This document shows, in pieces, positions 1 to 64,000 of a DNA stretch of 64,000 nt. A program made the translations under genes and the position numbers. The stretch is from Moniliella sp. 'wahieum' (Eukaryota), in NCBI GenBank assembly GCA_003971905.1, contig RSEE01000076.1, forward strand, positions 1-64,000. Reading direction: 5' to 3'. The notes below the pieces were generated by a model. That model saw only the letters and a list, made by a program, of their open reading frames with translations. It did not search any database and was not told the DNA's origin. Each line of letters opens with the position of its first letter. Within the stretch, counting starts at the first letter, position 1.

Positions 1-17
1 CCTAACCCTAACCCTAA
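1..17 (+). repeat. Telomeric repeat (CCCTAA)n, left chromosome end
   Basis: Window begins cctaaccctaaccctaa, the C-rich strand of the TTAGGG telomere; only ~3 units are visible. Confidence 0.85.
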
Positions 18-37
18 GATGGAGAGCGTGGGTGGAG

Positions 38-226
38 GGCGCAGGCTTGGAGATGATGGGCAGAGGTTGGTGGCGAGTACAAGCTTGGGGATGACGAGCA
101 CAGGCTTGATGGGGAGTGCAGGCTTGGAGATGATGAGCACCGGCTTGGTGGCGAGCACACGCTTGGGGAGAGAGCGCAGGCTTGGACATGATGAGCACAA
201 GGTTGATGGCGAGCGCAAGCTTGGAC
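38..226. repeat. Degenerate ~39-bp subtelomeric tandem repeat
   Basis: gcaggcttggagatgatg-like units recur at ~40, 79, 118 and 176; the minus strand reads as a Ser/Pro-rich 13-aa repeat (SLCSSSPSLYSPP). Confidence 0.7.
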
Positions 227-1264
227 GCAACAGAAAGAGCACGACGTTGAACTGGCCCATGGGCTACTCGAGTTTGAGCATGGCCCGACGAGCGTTGGGA
301 TGGAGGCAATGACGAGGAGAACGGAAGGATGAGAGGAAGAACGCTGGTACAAGAGCGGGTCAGATTGAGGCAGGGTGACATGGGATGGAATGGAGTGGGA
401 TGGGATGGGATGCGTACCGATGCGCTGAACGACGTTGCACATGGCCCAGACGGCGGTTGGGATGAGCATCTCAAGCAGGGTGACAGCAGGGGCAGCCAAG
501 CGAGTGCACATCGGCCGGCAAAGGTTCGGAAGGGGACGGCATGGCAAGCTGCACGGTCTGGGACGGGGGCGAGGCAAGTCGGTACATGGCCGCGACGAAA
601 CGAGCTTCACATGGCCAAGCCAAGCGCCCAGACAGCCAACGCAAGCGCGGCAGCGGTTGGCAGTGGCAGCAGGCGAGGCATGCACAACGCCATGCACCAT
701 CCCATGCTTCCGCTTGCTGACCCGACGGTGGCGATGGGCGAATGAATGGAGATGGTGGCCGAGTCAATGGCGGAGATGGCCTGGGCGGGGGTGGGAGGTA
801 GGAGCGCGGCGCTGGGACGGGTCGGGAGGCAGGGGGACGTGGGAAAGAGCGCCGGGGGTGGCGGGCAGTACCTGCAGAGACCCAGAAGCTGGACAGAAGA
901 CACAGAGGCGAGAGGGTCAGTAGAGGGCCGGTGTGTGGAAGATGAGGCGCGGGAGGCACCGAATGGGGGAAAGGAGGCTCAGAACGAGGGGTGTGATTGA
1001 AACGAGGCAACAGACCTTGGGGGGCGGGCAAAGCCAGCGGGTTGGGGGGGGGCGTGGTAAGAAACCAACCAGATCCGTCGCCTGGCCCGTGCATTCATCC
1101 GCCGCTGGCTGAAAATATTAACATTTGCAATTGCACCGATGCACGCGCAGCCTGCGCGGTCAGATTGGCTCGGTCGCCACCAAATCGACCAAGCCGCCAC
1201 ACCACCAACGCATCCACCGCCACACGCCCGTTCTCCATCGCGGTGCATCTTGCGCCCACGCGTG

Positions 1265-1892
1265 CGCTTCTGAAAGAGGACTACCTGGGGCACGCTACGC
1301 CACCACTCGTGCTCTGACTCGTCCCAAATTGGTGGGGCACCGACGCTGTTTGTTGGGACCGTGCGCCGTCTGGACCGCACCTGAGGTAATTGGATGTGGT
1401 GTAACCTCAATCCTGGACCGAATCAAAAGCGCATCATCATTCTTGAAAGCCTTGATTCTGGGCTACGCTACACCGTTGACAGATCTCTGATTCGTCCAGA
1501 ATTGGTTCAACGCCGGCAGCATCAACATCGACCATCCGCTGTTTGGACCTAACCTCTGATGTTCACATGTGGTGTGACCCCAATCCTGGTCCAATCCTGA
1601 AGCGCATTGCTGCTCCTGAAAGCCCTGCTTCCTGTGCACGCTGTGCATGTATGCAATCTATTGTTTGATGAGGATTGGTGCTGTGCCGGCGCCGTCAACA
1701 TAGACCTTCATCCGAATCAAACTAACATCAGATGTTGGGGCGTGTTCTGACCTCAATGCTGGACCAATCCTGGAGCGCCTTACCTCCCCTGGAAGCCCTG
1801 CTTGTAGTGCACGATGGGGCGCGACCATCTCTGACATCCGACGACAACTGGTGGAGCGGCGGCGCCATCAAACCCACCTGCCCGTGTTTGGA
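1265..1892. repeat. Degenerate ~173-bp tandem repeat, about 3.5 copies
   Basis: The block acc(t/c)caat(c/g)ctgg(a/t)cc..aatc...agcgc...tg(a/g)aagcc(c/t)tg recurs at ~1404, 1577 and 1750, with downstream cggc.cc(a/g)tcaa motifs in register. Confidence 0.7.
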
Positions 1893-2277
1893 CCTGCTGT
1901 GCACCATCGCTTCAGCTGGTGGACAGATGCAGATGGTAGTCGATGTAGGCCTGCCCTGGTGGAAGGCGAGGGAGTACGCTGCAGCGGGAGGCTTGGATGA
2001 GGCGTGCACCTGAGCGGGAGCGGCTGGGATCGATGCATGCTGGGATGAGATGGTGGCGCGTATACCGGCGGGACCAAAATGGCGATATCTCAGCCGTCTC
2101 TCATCCGTTCTGGCTCACATTTGGCATGCTACCAACGGTAAGCAAGCACTGTTGGAGGCATGCATCAGATCCTCCATCTGCCTCACGATCAGGGGCAACG
2201 CGCATAGAGGTGTGCTAGCGCCAAATGAAGCACGGATATGGACGATGCTCACCACGAGACGGCCATGCATGGTGAAT

Positions 2278-2432
2278 GGGTGGTGGTGGGGGTGAAGTGG
2301 GGGTGGTGGTGGTGGTGGGGGTGGTGGTGGTGGTGGTGGTGGTGGTGGGGTGGTGGTGGTGGTGGTGGTGGTGGGGGATGGGTGGTGGTGGATGGTGGTG
2401 GTGGGCGTTGCGGTGGTGGTGGCGGTGGCGGC
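2278..2432. repeat. (GGT)n microsatellite
   Basis: Long imperfect GGT tract, directly visible. Confidence 0.95.
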
Positions 2433-2592
2433 GCTGGATTAATGTTTGCGCACACCAACATCAGATGCGCTGCGCCGGCAGCGCGCACAGCGTTGGACAG
2501 CGGTCGGATGGCCACAGGCCAGAGTCGGGACCGGGCACGGCGCAAGCAGCGTGGCAGGGCCCGCTACGTTTCCGCAAGGAACGCCATCAAAG

Positions 2593-2748
2593 AATGTCAG
2601 AGCTCACCAAACGTCAGACCCCGCATTTTGCCCTCCTCACATGTCACATTCCAGGGCGTGACAGCGTGAATACCGCATTCCAGGACTAAGCCCCACCCGA
2701 AATGTCAGAGATCACCAAACGTCAGGCACCACATTTTGGTCCCCATCA
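2593..2748 (+). repeat. Imperfect ~45-bp direct repeat pair
   Basis: aatgtcagag(c/a)tcaccaaacgtcag...cattttg at ~2593 and ~2701. Confidence 0.7.
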
Positions 2749-3399
2749 CACTGTGGTGGCTGACTTTTCGTGGGGTTGTCCCAGTTTGGGCTAAATACCT
2801 GTCTCAGTACTAATGAGCCGCGTTTTCACAGGACTCATCACAAGCCAATATAAGACTAGGCCCTCCTCCCCTACCTCTACTTCCCCGCCCACCCCACCCC
2901 TGCTGCCCGCCGCTCCGCCATCCCCCCCTGCCCCACCACGGAGGCAAGCCCGCGGACGCCGCCTTCTCCGGCAGCAGTACCACCTCACACTCCCGGACGT
3001 CATTGCCCCCAACACTGCCGCCGCCAATGCTGTTCCCCTCTCCCGGTCCAAGCACGCCGCCGCTGTTGGCCTCGCCCCACGTCCTCCCTCCTTACGGTCC
3101 GCCTCTTACTGCCCCTCTCAAAGGGCATGTCCCGCGGACGCTGCCAGCTCCGGCAGCCTCTCCCCCCCCATTTTCCCCCCAAATCGCGCCTCGGGATCTC
3201 GTTTCCCTACCGCTGCCCCTCTGGAGTCGGGGGTAAGCCATGCCGTTCATCTCGGCCACCTCGCGCGTTCCCCAAGTAAGCCACTGACGCCTTCGGTAGG
3301 CACCTCAGTGCCACTCCTCCCCCATATTACCAAGGCGCAAAATTGCTTCGCCCCTTTGCCCCGCAAGCCCGCTGACCCGCTCGGTCGCTCCCCTGCTGT

Positions 3400-4521
3400 T
3401 CGGGATGCCATTGTTGCACGCGTCAAGTTATGGCATGAACGTGCCATGCATCTTCCCGTTCACAAGCTTCCGGGGCTCACCGCGGCCCTCTCCCGCTGAG
3501 CGAGTTACGCACGATGACGTGCTCGCCGTGAAGGCCGCTGGCTGGCATGCCCGACGTGTGACTTAGTTCCTCTGAACCTATGCCACCCTTGCTCAAGCCG
3601 GGCCTGCACAAGCCATTTCCCTTGCACACGCTTGCTGCTGACGTGTTCGACGACTTCGGCACCTCTCCCAGCGCAACGTGTGCTCTCATCGTCCAAGACC
3701 ATGACTCGCGTTTCATCTGGTCTATCCCCCTCAAGTCCAAGACAGACGCCGCTGATGCACTGCAAGCCCACATTGAGTCTCTCGAGCAGCGATTCTCTCA
3801 TCGCCACCTCAAGGTGGCCCATGTGTGGACTACGAGCAGGACCGAGTTTGATCCTATATCCCCTGGCTCCGCTCTGTGGGCATTCGGCACTGCCGGGCGA
3901 CCGACGATGACCCTGCCGGCGTACTCAACCGCGTGCACCTATTGCTGAACAACCTTGTTCAAGCTGCATTGCATTCCCTCTCCGCTGGACCAACCTGCTG
4001 GCCTGCAGCCCTTGCTCAGGCCGCCACGGTCATCAACGCCCTGCCGCACCCGTCCTGCTCCAATGCCACCCCGCATCAGCGTATGTATGGCTGTTCTTTC
4101 GATGTTCCAGCCCTGCATCCCTTCGGCTGCCAGGCTCATGCCGAGGACATGAGCCCAGCTGCTGCATCCTTCCATCTTGGCTTCAATTCGACGACGCGTC
4201 GGTGGCTTCTTCGCGTCTGCCGCAACGGTAAATGGACAACTACCGAGTCAAACAATGTCCGTTTCCAAAGAAAACGACTATAGCAACGTCCCTCCTGCCG
4301 TGGTCGCTTCCTCCCGCGCCTCTCTTGCCCCATTCATCGCAGAGGACTTGCTCAAGTGGGAAACTCAAAGCCTAGCGCCCGTCGCCTCCCTCGGCGGCGC
4401 TACCTCCTCATCCACCATCGATGCCGACATGCACATTCCTCTTGCCCCTGCGGGACGCCGCTACCGCTCGAGAAAAATGAGAGGACCGCGCTTGGCCACG
4501 CCTCAAGCGTCACCAAGTTAA
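3400..4521 (+). mobile_element. Degenerate Ty1/copia-type integrase (GAG-pre-integrase, rve core, SH3-like tail); relic
   Basis: Across frames: KLWHERAMH (LWHxRLGH-like), PLHTLAADVF, LIVQDHDSRFIWSIPLKSKTD, CWPAALAQAATVINALP..TPHQRMYG..LHPFGCQAH, HLGFN..ESNNVRF. The zinc-finger CxxC reads CSP-stop and no RT/RNaseH follows. Confidence 0.8.
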
Positions 4522-4886
4522 ACTCCGAGCATATGGGCCAAGACACACACTTCCCCGTCGCCTTGCATGCTCTCTTTTCTTCTTATTTGGCTGTGTCGCA
4601 TCATTGTCGCTACGTCGTCCGCATCGCCCTCGCTTGCGACGTCTGCGTCTCATCGGACCCACATCCGGTACAAGAGAACGCCGCGTATGTTCCTCTCAGG
4701 TCCAGCCCTTCCCGACCTGACCTGCGCATTGTTCTTTCCCTTTCCTTTCCCTTTTCTCACCCTGATCTCTGTTCCTTTGGTTCGGTGGGAGATGACTTGT
4801 CCACTTCGTTACCATCGACTTCGTCTCTGTCCACGAGTTGGCCATCGTTGAAGGAGACCCAAAGGTGTCCACAGGATCGGTGGGAG

Positions 4887-5082
4887 TGTCAGACTCACGC
4901 CGTGCTAGGGGGCACTTGGCCCACTAGGCCCGTATGGGCACTATGGCGTGATTCTTATCAGTGGGAGATCCTGTGTCCACTCTCGACTGTGCCCCCTTCC
5001 TGAGGAGGTACATATACCTCCTGTGCGTCCATAGATGTATGCAATCCATCTGCTTCCCTTCCCCCATCTCCGTCTCCTGACA
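4887..5082 (+). mobile_element. LTR-like or MITE-like relic
   Basis: TGTCAG...CTGACA termini (the inverted match extends to GAGTGTCAG/CTGACACTC), preceded by purine-rich gggag; no TSD seen. Confidence 0.35.
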
Positions 5083-5113
5083 CTCTCTCTTCCATTTCCT
5101 GGCCCGGGGGGGG

Positions 5114-5471
5114 TGTTGACCTCTGGTCATTTATGGCCAAGGTAACTTCCGAGTGACATCATGTGATGCGCGTGTGATGTTTTCTGACGTGGCGTTTCCG
5201 ACTCCATGATGACTTGGATTCGCCACCGCCTTAGCAATTTGATCTCCATCGACCACCATTCCATTTGCTGCTCTTTGAGCTCTTCCTGGGCGTTAATAGC
5301 TTGAGCTTGAGCTTGAAGCTTGATACAATGTACATGCACTTGATGCTCGATATACTCTCTCGTTAATACCACCTCTTTCTTCGCCTAGTCCCAGGTCCCT
5401 TTCTCTCGCTTTCATCGCTTATTACTTACTGCGTAATGCACAATGAATAATGACTTGTCCCATGTCAAACA
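5114..5471 (+). mobile_element. Probable copia-type 3' LTR with upstream polypurine tract
   Basis: A G8 tract is immediately followed by TGTTGA, and the segment ends TCAAACA; it lies downstream of the integrase relic. Confidence 0.4.
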
Positions 5472-5618
5472 CGTAATTAGTAGCAGGTAACCGGCATAAC
5501 CGGCCTACCCGAGTTGCCACGCTCACACGTTGATGACCTGCTCTTTGGCGTCCCGTTGTGGCTCATGTTGCGGCTTTTATATCTGTGCCTGTAATCGATT
5601 GTCATTACTAAATAATAA

Positions 5619-5657
5619 ATGTTCGACGTATGTTCGACGTATGTTCGACGTATGTTC
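5619..5657. repeat. 11-bp tandem repeat (ATGTTCGACGT)x3.5
   Basis: Directly visible. Confidence 0.9.
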
Positions 5658-8600
5658 ACGACGTACGTTTTAGTAATATAGAACCGAGTAAGCTAGCGAG
5701 CTAGTGGCCTGCGAGCTAGTGGGCGATTATAGAGCATAGGTCGCCATAACCGATTCCACGGCATGTTGACAAGATGCGTGGTGCAAGGTTCAGGGCAAGC
5801 ACAGGACCGTGGTTTCCCAGGGCGTTTTTTTTCTCGTCTGATTAATGCACAGTGTATACTTGATTCTCTCGATCTCAGATTGGACAGGCTAGCCGATCCA
5901 GGGCCCACGTGTAGCATGCCATACGTACGCGAGTGTACCCTGCTCGCCTGCTCAACGTCCGCGTCAGGCCTGAGGCCTCAGGCCTCAGGTCAGGCCCCAG
6001 TGGGGCCACCGCCACCGTCTCGCTCAGCGCTCACCGGCGCGCTCAGTCCGAGCAACTCAGGCTGAGCACCGAGCCTGTCAGTGACATGTGCATGTGAGCA
6101 TGCCAGGGTCACCGGTCACCAGTCAATGTCACGTGCATGCCACATGTCACAAGGGCCCACATGTCACAGGCGTGTCGCAAGGGCTCAGCGCCAAGGGCTC
6201 GCATGTCATATATCATAGCTCACGTGTCACATGTCACATGTCACACCTCAAGTCATCGACATCTAGCATCGTGCATCGACATCGATCATCGATCATCTGA
6301 CCGGCTGACCGGCCTGGCGCGTGACACCTGAGGCCTGACGCGTGACGGCCCGATCGGCCTGATCCGTCCGATCCTGAACGCGTGATTAGATGGGGGACCG
6401 CGGGACGCCAGGGGACGCGTCACGCCTCACGCCACCGATGCTGCTCCGCCGGCCAGCGCCCTGCGCCGCCACTGCCGCCACCCGACACGGGTGCAAATTC
6501 AACACCTGCACTCCCCCCGCACGTACCAACTGGTGGGGCCAGGTAAAGTATTACCGCCTACCACCTCACAGATGTGTTGTGCCATGTAAGGCTAATGTCC
6601 ACGGTCCAAGATCCAAGGTCCCAGGTCCAAGATCCAAGATCCAAGATCCAATAAGGCCCAAAAGATCCAAGGTCCATGTGACGCCACCTTGGTGTAGTAG
6701 CGCCGGTAGCCCAAGTCCAGATCCTTTTCCTGGAGCATTCCATCCTTCCGATATTCCGTCCGGGAGGACAGAAGTATTCTCCAAGAAAGAATAGTCTCTA
6801 GTAGTCATTTAATCTCTAGCCTCTGAAGCACGTGTGCAACGCGATGCCCACCATCAACTGCCTACTCTCTCTGGTCTTCAAGCTTCAGCATTCCAAGGAT
6901 GGAAAAGGGGATGGAGTTGTGAAGCTTGCAAGCGGTACTTACTTAGGGCATGCACTGTGGTAGTATGCATAATAGCTTGCAGAAGCTTGGGCAACTCAGC
7001 GCTTATCAGGTTACCGGTTACCGGTTATCAAGGCTATATACTTAGTATTTAGTACTTAGGCATCGGGTTATACTATATATCCGCAGGGCAGACATAGTAT
7101 GTAAGACACTTCAGGTGCTCACTTGGCGATCTTGAAGCTTGAGGTTTTGACCTTACGCTTAAGCTCATGCGATCAAGTCGATCAAGCTTGAGCTTCTTGA
7201 GTTTCATCATCGACATCATCATTGAAAGCCATATACTGCTGCGGCTGGCGAGGATGGGAGATAGGCCATCTACAGGCCACATTCCATCTTCACTGAGTAC
7301 TGACATGCACTGACACCCTTAGCTTCAAGTCTTACCCGGCCACCGAACCGGCTGATCTGTCTTCGTAGGTGAGGTCACCGGGTCACCATCTCAGCCCCAA
7401 GTGTCAAAAAGCTCGTCAAGCGCCAAGCGTCAAGGTCGTCAAGCGTCAGCGTCAAAAGCTCGTCAAGCGTCAAATTTCAAACGTCAAGACGTTCGGTTCG
7501 GCTGTGCGGTGAGCCTGATCTCAGGTGGGCCAGCCTAAGCCATCCTTGTTTCCAAAGCCCCACACAGTGATGAGTAAGCCGGTGTGTCAGGATCGACTGA
7601 TCCATATGACCATTTACAAATATCTACCCATCTTCCCACCCCGCGCTAGCCCTAGTAGCCCCCTTGCCTGATAAGTGCACAAAAGCTATAGCCACAAAAT
7701 CGACGTGATCGATACTCTTCAATCGATAAGCCCACAATGGGGGACGGAGGCGGTGGCGATGGCAGTGGCGCCGGGACGTGAGGCCTGAGGCCCGAGGAGA
7801 CATACAAGAGTACAAATACATCGCGGGGCGTGGGGAAAACGGGGGGGGGAGGGGAGGGGGATCATTCGGTAATACTGGGCCCACTAGCCACTCCAAAGAT
7901 ACAAAAGCCAAGGGAAAAGAAGAGAAAGAAAAAGCAGAAGCATGCAGAGCAGACCACAAGCCAACGCAAAATATATCGAGCCGAAGGGGAACCGATCCCA
8001 CATTCGGCCTCATGTCATGAATCATGGATCATAGATCATGGATCAAGGGTCCGTTAGCTCGCTTTCGTGTAAAGGGTAGCCACGAGCAACCGACCCAAGC
8101 AAATCCAGATTGGAGGTGGGGGGGTGGGAGTTCCAAACGGCCAGCGCGAGTGCGTCAACCCGACCCACCGGTAACCGGTAATCCATATCCCTCCGGGGCG
8201 GAAGGAAGCCACACCTGACTGGCGTGCGACAGGCGGTGGGGGGACGAATGGGAAATAGGAGGAAACCCAACAGAGAAAAGGCCATGGGGAAGAAGAGGGT
8301 AGTAAACGTAAAATACAGACTGGAGCGGTCCAGCGGTCGCCCCGTGCCCGTGGTGGTGGTGGTGGCCATCCTGGGCCTCGGGGTCAAAAACGTACGAGGT
8401 CACAACGTAGGAGAGAGAAAGAGAAGGAGCCAAAGGTGGATCATGGGTCAGGCATACGCGCCAGGATGCGCATCGATGCGGTGAGGCAGTCCCCGGCCCA
8501 TGGTTGCTTTGCATTGCATCGGGCCGACTACCGGGATCCGTTCGACCCTGCCTACTTGGGTGCCGTGGGGAGCATCCATCCAAGTCCCTCGGCCACTACA

Positions 8601-8708
8601 CGCCCGACCCTGCAGCGGGGGGGGGGCGAAGGTCAACTACCCTGGTGCCCTCTGGGAAAGGGGACAAGCGATCGCGATGGCAAAACGGGGAGAAAGGGAG
8701 GGGGGGGG

Positions 8709-9531
8709 CTAAGGATAGCCCTTGCGCGGCTGCGAGGGGCAGTTCTTGATCCCCGACGAACTGAGCCTACGGGGCCGACTCATTGTCGACGAGAAAAATT
8801 GATCCGAAGGCGCGCTAAAGGAGGAAGAGCGCGAGGAGATCGAGGGCCAGTAAGTGCTGGTTGCATGCGTCCCATACGTCCAGGCCGAAGAAGAGGCGCT
8901 GGAGAAGGAGAAGGTGGACATGTGTCCAAGTGAGAAACCGAGGGGGAGGAAGGTGGGGAGGGGAACTCGCCCAAGGAGGAGGGGAAGTGGGTCGACGATG
9001 AGGCGGGGGAAGAAGGGGAGAGGGCCTGGTGGGCGGGAACAAGGGGATCGGCATCAAGTTCAGTATTGTCGTCCGTAGGAGGCTCGGAATAAGTGTCGAG
9101 TTGGATTGGCTCAGGAGGCGGCGGAGGCCGGAGGAGGAGAGCAAGCGACCTGCGGCCCCGGCGGGTTGCGCACAAAGGTATCACGGGGAGCTGCTCTTCG
9201 CTCGGAAGGGACGGAGCAGCGTCTGGGAAGCAAAAGCTGTGCCAGTCGGGGGGACTGGCCGACACCACGGGGGGCGATGCGGAGCGGGTAGGGAAGGCAT
9301 GGGGATGAGCGGGAGACATGCGGGGCAAGGCGAGAGGAGGCCGCTTGCGAGGCTCGGGCAGAGTGGGGGGTAAGATCCGGGCGGGGTCCGAGGCGGTGCG
9401 AGCCAGGCTGCGGCTGGGGGGGAGGAGCAGGGAGAGTAGATCATGGGGAGGTCGCCGTCCAGGTAAAGACCCAGCAAGTTGGTGCTGAGCGCCGGAGGCG
9501 CACAGAGGTCGAGGGGGGTCGGTGTGTGCAT
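8709..9531 (-). CDS. Hypothetical Ser/Pro-rich protein (frameshifted ORFs 9181-9531, 8780-9328, 8709-8921)
   Basis: ATG in gccgccATG context, TATATA ~105 bp upstream (9636-9641), overlapping low-complexity ORFs; no recognisable domain. Confidence 0.35.
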
Positions 9532-10830
9532 GGCGGCGATGCGGAGGGCAGAAGAGGGAGGAAACAGGGCGGGGGTGAGGCGTTAGAATGAGGGGGGGGG
9601 GGGGGCAGGGAGGGGCAGTGCGGTAGCGATGCGGATATATAATCGGCTGAGCGGGGGCAAGGCAGGGCAGCGCAGGGCAAGCAAGACGACACAGCTGCAG
9701 TGGGGACGCGAGGGTGACGCGTCACACATCAAGCGTGAGCGAATTTCCCCAAGACCGGTGAAGGCCCAAGGTTCAAGCGCTCAGCTCAAGCTTCAGATGA
9801 TGGATGATGAAGCTTGAAGTGCTGCGGCGTGACGCGTGACGGTACGTTGACGTCAAGAGATCCGGGATCTGAGATCTCGGATGTCAGACGTTAAGGGCAA
9901 TGAGTTTAACGTTAAACGGTAACTAGCTTAACTAGTAACTAGTAACTGTTAACGCGTAGCGTTTTTACGTTAACGCTTAGCGAACGCAGTCGGCACCAGT
10001 AGCTCAGTACTGGGTATGCGTACTGCGTATTGCGTTTTACATGTCCCATCGTAGCGTCCAGGGCGTCACGCGTCAGGCGCGTCAGGCACTGCACAACCTC
10101 CAACGTTCAACCACCGCACACGTGCAGCTGAACCCAGCCTGCGCCAGCACAGTGTCGCCATGCCCGCCGCAGCACGACACTTCGTCGGCTAGCTGAGATC
10201 TGAGATCGGGGAGGCCGCCTGAGGCGGTAGGCTGTGGCGGTCGGTCTGCCGTACCAGCTGGTACCTACACCAGGACTAGGAACGAGGTACTACCATCTAG
10301 CAACTAGTAACGCGTAACGCGTAACGCGTAACGCTAGCAAACGCGTGCTTATTCCCTCTTGTTCCACGCCCCCGTACGTACGGCGTGCAGCCTTACCATG
10401 TCTACACCCTGACGCGTGACGTTCTGTTCCAAGTGCGCTGAGGCTAACCCCTCAGCTGAGCTGCCGTGGCCGCCACCTACTAGGCCAACCAGAGCAAAAT
10501 CCGCTCAGCGCTCACTCGCCCTGTGTACTGCTCCGCTGCCTCACCGTCAAGCGTCACGCGTCACCCTGACATGTCACACATCTCACATCTCAGATCTCAA
10601 TGTCACATTTCCACACAGTGCCACAGTCCCCTTCGCCCCCGACAGCCCAAGATTTGCGGGGGGCAACGTTGCAGGGTACGTTGCACTTCCGCAGCGGAGG
10701 TCCCGCGTTCAGCCTCAGGGCTCGGCCTGAGCCTCAGGCCTCAGGCTAAGGCCTCGACGCTCAGCCTGAACGCTCAAGCGCTCTAGCTTCAAGCACGCTA
10801 GCTTCAAGCGCTCTAGCTTTAAGCGCTCTA

Positions 10831-10971
10831 GCTAACTTCAAGCTTCCAGCTAGCTTCAAGCTTCCAGCTAGCTTCAAGCTTCCAGCTAGCTTCAAGCTTC
10901 CAGCTAGCTTCAAGCTTCCAGCTAGCTTCAAGCTTCCAGCTAGCTTCAAGCTTCCAGCTAGCTTCAAGCTT
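10831..10971. repeat. 18-bp minisatellite (GCTAGCTTCAAGCTTCCA)x~7.8
   Basis: Near-perfect copies at 18-bp spacing, preceded by shorter related units from ~10783. Confidence 0.95.
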
Positions 10972-11012
10972 TGTGAGAAGGCACAGCCGGGGGAAATAGT
11001 GAGGAAAAGAAG

Positions 11013-11082
11013 AGACTCGAATGGGATTCGAACCCATGTCATCGCCTATGGCCAGGGATGCTTACCACTACGCTATCGAGCC
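11013..11082 (-). tRNA. tRNA-like gene, probably Gly(GCC)-derived, with defective D and anticodon arms (pseudo-tRNA or indel errors)
   Basis: Acceptor GGCTCGA/TCGAGTC, A-box TAGCGTAGTGG, perfect T-arm ATGGG-TTCGAAT-CCCAT, GCCAT in the anticodon region, T-rich run downstream; 70 nt with an imperfect anticodon stem. Confidence 0.65.
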
Positions 11083-14000
11083 GGGATAAGAGCAGCTGCA
11101 GGATCACAGTCTAACAAGCTTCCAGCTTTCTTCAAAGCTTCAAGCAGGCTCGGCGCACCAGCTTCAAGGCGCTCAAGCTCTCAGATCTCATGCTTCAACG
11201 TTCAACGTTGAAGTTCAACCTTCAAGCTTCAAGCGCAGCGCCAGCAGATACGTAACCAGGTAACTTGTAACGCGTAACGCGTAACTGGCGTAACCGCGTT
11301 ACCCCGGTAACCACTAACCGTTAAATGTTAAACGTTAAACGTTAAACGTTAAACGTGTTCAACGTACCAGGCTCACGCACTCACCGGTCACCGGTCACCG
11401 GTCACTGTCGTTAATCGGCTCAGCGCTCAGCGCGCTAAGGCTCAGCAACGCACAGCAGAAGTGTGGGCGCATGCGCCCCGCAGTGACTAGTGGCTAGTGA
11501 CGATCACCGATCCCCTAATGATTTAATCATTAATTGATCATCGGTCATCGACCATCGACCATCTCACATGTCGCGTGCATGTCACTCGCATGTCGTCGAT
11601 CATCGATCATCGATCATCGATCGCCTGTCGTCTTCTTACATGACATGGATGATCGATGATGGTGGTGCATCCAATCGCCCAATTCTGCAGTGCGCTCAGC
11701 CTGAGCACAGGTCGCATGGCCGAGTCAGAACAGCTGTCGGTCTGCCTTGTGGATGTATATCGGTTCTTCTTGGGTCGAGCCAATACCAGTCGCTCATCGA
11801 TTATTCTTCAAACTTCATCGAATCCATCATTGACGTTTAACGTTTAACGTACTGATCGATTATCGATTATCGATCGATTATCGTTCATCGCTTCTCGACC
11901 GTGTCAATTTTATTGACCCACATCTGCCCCATCCCGATCCGGCCATCCACGCTGTTGTACGACAAGTCTGGGATGGCGCCAGCGCTGGATTCCCTGAGGA
12001 TAAACTGTCTTACCGACGCTGGAACGTTACGCGTTACGCGTCAGTACGTCAGTACACAACCACGCAATCATTCATCAGTACTCAGTGCATTAGCCCGCCG
12101 GCTATTGTCACGCATCATGTGCTCTCGATGTTCAACGTTCAGATCTCAGATCTCAGAACAGCCACTACCCCTACCCCATCTTTCCGTCTTCGATCTTAGA
12201 CTTCAGAATAAAAAGGCCATAGGCGTTACGCGTTGCGCGTTATGCACGTTACGTGTTATGCATTATGGCCTTAGGCCTTAGGCCTTATGCGCGAGCAGTC
12301 GAACCTCCCTTCTCCGCGAAACAGGCAAACAGACACTGTGCCACCTACCGTCGGTTACCGTTGTTTTGGCCACACCCACCCCACTCTTCAACTCCGTCTC
12401 TCCCCGCCCCACCTTCTGCCTATACTTCGCCCCTCGTATAACACTCCTGTTCCCTCGTCATCCAAATCAGCTCACGCTCATCCTCGTCACCCGTCACTAG
12501 TCACTATCAGTCTCCCGGGGGGGGTTCGCGCCCGTTTCCTGGCGAAGTTGCGATCCACCTCTTCTGATCTCAACGGTTTAATTGAAGTTCAACTCTCATA
12601 TTTCTCAATTCCAATAGCAAAGGGGGGGGTGTATACCTCGCAGCTGAGATGTCGGTGCCCAAGTGCTTTCGAGGATCTCCATCCATGCGGTAACTCGCGA
12701 ATCAGAGACTTGCAGATGGGATGTACTTAAAACCACCAACGGACCACACGCCGTCGATCCAGCGGCCTAATGGGAAGCTGTTGGGGAAGGCCAAAAAAGC
12801 TTGAACCACAACTCGAACACTGCAAGGCCAAGAACTCACGTTATAGGGGCGTTGGGAACTGGGTAATACGACGTTGAGCAATTAGCGGCTTCAAAGCTTG
12901 AAGCTTGAAGCTTGAAGCTTGAAACAGCTTTTGAGGGTGGAGGGTGAGCCGGTAAGGCCCTTAAGCGAAATGAACCAACGTTTCTCAAGATTATTATTAT
13001 AGGAATTGGCGATCCTCACATGTGTTACGCGTTGAGCGTTGAACGTTACGTTGATCGTACGTGGAACGTTGACGCGTTGACGTTTGGCGAGACTGAAAGA
13101 ATTCTGCTGAGAGCACGTGTACATGCAGGACGATCGAGGGGTGGGAGGACGAGTAGTCGAACACCGGGGAGCTGTCAAACGTTAACCGACAGAGGGCTTT
13201 CTCATAACTACTATAACTAACTGACGATTGCACCTATGCAGGGCAGCAACAGTTTTACAAGAGACATAATTTGAGTCGTGTAAGCTTGTGATGCATGCGA
13301 CCCTAATCCGACCTTGAGTGCAACCGGGAGAAACAGAAGGAGGGGGCGAGGCGCGATGGTATCCAGTCCGGAGCGCGCAAGCCGCGGAGAACACGGTGCA
13401 ACTATTATTACTACTCGTTCCGCTTAATATCTAAGCGATTTTGCCGACAAAGCCAAGTCAACTAGTGTGGTTCACATGTAATGCCACTACACCCCGAAAG
13501 GGGGGGTACTATATGCCGCCAAGACAGTCAACAAAATGCCAGAGCACTGGAAGAGAATCTCACTACGGGAGAAGGGTTTCATCGCCATATGATGGCCACG
13601 CGCATTCGAACCCACTTGGACAAAACATCCAGTTGGAAACGAATGGCGGGGGAGCCATAGAGGATTCCAACCTACTGACATATGAGATCACCACAACGGG
13701 CCTCTTGATTAAGTTGGCACCAGCTAGCACACCAACCGGATAAGCGAGCCTGGGCTAAATGGGTTCGTTGTCCCCGTCTACATATATCGCCTTACACATG
13801 TTGTAACGGAATACGAACTAAAAAAGAGCCACTCCTACAGACCTCAGACACCAGTCTTCTCGGCAAAGCCCGGACTGTGGTCCAATCCACACGGTGTAAA
13901 ACGGTACTTTCGCTTGGAAAAGGAGAGGCAATTCACAGTTGAACGTTGATCGAGCATCTGAACAGTAACGACGAGACGAGGTCCGGACGGAGCGAGAGAC

Positions 14001-15600
14001 GAGGTAAAGCCTCTCTGGAATCGAGGCGTTGACTCGCGGGGGCAATTTAGGATGAGCATGTGCAATTGAACAGAACGAGCAAAACAAGAGTGCTACAGTC
14101 TCAGAACTGGAAGATTGGCCGGAGGTTGAGGCGCAGGCAACGAGACATGGTAGGACAGACCCCTCCTGTCACAAATATAATCACTGCGGAATAAATAGCT
14201 CAATTTTCGTAGCATACGGTCACGACGCGGGATGCGCACGGAGCAGACCGGATACTGGATGTTTGTCTGATGTTCATAAGTCTTCTTGCAGGTCTAACCT
14301 AGGGAAGGAAGGAGACAAGAGGATCGTATGAGCTCGGCCCGCCGATGTGTTCCCCCCTCTGTAACATGGCTCTGTAACATGGCTCTTTCTGAAGTTGCCC
14401 TCCACCCTCCTTTTTGAGGCATCTTGAACCTCACCGTAGTGCCCGAGCCGATTGTCGGTTTCGAAGGACCAGGAAGAAAGACAGGGGACGGATGCTGAGG
14501 CGACGCCGCCAAAGGAGCTCTTGAAGTTGGTACCTGCAGCTTTTTTGCCCGTCCCGTAACGTGCGTGCATGATGCATAATGGAAGAAGGACTCCAGTTTA
14601 CTGTGCCCCTGCAACACTGGTTTCACAGCAGCGCACTCACCGCCGCCCACCTTCGCTGTTCTTACATGTATCACTCGGAAAGACTGTCGGGCAAATTTAT
14701 CTGGCTGTCTGGCATCGCTAATCTAATCTGTTGTACCACATCCCTGTGTTAATGGGACAAGAGCACTGTCTCTGTTAGCTGTGGTTGCAAAAAGGCAGGA
14801 ACGCGTCTAAAGCGCTCTCAGAACCGCGCAGAAGTTAAGTTGTCCAAGGCGATGCAAGTGTTGTGATGCTCTTGTTGTGCCGACAAGCTTCAAGGCGCGC
14901 ACTAATGGCCTCCCACGTTCAGAGCATCATTTTACTTTGATTACGGGCATGGTTTCCTTAGTCTTTCCAATGCATTGGAGGATGGAGATGGGCTGCGCCT
15001 CTTGCACACCATCGTTGATAAACGATAAAACCGTCACGGCGGAGCAAAAACAGAGTTCTCCCTCCATGGAGTAACGCTTTCTCCTTCTGGCGTTGTACTT
15101 GGTGCGGCGCCGTTTTGTCCTGTCGGGGTTCCCACGCCCGCCATATGCATCAGTTCTTCTTTCTTCATAAAACCCTCCCTTCCCCGCTCCAAGGTTTGCT
15201 TGGTATTGGTTCTAACAGGTTTGGTAAATCGGCGCTACGGCGGTGTAGACACAAAAGGATGTGGATTCCCACCTGCATAGGAGGCCATAGGAAATTTGCA
15301 TGGTAGAAAAGAAGCAATCTCTAGCAGTGCCCCATAGGGCACTACACACAAGCAAGATAATAACCACCCCGGTTTTCTGTGAGATCGGAGCAGCACGCCC
15401 AGAGACGTGGGCCATATAAGGACGGATAAAAAGGTCATGGGGGGCATGTTCCTATACGGAAGCAACTGCTGCACACACACACGGCGAAGCGAGCATGGCA
15501 ATCGAGGTACCGGTTTGGTTCCACCTTGGACCAAAATCTGCACACATAAAAAGGTCAGCCTGCGGGACCCATCCTCCCTGTCCAGCACAACGAGTCATGC

Positions 15601-16316
15601 TCAACGCACATTAATGAGGTCAAAGTAGATCGTCAGGCCTACCGCCACTCCCAGTCCAACAACCAGGAAGATGAGCAAGAAAATCAAGAGCGGGGGGACA
15701 CGGGGCATCCGGGCCATGTGGCCCCGCATCGTGTCGAGTCCAGTTTGAAGCTTGGATGGGGTAGCTGGAGCGGCGGGCGGTGCCTCCTTCAACACCGCCC
15801 TGGCACTCGCGGGCGTCTTGGGTGTCGAAGGAGTCTTGGGGGTAGCCGCAACGGAGGTCGGCGGAGGCAAGTAGTGAACGCGGAGTTTGTGCTGGTGAAT
15901 CGAGCCCTTGTCCTGTTTCTCCACCACGGTCCAAAGTCCATCGGGGCGACCGAGGCCAACGATGCCGGAATCTGCGCCGTCTGGATCAGAAACTTGTCGG
16001 CGCATTGGCGTCGGCGGCCGGTTCAGAGGACAAGGGCTGGTGCATCACCTGCACCACCGTCGTCTTCCCAGCTTCGACGCGACCGGCATTGGGCTTGACG
16101 CAGTAGAGCTGGGGGAGGTGGTCTTGATCTTAAACGCGAGGGGGTAGGAGTTGGGGTTGGTGATCTCGAGCGGGCGGGTGCCAGCTTGGTGAGTGGGCGG
16201 CCAAAGTTGAGTTGCTCCGGGGGCGAGAGTCTGTGGGGGGGGGGAGGCGGCGACGGAGCAGGTGAGTGGGGGGCGGGGGGCGGGGGGGCGGGAGAATGGA
16301 CGTACTTGACCGACAT
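15601..16316 (-). CDS. SCS2: VAMP-associated protein (MSP domain + C-terminal TM), Scs2/VAP family
   Basis: MSVK|LSPPEQLNFGRPLT, LEITNPNSYPLAFKIKTTSP, IHQHKLRVHYL and a C-terminal hydrophobic helix; intron 16231-16305; frameshifts. Confidence 0.85.
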
Positions 16317-17445
16317 GGAAGAGCGCGATGCCAAGCACAGCGAGCACGGCAGCCGAGGCGGTGGTGGCAGCGGACAGGCCGGGGCGCGGGGCGCAGGTGC
16401 TGCTGGTGTTGTGTTTGGATCCAATGGGCGTTGCGACGACGTTTCTACCTGGCGGCGGGGTGCACAGGGCACGGCGCCAGTGCGGGTATAGGCTGCTAGG
16501 CACCGCACCACCGGGGGATGCGCCACACAGGCCGCGTGCGGGCAGAGGCTTTCACTTTCCCAGTGCATCCCACGCCGAATCACCCGCACGGGAGGACTGT
16601 CGCACGGGGGCGTGGTGATGCGGCCGGTGATGCCGGTGATGCACCCGAGGCGCCTCGGCTGATTTGGGACCTACCCCGACCTACCCTTTGGCTCGCCATC
16701 TCGCCACTCCCACAGCTGACCCTTGCCCGCCACGCCCCCCACCCCGCCGGCCCCTGGCGCCTGACGCTTGATGTCAAGCTTGATGCCTGCCGCTCCCCCC
16801 CCCCCTTGTCCAGCAGAACAGACCGTCCCTCCCCTCGCGGCGACCCATCGGCGCCCCCGACGCCCACCCACGTCAACGTTCAACGGGCGTGGGGACCGGG
16901 TCCGTCGTCCGCCTCCGTCGTTCGCGCCCTCCCATTGCATCGCTTGCTGCCGTGCCATCTACACCCATTCTGGCGTCCCGGCTGCCAGCTGCAGGGGACT
17001 ACCCGTCTAGCTTCCCCAGCTGCCGACCGCTGCGGCCAGATCCCACGCATTCGTCTCGTTTTCGGTTTGCAGGTGCCATAGTCACTTGTCCAGCGGAGGG
17101 CCATGGAATGCGGGATGATCATCATCGATGAGGCCTGAGGCCTGAGGAGAGGAATAGAAAACACAAGACGCTGCTCAAGCGGCGGAGATGATAGGGGAGA
17201 ACACGCAGTGGCTTCACAGCTGCTCAAGGGACAGGCCGGGGGGGGGGGGGGGGGGCTCGACAGACAAGCGGGTAGAGAAGGGGCCTGCATGAGCCGCCAG
17301 GCGTGGGTGAAACGTTGGGGGAGCCGAGGCCGACGTAAGGAGGTGGGCGAGGAGGCGCAGACGGGTCTAGAGAGATGGGCCAAAAAAGAGGCGAGCAGAT
17401 GAAGGAGGAGGAGAAGAGGCAGGGGCAGGGTGTGCACGCTGGGTA

Positions 17446-18352
<907 letters not shown>

Positions 18353-19012
18353 GCTGGCAGAGAGGTGTGGGGAGGCACTGGAAGGGGGTGGGAGGAGGGG
18401 CGAGGAAAGCAGGGGCAAGCAGGGGCGGGCAGGGGCGAGCAGGCGCTGGTGGTGCGGTGGGGCAGAGGCCGTGGGCACATCGCATCCAACCAATTGCAGC
18501 GGCCCAGCGCGCAGCGGGACCACGTGGCTTGCATATTGCCACTTTCAACCTGCGGCTTGGTTCCTAATTCATTCCCCTGACGACGATGCCTACGCCGGCG
18601 TCCATCTGGCCCGATGCCTGTCCTCTCTTTCTCGGCTCCGTTCCCGTCGGACGCGCAGGCGGGCGCTCCGAACGGGATGGATTCGGCTGGGTCCATCGTT
18701 GGGGGTTGCGGCAAGGTGTGGCGGTAGGTATGGTGGGCTAGGCTTCCTACATGAGGGTTTTTCGCCCTCCATTGACGGCGGAGAGAAGCTCCACCTACTA
18801 ATGTCCTGGATGTGTACAGAGCGTACCGAGTATGGGGGCACGGGTAGCGTGCTGGACTGCATCCCATAGAGGCTCTGAGCGCGCCCATCGATCGGCTACG
18901 GTCAGATGGAGCAATAACAAAAGCGGTGCATGAGTGGTAACGTGGGGCAATGGCCCATGGCCCTTTGGTTGGGGGGGGGGGGTGAGGCGACTAAGCTCAG
19001 GGAGGAGCAAGA

Positions 19013-20741
19013 TCAGAACCGCGGCAGCTGGATCCCCCCCTCCCGCATCCACTTCACCAAGCTGGGCGTCACCGTCAGCTGGCACGTCAGTCGCGACGCC
19101 GCTTCTCGGCCCATGGCATAGTCCAGCATGTCCTCCTCGGCCTCCGACGGCGGTGGCACCGCCTCCTCCGGCGCCGGTTCGTCCGTGCTCCCCCGCGCGG
19201 CTGTGCCGGGTCCAGTGGTGGCGCAAGGTAGGCGTGGCACGTTGCACACTCCAGTTGCCCGCCGCAGGTGGCCTCGATCGAAGGCAACGCATTCCGCTTC
19301 GCCACCTGCATCACATTTCCCCTAGTTGCGCCGGCACATCAAACCACGTCCCGTCAAAGGAGCGGAAACTCAATGTGACCGACGGCTCCTCTTGGGCGCT
19401 GGTGCTCGTCGATACCGTAGAAGTCTGCTCCTCGGCAGAAGGGACGGGTTCCAGAGGCGCCGTGGCTGCTTTGGCGTTTGCCTCTGCCTCGGACGTGGCG
19501 TTTGTCTCTGCCTCGGATGCGGAGGGCAGAGGCGAGGCCCTCTTAACTCGACGAGCGGGAGTCAAGGTGGCAGCGAGGGTGAGCGGTGGCCCCCAAATCT
19601 CATACAGCTTGGACATTTCTTTCTGGTCCAGACCCAAGCGGCCACGCCAGCGAGGCCAATGAACCATTTTTTCCCGCTCATCCGACAAGTCGTAGCGGGA
19701 ATTGATGGGGCTTGAGCGGCGCGCAACAGCAGGCCAGCATCCATAGGGCGCAAGTTGCCGTACCAGTCGCCGTGCGGGTACACCAACCCATTCGCCGCCC
19801 ACTTGTGTCCGCCAATGTGGGAGATGGCGTAGATGCGCGTCTCTTTCAACTTGCCTTCTGCACGCAGATTTTCCTCGTAAAACGCCTTGCGCAACGTGTC
19901 AATCAACGTGCCTCCCACAACGCCACAGCGACAGTCGCGCATCCCGTGCGCGCAAACATAAATGTGCGCCTTGTCCCCTGGATTGGAACGGGCCGTCTGG
20001 ACCGGGACCGATGGAGGGCGCTGACGATACGCTCAGCCAAGGGAGCACCCTCGTCGACCGTGTCGAGGGAGAGGGGCCCAAGCGTGGCCATCTTGCCCGG
20101 TGTGTAAATATGCAATAGAAACTCTTCTCGCTCGCCCACATCACCGGGAAGGGGACGCAGCAGTTTGTTGCGATGGGGGTCCCAGTCGGGGAAAGAGGAT
20201 GGTGAACCAGATGGATCGCTGCGCGGAGCGCCGGGGTAGGACAGCTCGCCATCGGCAAAGCTAATTCCGTACCCTTCTAGCGACCCACCCGCTTTGGACC
20301 GAGAAGAAAGCTCCGAGACAAGCGGGGAGATGCTCTCCAGTGTCGACGGCCACGAGTTGGCCGGCCGTGGGCGCGAAGAGGGATGGATGATAATGTGGCC
20401 TTTGTATTCGGGGGCAGAGGCCGGGAGGGGCGCTTGGTCGTAGGGCATGATGGGGATGGCGCCTTGGGCGTCCAGTGCTGGAGTCGGGTCGTACGGCAGA
20501 GGAGTTCCGCCACCACATCCACACGCACCCGACCCAGACCCACAGCCAGCACACACGCTTGGCGACGTGGAGAGGCAGCGGCGAGAGGCGTGGGGAGCGC
20601 CGGCGATGCGCAGCCGACCGGCCGCGGCAGCCGCGGGCGGGCCGCCCAAGGCAGACGGGGCGCAGGGAGCACGGGGGCCGTCCGCGCCCCCGTCCGCGCC
20701 AGTGGCAAGAGGAGCGTCCGGGCGAGGGAGCGGGACGCCAT
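19013..20741 (-). CDS. Aim32/Apd1-type (sucrase/ferredoxin-like) 2Fe-2S protein fused to a C-terminal adrenodoxin-type ferredoxin; likely mitochondrial presequence
   Basis: IYVCAHGMRDCRCG (C-x8-C), SHIGGHKWAAN, DWYG, WRGRLG; then CGGQLECATCH...EEDMLD...SRLTCQ. Arg/Leu/Ala-rich N-terminus MASRSLARTLLLPLAR. Several frameshifts. Confidence 0.85.
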
Positions 20742-20982
20742 GGTCGGCGGTGGCGTCGATGGCTGCGCGCGGGCGGGGGGGGTGGTGGGGGGGTGTGTGG
20801 AGTGGGGGGTCGCGGGTCTGGGTTGCTCCGATCTCAGACCTTCTCGATTGGTCAGCTGCCGGCGAGCAGAAACGGACCAGACCGGAGTTTAAATCCGAGC
20901 CTCACTGCACCTTTTTCGCGGCCTTCCGGCAGACGGCGTTGACGATCGCAATTTCCCCACCGCCACTGCCACTGCTCCAACG

Positions 20983-22496
20983 ATGATCGCGGCGCACAAG
21001 CAAGCACCACCGACCCTCTCCCGCGCCTCGTCCTCCTCGCCGAGTGGAAGGTACGTTGGCGCCTGCCTCCCTTCCCTTGTGCGGCGTGCCGGCGCCGGCG
21101 ACCAGTGACTGACGCGACGCATTCGGCCAGGCCATCTGGACCGCGCCTGGGGCCTGGCGTGGAACCCAGTCGAGCCCATTTTGGCCTCGTGCTCGGCGGA
21201 TAAGAATGTGCGCCTGCATCGCTACCGCATGCAGAACGGGACAGGCGCAGGTGCGGTGTTCCAAACGCAGACTACCCTCGACACGGGCCATGGCGGACGG
21301 TACGTGCGCTGGCCTGGACGCCCGATGGCCAGGTATTGGCCACTGCTTCGTTTGATTCAACGATTGGCGTGTGGGAGCCGCTGGAAGAGTACGAGGAAGG
21401 GGAGACGGAGCGGAGCCATGCGACGGGCCTGGGACGAGTGGGAGTGCATTGGCACGTTGGAGGGACACGATAGTGAAGTGAAAGGCGTGGCATTTTCTCA
21501 TGATGGAACCCTGCTGGCGTCCTGTTCACGGGACAAGAGTGTGTGGGTGTGGGAGACTCAGCCGGACTCGGAGTTTGATGTTTGTCGGTCTTGATGGAGC
21601 ACTCGCAAGATGTCAAGCCGTCGCCTGGCATCCGCGCGAAGAGCTCTTGGCTTCGGCAAGCTACGATGACACGATCAAGTTGTATGCGGATGATCCTAGT
21701 GACGATTGGTTTGTTGTCCAGACCTTGGTTGGACACACGTCTACAGTCTGGTCCCTCTCCTTCTCCCCTGACGGCACATTTCTCGCATCTGCCTCGACGA
21801 CCGCACCGTGCGCATTTGGCGCCGACTCACCGAGCATCAAGCCCAGCTCCAAGGGTTGCCATCCAACCAACGCTGGCAGTGCACAACGTCCTCCGCGGCT
21901 GGCACACCCGTGCCATCCTCTCGGTTTCGTGGAGCTCGACCGGGCATCTGGGTAGCAAAGATAGGGGTCTCCTTGCTTCGACCGGCTCTGACGGCAATAT
22001 CGTGGTGTACCAAGTGGTAAGTACCGAGAGACGCTCTGGGTGCACAAGGGCGGGATCTGACACGCTTGGGTTTCCATCTTTTTCTTTGTTTTTGTTGTCT
22101 CTTTTGCTCAGACGGAGGCGCCGGATCTGGCCAAATCGGTCGTGCCCACTGTGACGGCCCTCGCTCGCGTCCCGGCCGCCCATGGTCTGTCGGATGTCAA
22201 CTGTGTTACGTGGGGGCCGGGATGTGGCGGCAAACAAGAGGAAAGCAGCCGGTTTGGCAGGCCGGTTGGAGGATGAGTCGGAGGCACGAGACGATGCTGC
22301 GCCGGGATCGGGTACGGTGCAGGCATCCGACATGCTGGCCACATGTGCCGATGATGGGACAGTCAAGGTCTGGGTCTTGCCCTCCTCGCCTTTGGCCCCC
22401 TGGTCGCGGTGGAAGCCTGCCAAAGAGGCGTCTGGTGCAATCGACCCTTCCGCAACAAAGGTGGCCCAAGCTGAGCTGGCTCTTCCTTCCGCCTAA
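20983..22496 (+). CDS. CIA1: Cytosolic Fe-S assembly WD40 protein Cia1/CIAO1
   Basis: HLDRAWGLAWNP..ILASCSADKNVRL, WECIGTLEGHDSEVKGVAFS..LLASCSRDKSVWVWE, MEHSQDVK, LASASYDDTIKLY, DVNCV, LATCADDGTVKVW; introns ~21051-21130 and ~22017-22110. Confidence 0.92.
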
Positions 22497-22662
22497 ACAT
22501 CTTCACATGATGGAGGTAGGAGCATACTTGTGATCTACTCTATTTCCCAGTCTCCCTTCTTCTGGCTGACTAGTCCCCGCCCATCTCGGTCAGTTCCGTA
22601 GTCAGACATAACAAGACATAATACCCATTGCGAGATAAAGTAGATGGATGGAGGTCCCAGGC

Positions 22663-23604
22663 TCAGTAGCCTGCCTCGGCAGTTTCGTTGGCTGCTGAAG
22701 TGCCAAGCGCAGCATCAAGAATGGCTTGGGTTCCCGACGCACCAATCCGATCCGCCCCATTGGCCACCATCAGCTGACACGTTTCCCACGAACGAATGCC
22801 GCCCGACGCTTTGACCTGGGTCTTTCCCTCACCAAACCGGTCGGCCACATAGCGAAGCAAGCGAATGGCCTCGGGCGTCGCCCCACCTGGGCCGTAGCCC
22901 GTCGACGTTTTGAGAAAGACGGCGCCGGCCAGCGTAGCGACCAGAGCAGAAGCAGCAATCTCCTGGTACGTCAGAGCGGCCGTCTCGAGAATGACCTTGA
23001 CGGGAACCGGGGCGGCAGCTTGCACCACGGCCTTCACGTCCTGGAACAGGAGGTCGTACTGACCGTTCTTGACGAGACCTTGATTCTGCACCTACATTCG
23101 CACATCATAGGACCAACGGGGAAGGGGAAAGGGAAGGGGAGGGGTAAGTTAGTTGCCGCTCATGCCACCCACACCCACTACAGCCACCGGGAAAGGGGAA
23201 GATATACCATGTCAATTTCGGCTGCCCCATCGACAATTGCCTGCTTTGTCTCGGCAACCTTGGCCTGGGTACTGGACGCGCCAAAGGGGAAGGCGATAAC
23301 CGAGATGGGAGGCACGGTGCCCCCCAGCCGAGCCAACGCAGCTGCAGCCACGGGCACCATGCTGCTATTCACACACACGGTCGCCGTGCCGAGCTTGGTA
23401 GCGGCCTCGCACACCTGGATCACCTGCGCATCGGTCGCAGCGGGAGCGAGCAAGGTGTGGTCGATGATCTTGGCCACCTGGGTGGGTCCAGGGGCTTGGG
23501 CGGGAGCGGGGGGAGCGGGTGGGCGCTGGGGTCGGCGATCGACGGTTCCTTGAGCAGCGCCTCGACCGGGCGCTGACGGACTCGGGGACGCGGGGGGCAG
23601 ACAT
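22663..23604 (-). CDS. DERA: Deoxyribose-phosphate aldolase (DeoC/DERA)
   Basis: IIDHTLL, VCVN, VIAFPFG, GAAEIDM|VQN, VKVILET, FLKTSTG, VKASGGIR, RIGAS; intron 23092-23207. Confidence 0.95.
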
Positions 23605-24934
23605 GGCGGTGGCGAGGGCGCAGGGGGGCGAAGGAAGAAGGCCGAACGGACAAGCAAGGGAAGCGAAAAGGAATGGGAGGCGGGCGGCGGGAGGGGACTT
23701 TGGGCAGCTACTTGACTAGAGGGACAGCGTCTAGTCAATAGTGACTAGTGACTGGGCCTGTGCCGGTGTCTGTGCCTGGCGGCTGGCCAGGCGGCTGGCC
23801 AGGCGGCTGGCCTGAGTAACTGAGTACTGAGTCTGCTTGGATAGGAGCCGTGGGAGGCGTGGGGCAGCAAGCTCAAGCTTCCACCTCCATTTCAAGCCAA
23901 GGCGCGCGTTACGAGCGCACCAAGCCCCACGTTCCACGTTCCACCGCCCACGACTACAAACTTTCAATGCCAGCCCACCCTGCTCTGCTCGCCGCTCCGC
24001 CTTGGCAAGCCTAGGCCTCCTCCGAGTCGTGTTGTCCACGCGCAGCGCTTCCGCTCTGGCTCCCGCCACCCCCGTCCCACGGGACGCGGTTGGATGATGC
24101 TGTGCGTTGGCCGACCCAGCCCACATCAACCGTGCTCGCTCGACCGTGGGACAGACGACACAGACGACAGCGACATTCCAGGTGAGAGGATCGATGAGCG
24201 TTATCGCGCAGCGCTCACTGAGCTCAGCATTGCAATCTGTGGGGGGTTCCACCGCTTTCTTTTTCATGGCGACGGACCATGGGAGGGTGCCCTTTTGAGA
24301 TGGAATGAAGCTGATGCGGGAAGGTGGGGACAAACAGGTAAGCACACTATCTTCTGCACCTGTCCCCTGTGCCTACGTTCGACCTATTCCACGTTTTCCC
24401 TTTCGATGGCAGTCCAACCCTACCTGCATACAAGAAAGACAACCTGCTTCCACCGCTGGACATGAGTGCCGGAGCAGGGCGAGCTGCTCTGGGGCCCACA
24501 GGCTCCTGGCAGCGATACCAATTGATGCGCTTGCCATGTTTTCAACAGAGCAGGCGTACAGTGCGCCCAGATCGGGGTTTATCAAGACGTGAACACACTG
24601 TGCACCGTTCCTCTTCCATCTCTCCTCTGCTACCCTGAGCGTTGCCCTTTTCATCTGGGGACTAGAGGTGGAAACAGTTATCTCATTCTCGGCGGTGAAT
24701 GGAGGCACGAGCAAAGGACCATCTGCACGCGCCGCACAAGAGCGGGGGTACGCGTAGATCCCCGATCCCAGGAATTGAGTGAGATGCGGGTCGAAGCTGC
24801 TAGAGGTGATGTGTGCGTTGGTCCGCATGTCTGGTGATACGCGATGCCTCGGTTGCGAGTCTATGGAAGGAAGTGGGGAGGGGGTCAAGCAATGTGGATC
24901 GATTGGCACAGCTTGGGAGGTGGGATAGAAGCGC

Positions 24935-25366
24935 TTAAAGCGTCTGGGCCACCTCTGCGCGCTCTGCAGCCACACGGCGGATGTAGGTAGAGGAAACAAT
25001 GTTGAACGCCTCAAAGTAGCGCTCGAGGCAGCGGGAGAGACAGGTCTCCTCCTTGCTGCTGAGCGAGGTGGAAGGAGCAGTGACGCACTTGTCGTAGCAC
25101 TTGTGCCTAGAGCGCGCACAGGGGAACCGGTTAGCCAGCACAGATCGAAGGGCGGGCGACAAGGAGGGGGGGCAGAGGCGGCAGGGCGTGGCCAGACGAG
25201 GGAGAGGAAAGCGGACGTACGTGGCCTTTTCGATGAGTTCTTGGGCGTTGGCCATGGCAAGCTCGGCAGAGACCTGCGCCTTGATGGTCTCCTTCTGCTG
25301 GGCAGAAGAGGGCTTTGCGTCGCTGCTGGCGCTGCTGCTGCCGGTGAAGGATCCGAGGCTGACCAT
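24935..25366 (-). CDS. TIM13: Mitochondrial small Tim chaperone Tim13
   Basis: ELAMANAQELIEK, twin CX3C (CYDKC...CLSRC), RYFEAFNIVSSTY; in-frame intron 25107-25220. Confidence 0.92.
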   Translation of the reverse strand: MVSLGSFTGSSSASSDAKPSSAQQKETIKAQVSAELAMANAQELIEKATYVRFPLPRLATPCRLCPPSLSPALRSVLANRFPCARSRHKCYDKCVTAPSTSLSSKEETCLSRCLERYFEAFNIVSSTYIRRVAAERAEVAQTL

Positions 25367-25662
25367 GGCGGGCGAGTGGCAGGGGCGGTGGTGGAGGGAC
25401 AGAGGGACAGACGCAGGCAAGGGAGCGAGACTGGCTGCCGGTGGCCACTGGCCTCAGGCCTCATTAGAAGAACCCATCCTCCGTTCCGCCCATTCCGCCC
25501 TTCTGCCGCGTCTTCTTCTCTATGGCGTTGTGGGTGACTTGGATGATTTAAGCTGTGAAGTGGCTATAGCAGCAGATGTGTCTAGTTGGGCTGGCTTGTG
25601 CCGCCATTCAGCATTGCATGCGACCGGACAGGGCAAGCGATCGGAGAAAACTAGATGCGGAT

Positions 25663-27632
25663 CTACGCCTTCTTGCCCTCCTCGTATGCCTGCTCGTGAA
25701 TCTGCACCGCGCGGCCCGAGGGGTCGGCGGCACAGCCCCAGTCGCCGCGCGGCACCCAGCGCACCGCCGTCTTGGCCGCCGCCTGGGACGGGAAGTACGA
25801 TTCGAACACCTCGCGGATCCAGTACGCCTCCTTCGTGTCGGGAGTGTCCAGGCTCCAGCGCTCGGCGCGCTCGGCAAACTTGGCGTCCGACACGGCCTTG
25901 GCCGCATGCTCCTTCATCCCGTCAATCCACGAGTAGCCCACGCCGTCGGAGAACTGCTCCTTTTGCCGCCACAGAATCGAGTCGGGCAAGTAGGGCCGCG
26001 AGGCCGCGTCTCCCGTCTTGGCGTCCGTCTCGGGCGGCAGCGCAGACACATCAAATGCCTTGCGCAGCAGGTACTTCTCCATCTTGGGCTTGCCGTCGGC
26101 ATCCTTCTGCTGCAGCGAACCCTTGGAGAATTGCTTGTCTTCCGGACGAGTCGTCATGGCCACCTGGAGGAACTCCTTGTCCAAAAACGGCACACGTGCC
26201 TCCAGGCCCCACGCCATGGTCGACTTGTTGGCACGCAGACAGTCGGCCGTGTGCAGGTTCTTCACACGGCGCACCGTCTCGTGGTGGAACGAGGCGGCAT
26301 CGGGGGCAGCGTGGAAGTAGAGGTACCACCAAAGATCTCGTCCGATCCTTCACCCGAAAGCACCATCTTCACGCCCATCGCCTTGATCTTGCGCGAGAGA
26401 AGGTACATGGGTGTCGAGGCACGCACCGTCGTCACATCGTACGTCTCGAGGTGGTAGATCACATCCGAGATCGCATCCAGTCCCTCCTGCACAGTGAAGG
26501 TGTACTCGTGGTGCCGAGTGCCGAGGAACTCAGCCGCCTGACGAGCGGCAATCAAGTCAGGCGAGCCGGCAGACCAATGGAGAAGGAATGGAGCTGAGGC
26601 CAGGCGGCAATCGTCGATCCAGCCGGATCGTCGTCCTCCTCGTCGACACCGACAGCCATGTACTTCTTGGGATGCTCGACTGCCTCTTGACGCTGCTTCT
26701 TCGTCTCGTGCCGCTGACGCTTCATCTCTTCCCACTGGCGCTCAGCCAGCTTGTCCGTCTCGCGCGCGGCAATCGCGGCAATCAGCGACGAGTCCAGTCC
26801 ACCAGACAAGAGCACGCCGTAGGGCACCTCAGACATGAGGCGCTTCTTGACCGACTTCTCCAGCGTCTCCCGGATCAGTTTCAGGTCAGCAGGGGTGGTG
26901 GGCACCGGCGAGTCGTCACCATCCTCGTTGATCCACTGGGGTTGAAGTACTGCACCGTCCTCTCCCTTGGGACGGCTCGAGTCCCAAAAGTGACCGGGAG
27001 GGAAAGAACGCAAGCGGTCGCATTCCTTGTGGATCGCCTTGAGCTCCGAAGCAAAGTACACCGCTCGGGCGTCTTCCACGACCAGCCCTGGTAGAGGGTG
27101 GTGATGCCAATCGGGTCGCGCGCCGCAATGACACGGTGAGGCGAGTAAGAGCGGTCAACAAGGATAAAGCTAAACATGCCATCGAGCTTGGAGATAAAGT
27201 CGGTCGATCCGCCAGACTGCTGGTACATGTGCAAAATCACCTCGCAGTCCGAGTGAGTGGCAAACTCAGCGTCCGGGTTGGGTAGGTGACGACGCAGTTG
27301 CCGATGGTTGTAGATCTCTCCGTTGACCGCAAGGAATACCTTGCCGTCAGCCGACTCGAGCGGGGGCACCCGTGTCAACGCCAACAATGGCAAGACGCTC
27401 GTGGCACAAAATGTCGCCTTGCGAGCCCGACTTTTCCGGAATGACCTTGACGCCGCTCCAGTCGGGGCCACGGTGGCGCAGGAGGCGCGACATGGCAATC
27501 ATTTGGCCACGGGCCGAACGGCAGTCGGGGTTGAAGCACGAACCGAGAATTCCGCACTGGCCGGGTCGAAGGATGGGTAAGCATTGAGCTGGGCGCGTAG
27601 GGCGTGCAGGGTGGAGGGAGGGGACGTACCAT
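25663..27632 (-). CDS. ASN1: Asparagine synthetase (glutamine-hydrolysing)
   Basis: M|CGIL (ATG-only first coding exon, intron 27557-27629), [85 protein letters not shown]. Confidence 0.96.
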
Positions 27633-28786
27633 GATGGGATGATGCAAGTTATCAGAGGGGGCTGGGTCTGGGGGGGCTGGGGCTGGGTTGGCGCGGTGGC
27701 GAAGAGGCGGGAAGAACCAACTAGTCGCTCAAGGATGACGCGGAAGCGGAAAAGCGCAGCGCGGCGTCACGACAAGGGCGAGGTCGAAGGAGGCAGAGGG
27801 TGGGGGAGGAGAGAGAGGCGCGGCAGGCCCCGGGGGAGCTGGCTTTAAATCGGCCTGTCACCCCAGTCTGTCGGCAGGGCTGGCCCCCAGCCACAACAGT
27901 CATAAGCATAGGCCTCCCCAACGGAGATAATCGTGGCTGGAATAATCTCGAATCTTCCTAGTCGCCCCAGGGAGAGTGGCCGGCGGCCCATTGGAAACAC
28001 TGCCCCCGTGCCCAGTCCCGTGATACCAGGCAACCAGTAAATGTCCGCTCGGACCATTTCCAAATCCCATCGGTCCAGCCGTCCAGCCGCTGTGCCATGT
28101 CCCATCCCGGCATCCCCAGCCAAGCAACCCGGCATCATCCATTCCAGCCCATGCCATGCCCGCTGCCCAGCCACGGCGACCAGTGACTAGTGATGCCTCT
28201 GAGGAGCTGAGGTCTGAGTCTGCCTCAGGTAGGACACCCTACCTGCGGTAGGACCCGCCTCTAACGGCCCTTGGTATCAGTACTCCGCAGTCCAACCTCT
28301 CAGTACTGAACTCAGTTGCCCAGAAGCACTGACTGGACACGCCGTTTGAAATGCCCTTCTTACACCCAGTATGCCATACGCGCCAGGCTGTTGGTGACGC
28401 CTACTATGCAGATCGGCCCCTGCCGGTAATCTTTTTAGTGCCCGTCCATCTCCCGTTTACCGTTACCCCAGTGCGACGCTCGCTCCCGGTCGGTCCCGAT
28501 ACGCGATAGAACGGAGTCACACGCGTTCTAACTAGTTGCAGCGAGATACATAACGAATAACTTGAGCCAGTTCTGTTCTGGTGATCGATATTCTGGAAGT
28601 ATTGTGCGGGCGCAGCGCAGACAGAAGGTGAAAATGGATGGATCAAGCTTGAAGAGAAGAAAGGGCGGAACCCGCCGGACGGGAACGGAACCGGGGCGGA
28701 ATAATCCGGGAGCCCGTGCCCGTCCGTAAAGTATCTACACCCTGCCCATGTAGGCCAAAACTTGGACTACGTCGGATCTCCTAGTA

Positions 28787-29925
28787 ATGACCGCGCCTTG
28801 GTGGAACGCGATCCAAAATGATGAGTGTCAAGATGAGCCGCGGTATTACATGGCGTACCACTCGCCACTTGTTGGTCGGCCAGGTCATCAAACGACCCAG
28901 GCAGAGAGATGCCCGATATCTACAGTGCCTTTTTGGTTGCTGCCCGGCGAACAGCGTTCCGATAAGCCATGCTCCTATACATACCATTGCCCAGGACGGT
29001 GGCTTCTAGACCTCTGAATCCTTGCTCTCATTCCACCACGAGTGGATGGCCCATTTTCTCTTCAGGCGGCTGGCGCCCCACGAAGAGATAGAAGCAGGCT
29101 GAAGATGATGGGTAGCCGGAAGGGGCTTCTATCTCCCCGTCCTTTCCTTGGCTCATTGCAAGCGACAGCTCGGGAGCAGTCCAAGAGCGGTACCGGTCTG
29201 CACGGGCTCGTCGGCATGGCACCACACGGAAATTCCCTCTTCATGGTTGGCGAAGAAGATCATGTTTGTATAGTTGGTCCATTAAGATGGTTCCTTCAAT
29301 TGGCCACGCACAAGTCGTCCCCCGACAGTTTGAAAGGTCGCAACCTGCAGAAGATGCATTCCCCCCCTTTTTTTGTCCCTGGGCGGGTTAGCCGGCTGCG
29401 TACGCCACCTTTGTGGTCGAAGGTCGACCTGTACTATTTAGCCACAGCCAGATGCATTTCACACACTATTCTTCTTACCTCCCCGAGGATACGTACATGC
29501 AAAAAGGACGACGGTTCCTGGTATACCGTCGCAAAATGTCCGTATGCTACGGAGAGTTGGCAACGCACCCAGATGTAACCCCCCACTTTCTCTGTTCCTT
29601 CTCTATAATCCTCCCCCCATAATATCCGGTCTAAGCCACAGCCCTGGCCGCCTCCTAATAGCACCTGAGCCATGAGTTCTGATGCGATTGCTATACTCAC
29701 ACACACACACACACACACACACACCACACGGTCTCTCTCTTTTCACAGTTATTTTTCCCTTTCGTGTTTTAGATTTTCCCTCTCCCCTTTCGTTTGTCCT
29801 CTGATCCTACTGGGTCTACCGGTGCATTCTTTTCTTACCTTTTGGTTCTTTGCTCTTACTTGCATCGCCCGAACCTTACCCCAGCAATCCTGCGAACATC
29901 GCACGACCTCTATAATTAAGTGACA
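28787..29925 (+). mobile_element. Possible highly decayed Ty3/gypsy integrase-chromodomain relic followed by an LTR-like segment (29574-29925)
   Basis: YHSPLVGRPGHQTT resembles the gypsy integrase Zn-finger (HDSPxxGHPG); VVEG...HYSSYLPEDTY is weakly chromodomain-like; TGTAAC...GTGACA termini. No PPT or TSD seen. Confidence 0.3.
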
Positions 29926-30564
29926 GCGAGACTGTGATGCTCGCTTGTACAGCTCCCGAAGCTTGTAGCTCTTGCGAAGGTCGTTCCAATTTCCGATTAT
30001 GGCTCTCGTGTCTCATTTCGGTTGTCCCGCCCCCCTTTCGTTCCCTCCTTGCTATGCTTTTCCGATCCAATGTACTGCGCTTTTCTTTCCCACTAAGAAC
30101 AAGCCAACACATGTTGCGCATTTTGGCGGGGTTCGCACTCGCCCTAAATCAGTTCGTGGAGGGAAGAGCACTGCATGTGAACCAATCGATGCTAAAGCGC
30201 TGCGTGCCGTGCCCAAGTCCAAGTGACCAGCGTTGTAAAGAAGACACCTTTTATATTGAGAAAAGGGGAAATGTCGCGCACTAGATCCTATTTGGAGATG
30301 AGAAGTGGGGGATGGCCAAAAGGGTCTTGAGACCTGCTGTGCGACGTCATTAACGTGATTGGCCTCTTAGATCGGCTATACTATTACTGTCGTGGGTGGA
30401 AGATGCAGCAAGGCATAGCCGGATATATGAGAGTAGCCTGGTGTGGACAAGACGCGTCTCGCGTCTCGCGTCTCTGCCCCCATTCAAACTTTAAGTCTTG
30501 ACACATGGTATAGACCACGAAAGGCAGCGACGTGAGATCTGAGATCTGAGATCTGAGAGAGTTA

Positions 30565-30829
30565 TGTTAGAGGGTAGTGCTACGGTTCTCCTGCACGGCC
30601 CTCAATGGATCGATGGCGCTCGCCTGGTCGAGCGGAAGAGTTCCGCTCGCAGGCCGCGCACGCCCTGCTCGCTCCATCTCCCTTCTCTCTCCCACTTCTC
30701 CTTCCCTTCACACTTCATTAATCATTGCTTGAAGACTTGTGGGTCACCACTTTTCCGTCACACCTTGTCTGAAGGCTGCTTTGCAGCTGATCCATAGGAT
30801 CGCGAGTGCTCCCAAGTCGCACTCTAGCA
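30565..30829 (+). mobile_element. Solo LTR (family A, copy 1)
   Basis: TGTTAG...CTAGCA termini; 5-bp flanks agtta/ggtta (TSD with 1 mismatch); clearly homologous to 39309-39630. Confidence 0.75.
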
Positions 30830-32864
30830 GGTTAGGGGCAGGAAGGAGAAATAGAATAGGAGCCAGATTCTTAAGGAATTCTTCTTTTTCTGTGATACCG
30901 AATGGATAATTGATAGCGCGCGATGGCGACGCTCCAACGGAACGGCTTGCCAGGCAGACTAGGCATAATACACTCAGTGTATATTGGATTAGCGCTGAGG
31001 CTCAGCCGTGAGGCTCAGCCACCCTTCCCCTGCTCTGAGAATCTGAGCCCGTAGCAAGAAGCGGAAAACGGAGGAGAAGAAAAGAACAGGAAGAGGAAGG
31101 GAGGGAGGCCATCTCTTGGTACCTTTGTTTGGAACGCTTCGATGGTATATGACCTGGGTAACATGATACGCCCAACCGCGTCCCGTCGTCCCGTCGTCCC
31201 GGACACCGTGGGGCGTGTGACAGTGGGTGACGCGCGTGACGTGTGATGCATGATGGGCGTCGCCAGCATTGATCGAGAACATGCATCATGGACGAGAGCG
31301 GCAGGGCACCTGCCACATGCCACTCCGCCACAGTCGCAGTGTTACCCGAGCAGTGGCTTGCAGCACCCAAAACTGCCAATATAGGTGAGACGCAGCTGAG
31401 GCAGCCTGAGGCGTGGAGCGTGCAAGACGTGCTTTGTGGGTGTCACGGTCCTCTTAGCTAACCGGGTAATGATTCCCAAACCTCACCGATCTCACTACTC
31501 TTCTCGTCGATCTTGTCTCCTTTCGACCGCTTGGTACTTGTCTCACTCGTATCGCCCGACCCTTACACTGGGCGGATGAATGTAGCAGTGCATGGAGAAA
31601 CGCCCGAAGACAGGATACTGAATCCGGAATCCAGAATAGACATAATGGGCCCTCAGGCTGGTCTCAAGACATTCGTATCATTTCGATAACCGGCTGGACC
31701 TTGTTTTATTGACGCCGATGCATTATGACGTTGACGGTGGAGGTTGCAGTGTGGATGTAGACTGGGGTACAGGGATGCTGGTACCGGTATCCGGTAATCG
31801 AGAGTGACCTAGTGACTAGTGAGGGTGTCCCCGGTAGTGTATGGCCTGGCATGGCTCGGCGAGGCCGAAGAGAGGGACAGACAGAGAGGGCAGCCAGCAC
31901 TCCGCCTTCCAAAGAAGGCAGCACACCGCAGGCAGAGGGGCAGCCCAGGGGCGCAGGCTTGGCGCCTGCGTGCGTCGTGCCTTGCGTCGCACTGGAGCGC
32001 GCCGCACCAGGCCAGTCAGGCCAGCGCATCTGCCATTCGTCCGAAGTGGCGCAGCGGCTAGGGTGCGTTACCTGCGCGCTGTAACCCTGCCGGGCACGGC
32101 GACACTGCAGCGCTGCGGCTGGCTTGCTGCGGCGCTCGCGGGCGCTGCTGTGCTGCCCGGAGCCTCCGAGCGGAAGCGACGTGTGGCGCAGGGCGGCGCC
32201 GTGCCTGGCTCTCGAAGCGCCAGTCTGCATCCTGCACCCAGGGTCGGCTCCCGCCCGGTCGCAGTACTCACTGTCGGGAGCAGGACAGTGGCCTCTCGCC
32301 TCCGCAGGCGCACTGCCGCCCCCACTGCGGAACCCGCATGCATTTGGAATGCAGCAGTGCAGCCGCAGCGCTTCAAGCAGCGATGATTAATGATTCCAAT
32401 TCTCGAGGCTCGCGTGGCCACGCTGGACTGCGTCGTGCGCTGCCACGGCGGCTGTCTGCGCCCGTGTCTTGCGGCTGCGATCATCGGTCAGGCCCTGCAG
32501 GGTGTGTTTTGGTTTGGGCTGCGCCGTCAAATTTCAAAGCAGCCAGGCCAGGCCATCATGCATCATGCATCATGTATCCGCCGCAACAGCAGGCTTGGCT
32601 TGGCTTAGCGCTTAGCCCAGTATACCCGCTCCGATTAGAGTCCCTCCTGGGCCCTGGGCTGGGGCGCGGCGGAGGCCCCGCGTCGTGACGCCTCCCGCGC
32701 CCCCCGCCCATCGATCCACACCCTCTTCTACCCATCCTGCCCATCCCCAAGCGCACTCCCACCATCCCCATCGCCAGCACCACCGCCAGCATCACCGCCA
32801 GCACCCCCCCATCTATATCTTCTCACGCACATCCTCCGCATCATCCATCGCCGTCCCCACCAGC

Positions 32865-35127
32865 ATGTCCGCCCCCCCACCCAACGTGTCGAGCCGGGTG
32901 ATGAAGACGGGCGCACGCAACCGCCCATTTTCCAAGGTTGGTCTTACCCTCCCCCCCTCGTTGTGTGTCTTGACTGATTCCCTTTGCTCTGCACAGGACC
33001 TGCAGGACCTCTTTACCACACTCGTCGTCTCCCTACAGCTCATCACCCATCGGACCCTCTTCAAGAACTACCCTTACTCCTTCACCACCGACGAGGCGGT
33101 TGCCAACTTGAGTGCACTCAAGTTTGCCCAGTCCTCGCGCCAGCCCGATCCCAACGAGCCCAGTCGAGTCATCACCACCACTACCACTACCACCTTCACC
33201 ATGAATCGGGAGATTGCAAAGAGCATCTGCCAGCACTTTCTTGATGCACGCTTCATTGCCAATGCGGCCGACCCTTCGATGGACAGTTTCCGTGACAAGG
33301 GCATCTGGTGCCTCACTCTCAAGGGCTACTGTCTCCTCGAACGGTTTGTCTCGGTCAATGGCATTTCAGCCGATCACCTCGAGGCAGCCATGAAGGCCCA
33401 TCGTCCACCCATCCGCCTTATCTTTCTCGACCGTCGTGCTTCCGATGACGAGATCAACGTCCGTCTCCCACTTCTGGACTCTCTCTTTCGCCGCTTTGCT
33501 GGACAACAAGCCAATTACCCTTGCCGAGAAGCGCAGTATGGCACCCCAGTTTTCCCCCGAACACTTTGCTTCTGATGGGTCCAGTACCCGTTCCCTCCCG
33601 ATCCGGGCTTTGATCGATCGCGGGGAGTCGAGATGTCGGATGTGGTAGAACGGCTGAGGGGCGGAGATGTACGAGTGGTCCGGCACGCGTTTAATGCGAT
33701 TGGCGCAACCGAGTGGCTCATGGACTTCACCACTGTCTGTGGCCGTGACGAGGCGGCGGAGCTGTTGGCTCACTTTGAACGGCTGGACCTGATCAAGTTG
33801 GCTGTCGACAAGCCGCGGCCAGCGCGAGCGCGGTCGGATGCCCGAAACGAATCGGACAAGGTCACGGTACGTGGTGCCGATGTGGGTGGCATGATCACCG
33901 AGGGCGAGTTTCGGTGTCATTACAAGTCGGTTTATGCGCTAACGGACCGGGGCCGCGAAGTGGCTCGCTGGGAAGGTCATTACCGCCGCCCTTCCCCTCA
34001 AGCTACCTCGCACGCTGGTCCTCTGCCTGCCATCAAACGAACCATGCTGAATGCCGCTTCGCCCGACGAGCCGCGCTCTTCCGCCGACGAAGATACGGGT
34101 TCAACCCATTCCCTCGGCAGCCGCGGACACTTATCCGACATGTCTTCTCGTCTCGGATCCGGATCCCGGCCCGGCAGCTTTACCGAACGAGCCCAAGCGT
34201 CCGGGGCAAGTTCTGGTCCCACCACTGTCTCCCTACCACGCGACCAAGGCACACGCAACCGATTGCGCCAGATCCTGGCCGACCCCGTTCTGTGCCAACT
34301 GTTCCAAGACCACTTGCGCCGCAACTTTTGCGAAGAAAACTTATCGTTTTATCTGGATGTGCAGGACTTTAAACGTCGCTTCTCCACCACCTCTTCTGCT
34401 TCTGCCGTACGTCCCTCGACGGCCGAACGACAAGCGGACAAACCTACCTCATCCCGTGCCCCGCGATTCGTCCCTTCTAGCTGGTGGCAAAAATCAGCCC
34501 CCTCAGCCCCTCTGAACCTCACGAACCCGACCGAAGCGAGCGAGTGGATGAGCCGACGATGACTGCTATGGAACGGCACCACCTCGACTTGATCGTCATT
34601 GCCTTTCTCATCTTCAACACCTACCTTGCGCCCGGAGCGCCGGCCGAACTCAACCTTGAGCATTCGCTCCGCACCGAACTGTTGACCTACATGCAAAAAA
34701 CGGCACCGCAAGTGCTCGAGCGCTCGGCGCTCGATTTAGTGGACGAAAGCCCGCTCCACTTGCCGGGGCCACCGAGGGGGCAAGCATGACGTCGCTGGAG
34801 CTAAGTTTGTCGGGGGAAGAAGAGACGCGAATGGGGAAAAAAGTGCCGGTGCTCTCGCTCGAAGAACGAAAGAAACTTGTGTTGGCCCGAATGGGCTCGT
34901 CGGCACGACTGGTACATGCATCGCAGTTGCAAACCCTGCTGCACCTCTACTCGAAAATCCAAGACCACATTTTCCAGTTGATGGCCGCCGACTCGGTCCC
35001 GCGCTTTGCGCGCGACCCGGCCTTTCTCGCTATCATGGAAGCGGCCGCGCGCGAGTCGGATAGTCTCCCGCCTGGCATACACGAGTTGCTGGAACTGGAT
35101 GCGTTGCGGGACACTTTGCCTGTGTAA
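32865..35127 (+). CDS. Regulator of G-protein signalling, DEP-DEP-RGS (FlbA/Sst2 family)
   Basis: RPFSK|DLQDLFTTL, YPYSFTTDEAVANLSALKF, TTTTTTTFTMNREIAKSICQHFLDAR, EWLMDFT, LRQILADP..LFQDHLRRNFCEENLSFYLDV, IFNTYLAPGAPAELNL, FQLMAADSVPRF; intron 32937-32996. Confidence 0.92.
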
Positions 35128-35875
35128 CGAGTGTAACGAGGCGATGTGCGATGTGCGATGTGCGATCAAGAGTAAGAGTCGGGTTTGAGCTCACCGTACA
35201 GTGCCGCTGAGAACAGAATTGGACTACTTGGCTTAATTGGACAGTGTTGGCACCTTCCCTCTTTCCTCTTTCCTCCCCATTCCCTCTACTTTGGTTGTGG
35301 CACGGCCCGATTCCCGGATTCCCCTCTCGGCTTGAAGCAGTGTCCCCAGCAAGCCGTGCACCAGCATGCAGTGTGCCAATCTAATACCTGCCTTGGGCGA
35401 TCCCGTTCTTGGTTCTTTTCTCTACCCCACCCCCACGCCCTACCCCACCCCTTTGGCCCTATCCGTGCCTTTCATTCCCCCTTGTGCTTATTGCTCTGCT
35501 CGCGTTCACTCTGTATCGTTTCTCTAACCATTACCCCGTGAAATAAACTATCGCAACTGAGTTGTTATCCTTGCTCGTTGGCTGTAGCTCGTTGGCTGTT
35601 GCTCGATGGCATTGGCTTGCGTGTCATAGAAACCCACCGTAACAACATATACGGATTAACCTTAGCCCGGCGGGCTCGGGCCCGCCTCCCTCCCTCACCC
35701 ACCTGCCCCCAGCGCTTCTCCAGTGTCGGATTACTATGCCTCGTGTCCCTCTCGCCCGCGCTCGCCGCTCCAACAGTCCATTGATCCAGTAAACCAAAGA
35801 GAGCACCATTGGATTGTCCACCTGGCAGAGAAATTTATACCACCCAACCGGGGTGAGTGGGGTGAATGGTTAGTT

Positions 35876-36795
35876 TTACTGGTCGATGGAAGGGGCGGAT
35901 TCATCATCTTTCTTGGAAGATGCGGCTAGGATCTTGTCCTGCGTCTTGGTGGCAAAGTCATTGGGATCATGACGCTCATGCAACTGCTGATCGAGCGGTC
36001 CGGAAGTGTAATTGACGATCCGGCCGCGTTGAACTGCCGGGCGGGCTTGGATCCGTCGTGCCCACTCCAACACATGGGTGTACTTGTCCAGCTGTAAGAA
36101 GCGGTCGGTATCGGAATAAAAGCTCTGGCCTAGGATCAAGTTACCAAACCAGGGCCAAATGGCCATGTCGGCAATTGTGTACTCGGTTCCAGCCACGTAG
36201 GGTACATCCCCCAAGCGCCGGTCGAGCACACCGAACAGACGCTTGGTCTCCAAGGCAAAGCGGTTGATAGGGTACTCGTATTTGGTCGTGCAAAACGAGT
36301 AAAAGTGACCATGGTTGCCCAGACTGGGCGCACAGCCCATTTGCCAAAACAGCCAGTTGAGCGTTTCGGTCCGGCCACGTACGTCGGTGGGAAGGAAGGC
36401 ACCGTACTTGTCTGCCAGGTAGAGCAAGATAGATCCCGACTCGAACACGCGTACCGGGCCATCTTCCCCGCCGCGCTATAGTCCACCAGCACAGGGATCT
36501 TCGCATTCGGGTTGGCTGCGACGAAGCCCGTGCTGAACTGCTCGCCTTCCACCGCGTTGATCAGCCACGCATCGTAATTGTCCAACTTGCCCACCTCGAT
36601 CAACTCTTCCAGTAGGATGGGCACTTTCTGCCCGTTGGGCGAGATGCCAAGGTTGTACAGCTGCAACGGCATCGCGCCCCGTGGAAGCGGCGCTTCAAAC
36701 GTCGCTCCGGCCGTCGGGCGGTTGATGTTGGAAAAGGGCGCGTCGGCAGGAGGCTGCTTCCATACTTCGGGAGGAACGTAGGGGGAAGAGGCCAT
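35876..36795 (-). CDS. yghU: YghU-like glutathione-dependent disulfide oxidoreductase (Nu-class GST), copy 1; intronless
   Basis: YVPPEVW..FSNINRP, LQLYNLGISPNGQKV, YDAWLI, NPNAKIP, FESGSILLYLA, NWLFWQMG, YTIADMAIWPWFG, RPAVQRGRIVN, QLHERHD; one frameshift near 36470. Confidence 0.92.
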
Positions 36796-37367
36796 GGTCC
36801 ACTTGGTGAGGATGAGGGAGGCAGCAGTGCGCGGGCGGGGTGGGTGGGTAGCACTCACACAGCCAAGGTGGTGGTGGCAGGCACAAGGCCAAGCCAAAGA
36901 GGGCTGGTCAATGGCGGGGTTAATGGTAGTGTCTCCCCAGCGGAGCTAAGGCGGATTATCTGCGGGTCGCTGAGCCGATACCCCCGTGAGCCATATTAAT
37001 TGGAGCGGGGGCGGGCAGGTTTGGCCGTTCCCCCGGTCCACCTGGCCAACTGCGGGGAGGTTCTCGGTTCTGTTGGGGCTGGGTTCCTCGTTCCGCAGTC
37101 ACTGGTATGCCCACAGAGACCAACTAGTACGACGGCATGAGGCACGACTCTCAGGGACACCATGCCATCCTCCTCGTCCGTGCGGCCATCCACCACTTGG
37201 CAAGCGACTAAAAAGAGGCGGGAAGATGATGCTATATGCACGCCGGATTCCGAGCCTTTGGGGTGCAAGAACGAAACACGAAACAGAGATCCACACATGC
37301 ATTGGCGCTATACGAGGCATCAAACAGGTTAGGACTGACTTCTTGTCTCGATATGAAATCTGTTACG

Positions 37368-38272
37368 TTACGCTGCGTTGGCCGCTTGCACCTTATCCTG
37401 GGTTTTCGTCGCAAAGTCCGAAGGGTCGTGCCGTTCGCGCAACTGTCCCTCCAACGGACCTACATCTCGGTTGACCATGTGGCCGCGTTGGACCGCTGGG
37501 CGAGCGGCGATCCGCTTGGCCCATTCTTGTACATGCGGGTACTCGTTCACGGCCAAAAAGACCCCCGAATTGCCATACAGTTTGCCCAGGACCATCGCGC
37601 CAAACCAAGGCCAGATAGCCATGTCGGCAATGGTGTACTCGGTTCCAGCGACGTACGGCACGTGTGCCAAGCGGCGATCGAGCACGTCGAGCAACCGCTT
37701 AGCCTCCATGGAAAAGCGATTGATAGCATACTCGTGTTTGGTAGTGCAGAAATCATAAAAGTGACCAAAGTTGCCAAAGATGGGGCCAGTGCTCGCTTGC
37801 CAAAACAGCCAGTTGAGCGTCTCGGTGCGCCCACGCACGTCCGTCGGGATAAACCCGTTATACTTGTCTGCCAAGTAGAGCAAGATGGAACCCGACTCAA
37901 ACACGCGCAACCCTCGCCCTCGCCCTCGCTCTCGCTCTCGCCCTTGACTCCATAGTCCACCAACACAGGGATCTTCGAGTTGGGATTGGCCGCGACAAAG
38001 CCTGTGCTGAACTGGACCCCCTCGCGCACGTTGAGGTACCACGCATCGTAATTGTCAAGCTTGCCCGCGTCAATCAACTCTTCCAGCAGGATGGGCACTT
38101 TCTGCCCGTTGGGTGAGGTGCCCATGTTGTACAACTGCAGCTTGGTCGGGCCACGAGGGAGCTCGGCTTCGAATGTCGCCCCGGCAATGGGGCGATTGAT
38201 GTTAGAGTAGGGTGCGGGGATGTGGTCCCACTTCCATACCTTGGGGGGGACGTAGGGCGGAGTGGTGGCCAT
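37368..38272 (-). CDS. yghU: YghU-like GST, copy 2 (tandem paralog); intronless
   Basis: YVPPKVWKWD..NINRP, LQLYNMGTSPNGQKV, NPNSKIP, FESGSILLYLA, FGHFY, INRFSMEAKRLLDVLD, QLRERHDPSDF; a GE/SE microsatellite insertion and a frameshift near 37915-37945. Confidence 0.92.
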
Positions 38273-39308
38273 GGTACGTGTGGTCGTCAAGTTCACGCAG
38301 CGGCGTAGCAGCACGGAAGAAGCGGTTGAGGCGCGGGCAAAGTCAGCTGGGCCGAGCAAACGTGAGGGGAACGGGTGTGCGATGGGGCGGGGCATATGTG
38401 TAGTGCAGGGTGATATAAGGAAAAAAGAGGAAGGCAGGGCTGAGGCTGAGAGCCCAAATGCGCACTCTCGGCGCTTCAATTTATCTCCGTCCGTGCGAGG
38501 GAGCCATTGGACTCAACCACTCAACTCAACGTATCAACACTCACTCCAGGCCATCGCCTGCATCGCCAGCCACACTGAAGGAATCTGTTTGGAGTCCCCC
38601 ATCGCCGAGTGGCCCAGGAGAGCCCACACCCCTTCCCTCCTCCCTCCTCTGAGAGCCTAATTTGAGCTCTAATAGCCCTCTCCAACGCTTCCCCTTCAGG
38701 TGCGATCTACGATAGTCGATAGGAGACCTACAGCTAGAAAGAAGAAAGCCGCGGATTCTGGGCTCCGCGCTCCTCTCTCACCACGTGCCCATGTGCCGGA
38801 ACTGAACGCACTACTGTACAGCTATCTAGTACTTCTTCTGCCCATCATGTTGAGGCTGAGACTCAGGCCCAGCGCTCAGCCGCTCACCTCCTCAAACCCG
38901 CTCGCCGCTTCGCATAGCCCCACCTCGGCTCGGTGGGCTGCGGCGTGTGGCAAGGCGTGTGGGCGCGGCGGGCAACGCAGCAAAGAGCATCGCAGTCACG
39001 GATGGAAACGTCGGCGATACCCGGACGTAGACGGATTTTTTTGGCGATACGCGGACATAGACGGTCGACCTAATCCGCTCTTTCGTCCGGTCGCCCGAAC
39101 GCCCCTATCGGGCTTAGTTGTACTTGGTACTTGTGCAGTGGGATTCCTTGGTCCCCAGCACACATGTCCATGCGTAGATGACTCGACGATGACTCGATGG
39201 CTGGGCACAACTACAACCGCACCGACCGTACCCCGCTCGAACCACCCAAAAATTAACCTGCGTTCCCTGCCGTGCTAATCTGCGCTATTAAAACTGGCAT
39301 GACCCAAG

Positions 39309-39630
39309 TGCTAGAGAGAGGGTAGTGCTAGGGTTCCCCTGCACGGCCCTATGCCCGCCTACTAGCCATGCCGGGCGGGAAAAAAGGCCCGTTCGCACGT
39401 TGCGCACCGCCTGTGCTCATTATTCCACCATGCACCATGTATCCTCCCCCTCCTCTTCCTCCTGTTTCCTGTTTCCATTTCCCTTCAGACGTTGGTGGAA
39501 GACGTAGTTCGTGTGGCTCACCACTTTGCCATGTCTTCACACCTTGGCTGAAGGCTGCGTTGCAGCTGTGTGCAAGTGTGATCCCTAGGATGGGGACGAA
39601 TGCTCCAAGTCAAGTCGCACTCTACTAGCA
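39309..39630 (+). mobile_element. Solo LTR (family A, copy 2)
   Basis: TGCTAG...CTAGCA termini; flanks ccaag/ccaac (TSD with 1 mismatch); shares agagggtagtgcta, ctgcacggccct, tcaccacttt, ctgaaggctgc.ttgcagctg and caagtcgcactcta with copy 1. Confidence 0.75.
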
Positions 39631-41279
39631 CCAACTAAAGGGGGGGAAACCGGTAACTGGTAAGTGGGTAACCCCGGTAACCGTCGTGCCTCGGACCCAT
39701 CTCGAAGCTTGAAGTTTGAAGGTTGACGCACTTGACGCGCTTGACGTGAGCTTGACGTGGGCACGGGGGCGCGTTTGACGGGAATAATGCGCTGCATGTA
39801 GACCGCCCGTTGGACTTCAAATACTGAGTACTGATTACTGATTGGCCTTTGCCCCGACGGAGTCGGTGATGCGGGGTGGGGTCTTGGGCCTTTTAGTTGG
39901 GTGTGACATGTGAGATGTGAAATGAAGTGGGGCACTTTGGGCGGTAGAACATGATGAGGGTGCCAGGGTGGGTAAGGTTCAGGCTGAGCGCTGCTGAGCG
40001 CGCTGAGCGCGTATATCCCTCAGGCTGAGGTCTCGTTCGACTCTCAGCAACACAGCGAGCTGCGTACGAGTTGGGAGGCAAAGGGCGGCGGTACGGTCTA
40101 GTACGATCTAAGAGGAGACCTGTGGGAAGATACGATGTGCCGATTGGAGATGTGCGAAAAGGAGGAAGCAAGGGCGTGGGACGGATCCCCCTTTTGCGCG
40201 TAGATATCGAGAGTGGGGGCGGAAAGGGGGAAAAGAAAAGGAGGGCAGATGGCACTGGCACATGGCTCTCGAGAGAAAGCAATGCGAAACGCATAACAGG
40301 AGGTGGGGGAGTGGAGAGGGGGTGTTGGGTGCACACGAAAAGGGGGTGGGGCCTGAGGTGAGGCTGGCTGAGAGCGCTGAGATTAGATGTGGGATGCTGA
40401 GAGGCGGGTGAGATGGGCGAGCGACGCTGGCCTGTGGGTTGGGATGGACGTTTTGCGGTTGAGGCTGATAATCGATAAGCGCAAGTGGCAAGCGGTAAGC
40501 GGCAAGTTAATGGCTTGGCATAGAAAGCTGAAAGTTGAATGCGGAATGCGGAATGTTGACGTCACTAGTCACTAGTGCCTGCACCCTGCACCCTGGCTGC
40601 CACGCAGCGCAATGAAATGTTGAGGGCCAAGCCGAGCCAGAGAACGTTCTGTCGCGGCTCTGGGTTCGGATTGTGCGCTGGCGGAGCGCTGAGCCTCAGC
40701 GCTGACGCCCTGCGCACGATTCGATTGCGATCGCTGACTGCTGAAAGTAGCCATTTCAAATTTCAAATGGGAAGGCGCGCCCAGCTGCCGTCTGAGATCT
40801 CACCGCTCCCCCCCACCGTTCCCCGCACCCAACACTGGCCTCCCCGCGCTGCGTCTTTCGCCCGGCCGCGGCCTCTGTGGGCGCGGGAGCAGTGTCGCGT
40901 GCGCTCGCCACGGCGCGGCCGCCCCGCACGCGGCCAGTGCCCGGCGCGCATAGGGGCACACACCCCGCCGTGCCCGCTGCCCCGGCCCGGGAGCGCTGTG
41001 CGCGGCCGGACGGCACGGCGGCGGCGGGAGCGGGCAGCGGCACGGGGGCAGCCGACGGCGCGTGTCGGCCGTAGGCTGCTCTCCTGTCGCGTCCATGCAC
41101 TGTGCCCGCACTGGCCGGCACTGGCCTGCCCTCGCCCTCCTTGCAGCATTCGCTCCCTAATTTCAGATCGCCCTCCAGCGTCCGTGCCTGCACGCAGCCC
41201 AGCCTGAACGCAGCCCATCCGTCCCATCCCATCGTATCCCCATCTCCTCCGCCGCCGCCGCCCCACCACCACCGCCCCC

Positions 41280-44200
41280 ATGGACCGCATCGACGGCGTG
41301 CGCGCACGCATCTTCGTCGCCGCCCAGGGCGACGCGCTGCGTGCGCTTGCTGCCCAGCTCGAGGCGCTCCAGCACTGGGCCCTCAACCTCGCCGGCCGCC
41401 ACCCCGCCCGCGGCCCCGCCCAGCCCTACGTCTGGACGCGCCAGGTGCCCCATGTCCGCGCCCGCCAGCCCCTGCGCCCCACGCCCCCGGCCAGCTGCGC
41501 ATCGCCACCCGCACCGACGGCGCGATCGAGGACGAGTATGTGCTCGCCTTCCTCGTCCACACCCTCACAGCCACCCCCGCCGCCACCATCCTCTCCCCGC
41601 CGCCCAGATCCACGACAAGGCCGGCGAGTTTCTCCTGGTCGATGCCGCGGATGCGCTCGAGGCCCATCCCGAGCTCCACTGGGCCACCCCCGACTCGGCC
41701 CCCGGTCGCGTGTGGATCGCCGACAGCCACCTGCACCTTGTTTCCCCCACCCTTGTCTATGCCGTGGCCGCTGCCGCCGGCGTCGACCCGCTGCCTCGCC
41801 GCCACCCCAATGTCGACTGGGACGACGAGCCGCCTCCCAATGCGTCCGTGTGCACCGTGCTGGACTACTTGGCCTCCAACCCGCCTGCGTCCCAGACCGC
41901 CCCCTCGCTCTCTGGCTCGCGCCGCGCCGAGGCGGAGCAGGACCCTCCCCTCTGCGCGCCGATGTGGGCAGTGCGATTGTACGCTGTCCCGCCTGGCGGC
42001 AGTACAGCCGCGCGCCAGCCGATGTTGAGGCCAGTGCCTTTTCGCGCGTGCTGCCCCCACGCCAGCGGATGCGCAGTTATCGCTTCCCTTGCCACCTGCG
42101 CTGCACGTTGCTCGGTCGACGCAGCACGTTACCCTCGCCCTCGTCTCGCCCTTGGTGGCCAAAGTGCTACAGTTTGACCCGCAAACTGTCTCCACTGCTG
42201 CCCACGTCTTTCTCGCCGCGACCGGCACGAACAACGCCATGCCCACCGCATGACCCGCTTTGGTACCGGCACCTCGCTCTACCTCCCGCCCGTGCTGGAC
42301 ACGTGCGTTTGCGAGCTGATCCAGCCCAGGTCGGGCGGCAGCCCACGCCGCGTCCACTGCCCAGGGCATGACCCGTGCGGATCTGGACCAGGGTCATGCG
42401 GTCCTAGTACCCGTCGGGATGAGCAAGCGTCTCTACGCCACCTTGGTCGACGAGATGTACGTCCCGCCCCCGGCGTTTGGGCAGGACGGGTCGATGGCGT
42501 GGTGGCCTACCATCGGCTCCGTAGGCACGTCATCCAACAAGCCAAGGGCTTATGTCGCACTTTGAACATGTTCCTTCAGCGGCACTACGAGGTAGGTCGC
42601 TGGATGGACCTCGGCACCAAGTTGACCGTTGGAATGGAAATGGCTTATGCGGCGAGTCTCGAGAGGCGAAACCGGTCCCGTTCACTTCACCTTGCCACTC
42701 CTCCTCCTACGCTACCCCCGACCGAGGAGCAGAGGACAGCATGCCGTGCTGGCCTCGAGGCCTTGGGGTACGTTTCTCCTCTCCCGCCGTGGTGGACCGG
42801 ACCATTGCTCGGGCGGCGGTGATGGACGAGGCGGATGGTGCAGGTGCAGGTGCAGGGGAGGCTGTGCTGGATGATTTTGCACCGTTGGTAGACCGTATTG
42901 GGGAGACACCGACGACCGGGTCGCCTTACGATTGTCCTCGCTCCGTCCTGTCGAACAGGGCGACTACGAGACGTCGACGCGATGGTTCGAAGCGTCGCGC
43001 GTGTGTCCGTTGGTACGCCTCCCTGGGAACGCGAGCGTGAGCACCAGCGCGCACAGCAGGATGAGCAGAACCAAGAGCGGGAGTATGCGCACGAGGCGGA
43101 ACAAGAGGCTCAAGCGATGCTCACTGATCTCGGTCACCAGATGGACCAGTTCCTCCACCACCGTCCGCCGATTACCGTGGCGCCACGTTGACGATGACCC
43201 CAAAGACGACGAGGACGAGGACGAGGATGAGGACGAGGACGATGAAGAGGAGGAGGACTTTTCAGATTCGGAGCACGATGACGATGCGGAGATGATGGGG
43301 TCGTCGTTTGGCGCCACGTCCTTGGGCACACTTGGGCCACGTTCCGTCGCCCCAGTCCAAAGGAAAAGGATCGTTGGACCTGCGTGCGCGTCAGGCTGCG
43401 TTGGAGCAGCCGAGCTATGGACCCAACCGCCCGCGCCGAGGCACAGAAGAACCTCGTTGCCCCTCTCGAGGGTAAGTGGGGCGCAGCGGAACAAGATGCG
43501 AGCAAGAGCTGATCCAGACCCAGAACGCGAACGCGAAAGGGAATGAGAATGAGGAGGGAAGAAGAAGAAAGCTTGTTGCTCATCACCATCAACAACAACA
43601 AAACAACAACATCAACCTGCTGAGCTTCGACCCCGCCGGCGTCCCAGCTACTCTCCACCTCGGCGCCTACCCCGGCCTCCAACCTGACCCACATTCCCAT
43701 TCAACCGCTCGGCGCGGCCGAACTGGCTTCGCTCTTCCCCAGTGGGCAGTGGCAGTGGCAGTGGCAGTGCCGGGAGCTTGTCGAAAGGGGACCATGTCAC
43801 TTCGACGGCATGGCGACCGTCGGGATTTACCACTGCACCTCCTATTCTTCTTCGACGGGTTCAGCTTCGGGTTCAGCTTCGGGTCTAGGTCTGGGTTCGA
43901 GTTCGGTTCCGGGTTCGGTTTCGGTGTCGGCCGGATCCACTGCCCCGACCAGCCCGGGGCAAGCCAAGGACGAACCACGACCTCAACCCCAACCCAACTA
44001 CAACTACAACCACAATTACAACTACAGGCGCGACCAACTAAGAAGACTCGTCCCAATCCCGCTCCGACCAAGGTCAATGCACCGCTGACCTTGGCCCGCG
44101 GTTTCCTCAACCGTCCGCGCGGACGCAAGACCGCGCCCGGACCAGCACCTGGACCGGGGACTGGAACGGTCGGAACGCTGGCAAACGGACCAAGTCAAAG

Positions 44201-45346
44201 CGTTGCGCGCTTCCTTACGCCCGCCCCAGCCGTACGACGGAGCGGAAGATGTAGACTCGGACGAAGATGTGGGTGTTGATCTTGCCGGTTTGGCCGGGTC
44301 GAAGATACATCCCGCCTCCGCCTCTGCCGCCGGTTCTGCTTCTGCTTCTGCTTCTGCTTTTGAATCAGCTTGGGTGTCTGCTGCGCCCTCGTCGTCGACG
44401 GGGTTGGACGACCCGGATGCGATTCCCGATTCGGAGATTGATGCTTTTCTCCGGTTTGCGGTGGAGCAACTGGGTTTGAATGAGCAACAGTACAATTCAT
44501 TGGGAGGAACGTCGAGCTAGAGGAGGTTAAGTCCATCCCCCCATCCCACCTATCCATCCCATTCCACCCTACCCCCCATCCTATTCTTTTCTTGTCCCCT
44601 TGTTCCGCGTCATGCTGTGCTAGAGAACGGAAAAACTGACGCTCTTGTTCTTGTTCTGTCTCGGTCTAGCTATGTACCGGGCGACGATCCTAGGACGGGG
44701 CGAACGCGCTGCCCGGGTCTTCCCGGCGCGCACCTCGATACGTTGACCAATTGAGGATAAGATGGATGCGCACTTGGCCCAACGCAACCCCGCCCCAGCT
44801 TCGGCTTCGGTTCCGGTTTCGGCTGGCGCGACCAACTCTGGTCCAGGAGCACGACCACGCCACGCCGCGCGGCGGCAAGGGAGAACGGCAAGGATACTAC
44901 CAAGGGCGCAAAGGCAAGGGTAAGGGCAAAGCGCGTGCGGTGGACCAAGATATCGAGCAAGAAATGGAGGACGATGAGGAGATGGACATGTCCATGGAGG
45001 ACGATGAGGGATGGACATGGAGGCGCAACAAGCCGAGGTACTTTCTCATCTCGGAGCGAAAGGGGACGAGATGGCCATCTTGGCTGCGCTCGGGTCGCAG
45101 GCCGAGTTGGATGCGCATGCTGGCTCGGTGTTGGGTCACTTGGGCCACTTGGACCACCCACCCACGCACCACACATTCACATTCACACGCACTGCGCCCC
45201 AGCCATGCACATGCACATGCACATGCACATGCCATGCACACGGTTCGTCTTCGGAAGGTGCCATGGTCGGTGTCCAGGCGCTCGTCGCGCGCTTACGCCA
45301 ATCGGGCCATTCGCTCACCAGATCCCTCCCGCTCCCAGTCCGTTGA
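41280..45346 (+). CDS. Ecdysoneless/SGT1-domain protein (3' end uncertain)
   Basis: PYVWT, DGAIEDEYVLAFLV, DKAGEFLLVDAADAL..WATPDSAPGRVWI..HLHLV, MSKRLYATL, DLGTKLTVGMEMAY, an acidic tract, EIDAFLRFAVEQLGL. A probable intron at ~44525-44668 extends the CDS beyond 44520; many frameshifts. Confidence 0.75.
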
Positions 45347-46774
45347 CTTGAACTCAGGTCACAAGGCACCTCCAGTCGGTTCAAGGAAGGGAGCTGTTGA
45401 GCATGGGCATGGCCATGAGCAGGGGAAGGGTAACCAGGCACGCTTGCGACCCGAATGGAGGGAGGAAGGGAGGTGTAAACTTACCCCTCGGTTGGTGGGT
45501 ATGTTGTTACTGCTTTATTCTTGATCCTTCCTTCCCTCCCTCCCCCTTACCACCCTTTGCTCCCTTTTTTCCTTGCCTTGCTTTGCTCTACCTACATCTA
45601 CCCAATACCTTTCCCCTCGCCCATGGCACCACGGCTCGTGTGCCCTCGCCACGCTTAGCCGCGCCTACCCGCCCACATCCCCCTTATTTCTTTCCTTCAT
45701 TCCCTCTTCCTTCTTCGGCTGTTCCCACCATCGGCTCATCTCGCCTCTCGCCATCTCATCCTCTCCTTTTTGGTTCCTGTAGTTGGTCTCCCGCAGTTCC
45801 TCCCCCCTTCATTCTGTTCCCCCCCGCCGTTCTCCCTCTTTTCCCTCCCTTTCCCTCGTCTCTTTGTCCCCTCTCGTCCCTCTCGTCCCCTCTCGTCCTT
45901 CGTCCCTTCACATCTGGGGCTCTGTCCGACTAGGCGCGCTTGATTCAATTGGCGCTGTACTGTGGATACCGTTTTGTATTCCATCCCATCCCATCCCATC
46001 CCACCCAGTCCATTCCTTCCATCGTGGCCTCGTAGACAGTTTCGTCTGAAGCTGAAGCTTGAAGCTTGAAGCTTGGGAGTCGCCTCAGTCTCAATCCTCA
46101 ATCCTCAGTCCTCAGTCCTCAATCTTCCGTGAGCTCAGTACGCCGTCCGCAGTACTCACCGTTCCGACGGACGTACGTTAAACGTGTAGGACTAGTAGAA
46201 TACGGATGGGGACAGGCAGCCCGCCCCCCTGCCCATGTGCGGGTGCGTTCTCAGTTCTCTGTCGTTTAGGCGATTGCGGGTGATCGCTACTGGATCAGTC
46301 ACCAGTTGATAGGTCGCTAGTACTGGTATACTATACGGTTGTTAGCTGGTTGCCACCTGTGCCTTTCCAACAGATCGAGCCTGTCTAGAGTTCACCCTGT
46401 TCATGGTAGAAGCAAGTAGAGCGGCGCGAAGTCTGTTGTGTTCGACAGGCTGTTATGTCAATGATGCAGCAGAAGCTGACCAGGGATAGTACTAACGAAT
46501 AGATAACGAGGCCATTAGATTAGCCGAGAGAACAGTGCAAACTGCAACCAGCATATGGAAAACAGCCAAAGGACCAGAGACGCCACAGGAAGCAGTGGGA
46601 GAGGTGGGAGGGGGTACCGATCGTCCGGAGCAACTAATAGCTCCTTTCACACCAACACATTCTCGTTGACCCCAGCAAACCCAACTAACAAGCCCACCCT
46701 TCATCATCTCCTTCTCCCTTCCTGCCACACATGGAGACCTGAGCGGGTGACCGACGCCGCCTCGCATCGACCTT

Positions 46775-47471
46775 TCAAGCCCCTCGGCGCGTAGAAGCAG
46801 ACAAGCCCGCAACGCGCTCTTTCGCTTCCCGCTCCACATGGGCACGCGCAAGTTGACCCAACACTTGCACTGCAGCCACACGGACCTGCTGCGTTTCCCG
46901 TACCAGCCAATCATGTTCGTCCCCATCCATCGCTCGGTCCTCGACCACCGCCGCTTCCACCTCGCCTAACCACTTGAACAGCGCACTGGCATCCAACACC
47001 TTCCCACTTGCTGTCCCGGACCCTGCACTTGCACCTCACCGTCCTTACCGGCCATACTGCGCGCAGCGACCGACCCCACGCTCCGCTCTTTCCCACTCGC
47101 GAGGAAAGAGGTACGCTGAGCGCACGTGGGCGAGCCAAGTAATCCGTCGGGACGCGGGACGGTGGGGAGCGTGTCGTCTCCCGTGTGTATCGAGGTGGGG
47201 TACGGGGGCGCGAGAGGGAAAAGGCAGAGGGAGAGGAAGGGTGGGGGCGTAAGGAGCACGTGGGGTGGCGAGAGAGTGAGTAGGGCGGGAAGTCGAAGAT
47301 TCGTCCGAGCCGAGAGGTGGGGTGACAGCCATTGTGGTCAGAACACTTGTTCTGCTCTGGTCCCGCTGGTCCTCCTGTGTGTGGAAAGGTGGGGGGGGAC
47401 ATGAGTGTTCAGGGCAGACCGGGTCGGTGGGACAGTGGGAGTCGGGTGCAGGACGTGCGCGTGAGTATGTG

Positions 47472-47505
<34 letters not shown>

Positions 47506-49515
47506 AGCATGTGTTGGGCCGCCATCGCGTGGGGAGGTGGGTGAGGCGAGTCCCGGTGCAGTGGGGCGACGATGAGGAGCAAACAGACCTCGTAATTTCT
47601 TGCCTGCCTTGGCAGACACAAGAGTCGGGACAGGAAGTAGTTTCGTGGTACTCGCCGCGTCCGAACCAAGCGACGAACGTCCGCGTCCAGTAGACGGGGA
47701 GGGGGACATGGATGATGCCAGCGTATCTGCCGGACCATCCCCATGAGGCCACCCACTAGTCCGCTCCCGATCCTTCTGGCTCGAAGACGAGACGATATGT
47801 AGGGACTTGGAGCCCCGTAGGGTGCGGACGGTATCACTACCAGTAGGCAATGGCACCCCACGCACTTTGGCTTCCACATCGTCCTTCCCAATCCCCTCGA
47901 CTCCCGCAGCCAGGATAAACGTAGGCGCAGGGAACGATCGGTTGGGACGGGGCGAGGATGCGGTGCCAGCCGTGCGGCGTCGACGGGCGGATCGACTGGA
48001 GGGCAACGATAATGAACCTGCTGAGGTGGAAGATCTCAAAGAACCTGGGTCCGTGGCCGTGCTGACGGATTCGTCTGAGGGTTCACCAGTTGAGTTGTGG
48101 CGCACAGTACTCCCGGCACCTTCTTCGGCCGCAGAGGGTGTTGGGACCAACCCCAACGACGACGGCGCATCAAGCGCCGAAGTCGGCTCGGATAAACCAG
48201 ACCCAGACCCGGACCTTGGAGCGGCAGCCACTGAGACGACATCGACGTCCGGGCGAGGGGAACGCGAGCGAAGCCAGAGGCTGATCAAACGAGTTTACCA
48301 GCGCACCCAACCGCGCTGGGTCCGTGGCCAAAGGTAGTCTATTCCCGCAAGGGCACGAGCATAGAATTTTGCGGAAGGAGAATGTAGCGTGCTGGACGAG
48401 ATGGCGGAAGCCGACGGAGGATGGGGACTGAAGCTGAGGCCAATGTCTTGGGAGATCGTGACGCTGCCAACGCACTTTCAGTCACCAACACACTGGACGT
48501 TTTCCGTTGGCGTGGCTCGTCTCCCACCAGAGGCGCGAGGCTGCGTCTTCACCGGCTCGTTGGGAAAAGACGGTGGACCGGCGGCAGTGCGCTCGAGCAA
48601 AGAGGAAGCCATCACTTCCTTGGCCGCCCAGGGGCTGGGGCTGGAGGGTCGGGCTGGGCCAAAAGCCAGGGCGGGGCGTCAGAGCGGGAGAGGACACGCA
48701 GACTGGGATCTCTTCTGTCCGAAGAGAAAGGGGGAGGAGGAGGAGGCAGATGGATCATCGGCTCTCCCTCTCTCTCTCCCTCCGCTCTTCATCTGAATCA
48801 GCGTCCAATTCAGCAGCAAGCGACTGGGCAGGCATCACACGCTTCATCGCCTGCGGCACAGAGGTACCAATCCACCGGCAATGCGCAGGGCGCGGGTGCG
48901 CGCCTCGTGGTCCGACCAGGGGGACAGTGAAGGCGCAGGCACCGATGAAGCAGGCGAGGCAACCGGCGAGGTTTGTGCCGTCGTCGTGACCAGCGGAGCT
49001 GGACCGACGCTGGTGAGCGAGGCGGGCGAAATGGATACGGGTTTGAAGCCGATGTGGACGGTGGGGGGGAGTGGGGCGGGGCCAGTCGATCCGCCTTGCG
49101 CACTACGGCCACTACCGGGTCCGGTGAGGGCGAGTCGGACGGGGACGGAGACGGGGATGCGGACGGGGACGGGGACGGAGACGGGGACGTGGACGGGGAC
49201 GGGGATGGGAGGGAGGGGAAGGCGGCGAGTTCTTCGATTGGCGTTGCGGGTGCTGCGGGCGATGGGGCTGCTGGCTGTGGTTGGCGGGGCGGGGGAGAAG
49301 CGAGCGGCGCTGGGCGGCTGGTGGCGGAGGAACGCGGGGAAGATGGGGGCCTGTCAGGAGGCGCGGGGAGGGGAAGACGGGGGGGGGCGGGGAGGAGGAG
49401 CGGGGCTGACATGGCTGCGGGCGCGGCTGTGGGCCGGGCTGGGGGCGGGGCTGGGGGCGGAGGGAGAGCTGAAGTCCTCGGGCGCGAAGAGGAGGGAGGA
49501 GACGGCGTCGGACAT
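46775..49515 (-). CDS. Hypothetical large Ser/Pro-rich protein
   Basis: Chain of overlapping minus-strand ORFs (MSDAVSSLLFAPEDF..., 48810-49412, 47338-48288, 47045-47752, 46775-46999) with coding-like triplet/hexamer repeats; no domain recognised. Confidence 0.45.
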
Positions 49516-52428
49516 GAAGCTTATTGACCAGGACGGCGGGCGAGGGGAGGATTGGTTGGAGTGACCAGCGTGACTAGGTGACGGATGGTGATGGTGGTAA
49601 GCGGGGATGCAGTAGGAGGAAACGTACGAGCAGTTACAAAGTGCAAAGCAAAGCGATGAAGCAAAACAAAGCAAAGCAAAACACATGCGCAAAGCACGAG
49701 CAATAGCCCCTCGGGTTTAGGCGGCCCGAGGGAAACTACTAGGACCAAGAAGCCATACGCGGTCGCATCCTGTCCCAGCTCTCCATCCGGCAAGTGGCTG
49801 TCGCAATCAGCCGGCGGCTACTGGCGCAGCTCTAACGGCTATACACTCTGCCGTGTATATCAGGCATCTGCACCATGCACATGTGCATCACATCGATCCT
49901 CAGATCTTCAGAGGCCGATTTCACAGGTCTCGGATCGATCCCGCTTCCGGCTTCGACGGTTGCACCTTTACCCACCCAGCCGGACCAGCCGCACCAGCCG
50001 CACCAGCCGCACTAGCCGCACCGCCCGCGACGGGTGTCCTCGTGGCAAGGCGTGGTAGAGCGTGGCTGCTTGTTCAAGGATGGATGATTGGGCAACACAG
50101 GTCACCGGCAATGTGGAACCCCGACACTACGCCACCCCTTGGCTGGGACAGGGTAGCCAAGGCCCGAGCCAGGGTACCTGTTGCAGGATTATGGATTAGG
50201 CCGAGTGGGGCTAGTGGGGCTGAATTCTGAGATCCGAGAGGCTGAGGCTGATGGGCCTGGAAACTTCCGATCGGTGCCCGTCTCTGTGGATCTTCCTAAC
50301 ATGTAACAGACCAGACGGGACGGTCCGACGTATGTTGATGGTCGATGATGCAATGATGCATTGAGGCGCGATGATTAATTGATTGTTGATCGATGATCGA
50401 GATGAACAGTATCTCTACTTCGCTGCTAGCAACGACCAACTAGCAACCAGCTAGTCCAGGTTCGTCATAAATCACGAGGAAGTGCTATCGGATGATATTC
50501 TTAGTGCCTTCGCAACCTCCGCTTGCTTCTGTTGGAGGTCATAATAAGTAACTAGTAGCAACTTCTCATCCTGTCAAGCTTCAAGCTTCAAGCTTAGCTT
50601 CAAGCAGCTCCGACTATCGATTCGATACTGGGAACCACAGGGAGGCAGGTAACGCGCGGTAACGGGATCGGTAACGCGTAACGCGTAACTGTAAGCTTAC
50701 TGACAACGTACGTACCGACTTGTACGTACTCAAACTACGCCACGCGGACCACGTTCTCCACATCACAAGTTCAAACGCTAAACTGTGTAACTGAGTGTTG
50801 GGGTTTGGGATCCTATCTCAAGGGTTGTCCAGGGGCCAGCAACCCATTGGGGGAGCGTGCCCATTCCAACCTATCCCACCTATCCCAATCCTTCCTCCCG
50901 GCAAGGTGCAGCAGGGTGCAGGAAGGGTAATCATTAATCATTAATCAGTAACCACTAAGCACTAAGTACTAACAAGCCTTGTAGGGCAGAGGTGTGCCAG
51001 ATGCACCAGGGTGTCGCAGGGTGTAGCCCGGATTTAGCAGTGTCCGGTGCCCGGTGAGGCTGAGGCCTGTGGCTAGTAAGTTGCAGGAACTGACAACTGA
51101 AGTGGACAGGAACGCCCGGTTCTCGCTTGCAGCCACTAGTACCTCGTAGTAGCAACCTAGACACCTTTCCCGCCCGTCTCAGTGCGTCAGCGCCTGAGCG
51201 CTCAGCCAAATCGATGGACACACAGATTGTGACGTGTGGGAGTGTGGCAGTATGGCTTTGGAAACGGGGCTTGAAGCTCAAGCTTGGGCATAGGCACTTC
51301 TGCACCAGTGTGTCACATATCATGCATGTCAGCGCACGCTCAGCGCTCAGCAGGCGCCAACGCCTTCAAGCTTCGCTAGCTTCAAGCTCTTCAAACGCTG
51401 GAAGCTCTTCAAAAGCTTCAAGAGGCTCAGAGGCCCAGAGGCCCAGAGGCCCCGAAGCTCGCTCCGCGCTGAGCCTCCGCGCTGAGTACGAGTAGTATCC
51501 ACATCCTCAGATCTCAGAGCTTCCAGGTCTTAGGTCTGAGGTCTTGTCCTTAGGCCGTAGGGCTCGTTGGATAGGAGTCTGAACGTTGAACACGTTTGAA
51601 CGTTGAAAAAGTCGATAAGGTAAGCCTAAGCTGTGAAGAATGGAAGCTTCAAGCTTGAAGCCTGAAGCTTGAAGCTGGAACGTTGAACGAATTTTAGAAG
51701 GTGGGGGTTCCTTCCAAAGTTGAGACCTCTATGAGGGTTAGATGCGACCGCCCAAAGCCGAGAAGGTGCGACCGTCCTTAATGGGTTACTATCACAGTCG
51801 GGGCTAGGGTGAGGCCGGTGAGGGACGAAGACCCCAGTCGAGACTAGGTCAAGGGATGTAGCAATCATTCGTGGGTAAGAAGCAAGAGCAGAGGGCATGG
51901 CGCGAAGCGGAGGAACAGGGAAAGAGCGAGATGCTCGGGACGAATGAATTGGAGACGGGTACGAGATCAGCCAAGCTTGGGCAGCTACTACAAACACCCT
52001 TCATTCAGGTTGTCATACCTGGTGCCTTACGACCCTCCGCCCCCACCCGCGTGGGCAAGTTGGTAAACTAACCGTCAAATAAGGGATACCTAGTTCTCTC
52101 ACCCTCGCCCCATCCTAAAACTATAGGACACACACACGTTTTGGGACAGTATACAGGCATACATGTCATAAAGGGGACAGGGAAGTAACAACAAGCGTAC
52201 ACAGTTTGCAACCACAAGAGGTATCATGAAAGCAAATGCGAACATCCCAGAATAGATGTACAGGCCACACGGTCGACGTTGATCGCTAAGGGCTAGCCCA
52301 CCCGACGCTCGAGCTAAGAGGGGGAAGCAACAAAAGCAGCATCAGCAAGGACAAAAACAGGGAATCCAAACGGGGATCCGAGCGTGCAATCAACGAAACG
52401 ACCGCATGGCCTCTTCATGCGCCAACTT

Positions 52429-52853
52429 TTAAGCACGGTTGCCCGAGAAGCGGGGGCGGTAGTCACCCGAGGGAGCAGCGTCCTTGCGACGGTACTCCCC
52501 GGCGCCCGAAGGACGAGGGGGACGGTAGGCACCGGGCGCACCAGCCGGGGACCAGCAGCACGGGCCGGGCGCGCCGGGCGCTTGTGCGTCGCCGGCACGA
52601 TCTCCGCGGGCAAGTGGAGGTATTCGCGGAGGTAGTCCAGACCCTCCGGGGTGAGGGTGTAGTAGTACCACTGCCAGCTGAATTGAGTCTTGAGGTAGCC
52701 GCGCGAAGTGAGCGATTGGGCCGCCTTGACCACTTGCAGGTTGGGCAGCTCGAGGTACGGGTGGGTCGTCTCAAAGTCCTTGGGGGCGACCAGGACACCC
52801 TCCTGGATCAGCTCCGAGTAGATCTTCTTGCGGTTGTCCTTGGGGATGATCAT
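52429..52853 (-). CDS. RPS10: 40S ribosomal protein eS10
   Basis: [74 protein letters not shown]; one frameshift in the tail. Confidence 0.97.
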
Positions 52854-53105
52854 GACGGGTAGGGCGGAGACGGGGCAGAAGTGAGAGGGAGGGGTGGTGA
52901 TGGCGTTAAACTGTCCGAGCGCAAAGGTCTGCGGGAGAAAAACGGGGGCGAAGCCGCAGCAGCCCAAGCAAAATAATAGTTAGGGTTGGTGCCGCAGCTG
53001 GCGCAAAATTGAGTGGCTAACGTCATAACCCTAGCGGGTACCGCGGCCGCGCCTTGCTGAGGCCCGCTCGGGTTTGCCACCACACCTTTCCTCCAGACCA
53101 TCAAC
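52854..53105. promoter_or_regulatory. Bidirectional RPS10/RPS30 promoter with two inverted telomere-like boxes
   Basis: 252 bp between divergent start codons; TTAGGGTT at 52980-52987 and TAACCCTA at 53026-53033. Confidence 0.6.
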
Positions 53106-53546
53106 ATGTATGTCCCTCACTCCCCCTTCTTGCTCCTCGCTGGCTGCCGGCGTCCGTCCGATCACTCCTCCTCGCGGCCGTGCCTCCGAACGCCTGAGGA
53201 TGCGATTCCCTCGCTGTGGAGTGACGTGTCGGACTCTGGCACTCAACCCTGCTCTCTCTCCTCGTATCGTTGGTGAACTGACCAATTTTGTCTTTGCAGG
53301 GGCAAAGTTCACGGCTCCCTCGCACGTGCCGGTAAGGTCAAGGGTCAGACCCCCAAGGTCGAGCCTCAGGAGAAGAAGAAGCTGCCCAAGGGCCGCGCTA
53401 AGAAGCGTCTGCTCTACACGCGTCGGTGCGTTTACCCCTGTCTTCGCGTTATCGATTATTTTTGTACTGACTCTTCTCTGTTCTGTAGCTTTGTCAACGC
53501 TACACTCGCTCCCAACGGCAAGCGCCGCATGAACCCCAACACCTAA
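53106..53546 (+). CDS. RPS30: 40S ribosomal protein eS30 (exons 53106-53107, 53300-53425, 53489-53546)
   Basis: Spliced product [61 protein letters not shown]; canonical GT..AG introns; absent from the ORF track. Confidence 0.97.
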
Positions 53547-54140
53547 GCGCAGAGTGAATTTCCAATCACGTTCCGATTGGATTGGTGTTTTATCCATTTC
53601 TGAGTCGCAACGATGAATGTGTCTCTATTTGCATCCATGCACCTCCCATGTTGCCTTTATGGCTGTCCCATTCCCACGCACATGCGTATCGTAGCGAGTG
53701 TTTCCTTGCTCGGCACCGTGACCCTTTAGGTCTATCCCAACCCCTTGATTATGGCTCTCTCGAACCATTGTTCCACCTCCCTCAAGCAAAAGATTCCTTT
53801 TGGTCTTAAAAAACCTGTCTTTGGTATCGTAGGCTAGATGTGTAGGCTCATCCACCATTTTGTTCCCCGTGCAGCTGGTCGCGAATACGGCCCACTCAGG
53901 AAGGCTGTGGGAGCGATGTGAAGTGAGAGGCCTGTGAAGGAAGGTATCTGATTAGCATTTGCCGTGGAAGTTCTCCGTGCTTCAGGCTTCGGGCATGAGT
54001 GCATGGGAGCCGCCCATCTAGCTCCTCGAACCTCCTAGAAGAGGAAGGAGGAACGTAAGGCGGCGTCGACAGAAGAGCGCGTTCATATTTGGACGGCAGG
54101 GAGGATATGCAGACCTGGGGATTGGTCAAAAGCTGGCATT

Positions 54141-55135
54141 TTAAGGGGCCAAGAAGCCGATGAGAGTAGTATCAATCATAGCCTCAATGTTGACCCAAGA
54201 ATGGGTTAGCACTGAGGAACAGCAACGTCAGCATGGGGTGCGGCACACCTAGCGAACTAGCCAACGAGCAACGAGCAACGAGCAACGAGCACGAGCAACG
54301 AGCAATGCGTAACAGCAAAGTCGAGTCCTATCCAGAAGTAAAACGTACTGAACAATCGCGTCCCATCCCGCCCTGCCACCCGCATCAGCTCCTCCACCCC
54401 ACCAGGGTGGTAACGCAAGTACGGCGTCAAGTTGTACACTTTGCCATGGAACGCAGACCAGGCATCCTCAGGTGTATTGTGCTTCTTGAGCTCTTCGCGC
54501 GTGATGCGTTGTAGTTCGGTAAATCCTGCCTGCCAAAGAGGGAAGGGGAAGGGTAGGGATAGGTACAGTCAAGTCAGTTCTCTCCCCTTCTGCCCCGCCT
54601 TGCCTGTATCGCACGTGGGGGACTAAGCAGCACGGAAAAGGAAGGAAGACCAGACGTACCCGCAGCTCAGGCTTTCCACTGCTCTTGAGTCGAGCCCAGT
54701 CCAGCGGTCCAAATCCAGGAGCGAGCGCGACCTTGGCGCGCTTAGATCGCGGCGCACCGGCAGCGAGGAGACCAGGTGAGGGAGCAGCTAGCGGGGGGCA
54801 AGGCGGAGCGACGCGGCGGCTGTGGTGCGTGGCGGGGGCATCAAGGAGGAGGCGGAAACCGAGGTGAAGCGAGACGTGGTGCGTGGGACACTCGGACCCG
54901 ATGCCGTGGGAGGAGGCATGAGGTTACCACTTCCTCTGCCGGACGAGGAAGAACCGACGCTCGCCACGGTCCGCTCACCGCCAGAGGGGGCGCCGGGCGA
55001 CAAGGCAGTAGAAGCTCGGGATGCAGCAGCCACCTGCGGGCCATTGAGGAGGGGAAACGAGGGCGGTGCATCGGGATCGGTACCATTGCCACCATCAGCT
55101 GGGTTCTGGGGAAACGGACGGGGCGTGTCTCCCAT
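54141..55135 (-). CDS. Cytochrome b5-like heme-binding protein (Irc21/CYB5R4 N-terminal type)
   Basis: RAKVALAPGFGPLDWARLK, RITREELKKHNTPEDAWSAFHGKVYNLTPYLRYHPGGVEELMRVAGRDGTRLF|MLTHSWVNIEAM..LIGFL; two introns. Confidence 0.88.
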
Positions 55136-55927
55136 TACCCTCGGACGTTGGCCACGTAGCTACCTCGTGTGGTGGTGCTGGCGGTGGCGAGTTACCAATT
55201 CAACTCCATGTGCCCAACACCTGAGATTTTTGCAACATTACAAGGCGACCCAGATGTACCCTCTAACCCTAACCCGAGCCACCCTCTTGAAAAGGCACTC
55301 TCGTGTTGAGGATAGGCCGCAAGTCGAGAAAGAAAACACAGGTGGCCATACAGGCGCGCCATTTCGCCAGATACAAGCAGCTACTGTGGACTGTCTCGGA
55401 GAAGGAACTGGACGGCAAGACCTGACCAGTTGTGCGACGGAAAGGCAACGCGGGCGCAGGCCGAAGGGCTGGCGCTGTCCCCTTCATTGCCCGTCGTTTC
55501 TCTGTTACGATGCTGGGCCTGTCCCTTCAAATCAGTAACCGTCAATCTACCGAGTCAATCTACCAATCTATGTCTCTCTTTGTCCGCCTCTGGATCCTAG
55601 TGGCAAAGCATGGCATCGTAGCCTCATATTAGCAGCAGAGATAAAAACGCCGAGCAAAAGATAAGGAACAGCGACGATAGGGGCGTGGAGTGGAGTGAAA
55701 GATGTTTATGCGACCACCAGATTGGTCGTGCGAGCCGTAGTTACGAGCCCGCTTTTTGTTGATTTTCGACAGGTTGGGGGGATAGTCACTTGAAGAGTCT
55801 TCGGTCTTCAGGCACGCTGCTATCCCAGTCGGCCCCAACCAGTCATGGGCCCATTACTGAGTGTTGAGTGATGTCTCAAAGTTCGGACGCCACTCATCAA
55901 GCCACCAAAACACTTCAGATTGCCCGT

Positions 55928-57526
55928 TTAGGCCCGTTGAGACTTACGCGACGACTTGGATCCCTTTCGGTCTTTGTGGCCGCGGGGCACAGGCATAGGA
56001 AGCGCACGTTTCTTGGACCGTTTCTTGGTAGATTCTACTGGCTCCAACTCGGAATCCGAAGAGTGGGCGGCTTTCCTCTTGTGGCCAGCCACCTTCTTCT
56101 GGGGCACCTCCTCCTCCGAATCAGAGGAAGACGAGTCGGAGTCGGAGTCGGAATCGGATTCGGAGGAAGAATCAGACGAATCGGAAGACGAGTTGTTTTC
56201 TTCAACAATCAATACCACTTGCTCTTGGTCCGAGTCCGAGTCCGAGTCCGAATCCGAATCGCTGGAGGAATCCGAGTCGGAACTGCTCGAACTGTCCGAG
56301 TCGGAGCTCGAGTCGCTAGACGAGTCCGACTCCGAGCTCGAATCACTAGAAGAGTCAGAGTCAGAGTCAGAGTCAGAGTCAGAGTCAGAGTCAGAGTCAG
56401 AACTCGAGCTCGAGTCCGAGTCGTCTCCCTTCGTCTCGACAATGATCACACCCTCGTGGGAGTCGTTGTCGTCGCTTTCCGAATCTGAATCCGAGTCCGA
56501 ATCCGAATCGGAGCTTTCTCCCTTGGTTTGGACAACGATCACCGCGCCTTGCTCGTCGTTGTCAGAGTCAGAGCTGTCGGAATCCGAGTCCGAGTCGCTG
56601 GAGGAGCTCGAATCACTGGACGAGTCCGAATCAGAATCAGAATCAGAATCCGAATCCGAATCCGAGTCCGGCTCGGCAACGACCACAGCGGCTGCTTCGG
56701 CCGTGTGATGCTCTCCCCCGTAGACGTGCTTGAAGTGTCCGACTCTTCCGCTGGAACCTCGTGGGCCACAAGGACCATTTTTTCCTCTTCCTCATCATCC
56801 GAGTCGCTGGAGCTGGAACTCGAATCGGAGTCCGAATCGGAATCGGAATCGGAATCAGAATCCGACTCCGACGAACTCACCTCCGCAGTGGCCACAGCCA
56901 CAACCTCGGCACCCTTGCTGTCAGAGTCCGAGTCAGAGTCCGAGTCAGAGTCCGAGTCAGAATCTGAATCGGAGTCGCTGGAGCTGGAGGAACTGGACTC
57001 ATGGCCCTGCTGCAAGATGATAATTTGGCCGGGTTGGTGGTCTGAATCGCTCGAGTCGGAGTCGGAGTCGGAGTCAGAATCCGAATCCGAATCGGAGGAC
57101 GAGCTGGAGCTAGAACTCGAGCTGGAACTCGAGTCGGAGCCGGAGTCAGAGTCAGAGTCAGAGTCAGAGTCAGAGTCAGAGTCAGAGTCAGAGTCAGAGG
57201 AGCTGTCGCTGTCGGAGCTGCTGTTGGGTGCAACCAAGACAAGCTCCGCCATCTCCACATCCGACTCATCTGAGCTGGAGCTGCTGGAGGAATCGGAATC
57301 GGAATCGCTTTCTGATTCGGATGAGGAGGAAGAGGAAGAAGAAGAGGGGGGAGGGGGGCTCGCTTGTGCTTCTTGCTCAAGTGAACCTTCTTCTGTTTGG
57401 CTGGGGTTGCTGAAAGGGGCCACGACGGGAGTCAGAACAAGCGCGACGCAGTGGAAGAGAACCAAGAGACGTACCGAGAGCCTTGGTGGTCGAGGAAACC
57501 GGCTTGGATGCCATCTTTTTGCCCAT
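55928..57526 (-). CDS. Extremely Ser/Asp-rich repeat protein with basic termini (nucleolar Srp40/Nopp140-like composition)
   Basis: [34 protein letters not shown] (intron 57410-57474), long (SD)n tracts, C-terminal [22 protein letters not shown] at ~57591-57597; at least two frameshifts. Confidence 0.75.
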
Positions 57527-58095
57527 GGTGCAGATGTGCCGAGGAAGTGTGTGGTGGTGGGGTCGCGCGAGGTGGGGTAGCGCTGGTGGCTATATAAGCA
57601 GCGAGGCCCAGTTGACTGACAAGCCAATGTCGGCGAAAAAATTATTCGGTGCAACTGCGCGTAGATAGCAGTGACGTAATCGGCGTCTTCTGTCTGCTTC
57701 GTCAAGCATCCGGCGGGTTCGACGAGCGGGTGATGTTGCTGGTGCCTGACAGGGCAGCCGGACCACAGGAAGCTAAAGCAGGCTTCGGCCTCCACACCAC
57801 AACGGCCCAGTCGTCTCCACGGCATCGCATCGCCCTTGCCTCTGTCACCACGTGGCCTGGCTGCCTTGGAGATGGGGTGGACAGAGGAGGAGAATGGAGG
57901 ATGTGCTTCTCAAGAGAGGCGCGGGGGGGCATGAGACGGGTAGTGACTTATCCAGCCAGGGTATCGCGGAGCCAAGCCAGCGTCCATGCAGATAGGATAG
58001 GAAAGGCGATGTCAACAACGTTGGATGGCTTGGTTGTAATCAAGACGGAGGCCGCACAACATCAACCAATGGGTCTGCGTGTGACAAAAAAAGAT

Positions 58096-58194
58096 TGCTT
58101 CAAAGGGGAATCGAACCCCTGTCACATCGATGTCTTAAACGGAGACTGGCCCCGTGCCTGGCAACGATGTAGTATACCACTAACCCATTGAAGC
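58096..58194 (-). tRNA. tRNA-Gly(GCC) with 28-nt intron (58131-58158)
   Basis: Acceptor GCTTCAA/TTGAAGC+A, anticodon stem CATCG/CGATG with loop TTGCCA^T, T-arm AGGGG-TTCGATT-CCCCT, T7 terminator; mature length 71 nt. Confidence 0.95.
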
Positions 58195-58576
58195 AAGTAG
58201 GTGTGATGCCTCCGAGTGTATTCTGGGTAGACCCTAAGACTGGTTGTCGTGAACAGTCCGTGTTCGACTATCCTCGTTCGGCGCGCAGGCGAAAGCAGCT
58301 GCAGGAAACGCCGCACCGCATGGATCGCATTCTCCGTCGGCTGCGATGCCTCGATGCGTGGCGGGGGCGTGACACGTGATCAGCATACGGCGCGCAGAGT
58401 GCCAGCTACCCAGGTCACATGACACATGACACTGCCTCTGCTGCGCCAGGCGGCATGGCGGAAGGCAGGGCGGAATTAGTGCTGCCGTCGCAGGTCCATT
58501 TCCGTTTGCCTTCTCTGAGTCAACGCCTGACCGGAGCCTGTTGTCTCCGTCTGCCCCACCGCCATCTCCCTCCACG

Positions 58577-60612
58577 ATGCCGACTGTGACTGTCGACAAG
58601 CAGCGCTTCTTCCAAGCCATCGGTGCTCCCCCCGGCTACACGTCCCAGGAGTTCGACGAGCTCTGCTTCCAGTTCGGTATTGAGCTCGACGAAGATACGG
58701 AGCTCGAGGCGGCCAAGGACGGCCACCAGCTGCCCCCTGGCACCCGCCCCGAGCTCAAGATCGACATCCCAGCCAACCGGTACGACATGTTGTGCCACGG
58801 GAATCTCTCGCGCTCTCAACGTCTATCTTGGCCGCGCCGAGCCGCCCAGTACCGCCTTGCTACGCCCAAGACGGCGGACGGCAAGCCTCTGGAGATCCAC
58901 GTTACGCCCAACCCGTCCAAGGTGCGGCCCTACATCCAAGGTGCTGTCCTGCGTGGCATCAAGTTCACCCCGACAACTACGCCAGCTTCATTGATCTGCA
59001 AGATAAGTTGCACCAGAACTTGGCCCGCCGCCGTACTCTTGTTTCCATGGGCACCCATGACCTCAACACCATCACCGGTCCGTTCACCTACGACGCCAAG
59101 CCCCCCAAGGACATCAAATTTGTGCCGCTGAACCAGACCAAGGCGGTAGATGGGAACGAGCTGATGGCTCTGTATGAGCACGACAGTCACCTCAAACCGT
59201 ACCTCCATTATCCGTGACAAGCCCGTCTACCCCGTCGTGCTCGACTCCAAGGGCACGGTTTGCTCTTTGCCCCCCATCATCAACTCGGAGCATTCCAAGA
59301 TCACGCTCAACACAACCGACGTCTTTATCGAGATTACTGCAATTGACGAGACGCGATTGACGTTTGCGATGAACATCCTCGTCACCATGTTCTCCGATAC
59401 TGTGCCGAGCCGTTTGCGATCGAGCCTGTCAAGATCGTTTACCCCGATGGTAAGACCCACCTCACGCCGGACCTCTCTTCCCGCAAGACGAGTGTCAAAA
59501 CGTCGTATGTCAATTCGGGTACTGGCCTTCAACTCACGCCCGACGAGGTGGCTGCACTTCTGGTTAAGATGGGGCACCAAACGCGTGTGCCACAAGGCAC
59601 CCAGCTCGGGCCTGACGGAGAAGTTGAGGTCGACATTCCTTGCACGCGGCCGGATGTGCTGGCGGCGTGCGACTTACTGGAAGATGCAGCGGTAGCGTAT
59701 GGGTTCGATAACTTGAAGCGCCGCTTCCCTGACGTTGGGGGGTGGGCAAGCCGTTACCGATCAACAAGTTGGGTGATGTGGTCCGTACCGAGCTCGCGCT
59801 GGCCGGATGGATCGAAGTCTTGTCGCTTATTCTCTGTTCGGAAGAGGAAAACTTTACTGCGCTCCGAAAGAAGGACGATGGTTCGGCTGTCAAGCTGGAG
59901 AACCCCAAGACGGCCGAGTTTGGCGTGGTGCGGACTTCCCTCTTGCCGGGCTTGCTCAAGACGGTGCGGGAGAACAGGAAACATGCCCTGCCTCTGCGTC
60001 TGTTTGAGGTGCAGGACATCGTTACCAAGACCACCGCCGCCGAGGCTGACCCTTCTTCCCCCCTCTTCCTTCCGGACGCTGCGGATGTGGGATCGAAAAA
60101 CCAGCGGCACGCTGCCGTGCTCTACTCGAACCGGGCTGCCAACTTTGAGATTGTGCACGGCGCATTGGACCAACTGCTGCGCAAGCTCGAGGTCCCCCGG
60201 ATCCACTCGCAAGATACCGAGGCCGACCAGGGCTGGTACCTCGAGCAATCGGACGAGCCTACTTTCTGGCCCGTTCAGTGCGCTTCGATTGTCTACCGTC
60301 CCGCCTCCCAGTCCGAGGCGGGCAAGGCGGTAAGTGGCTTCGGGCCTCGAGACGTTGGGAACCAAATTGGCTGCCGCCCTGCCCGGGCAGGCAAACAATG
60401 CCAAGGAGATCACCGGTGGAACGGACGAGTTTGTCAACCGCACCTCGGCTGCCGTTGCTCTCCGTCGGAAGCCCAAGGCGACCAACCCCAAAGCGTCGAA
60501 CCGGGATCGGGTTGTGGGCCACATTGGTGTGCTGCACCCGGAGGTGCTGCAGAAGTTCTCGATCGACTACCCTTGCTCGGCGTTCGAGTTGGACATTGAA
60601 GCGTTCTTGTAA
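58577..60612 (+). CDS. FRS1: Phenylalanyl-tRNA synthetase beta subunit (cytosolic)
   Basis: [113 protein letters not shown]; frameshifts. Confidence 0.96.
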
Positions 60613-60960
60613 GGGACAGGCGGGGGGGACTGGATGGTATGGGTGCTTCCTTCTTTGTTGTGTGTAAGCGTGCCGGAATAGATGTGGTGGCAGCTGAACT
60701 GTCTGTTGGTGGGGGGGGAGGGGAGCAATCGGACGGCGCAGGCAGGACGTGTCGGAGGAAAGGGAGGGCGGCTGGGAACAGATAGTTGGTGCACAATGGC
60801 TACTGATCACCGATCAATACTCACTCGATGATGCCCGGCGCCCGGATGGGCCAGGGAACATTTAAACGAAACGCAGGCCGCAACCGCAAAAAAAAGCTTC
60901 TTGTACCATAATTAAACCCGGAGCTGCCTGCCTTCTCTCGCCTCCACCTCCACCTCCCCC

Positions 60961-63267
60961 ATGCTTGTCGCAGGAAGGGCCGCCGTGGCGGCGCTGCGTA
61001 CACGCCCCCGCCTGCCTCTTCGTACAGGGCCTCTGCCGCTCCAGCCGCTCCTCGGCGGAGGCCAAGCACACCGCCCAGCCCGCCCTTTCTCGGACACTGC
61101 GCGCTCCCATGCGGATCAGGCGGGAGCAAGCTACGCCCGAGGCAGCCAAGTCCCAAGACGGACCCAACCCGGACGAAGGTCGTGTGCGCAAACGGCGTCC
61201 CGAGATAAGCTTGAATCCGCGGATGATCGAGTGGGTCAAGGCGCGTGCCGAGGAACGGGCTGCCCAAGGCCCCGAGGCAAGTCGCTTGGACTTGAACCAG
61301 GGCTCTCTCCACAAATCGAAGGTTGGAAGCCCAAAGTGCAACCCAGCGACCAGGACTCGGCCAGTACTGCTCAAGAAGAGAACATGCGGAAGCGCAAGTG
61401 TGCGGTCGTGTTGGGATACGCTGGGACGGCGTACAAGGGCCTGCAGGTCAACATGGGTGTGGAGACGATCGAGGGGGATGTGTTTGCTGCCATGGCAGCC
61501 GCCGGCGCGGTTTCCAAGGCCAATGCAGTCAACCCTGCCAAGGTGGATATGCGTCGCGCCGCCCGAACCGATGCTGGCGTGCATGCAGCGATGAATGTGT
61601 TGTCAATGAAGCTCGAGCTACCTGTCTCGCTGATTCAGGCGGCCGAGGCGGAAGAGAATTATCACCTGACCAACTGTCCCACTCAATCTCCTGCCCATGA
61701 GAAAGTGAAGAGCCGAGGACGGACCTTGGCTGGGATACCGCCAACGCCTACAACGCTGGAGGAGGTGGAAAAAGTACAGGCGATCGCCCAACAAGACGTG
61801 CGGGAGCTGCGCAACAAGATCAACCAGTACCTTCCCGATGACATTCGGATTTTTGGTTTGCTTCGTGCCCCTCGTGGGTTCCAAGCGCGTACGTTTGCCA
61901 GCTCCCGTAGATATGAGTATATTTTGCCTACGTTCCTTTTCCAACCACCTGCCCCCTACACGTCGATGCATGCCCACTTCCAAACGTTCCATGACGAGGA
62001 AATGGCCCAGGGCAAGGCGACGGAGAATGGTGGAAACGATTGGATTGACTCGGTCACGATGCCTGTGTGGATGGCGGACTTGTTCCGAACCGAACCCCTC
62101 TGCCCTCGTGGGACTATGTGCTAAACCATCCTTCCTGGGAAGGTCTGGGTCGTAAGCCCCCCGCACCGCCTACACCTCCGGTCCCTGAGGACTTCCGTGA
62201 ACGTCACCAGGTTACCATCCGACAGCGTCAACGTCAGGCGCGGATGAAACAAGAAGGTGTTGACCTCCGTCTTTCTCCCGAACAAGAGGAGAAGGAGGAA
62301 GCGCTGATCCAGCGGCACTGGTTCCGTCGCTGGGACGAGTCGCGCGAGCGCACGCCCGAAGAAAAGGTTTTATGGAGGACGTGTATGCGCGCATGAAGCA
62401 GTTCCGTTTGCCCTCGTGGCAACTGGAGCGGGCGCGGAAGAACCTGGGAATGATGATCAGCAAACACAATTTCCACAACTTTAGCGTCCGTCGTCGCTCG
62501 AGCGATCCGAGTGCGTGGCGGTACATGAAGGAACTGAGCATCTCGGACCCTTTATCGGTAAGGACGGCTGGAATACGTTTCGTTCCGGTTGCACGGCGTG
62601 TCGTTTATGCTGCATCAGATCCGCAAAATGATAGCTGCCGTGGTTCTGACCACGCGGTCCCGCACCCCACTCAAGCTATGGTACCACTTTTTCCAACAAC
62701 CGCGCATGCTCATCCCCATTGCTCCTGCCGCCGGGCTGTTTCTGCAGAGCCCAGTGTTTGAGTACTACCATCGCGACCTAGCCAAACGCAAACAGGACTC
62801 GGTTCTTCCCTTTTTCCCCAACGTCGAGCCAGACGATCGACCGAAGTAACCACCTTCAAGCACGATCACATTTACCCTCACATCTTTGATGCCGAGCGAG
62901 ACCATGGTGTGTTTTCCAACTGGATCCAATACATTGACCAGCACTGGACGCCATTGTTTGGATACCTCAACCCTTGGGGCGAGCTGCCCGAGACGAGCAT
63001 CATGCCGGAACTGACCGGCAACAGCTCGCTTCATTTTTCCTCCCATCCCAAAACGCTCAAGCGCAGCATTGCCATGGCAGAGGCCTTTGTCAAAAAGCAG
63101 CAAGAGGAGCCGAGGATGCCGAGCAAGATGGCGCAGACGAGAACGTCGAGTCGGACATTGAGAATGCCGAATTGAACGAGTTGGAGCAGCAAGAAGCAGC
63201 CGAGCAGGCGGGCAGGGAAGAACAGGTCCCACCCCCTGCTTCACCCCCTGCTTCGGCGTCCTCGTAA
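60961..63267 (+). CDS. PUS1: tRNA pseudouridine synthase, TruA/Pus1 family
   Basis: KRKCAVVLGYAGTAYKGLQ, TIEGD, AARTDAGVHA (catalytic Asp), YLPDDIRIFG, RRYEYILPT, HNFHNF, HGVSFMLHQIRKMI, IPIAPAAGLFL; Arg-rich N-terminus. Confidence 0.92.
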
Positions 63268-63392
63268 ACCACGCTGCAAAAAATGCATACTGCCTCTTTG
63301 GGTTGCCTTGCCCCTCTTCCTTGTCGGCGTAAGAGCGCGGGGCGGGCGCGTCAACTAGGGATACGTAGGGTTAGGTAGAGCACGAGCACAGC

Positions 63393-63823
63393 TCAGGCGA
63401 CCGATTGCTTGTACTTGGACGTGTCGAGGATGATCTTGCCACAGATGGCGCACAGTCCTTTTTTGTAGGCACAGGCTGGGACAGAAGAGCGCGGTCAGGA
63501 TGGTTTGCGCACGAGCAGCAAGGAACATGGAACAAGGAGGTAAGCAGAAAGGCATGCATACCTTGGCAGTAATTTGCTTTCTCCTGGGACACGGTGGAGC
63601 GACAAATCTTGCACTTGGTGCCGACCGCGTACTTGTGTTTGGACCCGAGCAATTTGTTGGTGCTCGAGACGTTCTTGGACGTGCCTGCCGCGCCTGCCGC
63701 ACCGGCCTTGGCGGCAGATCCCTTGGCCTTGCCCAGCAGCGACCCTCCAATCGCTCGGTTGCGGTAGGGATCAGGCGCAGACGACTTGGTCCCGAGCTTC
63801 TTCTCACACGTCTTGCACACCAT
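63393..63823 (-). CDS. CRIPT: CRIPT-family cysteine-rich protein
   Basis: MVCKTCEKKL..PDPY..NKLL..KCKICRSTVSQ..YCQ|ACAYKKGLCAICGKIILDTSKYKQS; one intron ~63477-63561. Confidence 0.92.
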
Positions 63824-64000
63824 CGCCGCCGGTGGTTGTGGCAATCAATCTTTCTCCCGAGTCCCCTCGACCCGCCGCGTTAGCGGGCGGGCAACGGCGG
63901 AATTGGTCTCCTGGCTCAGCGCCATGTATCATGCAGCAGCATCATCGATCCCTGCTTACCCCCATCGGAATTCCGCTGCCGGCAGCATGCATATGCAGTA

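Follow-up and report, generated by a model that had tools for sequence, protein, structure and literature searches.

Heptamer repeats anchored on T-N-A in the non-coding DNA of a fungal chromosome end: candidate excision scars of a cut-and-paste transposon

Period-7 runs in the window

The window, the whole stretch of DNA analysed here, comprises 64,000 nt of a fungal chromosome end. Its non-coding DNA contains 7-base repeats that obey a strict rule: T-any-A (TNA) is followed by a 4-base palindrome mirrored from the adjoining bases. The features on which the analysis draws are as follows.

5964..5989: TCAGGCC/TGAGGCC array with spacer flip, TCA GGCC TGA GGCC TCA GGCC TCA GG; a 5-nt repeat, TCAGG TCAGG, follows it
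6206-6217: TATA core
6225..6245: TCA+CATG array, 21 nt
6297..6310: +8 product CTGACC gg CTGACC (q-TNA-wx + x'w' + q-TNA-wx)
6327..6347: mixed-core chain cc-TGA-GGCC-TGA-CGCG-TGA-cg
7009..7027: TTA+CCGG array, 19 nt
7171-7186: +9 product GATCAAG tc GATCAAG (exact period-9 run from 7170)
7205-7220: +9 product CATCATC ga CATCATC
9929..9947: TAA+CTAG array, 19 nt
10069..10087: period-9 run of the +9 type, CGTCAGG cg CGTCAGG
10307..10334: TAA+CGCG array, 28 nt
10813..10971: 18-nt higher-order repeat, 8.8 copies, from AGCT-TCA-AGCT-TCC-AGCT, adjoining tRNA-Trp
11327..11356: TAA+ACGT array, 30 nt
11381..11405: TCA+CCGG array, 25 nt
11418..11433: TCA+GCGC array, 16 nt
11596..11622: TCA+TCGA array, 27 nt
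11855..11883: TTA+TCGA array (11855-11874), overlapped by +11 product GATTATC gatc GATTATC, which keeps both 2-nt inverted copies
12130..12157: mixed-core chain gt-TCA-ACGT-TCA-GATC-TCA-ga, running on into a TCA+GATC array
12267..12287: TTA+GGCC array, 21 nt
12894..12923: TGA+AGCT array, 30 nt
17129..17147: TGA+GGCC array, 19 nt
17449-17862, minus strand: Arf-family ORF, ~300 nt from the array at 17129..17147
18950-18963: CCATGG+C, non-A....T exception
30533..30558: TGA+GATC array, 26 nt
32554..32574: TCA+TGCA array, 21 nt
32646-32659: GGGCCC+T, non-A....T exception
39667-39682: +9 product GGTAACC cc GGTAACC
39731-39746: +9 product CTTGACG cg CTTGACG
39822..39834: TGA+GTAC, 13 nt
39993..40011: +9 product GCTGAGC gc GCTGAGC
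40367..40382: +9 product GCTGAGA gc GCTGAGA
40561..40576: TCA+CTAG array, 16 nt
40753..40768: TCA+AATT array, 16 nt
46053..46075: TGA+AGCT array, 23 nt
50574..50595: TCA+AGCT array, 22 nt
50928..50947: TCA+TTAA array, 20 nt
51808..51823: +9 product GGTGAGG cc GGTGAGG

Exact period-7 runs of at least 12 nt whose unit is TNA plus a 4-nt palindrome number 93 in the window, where 100 dinucleotide shuffles yield 0.78 on average. A preliminary description of this DNA had named 20 intervals, and each contains an exact period-7 run of the unit claimed for it. It had also reported no arrays of palindromic hexamers with C..G, G..C or T..A outer pairs; the CNG, ANT and GNC classes indeed stand at chance level (4, 3 and 3 runs of at least 12 nt in the window; means of 2.29, 0.79 and 2.07 in 100 shuffles), and the T..A pair of TNA is the only one enriched. 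All exact period-7 runs of at least 14 nt come to 79 (mean of 20 dinucleotide shuffles, 4.2). In 47 runs of this length the unit is a palindromic hexamer plus one base (shuffle mean 0.45), and 45 of the 47 have the A....T outer pair, the exceptions at 18950-18963 and 32646-32659 being of minimal length for the set. Reverse-complement symmetry does not extend to other periods, being found in 3 of 102 period-6 runs, in none of 11 with period 8 and in 2 of 14 with period 9. Distances between TNA triplets peak at 7 (274) and 14 (175) over a baseline of ~100. The period-7 TNA pattern is thus confirmed as real and far above chance. One-mismatch variants of the repeats occur at all 12 positions.

Fifteen of the 16 possible cores are present in the window, TATA joining the 14 counted earlier and ATAT alone being absent. 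As had been claimed, all four spacer bases are used (C 44, G 32, A 9 and T 8 on the + strand of the 93 runs), T(C/G)A accounting for 82%. The arrays are therefore not copies of one element, and the proposal of one recurrent process, defined by geometry and anchored on T-N-A, stands.

None of the 93 runs lies within Pfam-supported ORFs (10,655 nt), whose share of TNA sites gives an expectation of 10.6 (P 2.5e-5); this coding exclusion marks the runs as real sequence under selection. The ~53 kb outside these ORFs hold all 93 runs, with at least 951 added nt. In the literature, we found nothing near this density described, and no description of the T-N-A heptamer rule. No TNA-type run occurs in 68,750 nt from six GC-rich metagenome loci, the closest relatives found, which were chosen by closest Asn synthase (74-78% amino-acid identity); judging from these loci, the agent that writes the units appears to be lineage-specific. 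A search of the window's 241 stop-to-stop ORFs of at least 110 aa turned up no transposase or DDE domain, and one for TIR elements between the copies of a TNA-centred 7-bp duplication gave no candidates.

Anatomy of the single event

At its smallest, the event inserts 7 nt, a direct copy plus two inverted bases, and gives TNAwx + x'w' + TNAwx. Among the 30 TNA-type runs of exactly 12 nt, 23 extend from T to x or from x' to A, that is, in 2 of the 7 possible phases (binomial P 6.7e-8). An inverted 2-nt junction is found in 34 of the 122 period-7 runs that measure 12 nt, and TNA begins the 5-mer in 23 of the 34. Copies of TNAwx separated by a gap of 2 number 196, with x'w' in the gap in 140; gaps of 0, 1, 3 and 4 give 10, 56, 23 and 42 cases, 8 at gap 1 and 4 at gap 3 being of the inverted type. 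Only one locus, 9796, shows 7 nt simply duplicated, with no inverted bases. Four runs of 12 nt, with phase (3,0), do not conform to the simple excision scheme given below; one of them, at 9866, reads on inspection like a decayed older array.

The duplicated segment can be longer than 5 nt. Counting left-maximal products of the form X + x'w' + X, with X ending in TNAwx, we obtained 47, 4, 8, 0 and 1 for X of 5, 6, 7, 8 and 9 nt, a ceiling at 7 nt that is drawn from small numbers (8 versus 0 versus 1). The rarer +8, +9 and +11 products extend the duplicated segment to as much as 7 nt (pq-TNA-wx), TNA standing at its centre, exactly so in both +9 products within 7170..7220. Among 23 period-9 runs that are exactly 16 nt long, 6 have TNA beginning at run position 3; no other position has more than 2. 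One +11 product, at 11865, keeps both inverted dinucleotides.

The cores follow their surroundings. In 2 of the 3 mixed-core chains every core mirrors its own outer flank dinucleotide: the chain at 6327..6347 contains both products of an original site cc-TGA-cg, and both cores of the chain at 12130..12157 are mirrors of the outer flanks. At 128 sites of the form T-N1-A/palindrome/T-N2-A, N is kept in 105, flipped to its complement in 15 and otherwise different in 8 (P 0.0017 on the assumption that one difference in three is a flip), so that the spacer flip noted earlier is real. A core-matching flank dinucleotide at 9 of the 15 flip sites (P 1.4e-5) links the flips to the insertion events; 6 of the 15 depart from the simple excision scheme set out below. 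Broken palindromes are divided evenly, 20 inner-only versus 20 outer-only, with no sign of other hairpin-opening positions.

Possible origins of the heptamer units

Flank-mirroring cores and phased run ends fit the suggestion, made in the preliminary description, of hairpin opening with P-nucleotide-like fill-in. Its companion idea of cleavage at TNA holds as regards the anchor, but not as a simple cut, since the duplicated segment reaches 7 nt around TNA. A 7-nt duplication with TNA in its middle points instead to a staggered 7-bp target duplication followed by excision. We think it somewhat more likely than not that the heptamer units are excision scars of one or more DNA transposons whose insertion duplicates a 7-bp target with TNA in the middle.

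The agent would be one cut-and-paste transposon, or a small related set, with the staggered target pq-TNA-wx. Insertion would duplicate the 7-mer, and excision would turn both flank ends into hairpins, the route taken by hAT, Transib/RAG and other DDE enzymes of that sort. A host nuclease opening each hairpin 2 nt from its tip would leave palindromic 3' overhangs of 4 nt, wxx'w' for the left flank and q'p'pq for the right, each of which would be joined to the recessed 5' end across the break. Replication of this putative heteroduplex would yield pq-TNA-wxx'w'-TNA-wx or pq-TNA-q'p'pq-TNA-wx, both exactly +7 nt, and opening 4-5 nt from the tip would give the identical +7 product with the spacer flipped. 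Every scar would make a new TNA site, and the overhangs of a site within an array would be cohesive, so that arrays and mixed-core chains would grow through repeated hits and, later, through slippage. If this is true, each entry and exit of an element at a T-N-A site leaves a repair scar. Against transposon scars, one product class dominates here and plain duplication is confined to locus 9796, whereas Ac/Ds excisions in Candida albicans are heterogeneous, with 28 different footprints among 128 (extracts of PMC5873905). The window's lack of a transposase or candidate TIR element, the exceptional density of the runs, and the flip sites and 12-nt runs that leave the scheme also count against them.

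A host activity independent of any transposon, such as a domesticated hairpin-forming transposase or a TNA-preferring nuclease, could also write the units directly, by cutting at pq-TNA-wx with a 7-nt stagger and resealing with two inverted bases. The lack of a mobile element or transposase in the window would suit it, as would the lineage-specific pattern, the very high density confined to non-coding DNA and an unusually uniform outcome, in which the inverted piece measures 2 nt in essentially every case and the broken palindromes betray no other opening position. However, a single break with transesterification hairpins duplicates none of the 5-7 nt between the cuts, and a filled-in 7-nt 5' overhang would leave plain 7-nt duplications, of which locus 9796 is the one example. 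The pairing of a direct duplication with inverted bases taken from the flanks matches the outcome of an insertion-excision cycle, and we know of no host break-and-rejoin system of such a kind; we regard this origin as unlikely, if worth keeping in mind.

Explanations from replication or selection fare worse. Ordinary microsatellite dynamics, in which symmetric heptamers form hairpins and so slip and expand more without any special enzyme, accord with arrays of 3-4 units, with the mismatch variants, spread as in ageing repeats, and with the repeat at 10813..10971, which is made of scar-type units secondarily amplified as a minisatellite. Slippage nevertheless needs a prior repeat, while the minimal 12-nt event with phased ends is more frequent than any other class; nor does it account for symmetry limited to period 7, the sole enrichment of T..A, cores that mirror unique flanks or +8 and +9 products in which TNA is central, and we think it quite improbable. 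Short fold-back template switches, in which the nascent strand copies 2-5 nt of opposite sense and returns through the T/A self-complementarity of TNA as microhomology, would cover the inverted dinucleotide and both the same-spacer and flipped-spacer outcomes in a single scheme. Yet fixed-register switching of this kind, also raised in the preliminary description, should work equally at CNG, GNC and ANT, which offer the same return microhomology yet show chance-level numbers of runs (4, 3 and 3, against 93 at TNA). The first switch would need a zero-length loop without homology, and duplications of 6 and 7 nt stopping at 7 are not predicted, which makes the idea very improbable. Hardly any weight falls on selected arrays of dimeric transcription-factor sites or on an assembly artefact: the units do lie in gene-flanking DNA and contain triplets resembling the TGA/TCA half-sites of bZIP-like factors, but 15 of 16 cores are used, the local flank rather than a consensus sets the core, and the ends are phased. 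Reading or assembly errors would also strike coding DNA and are not expected to produce flank-mirrored 7-nt insertions.

Comparison with known systems

Transposon scars of the kind favoured here would differ from those of hAT elements in several respects. The hAT duplication is 8 nt, with target consensus nTnnnnAn, whereas here it is 7 nt and T and A occupy positions 3 and 5 around the centre rather than lying one base in from the ends; the putative scars are iterated into arrays at a genome-shaping density. Similar to them, however, hAT elements (Ac/Ds, Tam3 and Hermes, in plants, S. cerevisiae and Candida albicans) keep the target duplication at the empty site, with short inverted P-nucleotide copies of the break-adjoining bases between its copies and with replacement of the end bases of the other copy, the scar being set by where host enzymes open the hairpin (extracts of PMC5873905). 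For Ac/Ds in yeasts, the same extracts describe hairpin-derived P-nucleotide palindromes, implicate Pso2 and have Ligase IV joining ends without microhomology. Two groups of basidiomycete cut-and-paste elements, hAT7 (Pucciniales) and Kyakuja (Agaricomycotina), make 7-bp duplications, the length inferred here; in extracts of PMC12730594, we found neither a target consensus nor excision scars described for them, and smut-like yeasts are not reported to carry either. The window contains nothing that ties the scars to either group, and in the literature, covered partly through extracts, we found no superfamily documented as favouring 7-bp duplications with T-N-A at their centre, a further point against transposon scars.

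V(D)J coding joints offer another parallel. Artemis opens RAG hairpins ~2 nt from the tip, giving a 4-nt palindromic overhang as proposed here. The target duplication of Transib is 5 nt; the units studied here lack signal sequences and N-additions, and both sides are flanks of the duplicated target. PIF/Harbinger and CACTA elements share a three-base T-N-A-like motif at the insertion point. Harbinger prefers TTA/TAA, in contrast to the predominance of T(C/G)A in the window. Canonical Harbinger duplications are 3 bp (extracts of PMC12730594), and a duplication of the PIF/Harbinger type is not supported, the segment duplicated here being 5-7 nt.

Period-7 runs and the minimal event

The preliminary description had reported short non-coding arrays whose 7-nt unit is a palindromic hexamer beginning with A and ending with T, plus one spacer base, and this observation is real. 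All 20 of its intervals contain exact period-7 runs of the unit it had assigned to them, and the window holds 79 exact period-7 runs of ≥14 nt, whereas dinucleotide-preserving shuffles (n = 20) average 4.2. The unit is one base plus a palindromic hexamer in 47 of these 79 runs (shuffle mean 0.45), with A....T as the outer pair in 45 of the 47. Both exceptions are of minimal length:

18950: CCATGG+C
32646: GGGCCC+T

A base plus an A....T palindromic hexamer can be rewritten as T-N-A plus a 4-nt palindromic core, that is, T N A w x x′ w′, where N is the spacer and primes mark complements; exact period-7 repeats of this unit are called TNA-type runs here. At a threshold of 12 nt there are 93 of them, compared with 4 CNG, 3 ANT and 3 GNC runs, the same design with other outer base pairs. 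The corresponding means of 100 shuffles (≥12 nt) were 0.78, 2.29, 0.79 and 2.07, which places the CNG, ANT and GNC counts at shuffle level. The cores use 15 of the 16 palindromic tetramers (ATAT is missing), all four bases are present as spacer, and the TNA-to-TNA distance peaks at 7 and 14. When other periods were tested, reverse-complement symmetry was confined to period 7, with symmetric runs making up 3/102 at period 6, 0/11 at period 8 and 2/14 at period 9.

The start and end positions of the exact runs were then scored against this unit. Among the 30 runs of exactly 12 nt, 23 fall in the two predicted phases (binomial P = 6.7e-8), 12 starting with T and ending with x and 11 starting with x′ and ending with A; the two phases are one event seen from either strand. 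The phased ends therefore identify the minimal event as TNAwx + x′w′ + TNAwx, a 7-nt insertion that adjoins a unique TNAwx and combines a direct copy with two inverted bases. Four 12-nt runs in another phase are at odds with this simple scheme, and the one inspected, at 9866, reads as a decayed older array.

Counts with the bases left unconstrained lead to the same junction: among the period-7 runs of 12 nt, 122 in all, an inverted 2-nt junction occurs in 34, and TNA begins the 5-mer in 23 of these 34, where about 2 are expected. Two TNAwx copies are separated by a gap of 2 in 196 cases, 140 of which are filled by x′w′, compared with 10, 56, 23 and 42 cases for gaps of 0, 1, 3 and 4. Junctions of the inverted kind number 8 at gap 1 and 4 at gap 3, and the inverted piece has a fixed size. 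If one mismatch is allowed, 179 overlapping 12-mers are found versus 140 exact ones, and the mismatches are spread across all positions, the pattern predicted by ageing. At the junction the bases next to the break recur in inverted form, the P-nucleotide feature of hAT-like footprints, and a direct target duplication is kept, another feature of such footprints. Plain duplication of 5 nt (TNAwx TNAwx, 10 cases) shows no excess over other triplets, and plain duplication of 7 nt was seen at one locus, 9796.

Target, flanks and distribution

Described as 5 + 2 nt, the event lacks the symmetry that a dimeric enzyme would lead one to expect, and the rarer products resolve this. The gap-4 class includes products of the form X7 + two inverted bases + X7, adding 9 nt, in which TNA lies in the exact middle of X7; period-9 runs exactly 16 nt long number 23, and TNA starts at run position 3 in 6 of them and at any other position in at most 2.

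Rarer products
7171, +9: GATCAAG tc GATCAAG
7205, +9: CATCATC ga CATCATC
39667, +9: GGTAACC cc GGTAACC
39731, +9: CTTGACG cg CTTGACG
39993, +9: GCTGAGC gc GCTGAGC
40367, +9: GCTGAGA gc GCTGAGA
51808, +9: GGTGAGG cc GGTGAGG
6297, 11130, 31803 and 50345, among others, +8: q-TNA-wx + x′w′ + q-TNA-wx
11865, +11, the only case with both inverted dinucleotides kept: GATTATC gatc GATTATC

Counted as left-maximal matches with X ending in TNAwx, the form X + x′w′ + X occurs 47 times for an X of 5 nt, 4 times for 6 nt, 8 times for 7 nt, never for 8 nt and once for 9 nt. This series indicates that the duplicated segment extends to 7 nt, pq-TNA-wx (p and q being the two bases left of TNA), and then stops, although the 7-nt limit is the weakest quantitative step, given the small numbers (8, 0 and 1) for 7, 8 and 9 nt. 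Period-11 runs with pq-TNA at both ends were few and at chance, and the predicted filler was matched only at 11865. The reconstructed sites of 49 isolated events show no constraint beyond the T and the A, with C or G as spacer in 40 of the 49. Some period-7 arrays with the palindromic cores GATC, TCGA, ACGT and CGCG have spacers one base off TNA (CAA, CCA, TCC, TCT), at 6626-6651, 11546-11563, 23927-23944 and 30453-30474; these are either mutated scars that later expanded or events at relaxed target sites.

Three chains unite two different cores on one register, and in two of them each core mirrors its own outer flank:

6329: cc-TGA-GGCC-TGA-CGCG-TGA-cg
12132: gt-TCA-ACGT-TCA-GATC-TCA-ga

These two would match the expectation for two events per original site (cc-TGA-cg and gt-TCA-ga), one resolved each way. 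Of the 128 cases in which two TNA triplets flank a palindromic core, N is shared in 105, complementary in 15 and otherwise different in 8, so that flips account for 15 of 23 differences (P = 0.0017 under a one-third expectation). At 9 of the 15 flip sites the flank dinucleotide matches the core (P = 1.4e-5). The excess of flips and the flank matches show that spacer flips are part of the process that made the runs. The other 6 flip sites fall outside the scheme proposed below. Six perfect 10-nt palindromes (T-N-A/core/T-N′-A, at 7182, 9715, 16774, 17122, 28300 and 40696) that have no matching flank dinucleotide are not explained by it.

Separation of coding from non-coding DNA by GC3 periodicity covered just 9% of the window, and Pfam-supported ORFs, which total 10,655 nt and hold 275 of the 2,416 TNA sites, were used instead. 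On this basis 10.6 runs are expected inside these ORFs, and none of the 93 lies there (P = 2.5e-5). In the ~53 kb outside them, runs add at least 951 nt of DNA (~2%). One cluster surrounds the tRNA gene at 5.3-14 kb, and others lie at 30.4-32.7, 39.8-40.8 and 50.3-51.7 kb; the densest 2-kb bin, 10-12 kb, has 27 runs.

A metagenome search with the asparagine synthase exon as query gave 80 loci (best amino-acid identity 78%), too distant for alignment of orthologous spacers and compared only for presence of the pattern; the RGS-domain ORF as query found no relative there. Six GC-rich (64-71%), fungal-like loci with the closest asparagine synthase (L001, L003, L009, L010, L016 and L017; 74-78% amino-acid identity) contain no TNA-type run in 68,750 nt, compared with a density of 14.5 per 10 kb in the window. 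A seventh locus, L018 (74% identity, 52% G+C, 19,564 nt), has one, and the AT-rich distant loci have a few, on par with their own ANT-type runs. This absence from the nearest metagenome relatives points to an agent specific to a narrower lineage.

Origin of the runs

We consider it somewhat more probable than not that the runs are excision scars of a DNA transposon with a 7-bp, TNA-centred target duplication. A cut-and-paste element would insert and duplicate pq-TNA-wx, and its excision would leave both flanks hairpin-ended. Opening of the hairpins 2 nt from the tip would give 4-nt palindromic 3′ overhangs, wxx′w′ on the left and q′p′pq on the right, and each overhang could be joined to the opposite recessed 5′ end, the strands then differing only in a 4-nt bubble. 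Replication would yield pq-TNA-wxx′w′-TNA-wx or pq-TNA-q′p′pq-TNA-wx, each exactly +7. Opening 3 nt from the tip would leave the sequence unchanged relative to 2 nt, because T pairs with A, and opening at 4-5 nt would give +7 with a flipped spacer. If more of the second copy were kept, +8 and +9 would result, and +11 if both inverted pieces were. Within an array the overhangs would be identical palindromes, hence cohesive, which may favor array growth. Opening at 1 nt finds no support, since units with just the outer pair broken are as frequent as those with just the inner pair broken (20 vs 20). Artemis opens hairpins ~2 nt from the tip. A hairpin route is how Ac/Ds scars have been read in print, for plants as well as for budding yeast and Candida albicans, with Pso2 implicated in the opening and ligase IV able to join ends without microhomology (PMC5873905).

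It is unlikely that a host-encoded writer makes the units without any mobile element, and slightly less likely still that a domesticated, hairpin-forming host enzyme repeatedly opens gene-flanking T-N-A sites and closes them again by adding a constant +7 palindromic unit, which would then not be the by-product of a selfish element. No transposase domain was found in the 241 ORFs of ≥110 aa in the window. However, a break whose ends turn into hairpins through transesterification leaves the bases between the cuts unduplicated, and fill-in of a 7-nt overhang duplicates them but lacks inverted bases, which leads us to prefer a cycle of insertion and excision; direct duplication and inverted bases together would be the outcome of a site filled and then emptied. 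Were the domesticated enzyme real, the genome would itself generate new promoter sequence and repeats prone to form hairpins, at a per-site rate similar to that of point substitution.

Hairpin-favored slippage, as in a slippage-born microsatellite, predicts array ends in any of the seven phases, whereas the ends are phased (P = 6.7e-8), and a unit independent of the unique flanks, whereas the cores mirror them; symmetry is also restricted to period 7 and enrichment to the T..A outer pair, so that we hold slippage to be very improbable. Template-switch mutation should act at any short self-complementary motif and is at odds both with the ratio of 93 TNA to 4 CNG, 3 GNC and 3 ANT runs and with the 7-nt limit; its probability appears lower again. 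Least probable are arrays of binding sites, or an artefact. The cores are flank-derived and coding DNA, which an artefact of reading or assembly would also hit, is spared, while selected binding sites should likewise end in any of the seven phases, which is not observed.

With respect to the excision-scar reading, no element matching the hAT-like pattern (TIRs, DDE transposase, same duplication) was found within the window, which also contains no TIR element flanked by a TNA-centred 7-mer and no CTCACTG-ended element. For the hAT superfamily the consensus duplication is 8 bp long, T occupying position 2 and A position 7. The runs differ from hAT proper, since the duplication here extends to 7 nt and places T third and A fifth, and from the 3-bp TWA duplication of PIF/Harbinger in having a 5-7 nt unit with a C or G spacer in 40 of the 49 isolated events. 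Duplications reported for Cryptococcus elements are 8 bp and 4-8 bp, not 7. Duplications of 7 bp are documented for hAT7 of rust fungi and Kyakuja of mushrooms, in an account that, as excerpted, states their length without a target consensus (PMC12730594). Known scars are far more varied, with 28 types in 128 Ac/Ds excisions in Candida albicans (PMC5873905). In full-text literature searches, no palindromic 7-nt scar anchored on TNA, and no repeat rule of this kind, was found described. P-nucleotide excision scars are a known kind of mark; the target, uniformity, density and array building seen here are not.

If the runs are such scars, the genome preserves a record of very many break-repair events, independent of one another yet all following a single defined chemistry. 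From this record it can be read where hairpins open in a basidiomycete (usually 2-3 nt from the tip, less often 4-5) and how its 4-nt overhangs are joined when they are not cohesive. Transposon traffic alone would then make short tandem repeats and add ~2% outside recognised genes. The scars would also offer a sequence-only assay for the past activity and the target rule of the candidate element, and 7-nt repeat arrays close to genes would gain an origin that can be tested.

Genes and other repeats of the window

The window has a G+C content of ~59% and a fungal-looking gene content. It opens at a chromosome end, with telomere repeats (CCTAAC) at 1-17, followed by 39/58-nt subtelomeric tandem repeats at 42-224; a long, imperfect (GGT)n tract occupies 2279-2428, and ORFs within 1-5000 have no Pfam match.

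Genes
Arf-family GTPase, asparagine synthase, RGS-domain protein, two GST copies, ribosomal protein S10 and Phe-tRNA synthetase beta chain
11012-11082, minus strand: tRNA-Trp, the only tRNA gene of the window
35879-38054, minus strand: GST-like gene, tandem duplication

The two GST copies, the only internal paralogues, are 77-80% identical across ~600 nt, with flanks too diverged to align and non-coding parts without informative 7-nt indels; no further dispersed repeat of ≥40 nt in the window was useful. A long tract at 56100-57350 looks coding and consists of hexamer repeats with periods of 6 and 12, such as GAGTCA/GAATCC; it has no Pfam match and probably encodes a low-complexity protein that is acidic and rich in Ser, Glu and Asp. 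The perfect tandem repeat ATGTTCGACGT at 5619-5657, with a period of 11 nt and 3.5 copies, is not of the TNA-palindrome type. Directly beside tRNA-Trp, 10774-10971 holds two repeats, one of 15 nt in 4 copies and one of higher order with an 18-nt period. The latter (10813-10971; 8.8 copies, 95% matches) consists of AGCT/TCA/TCC units, which are of the scar type, and so shows secondary amplification of such units.
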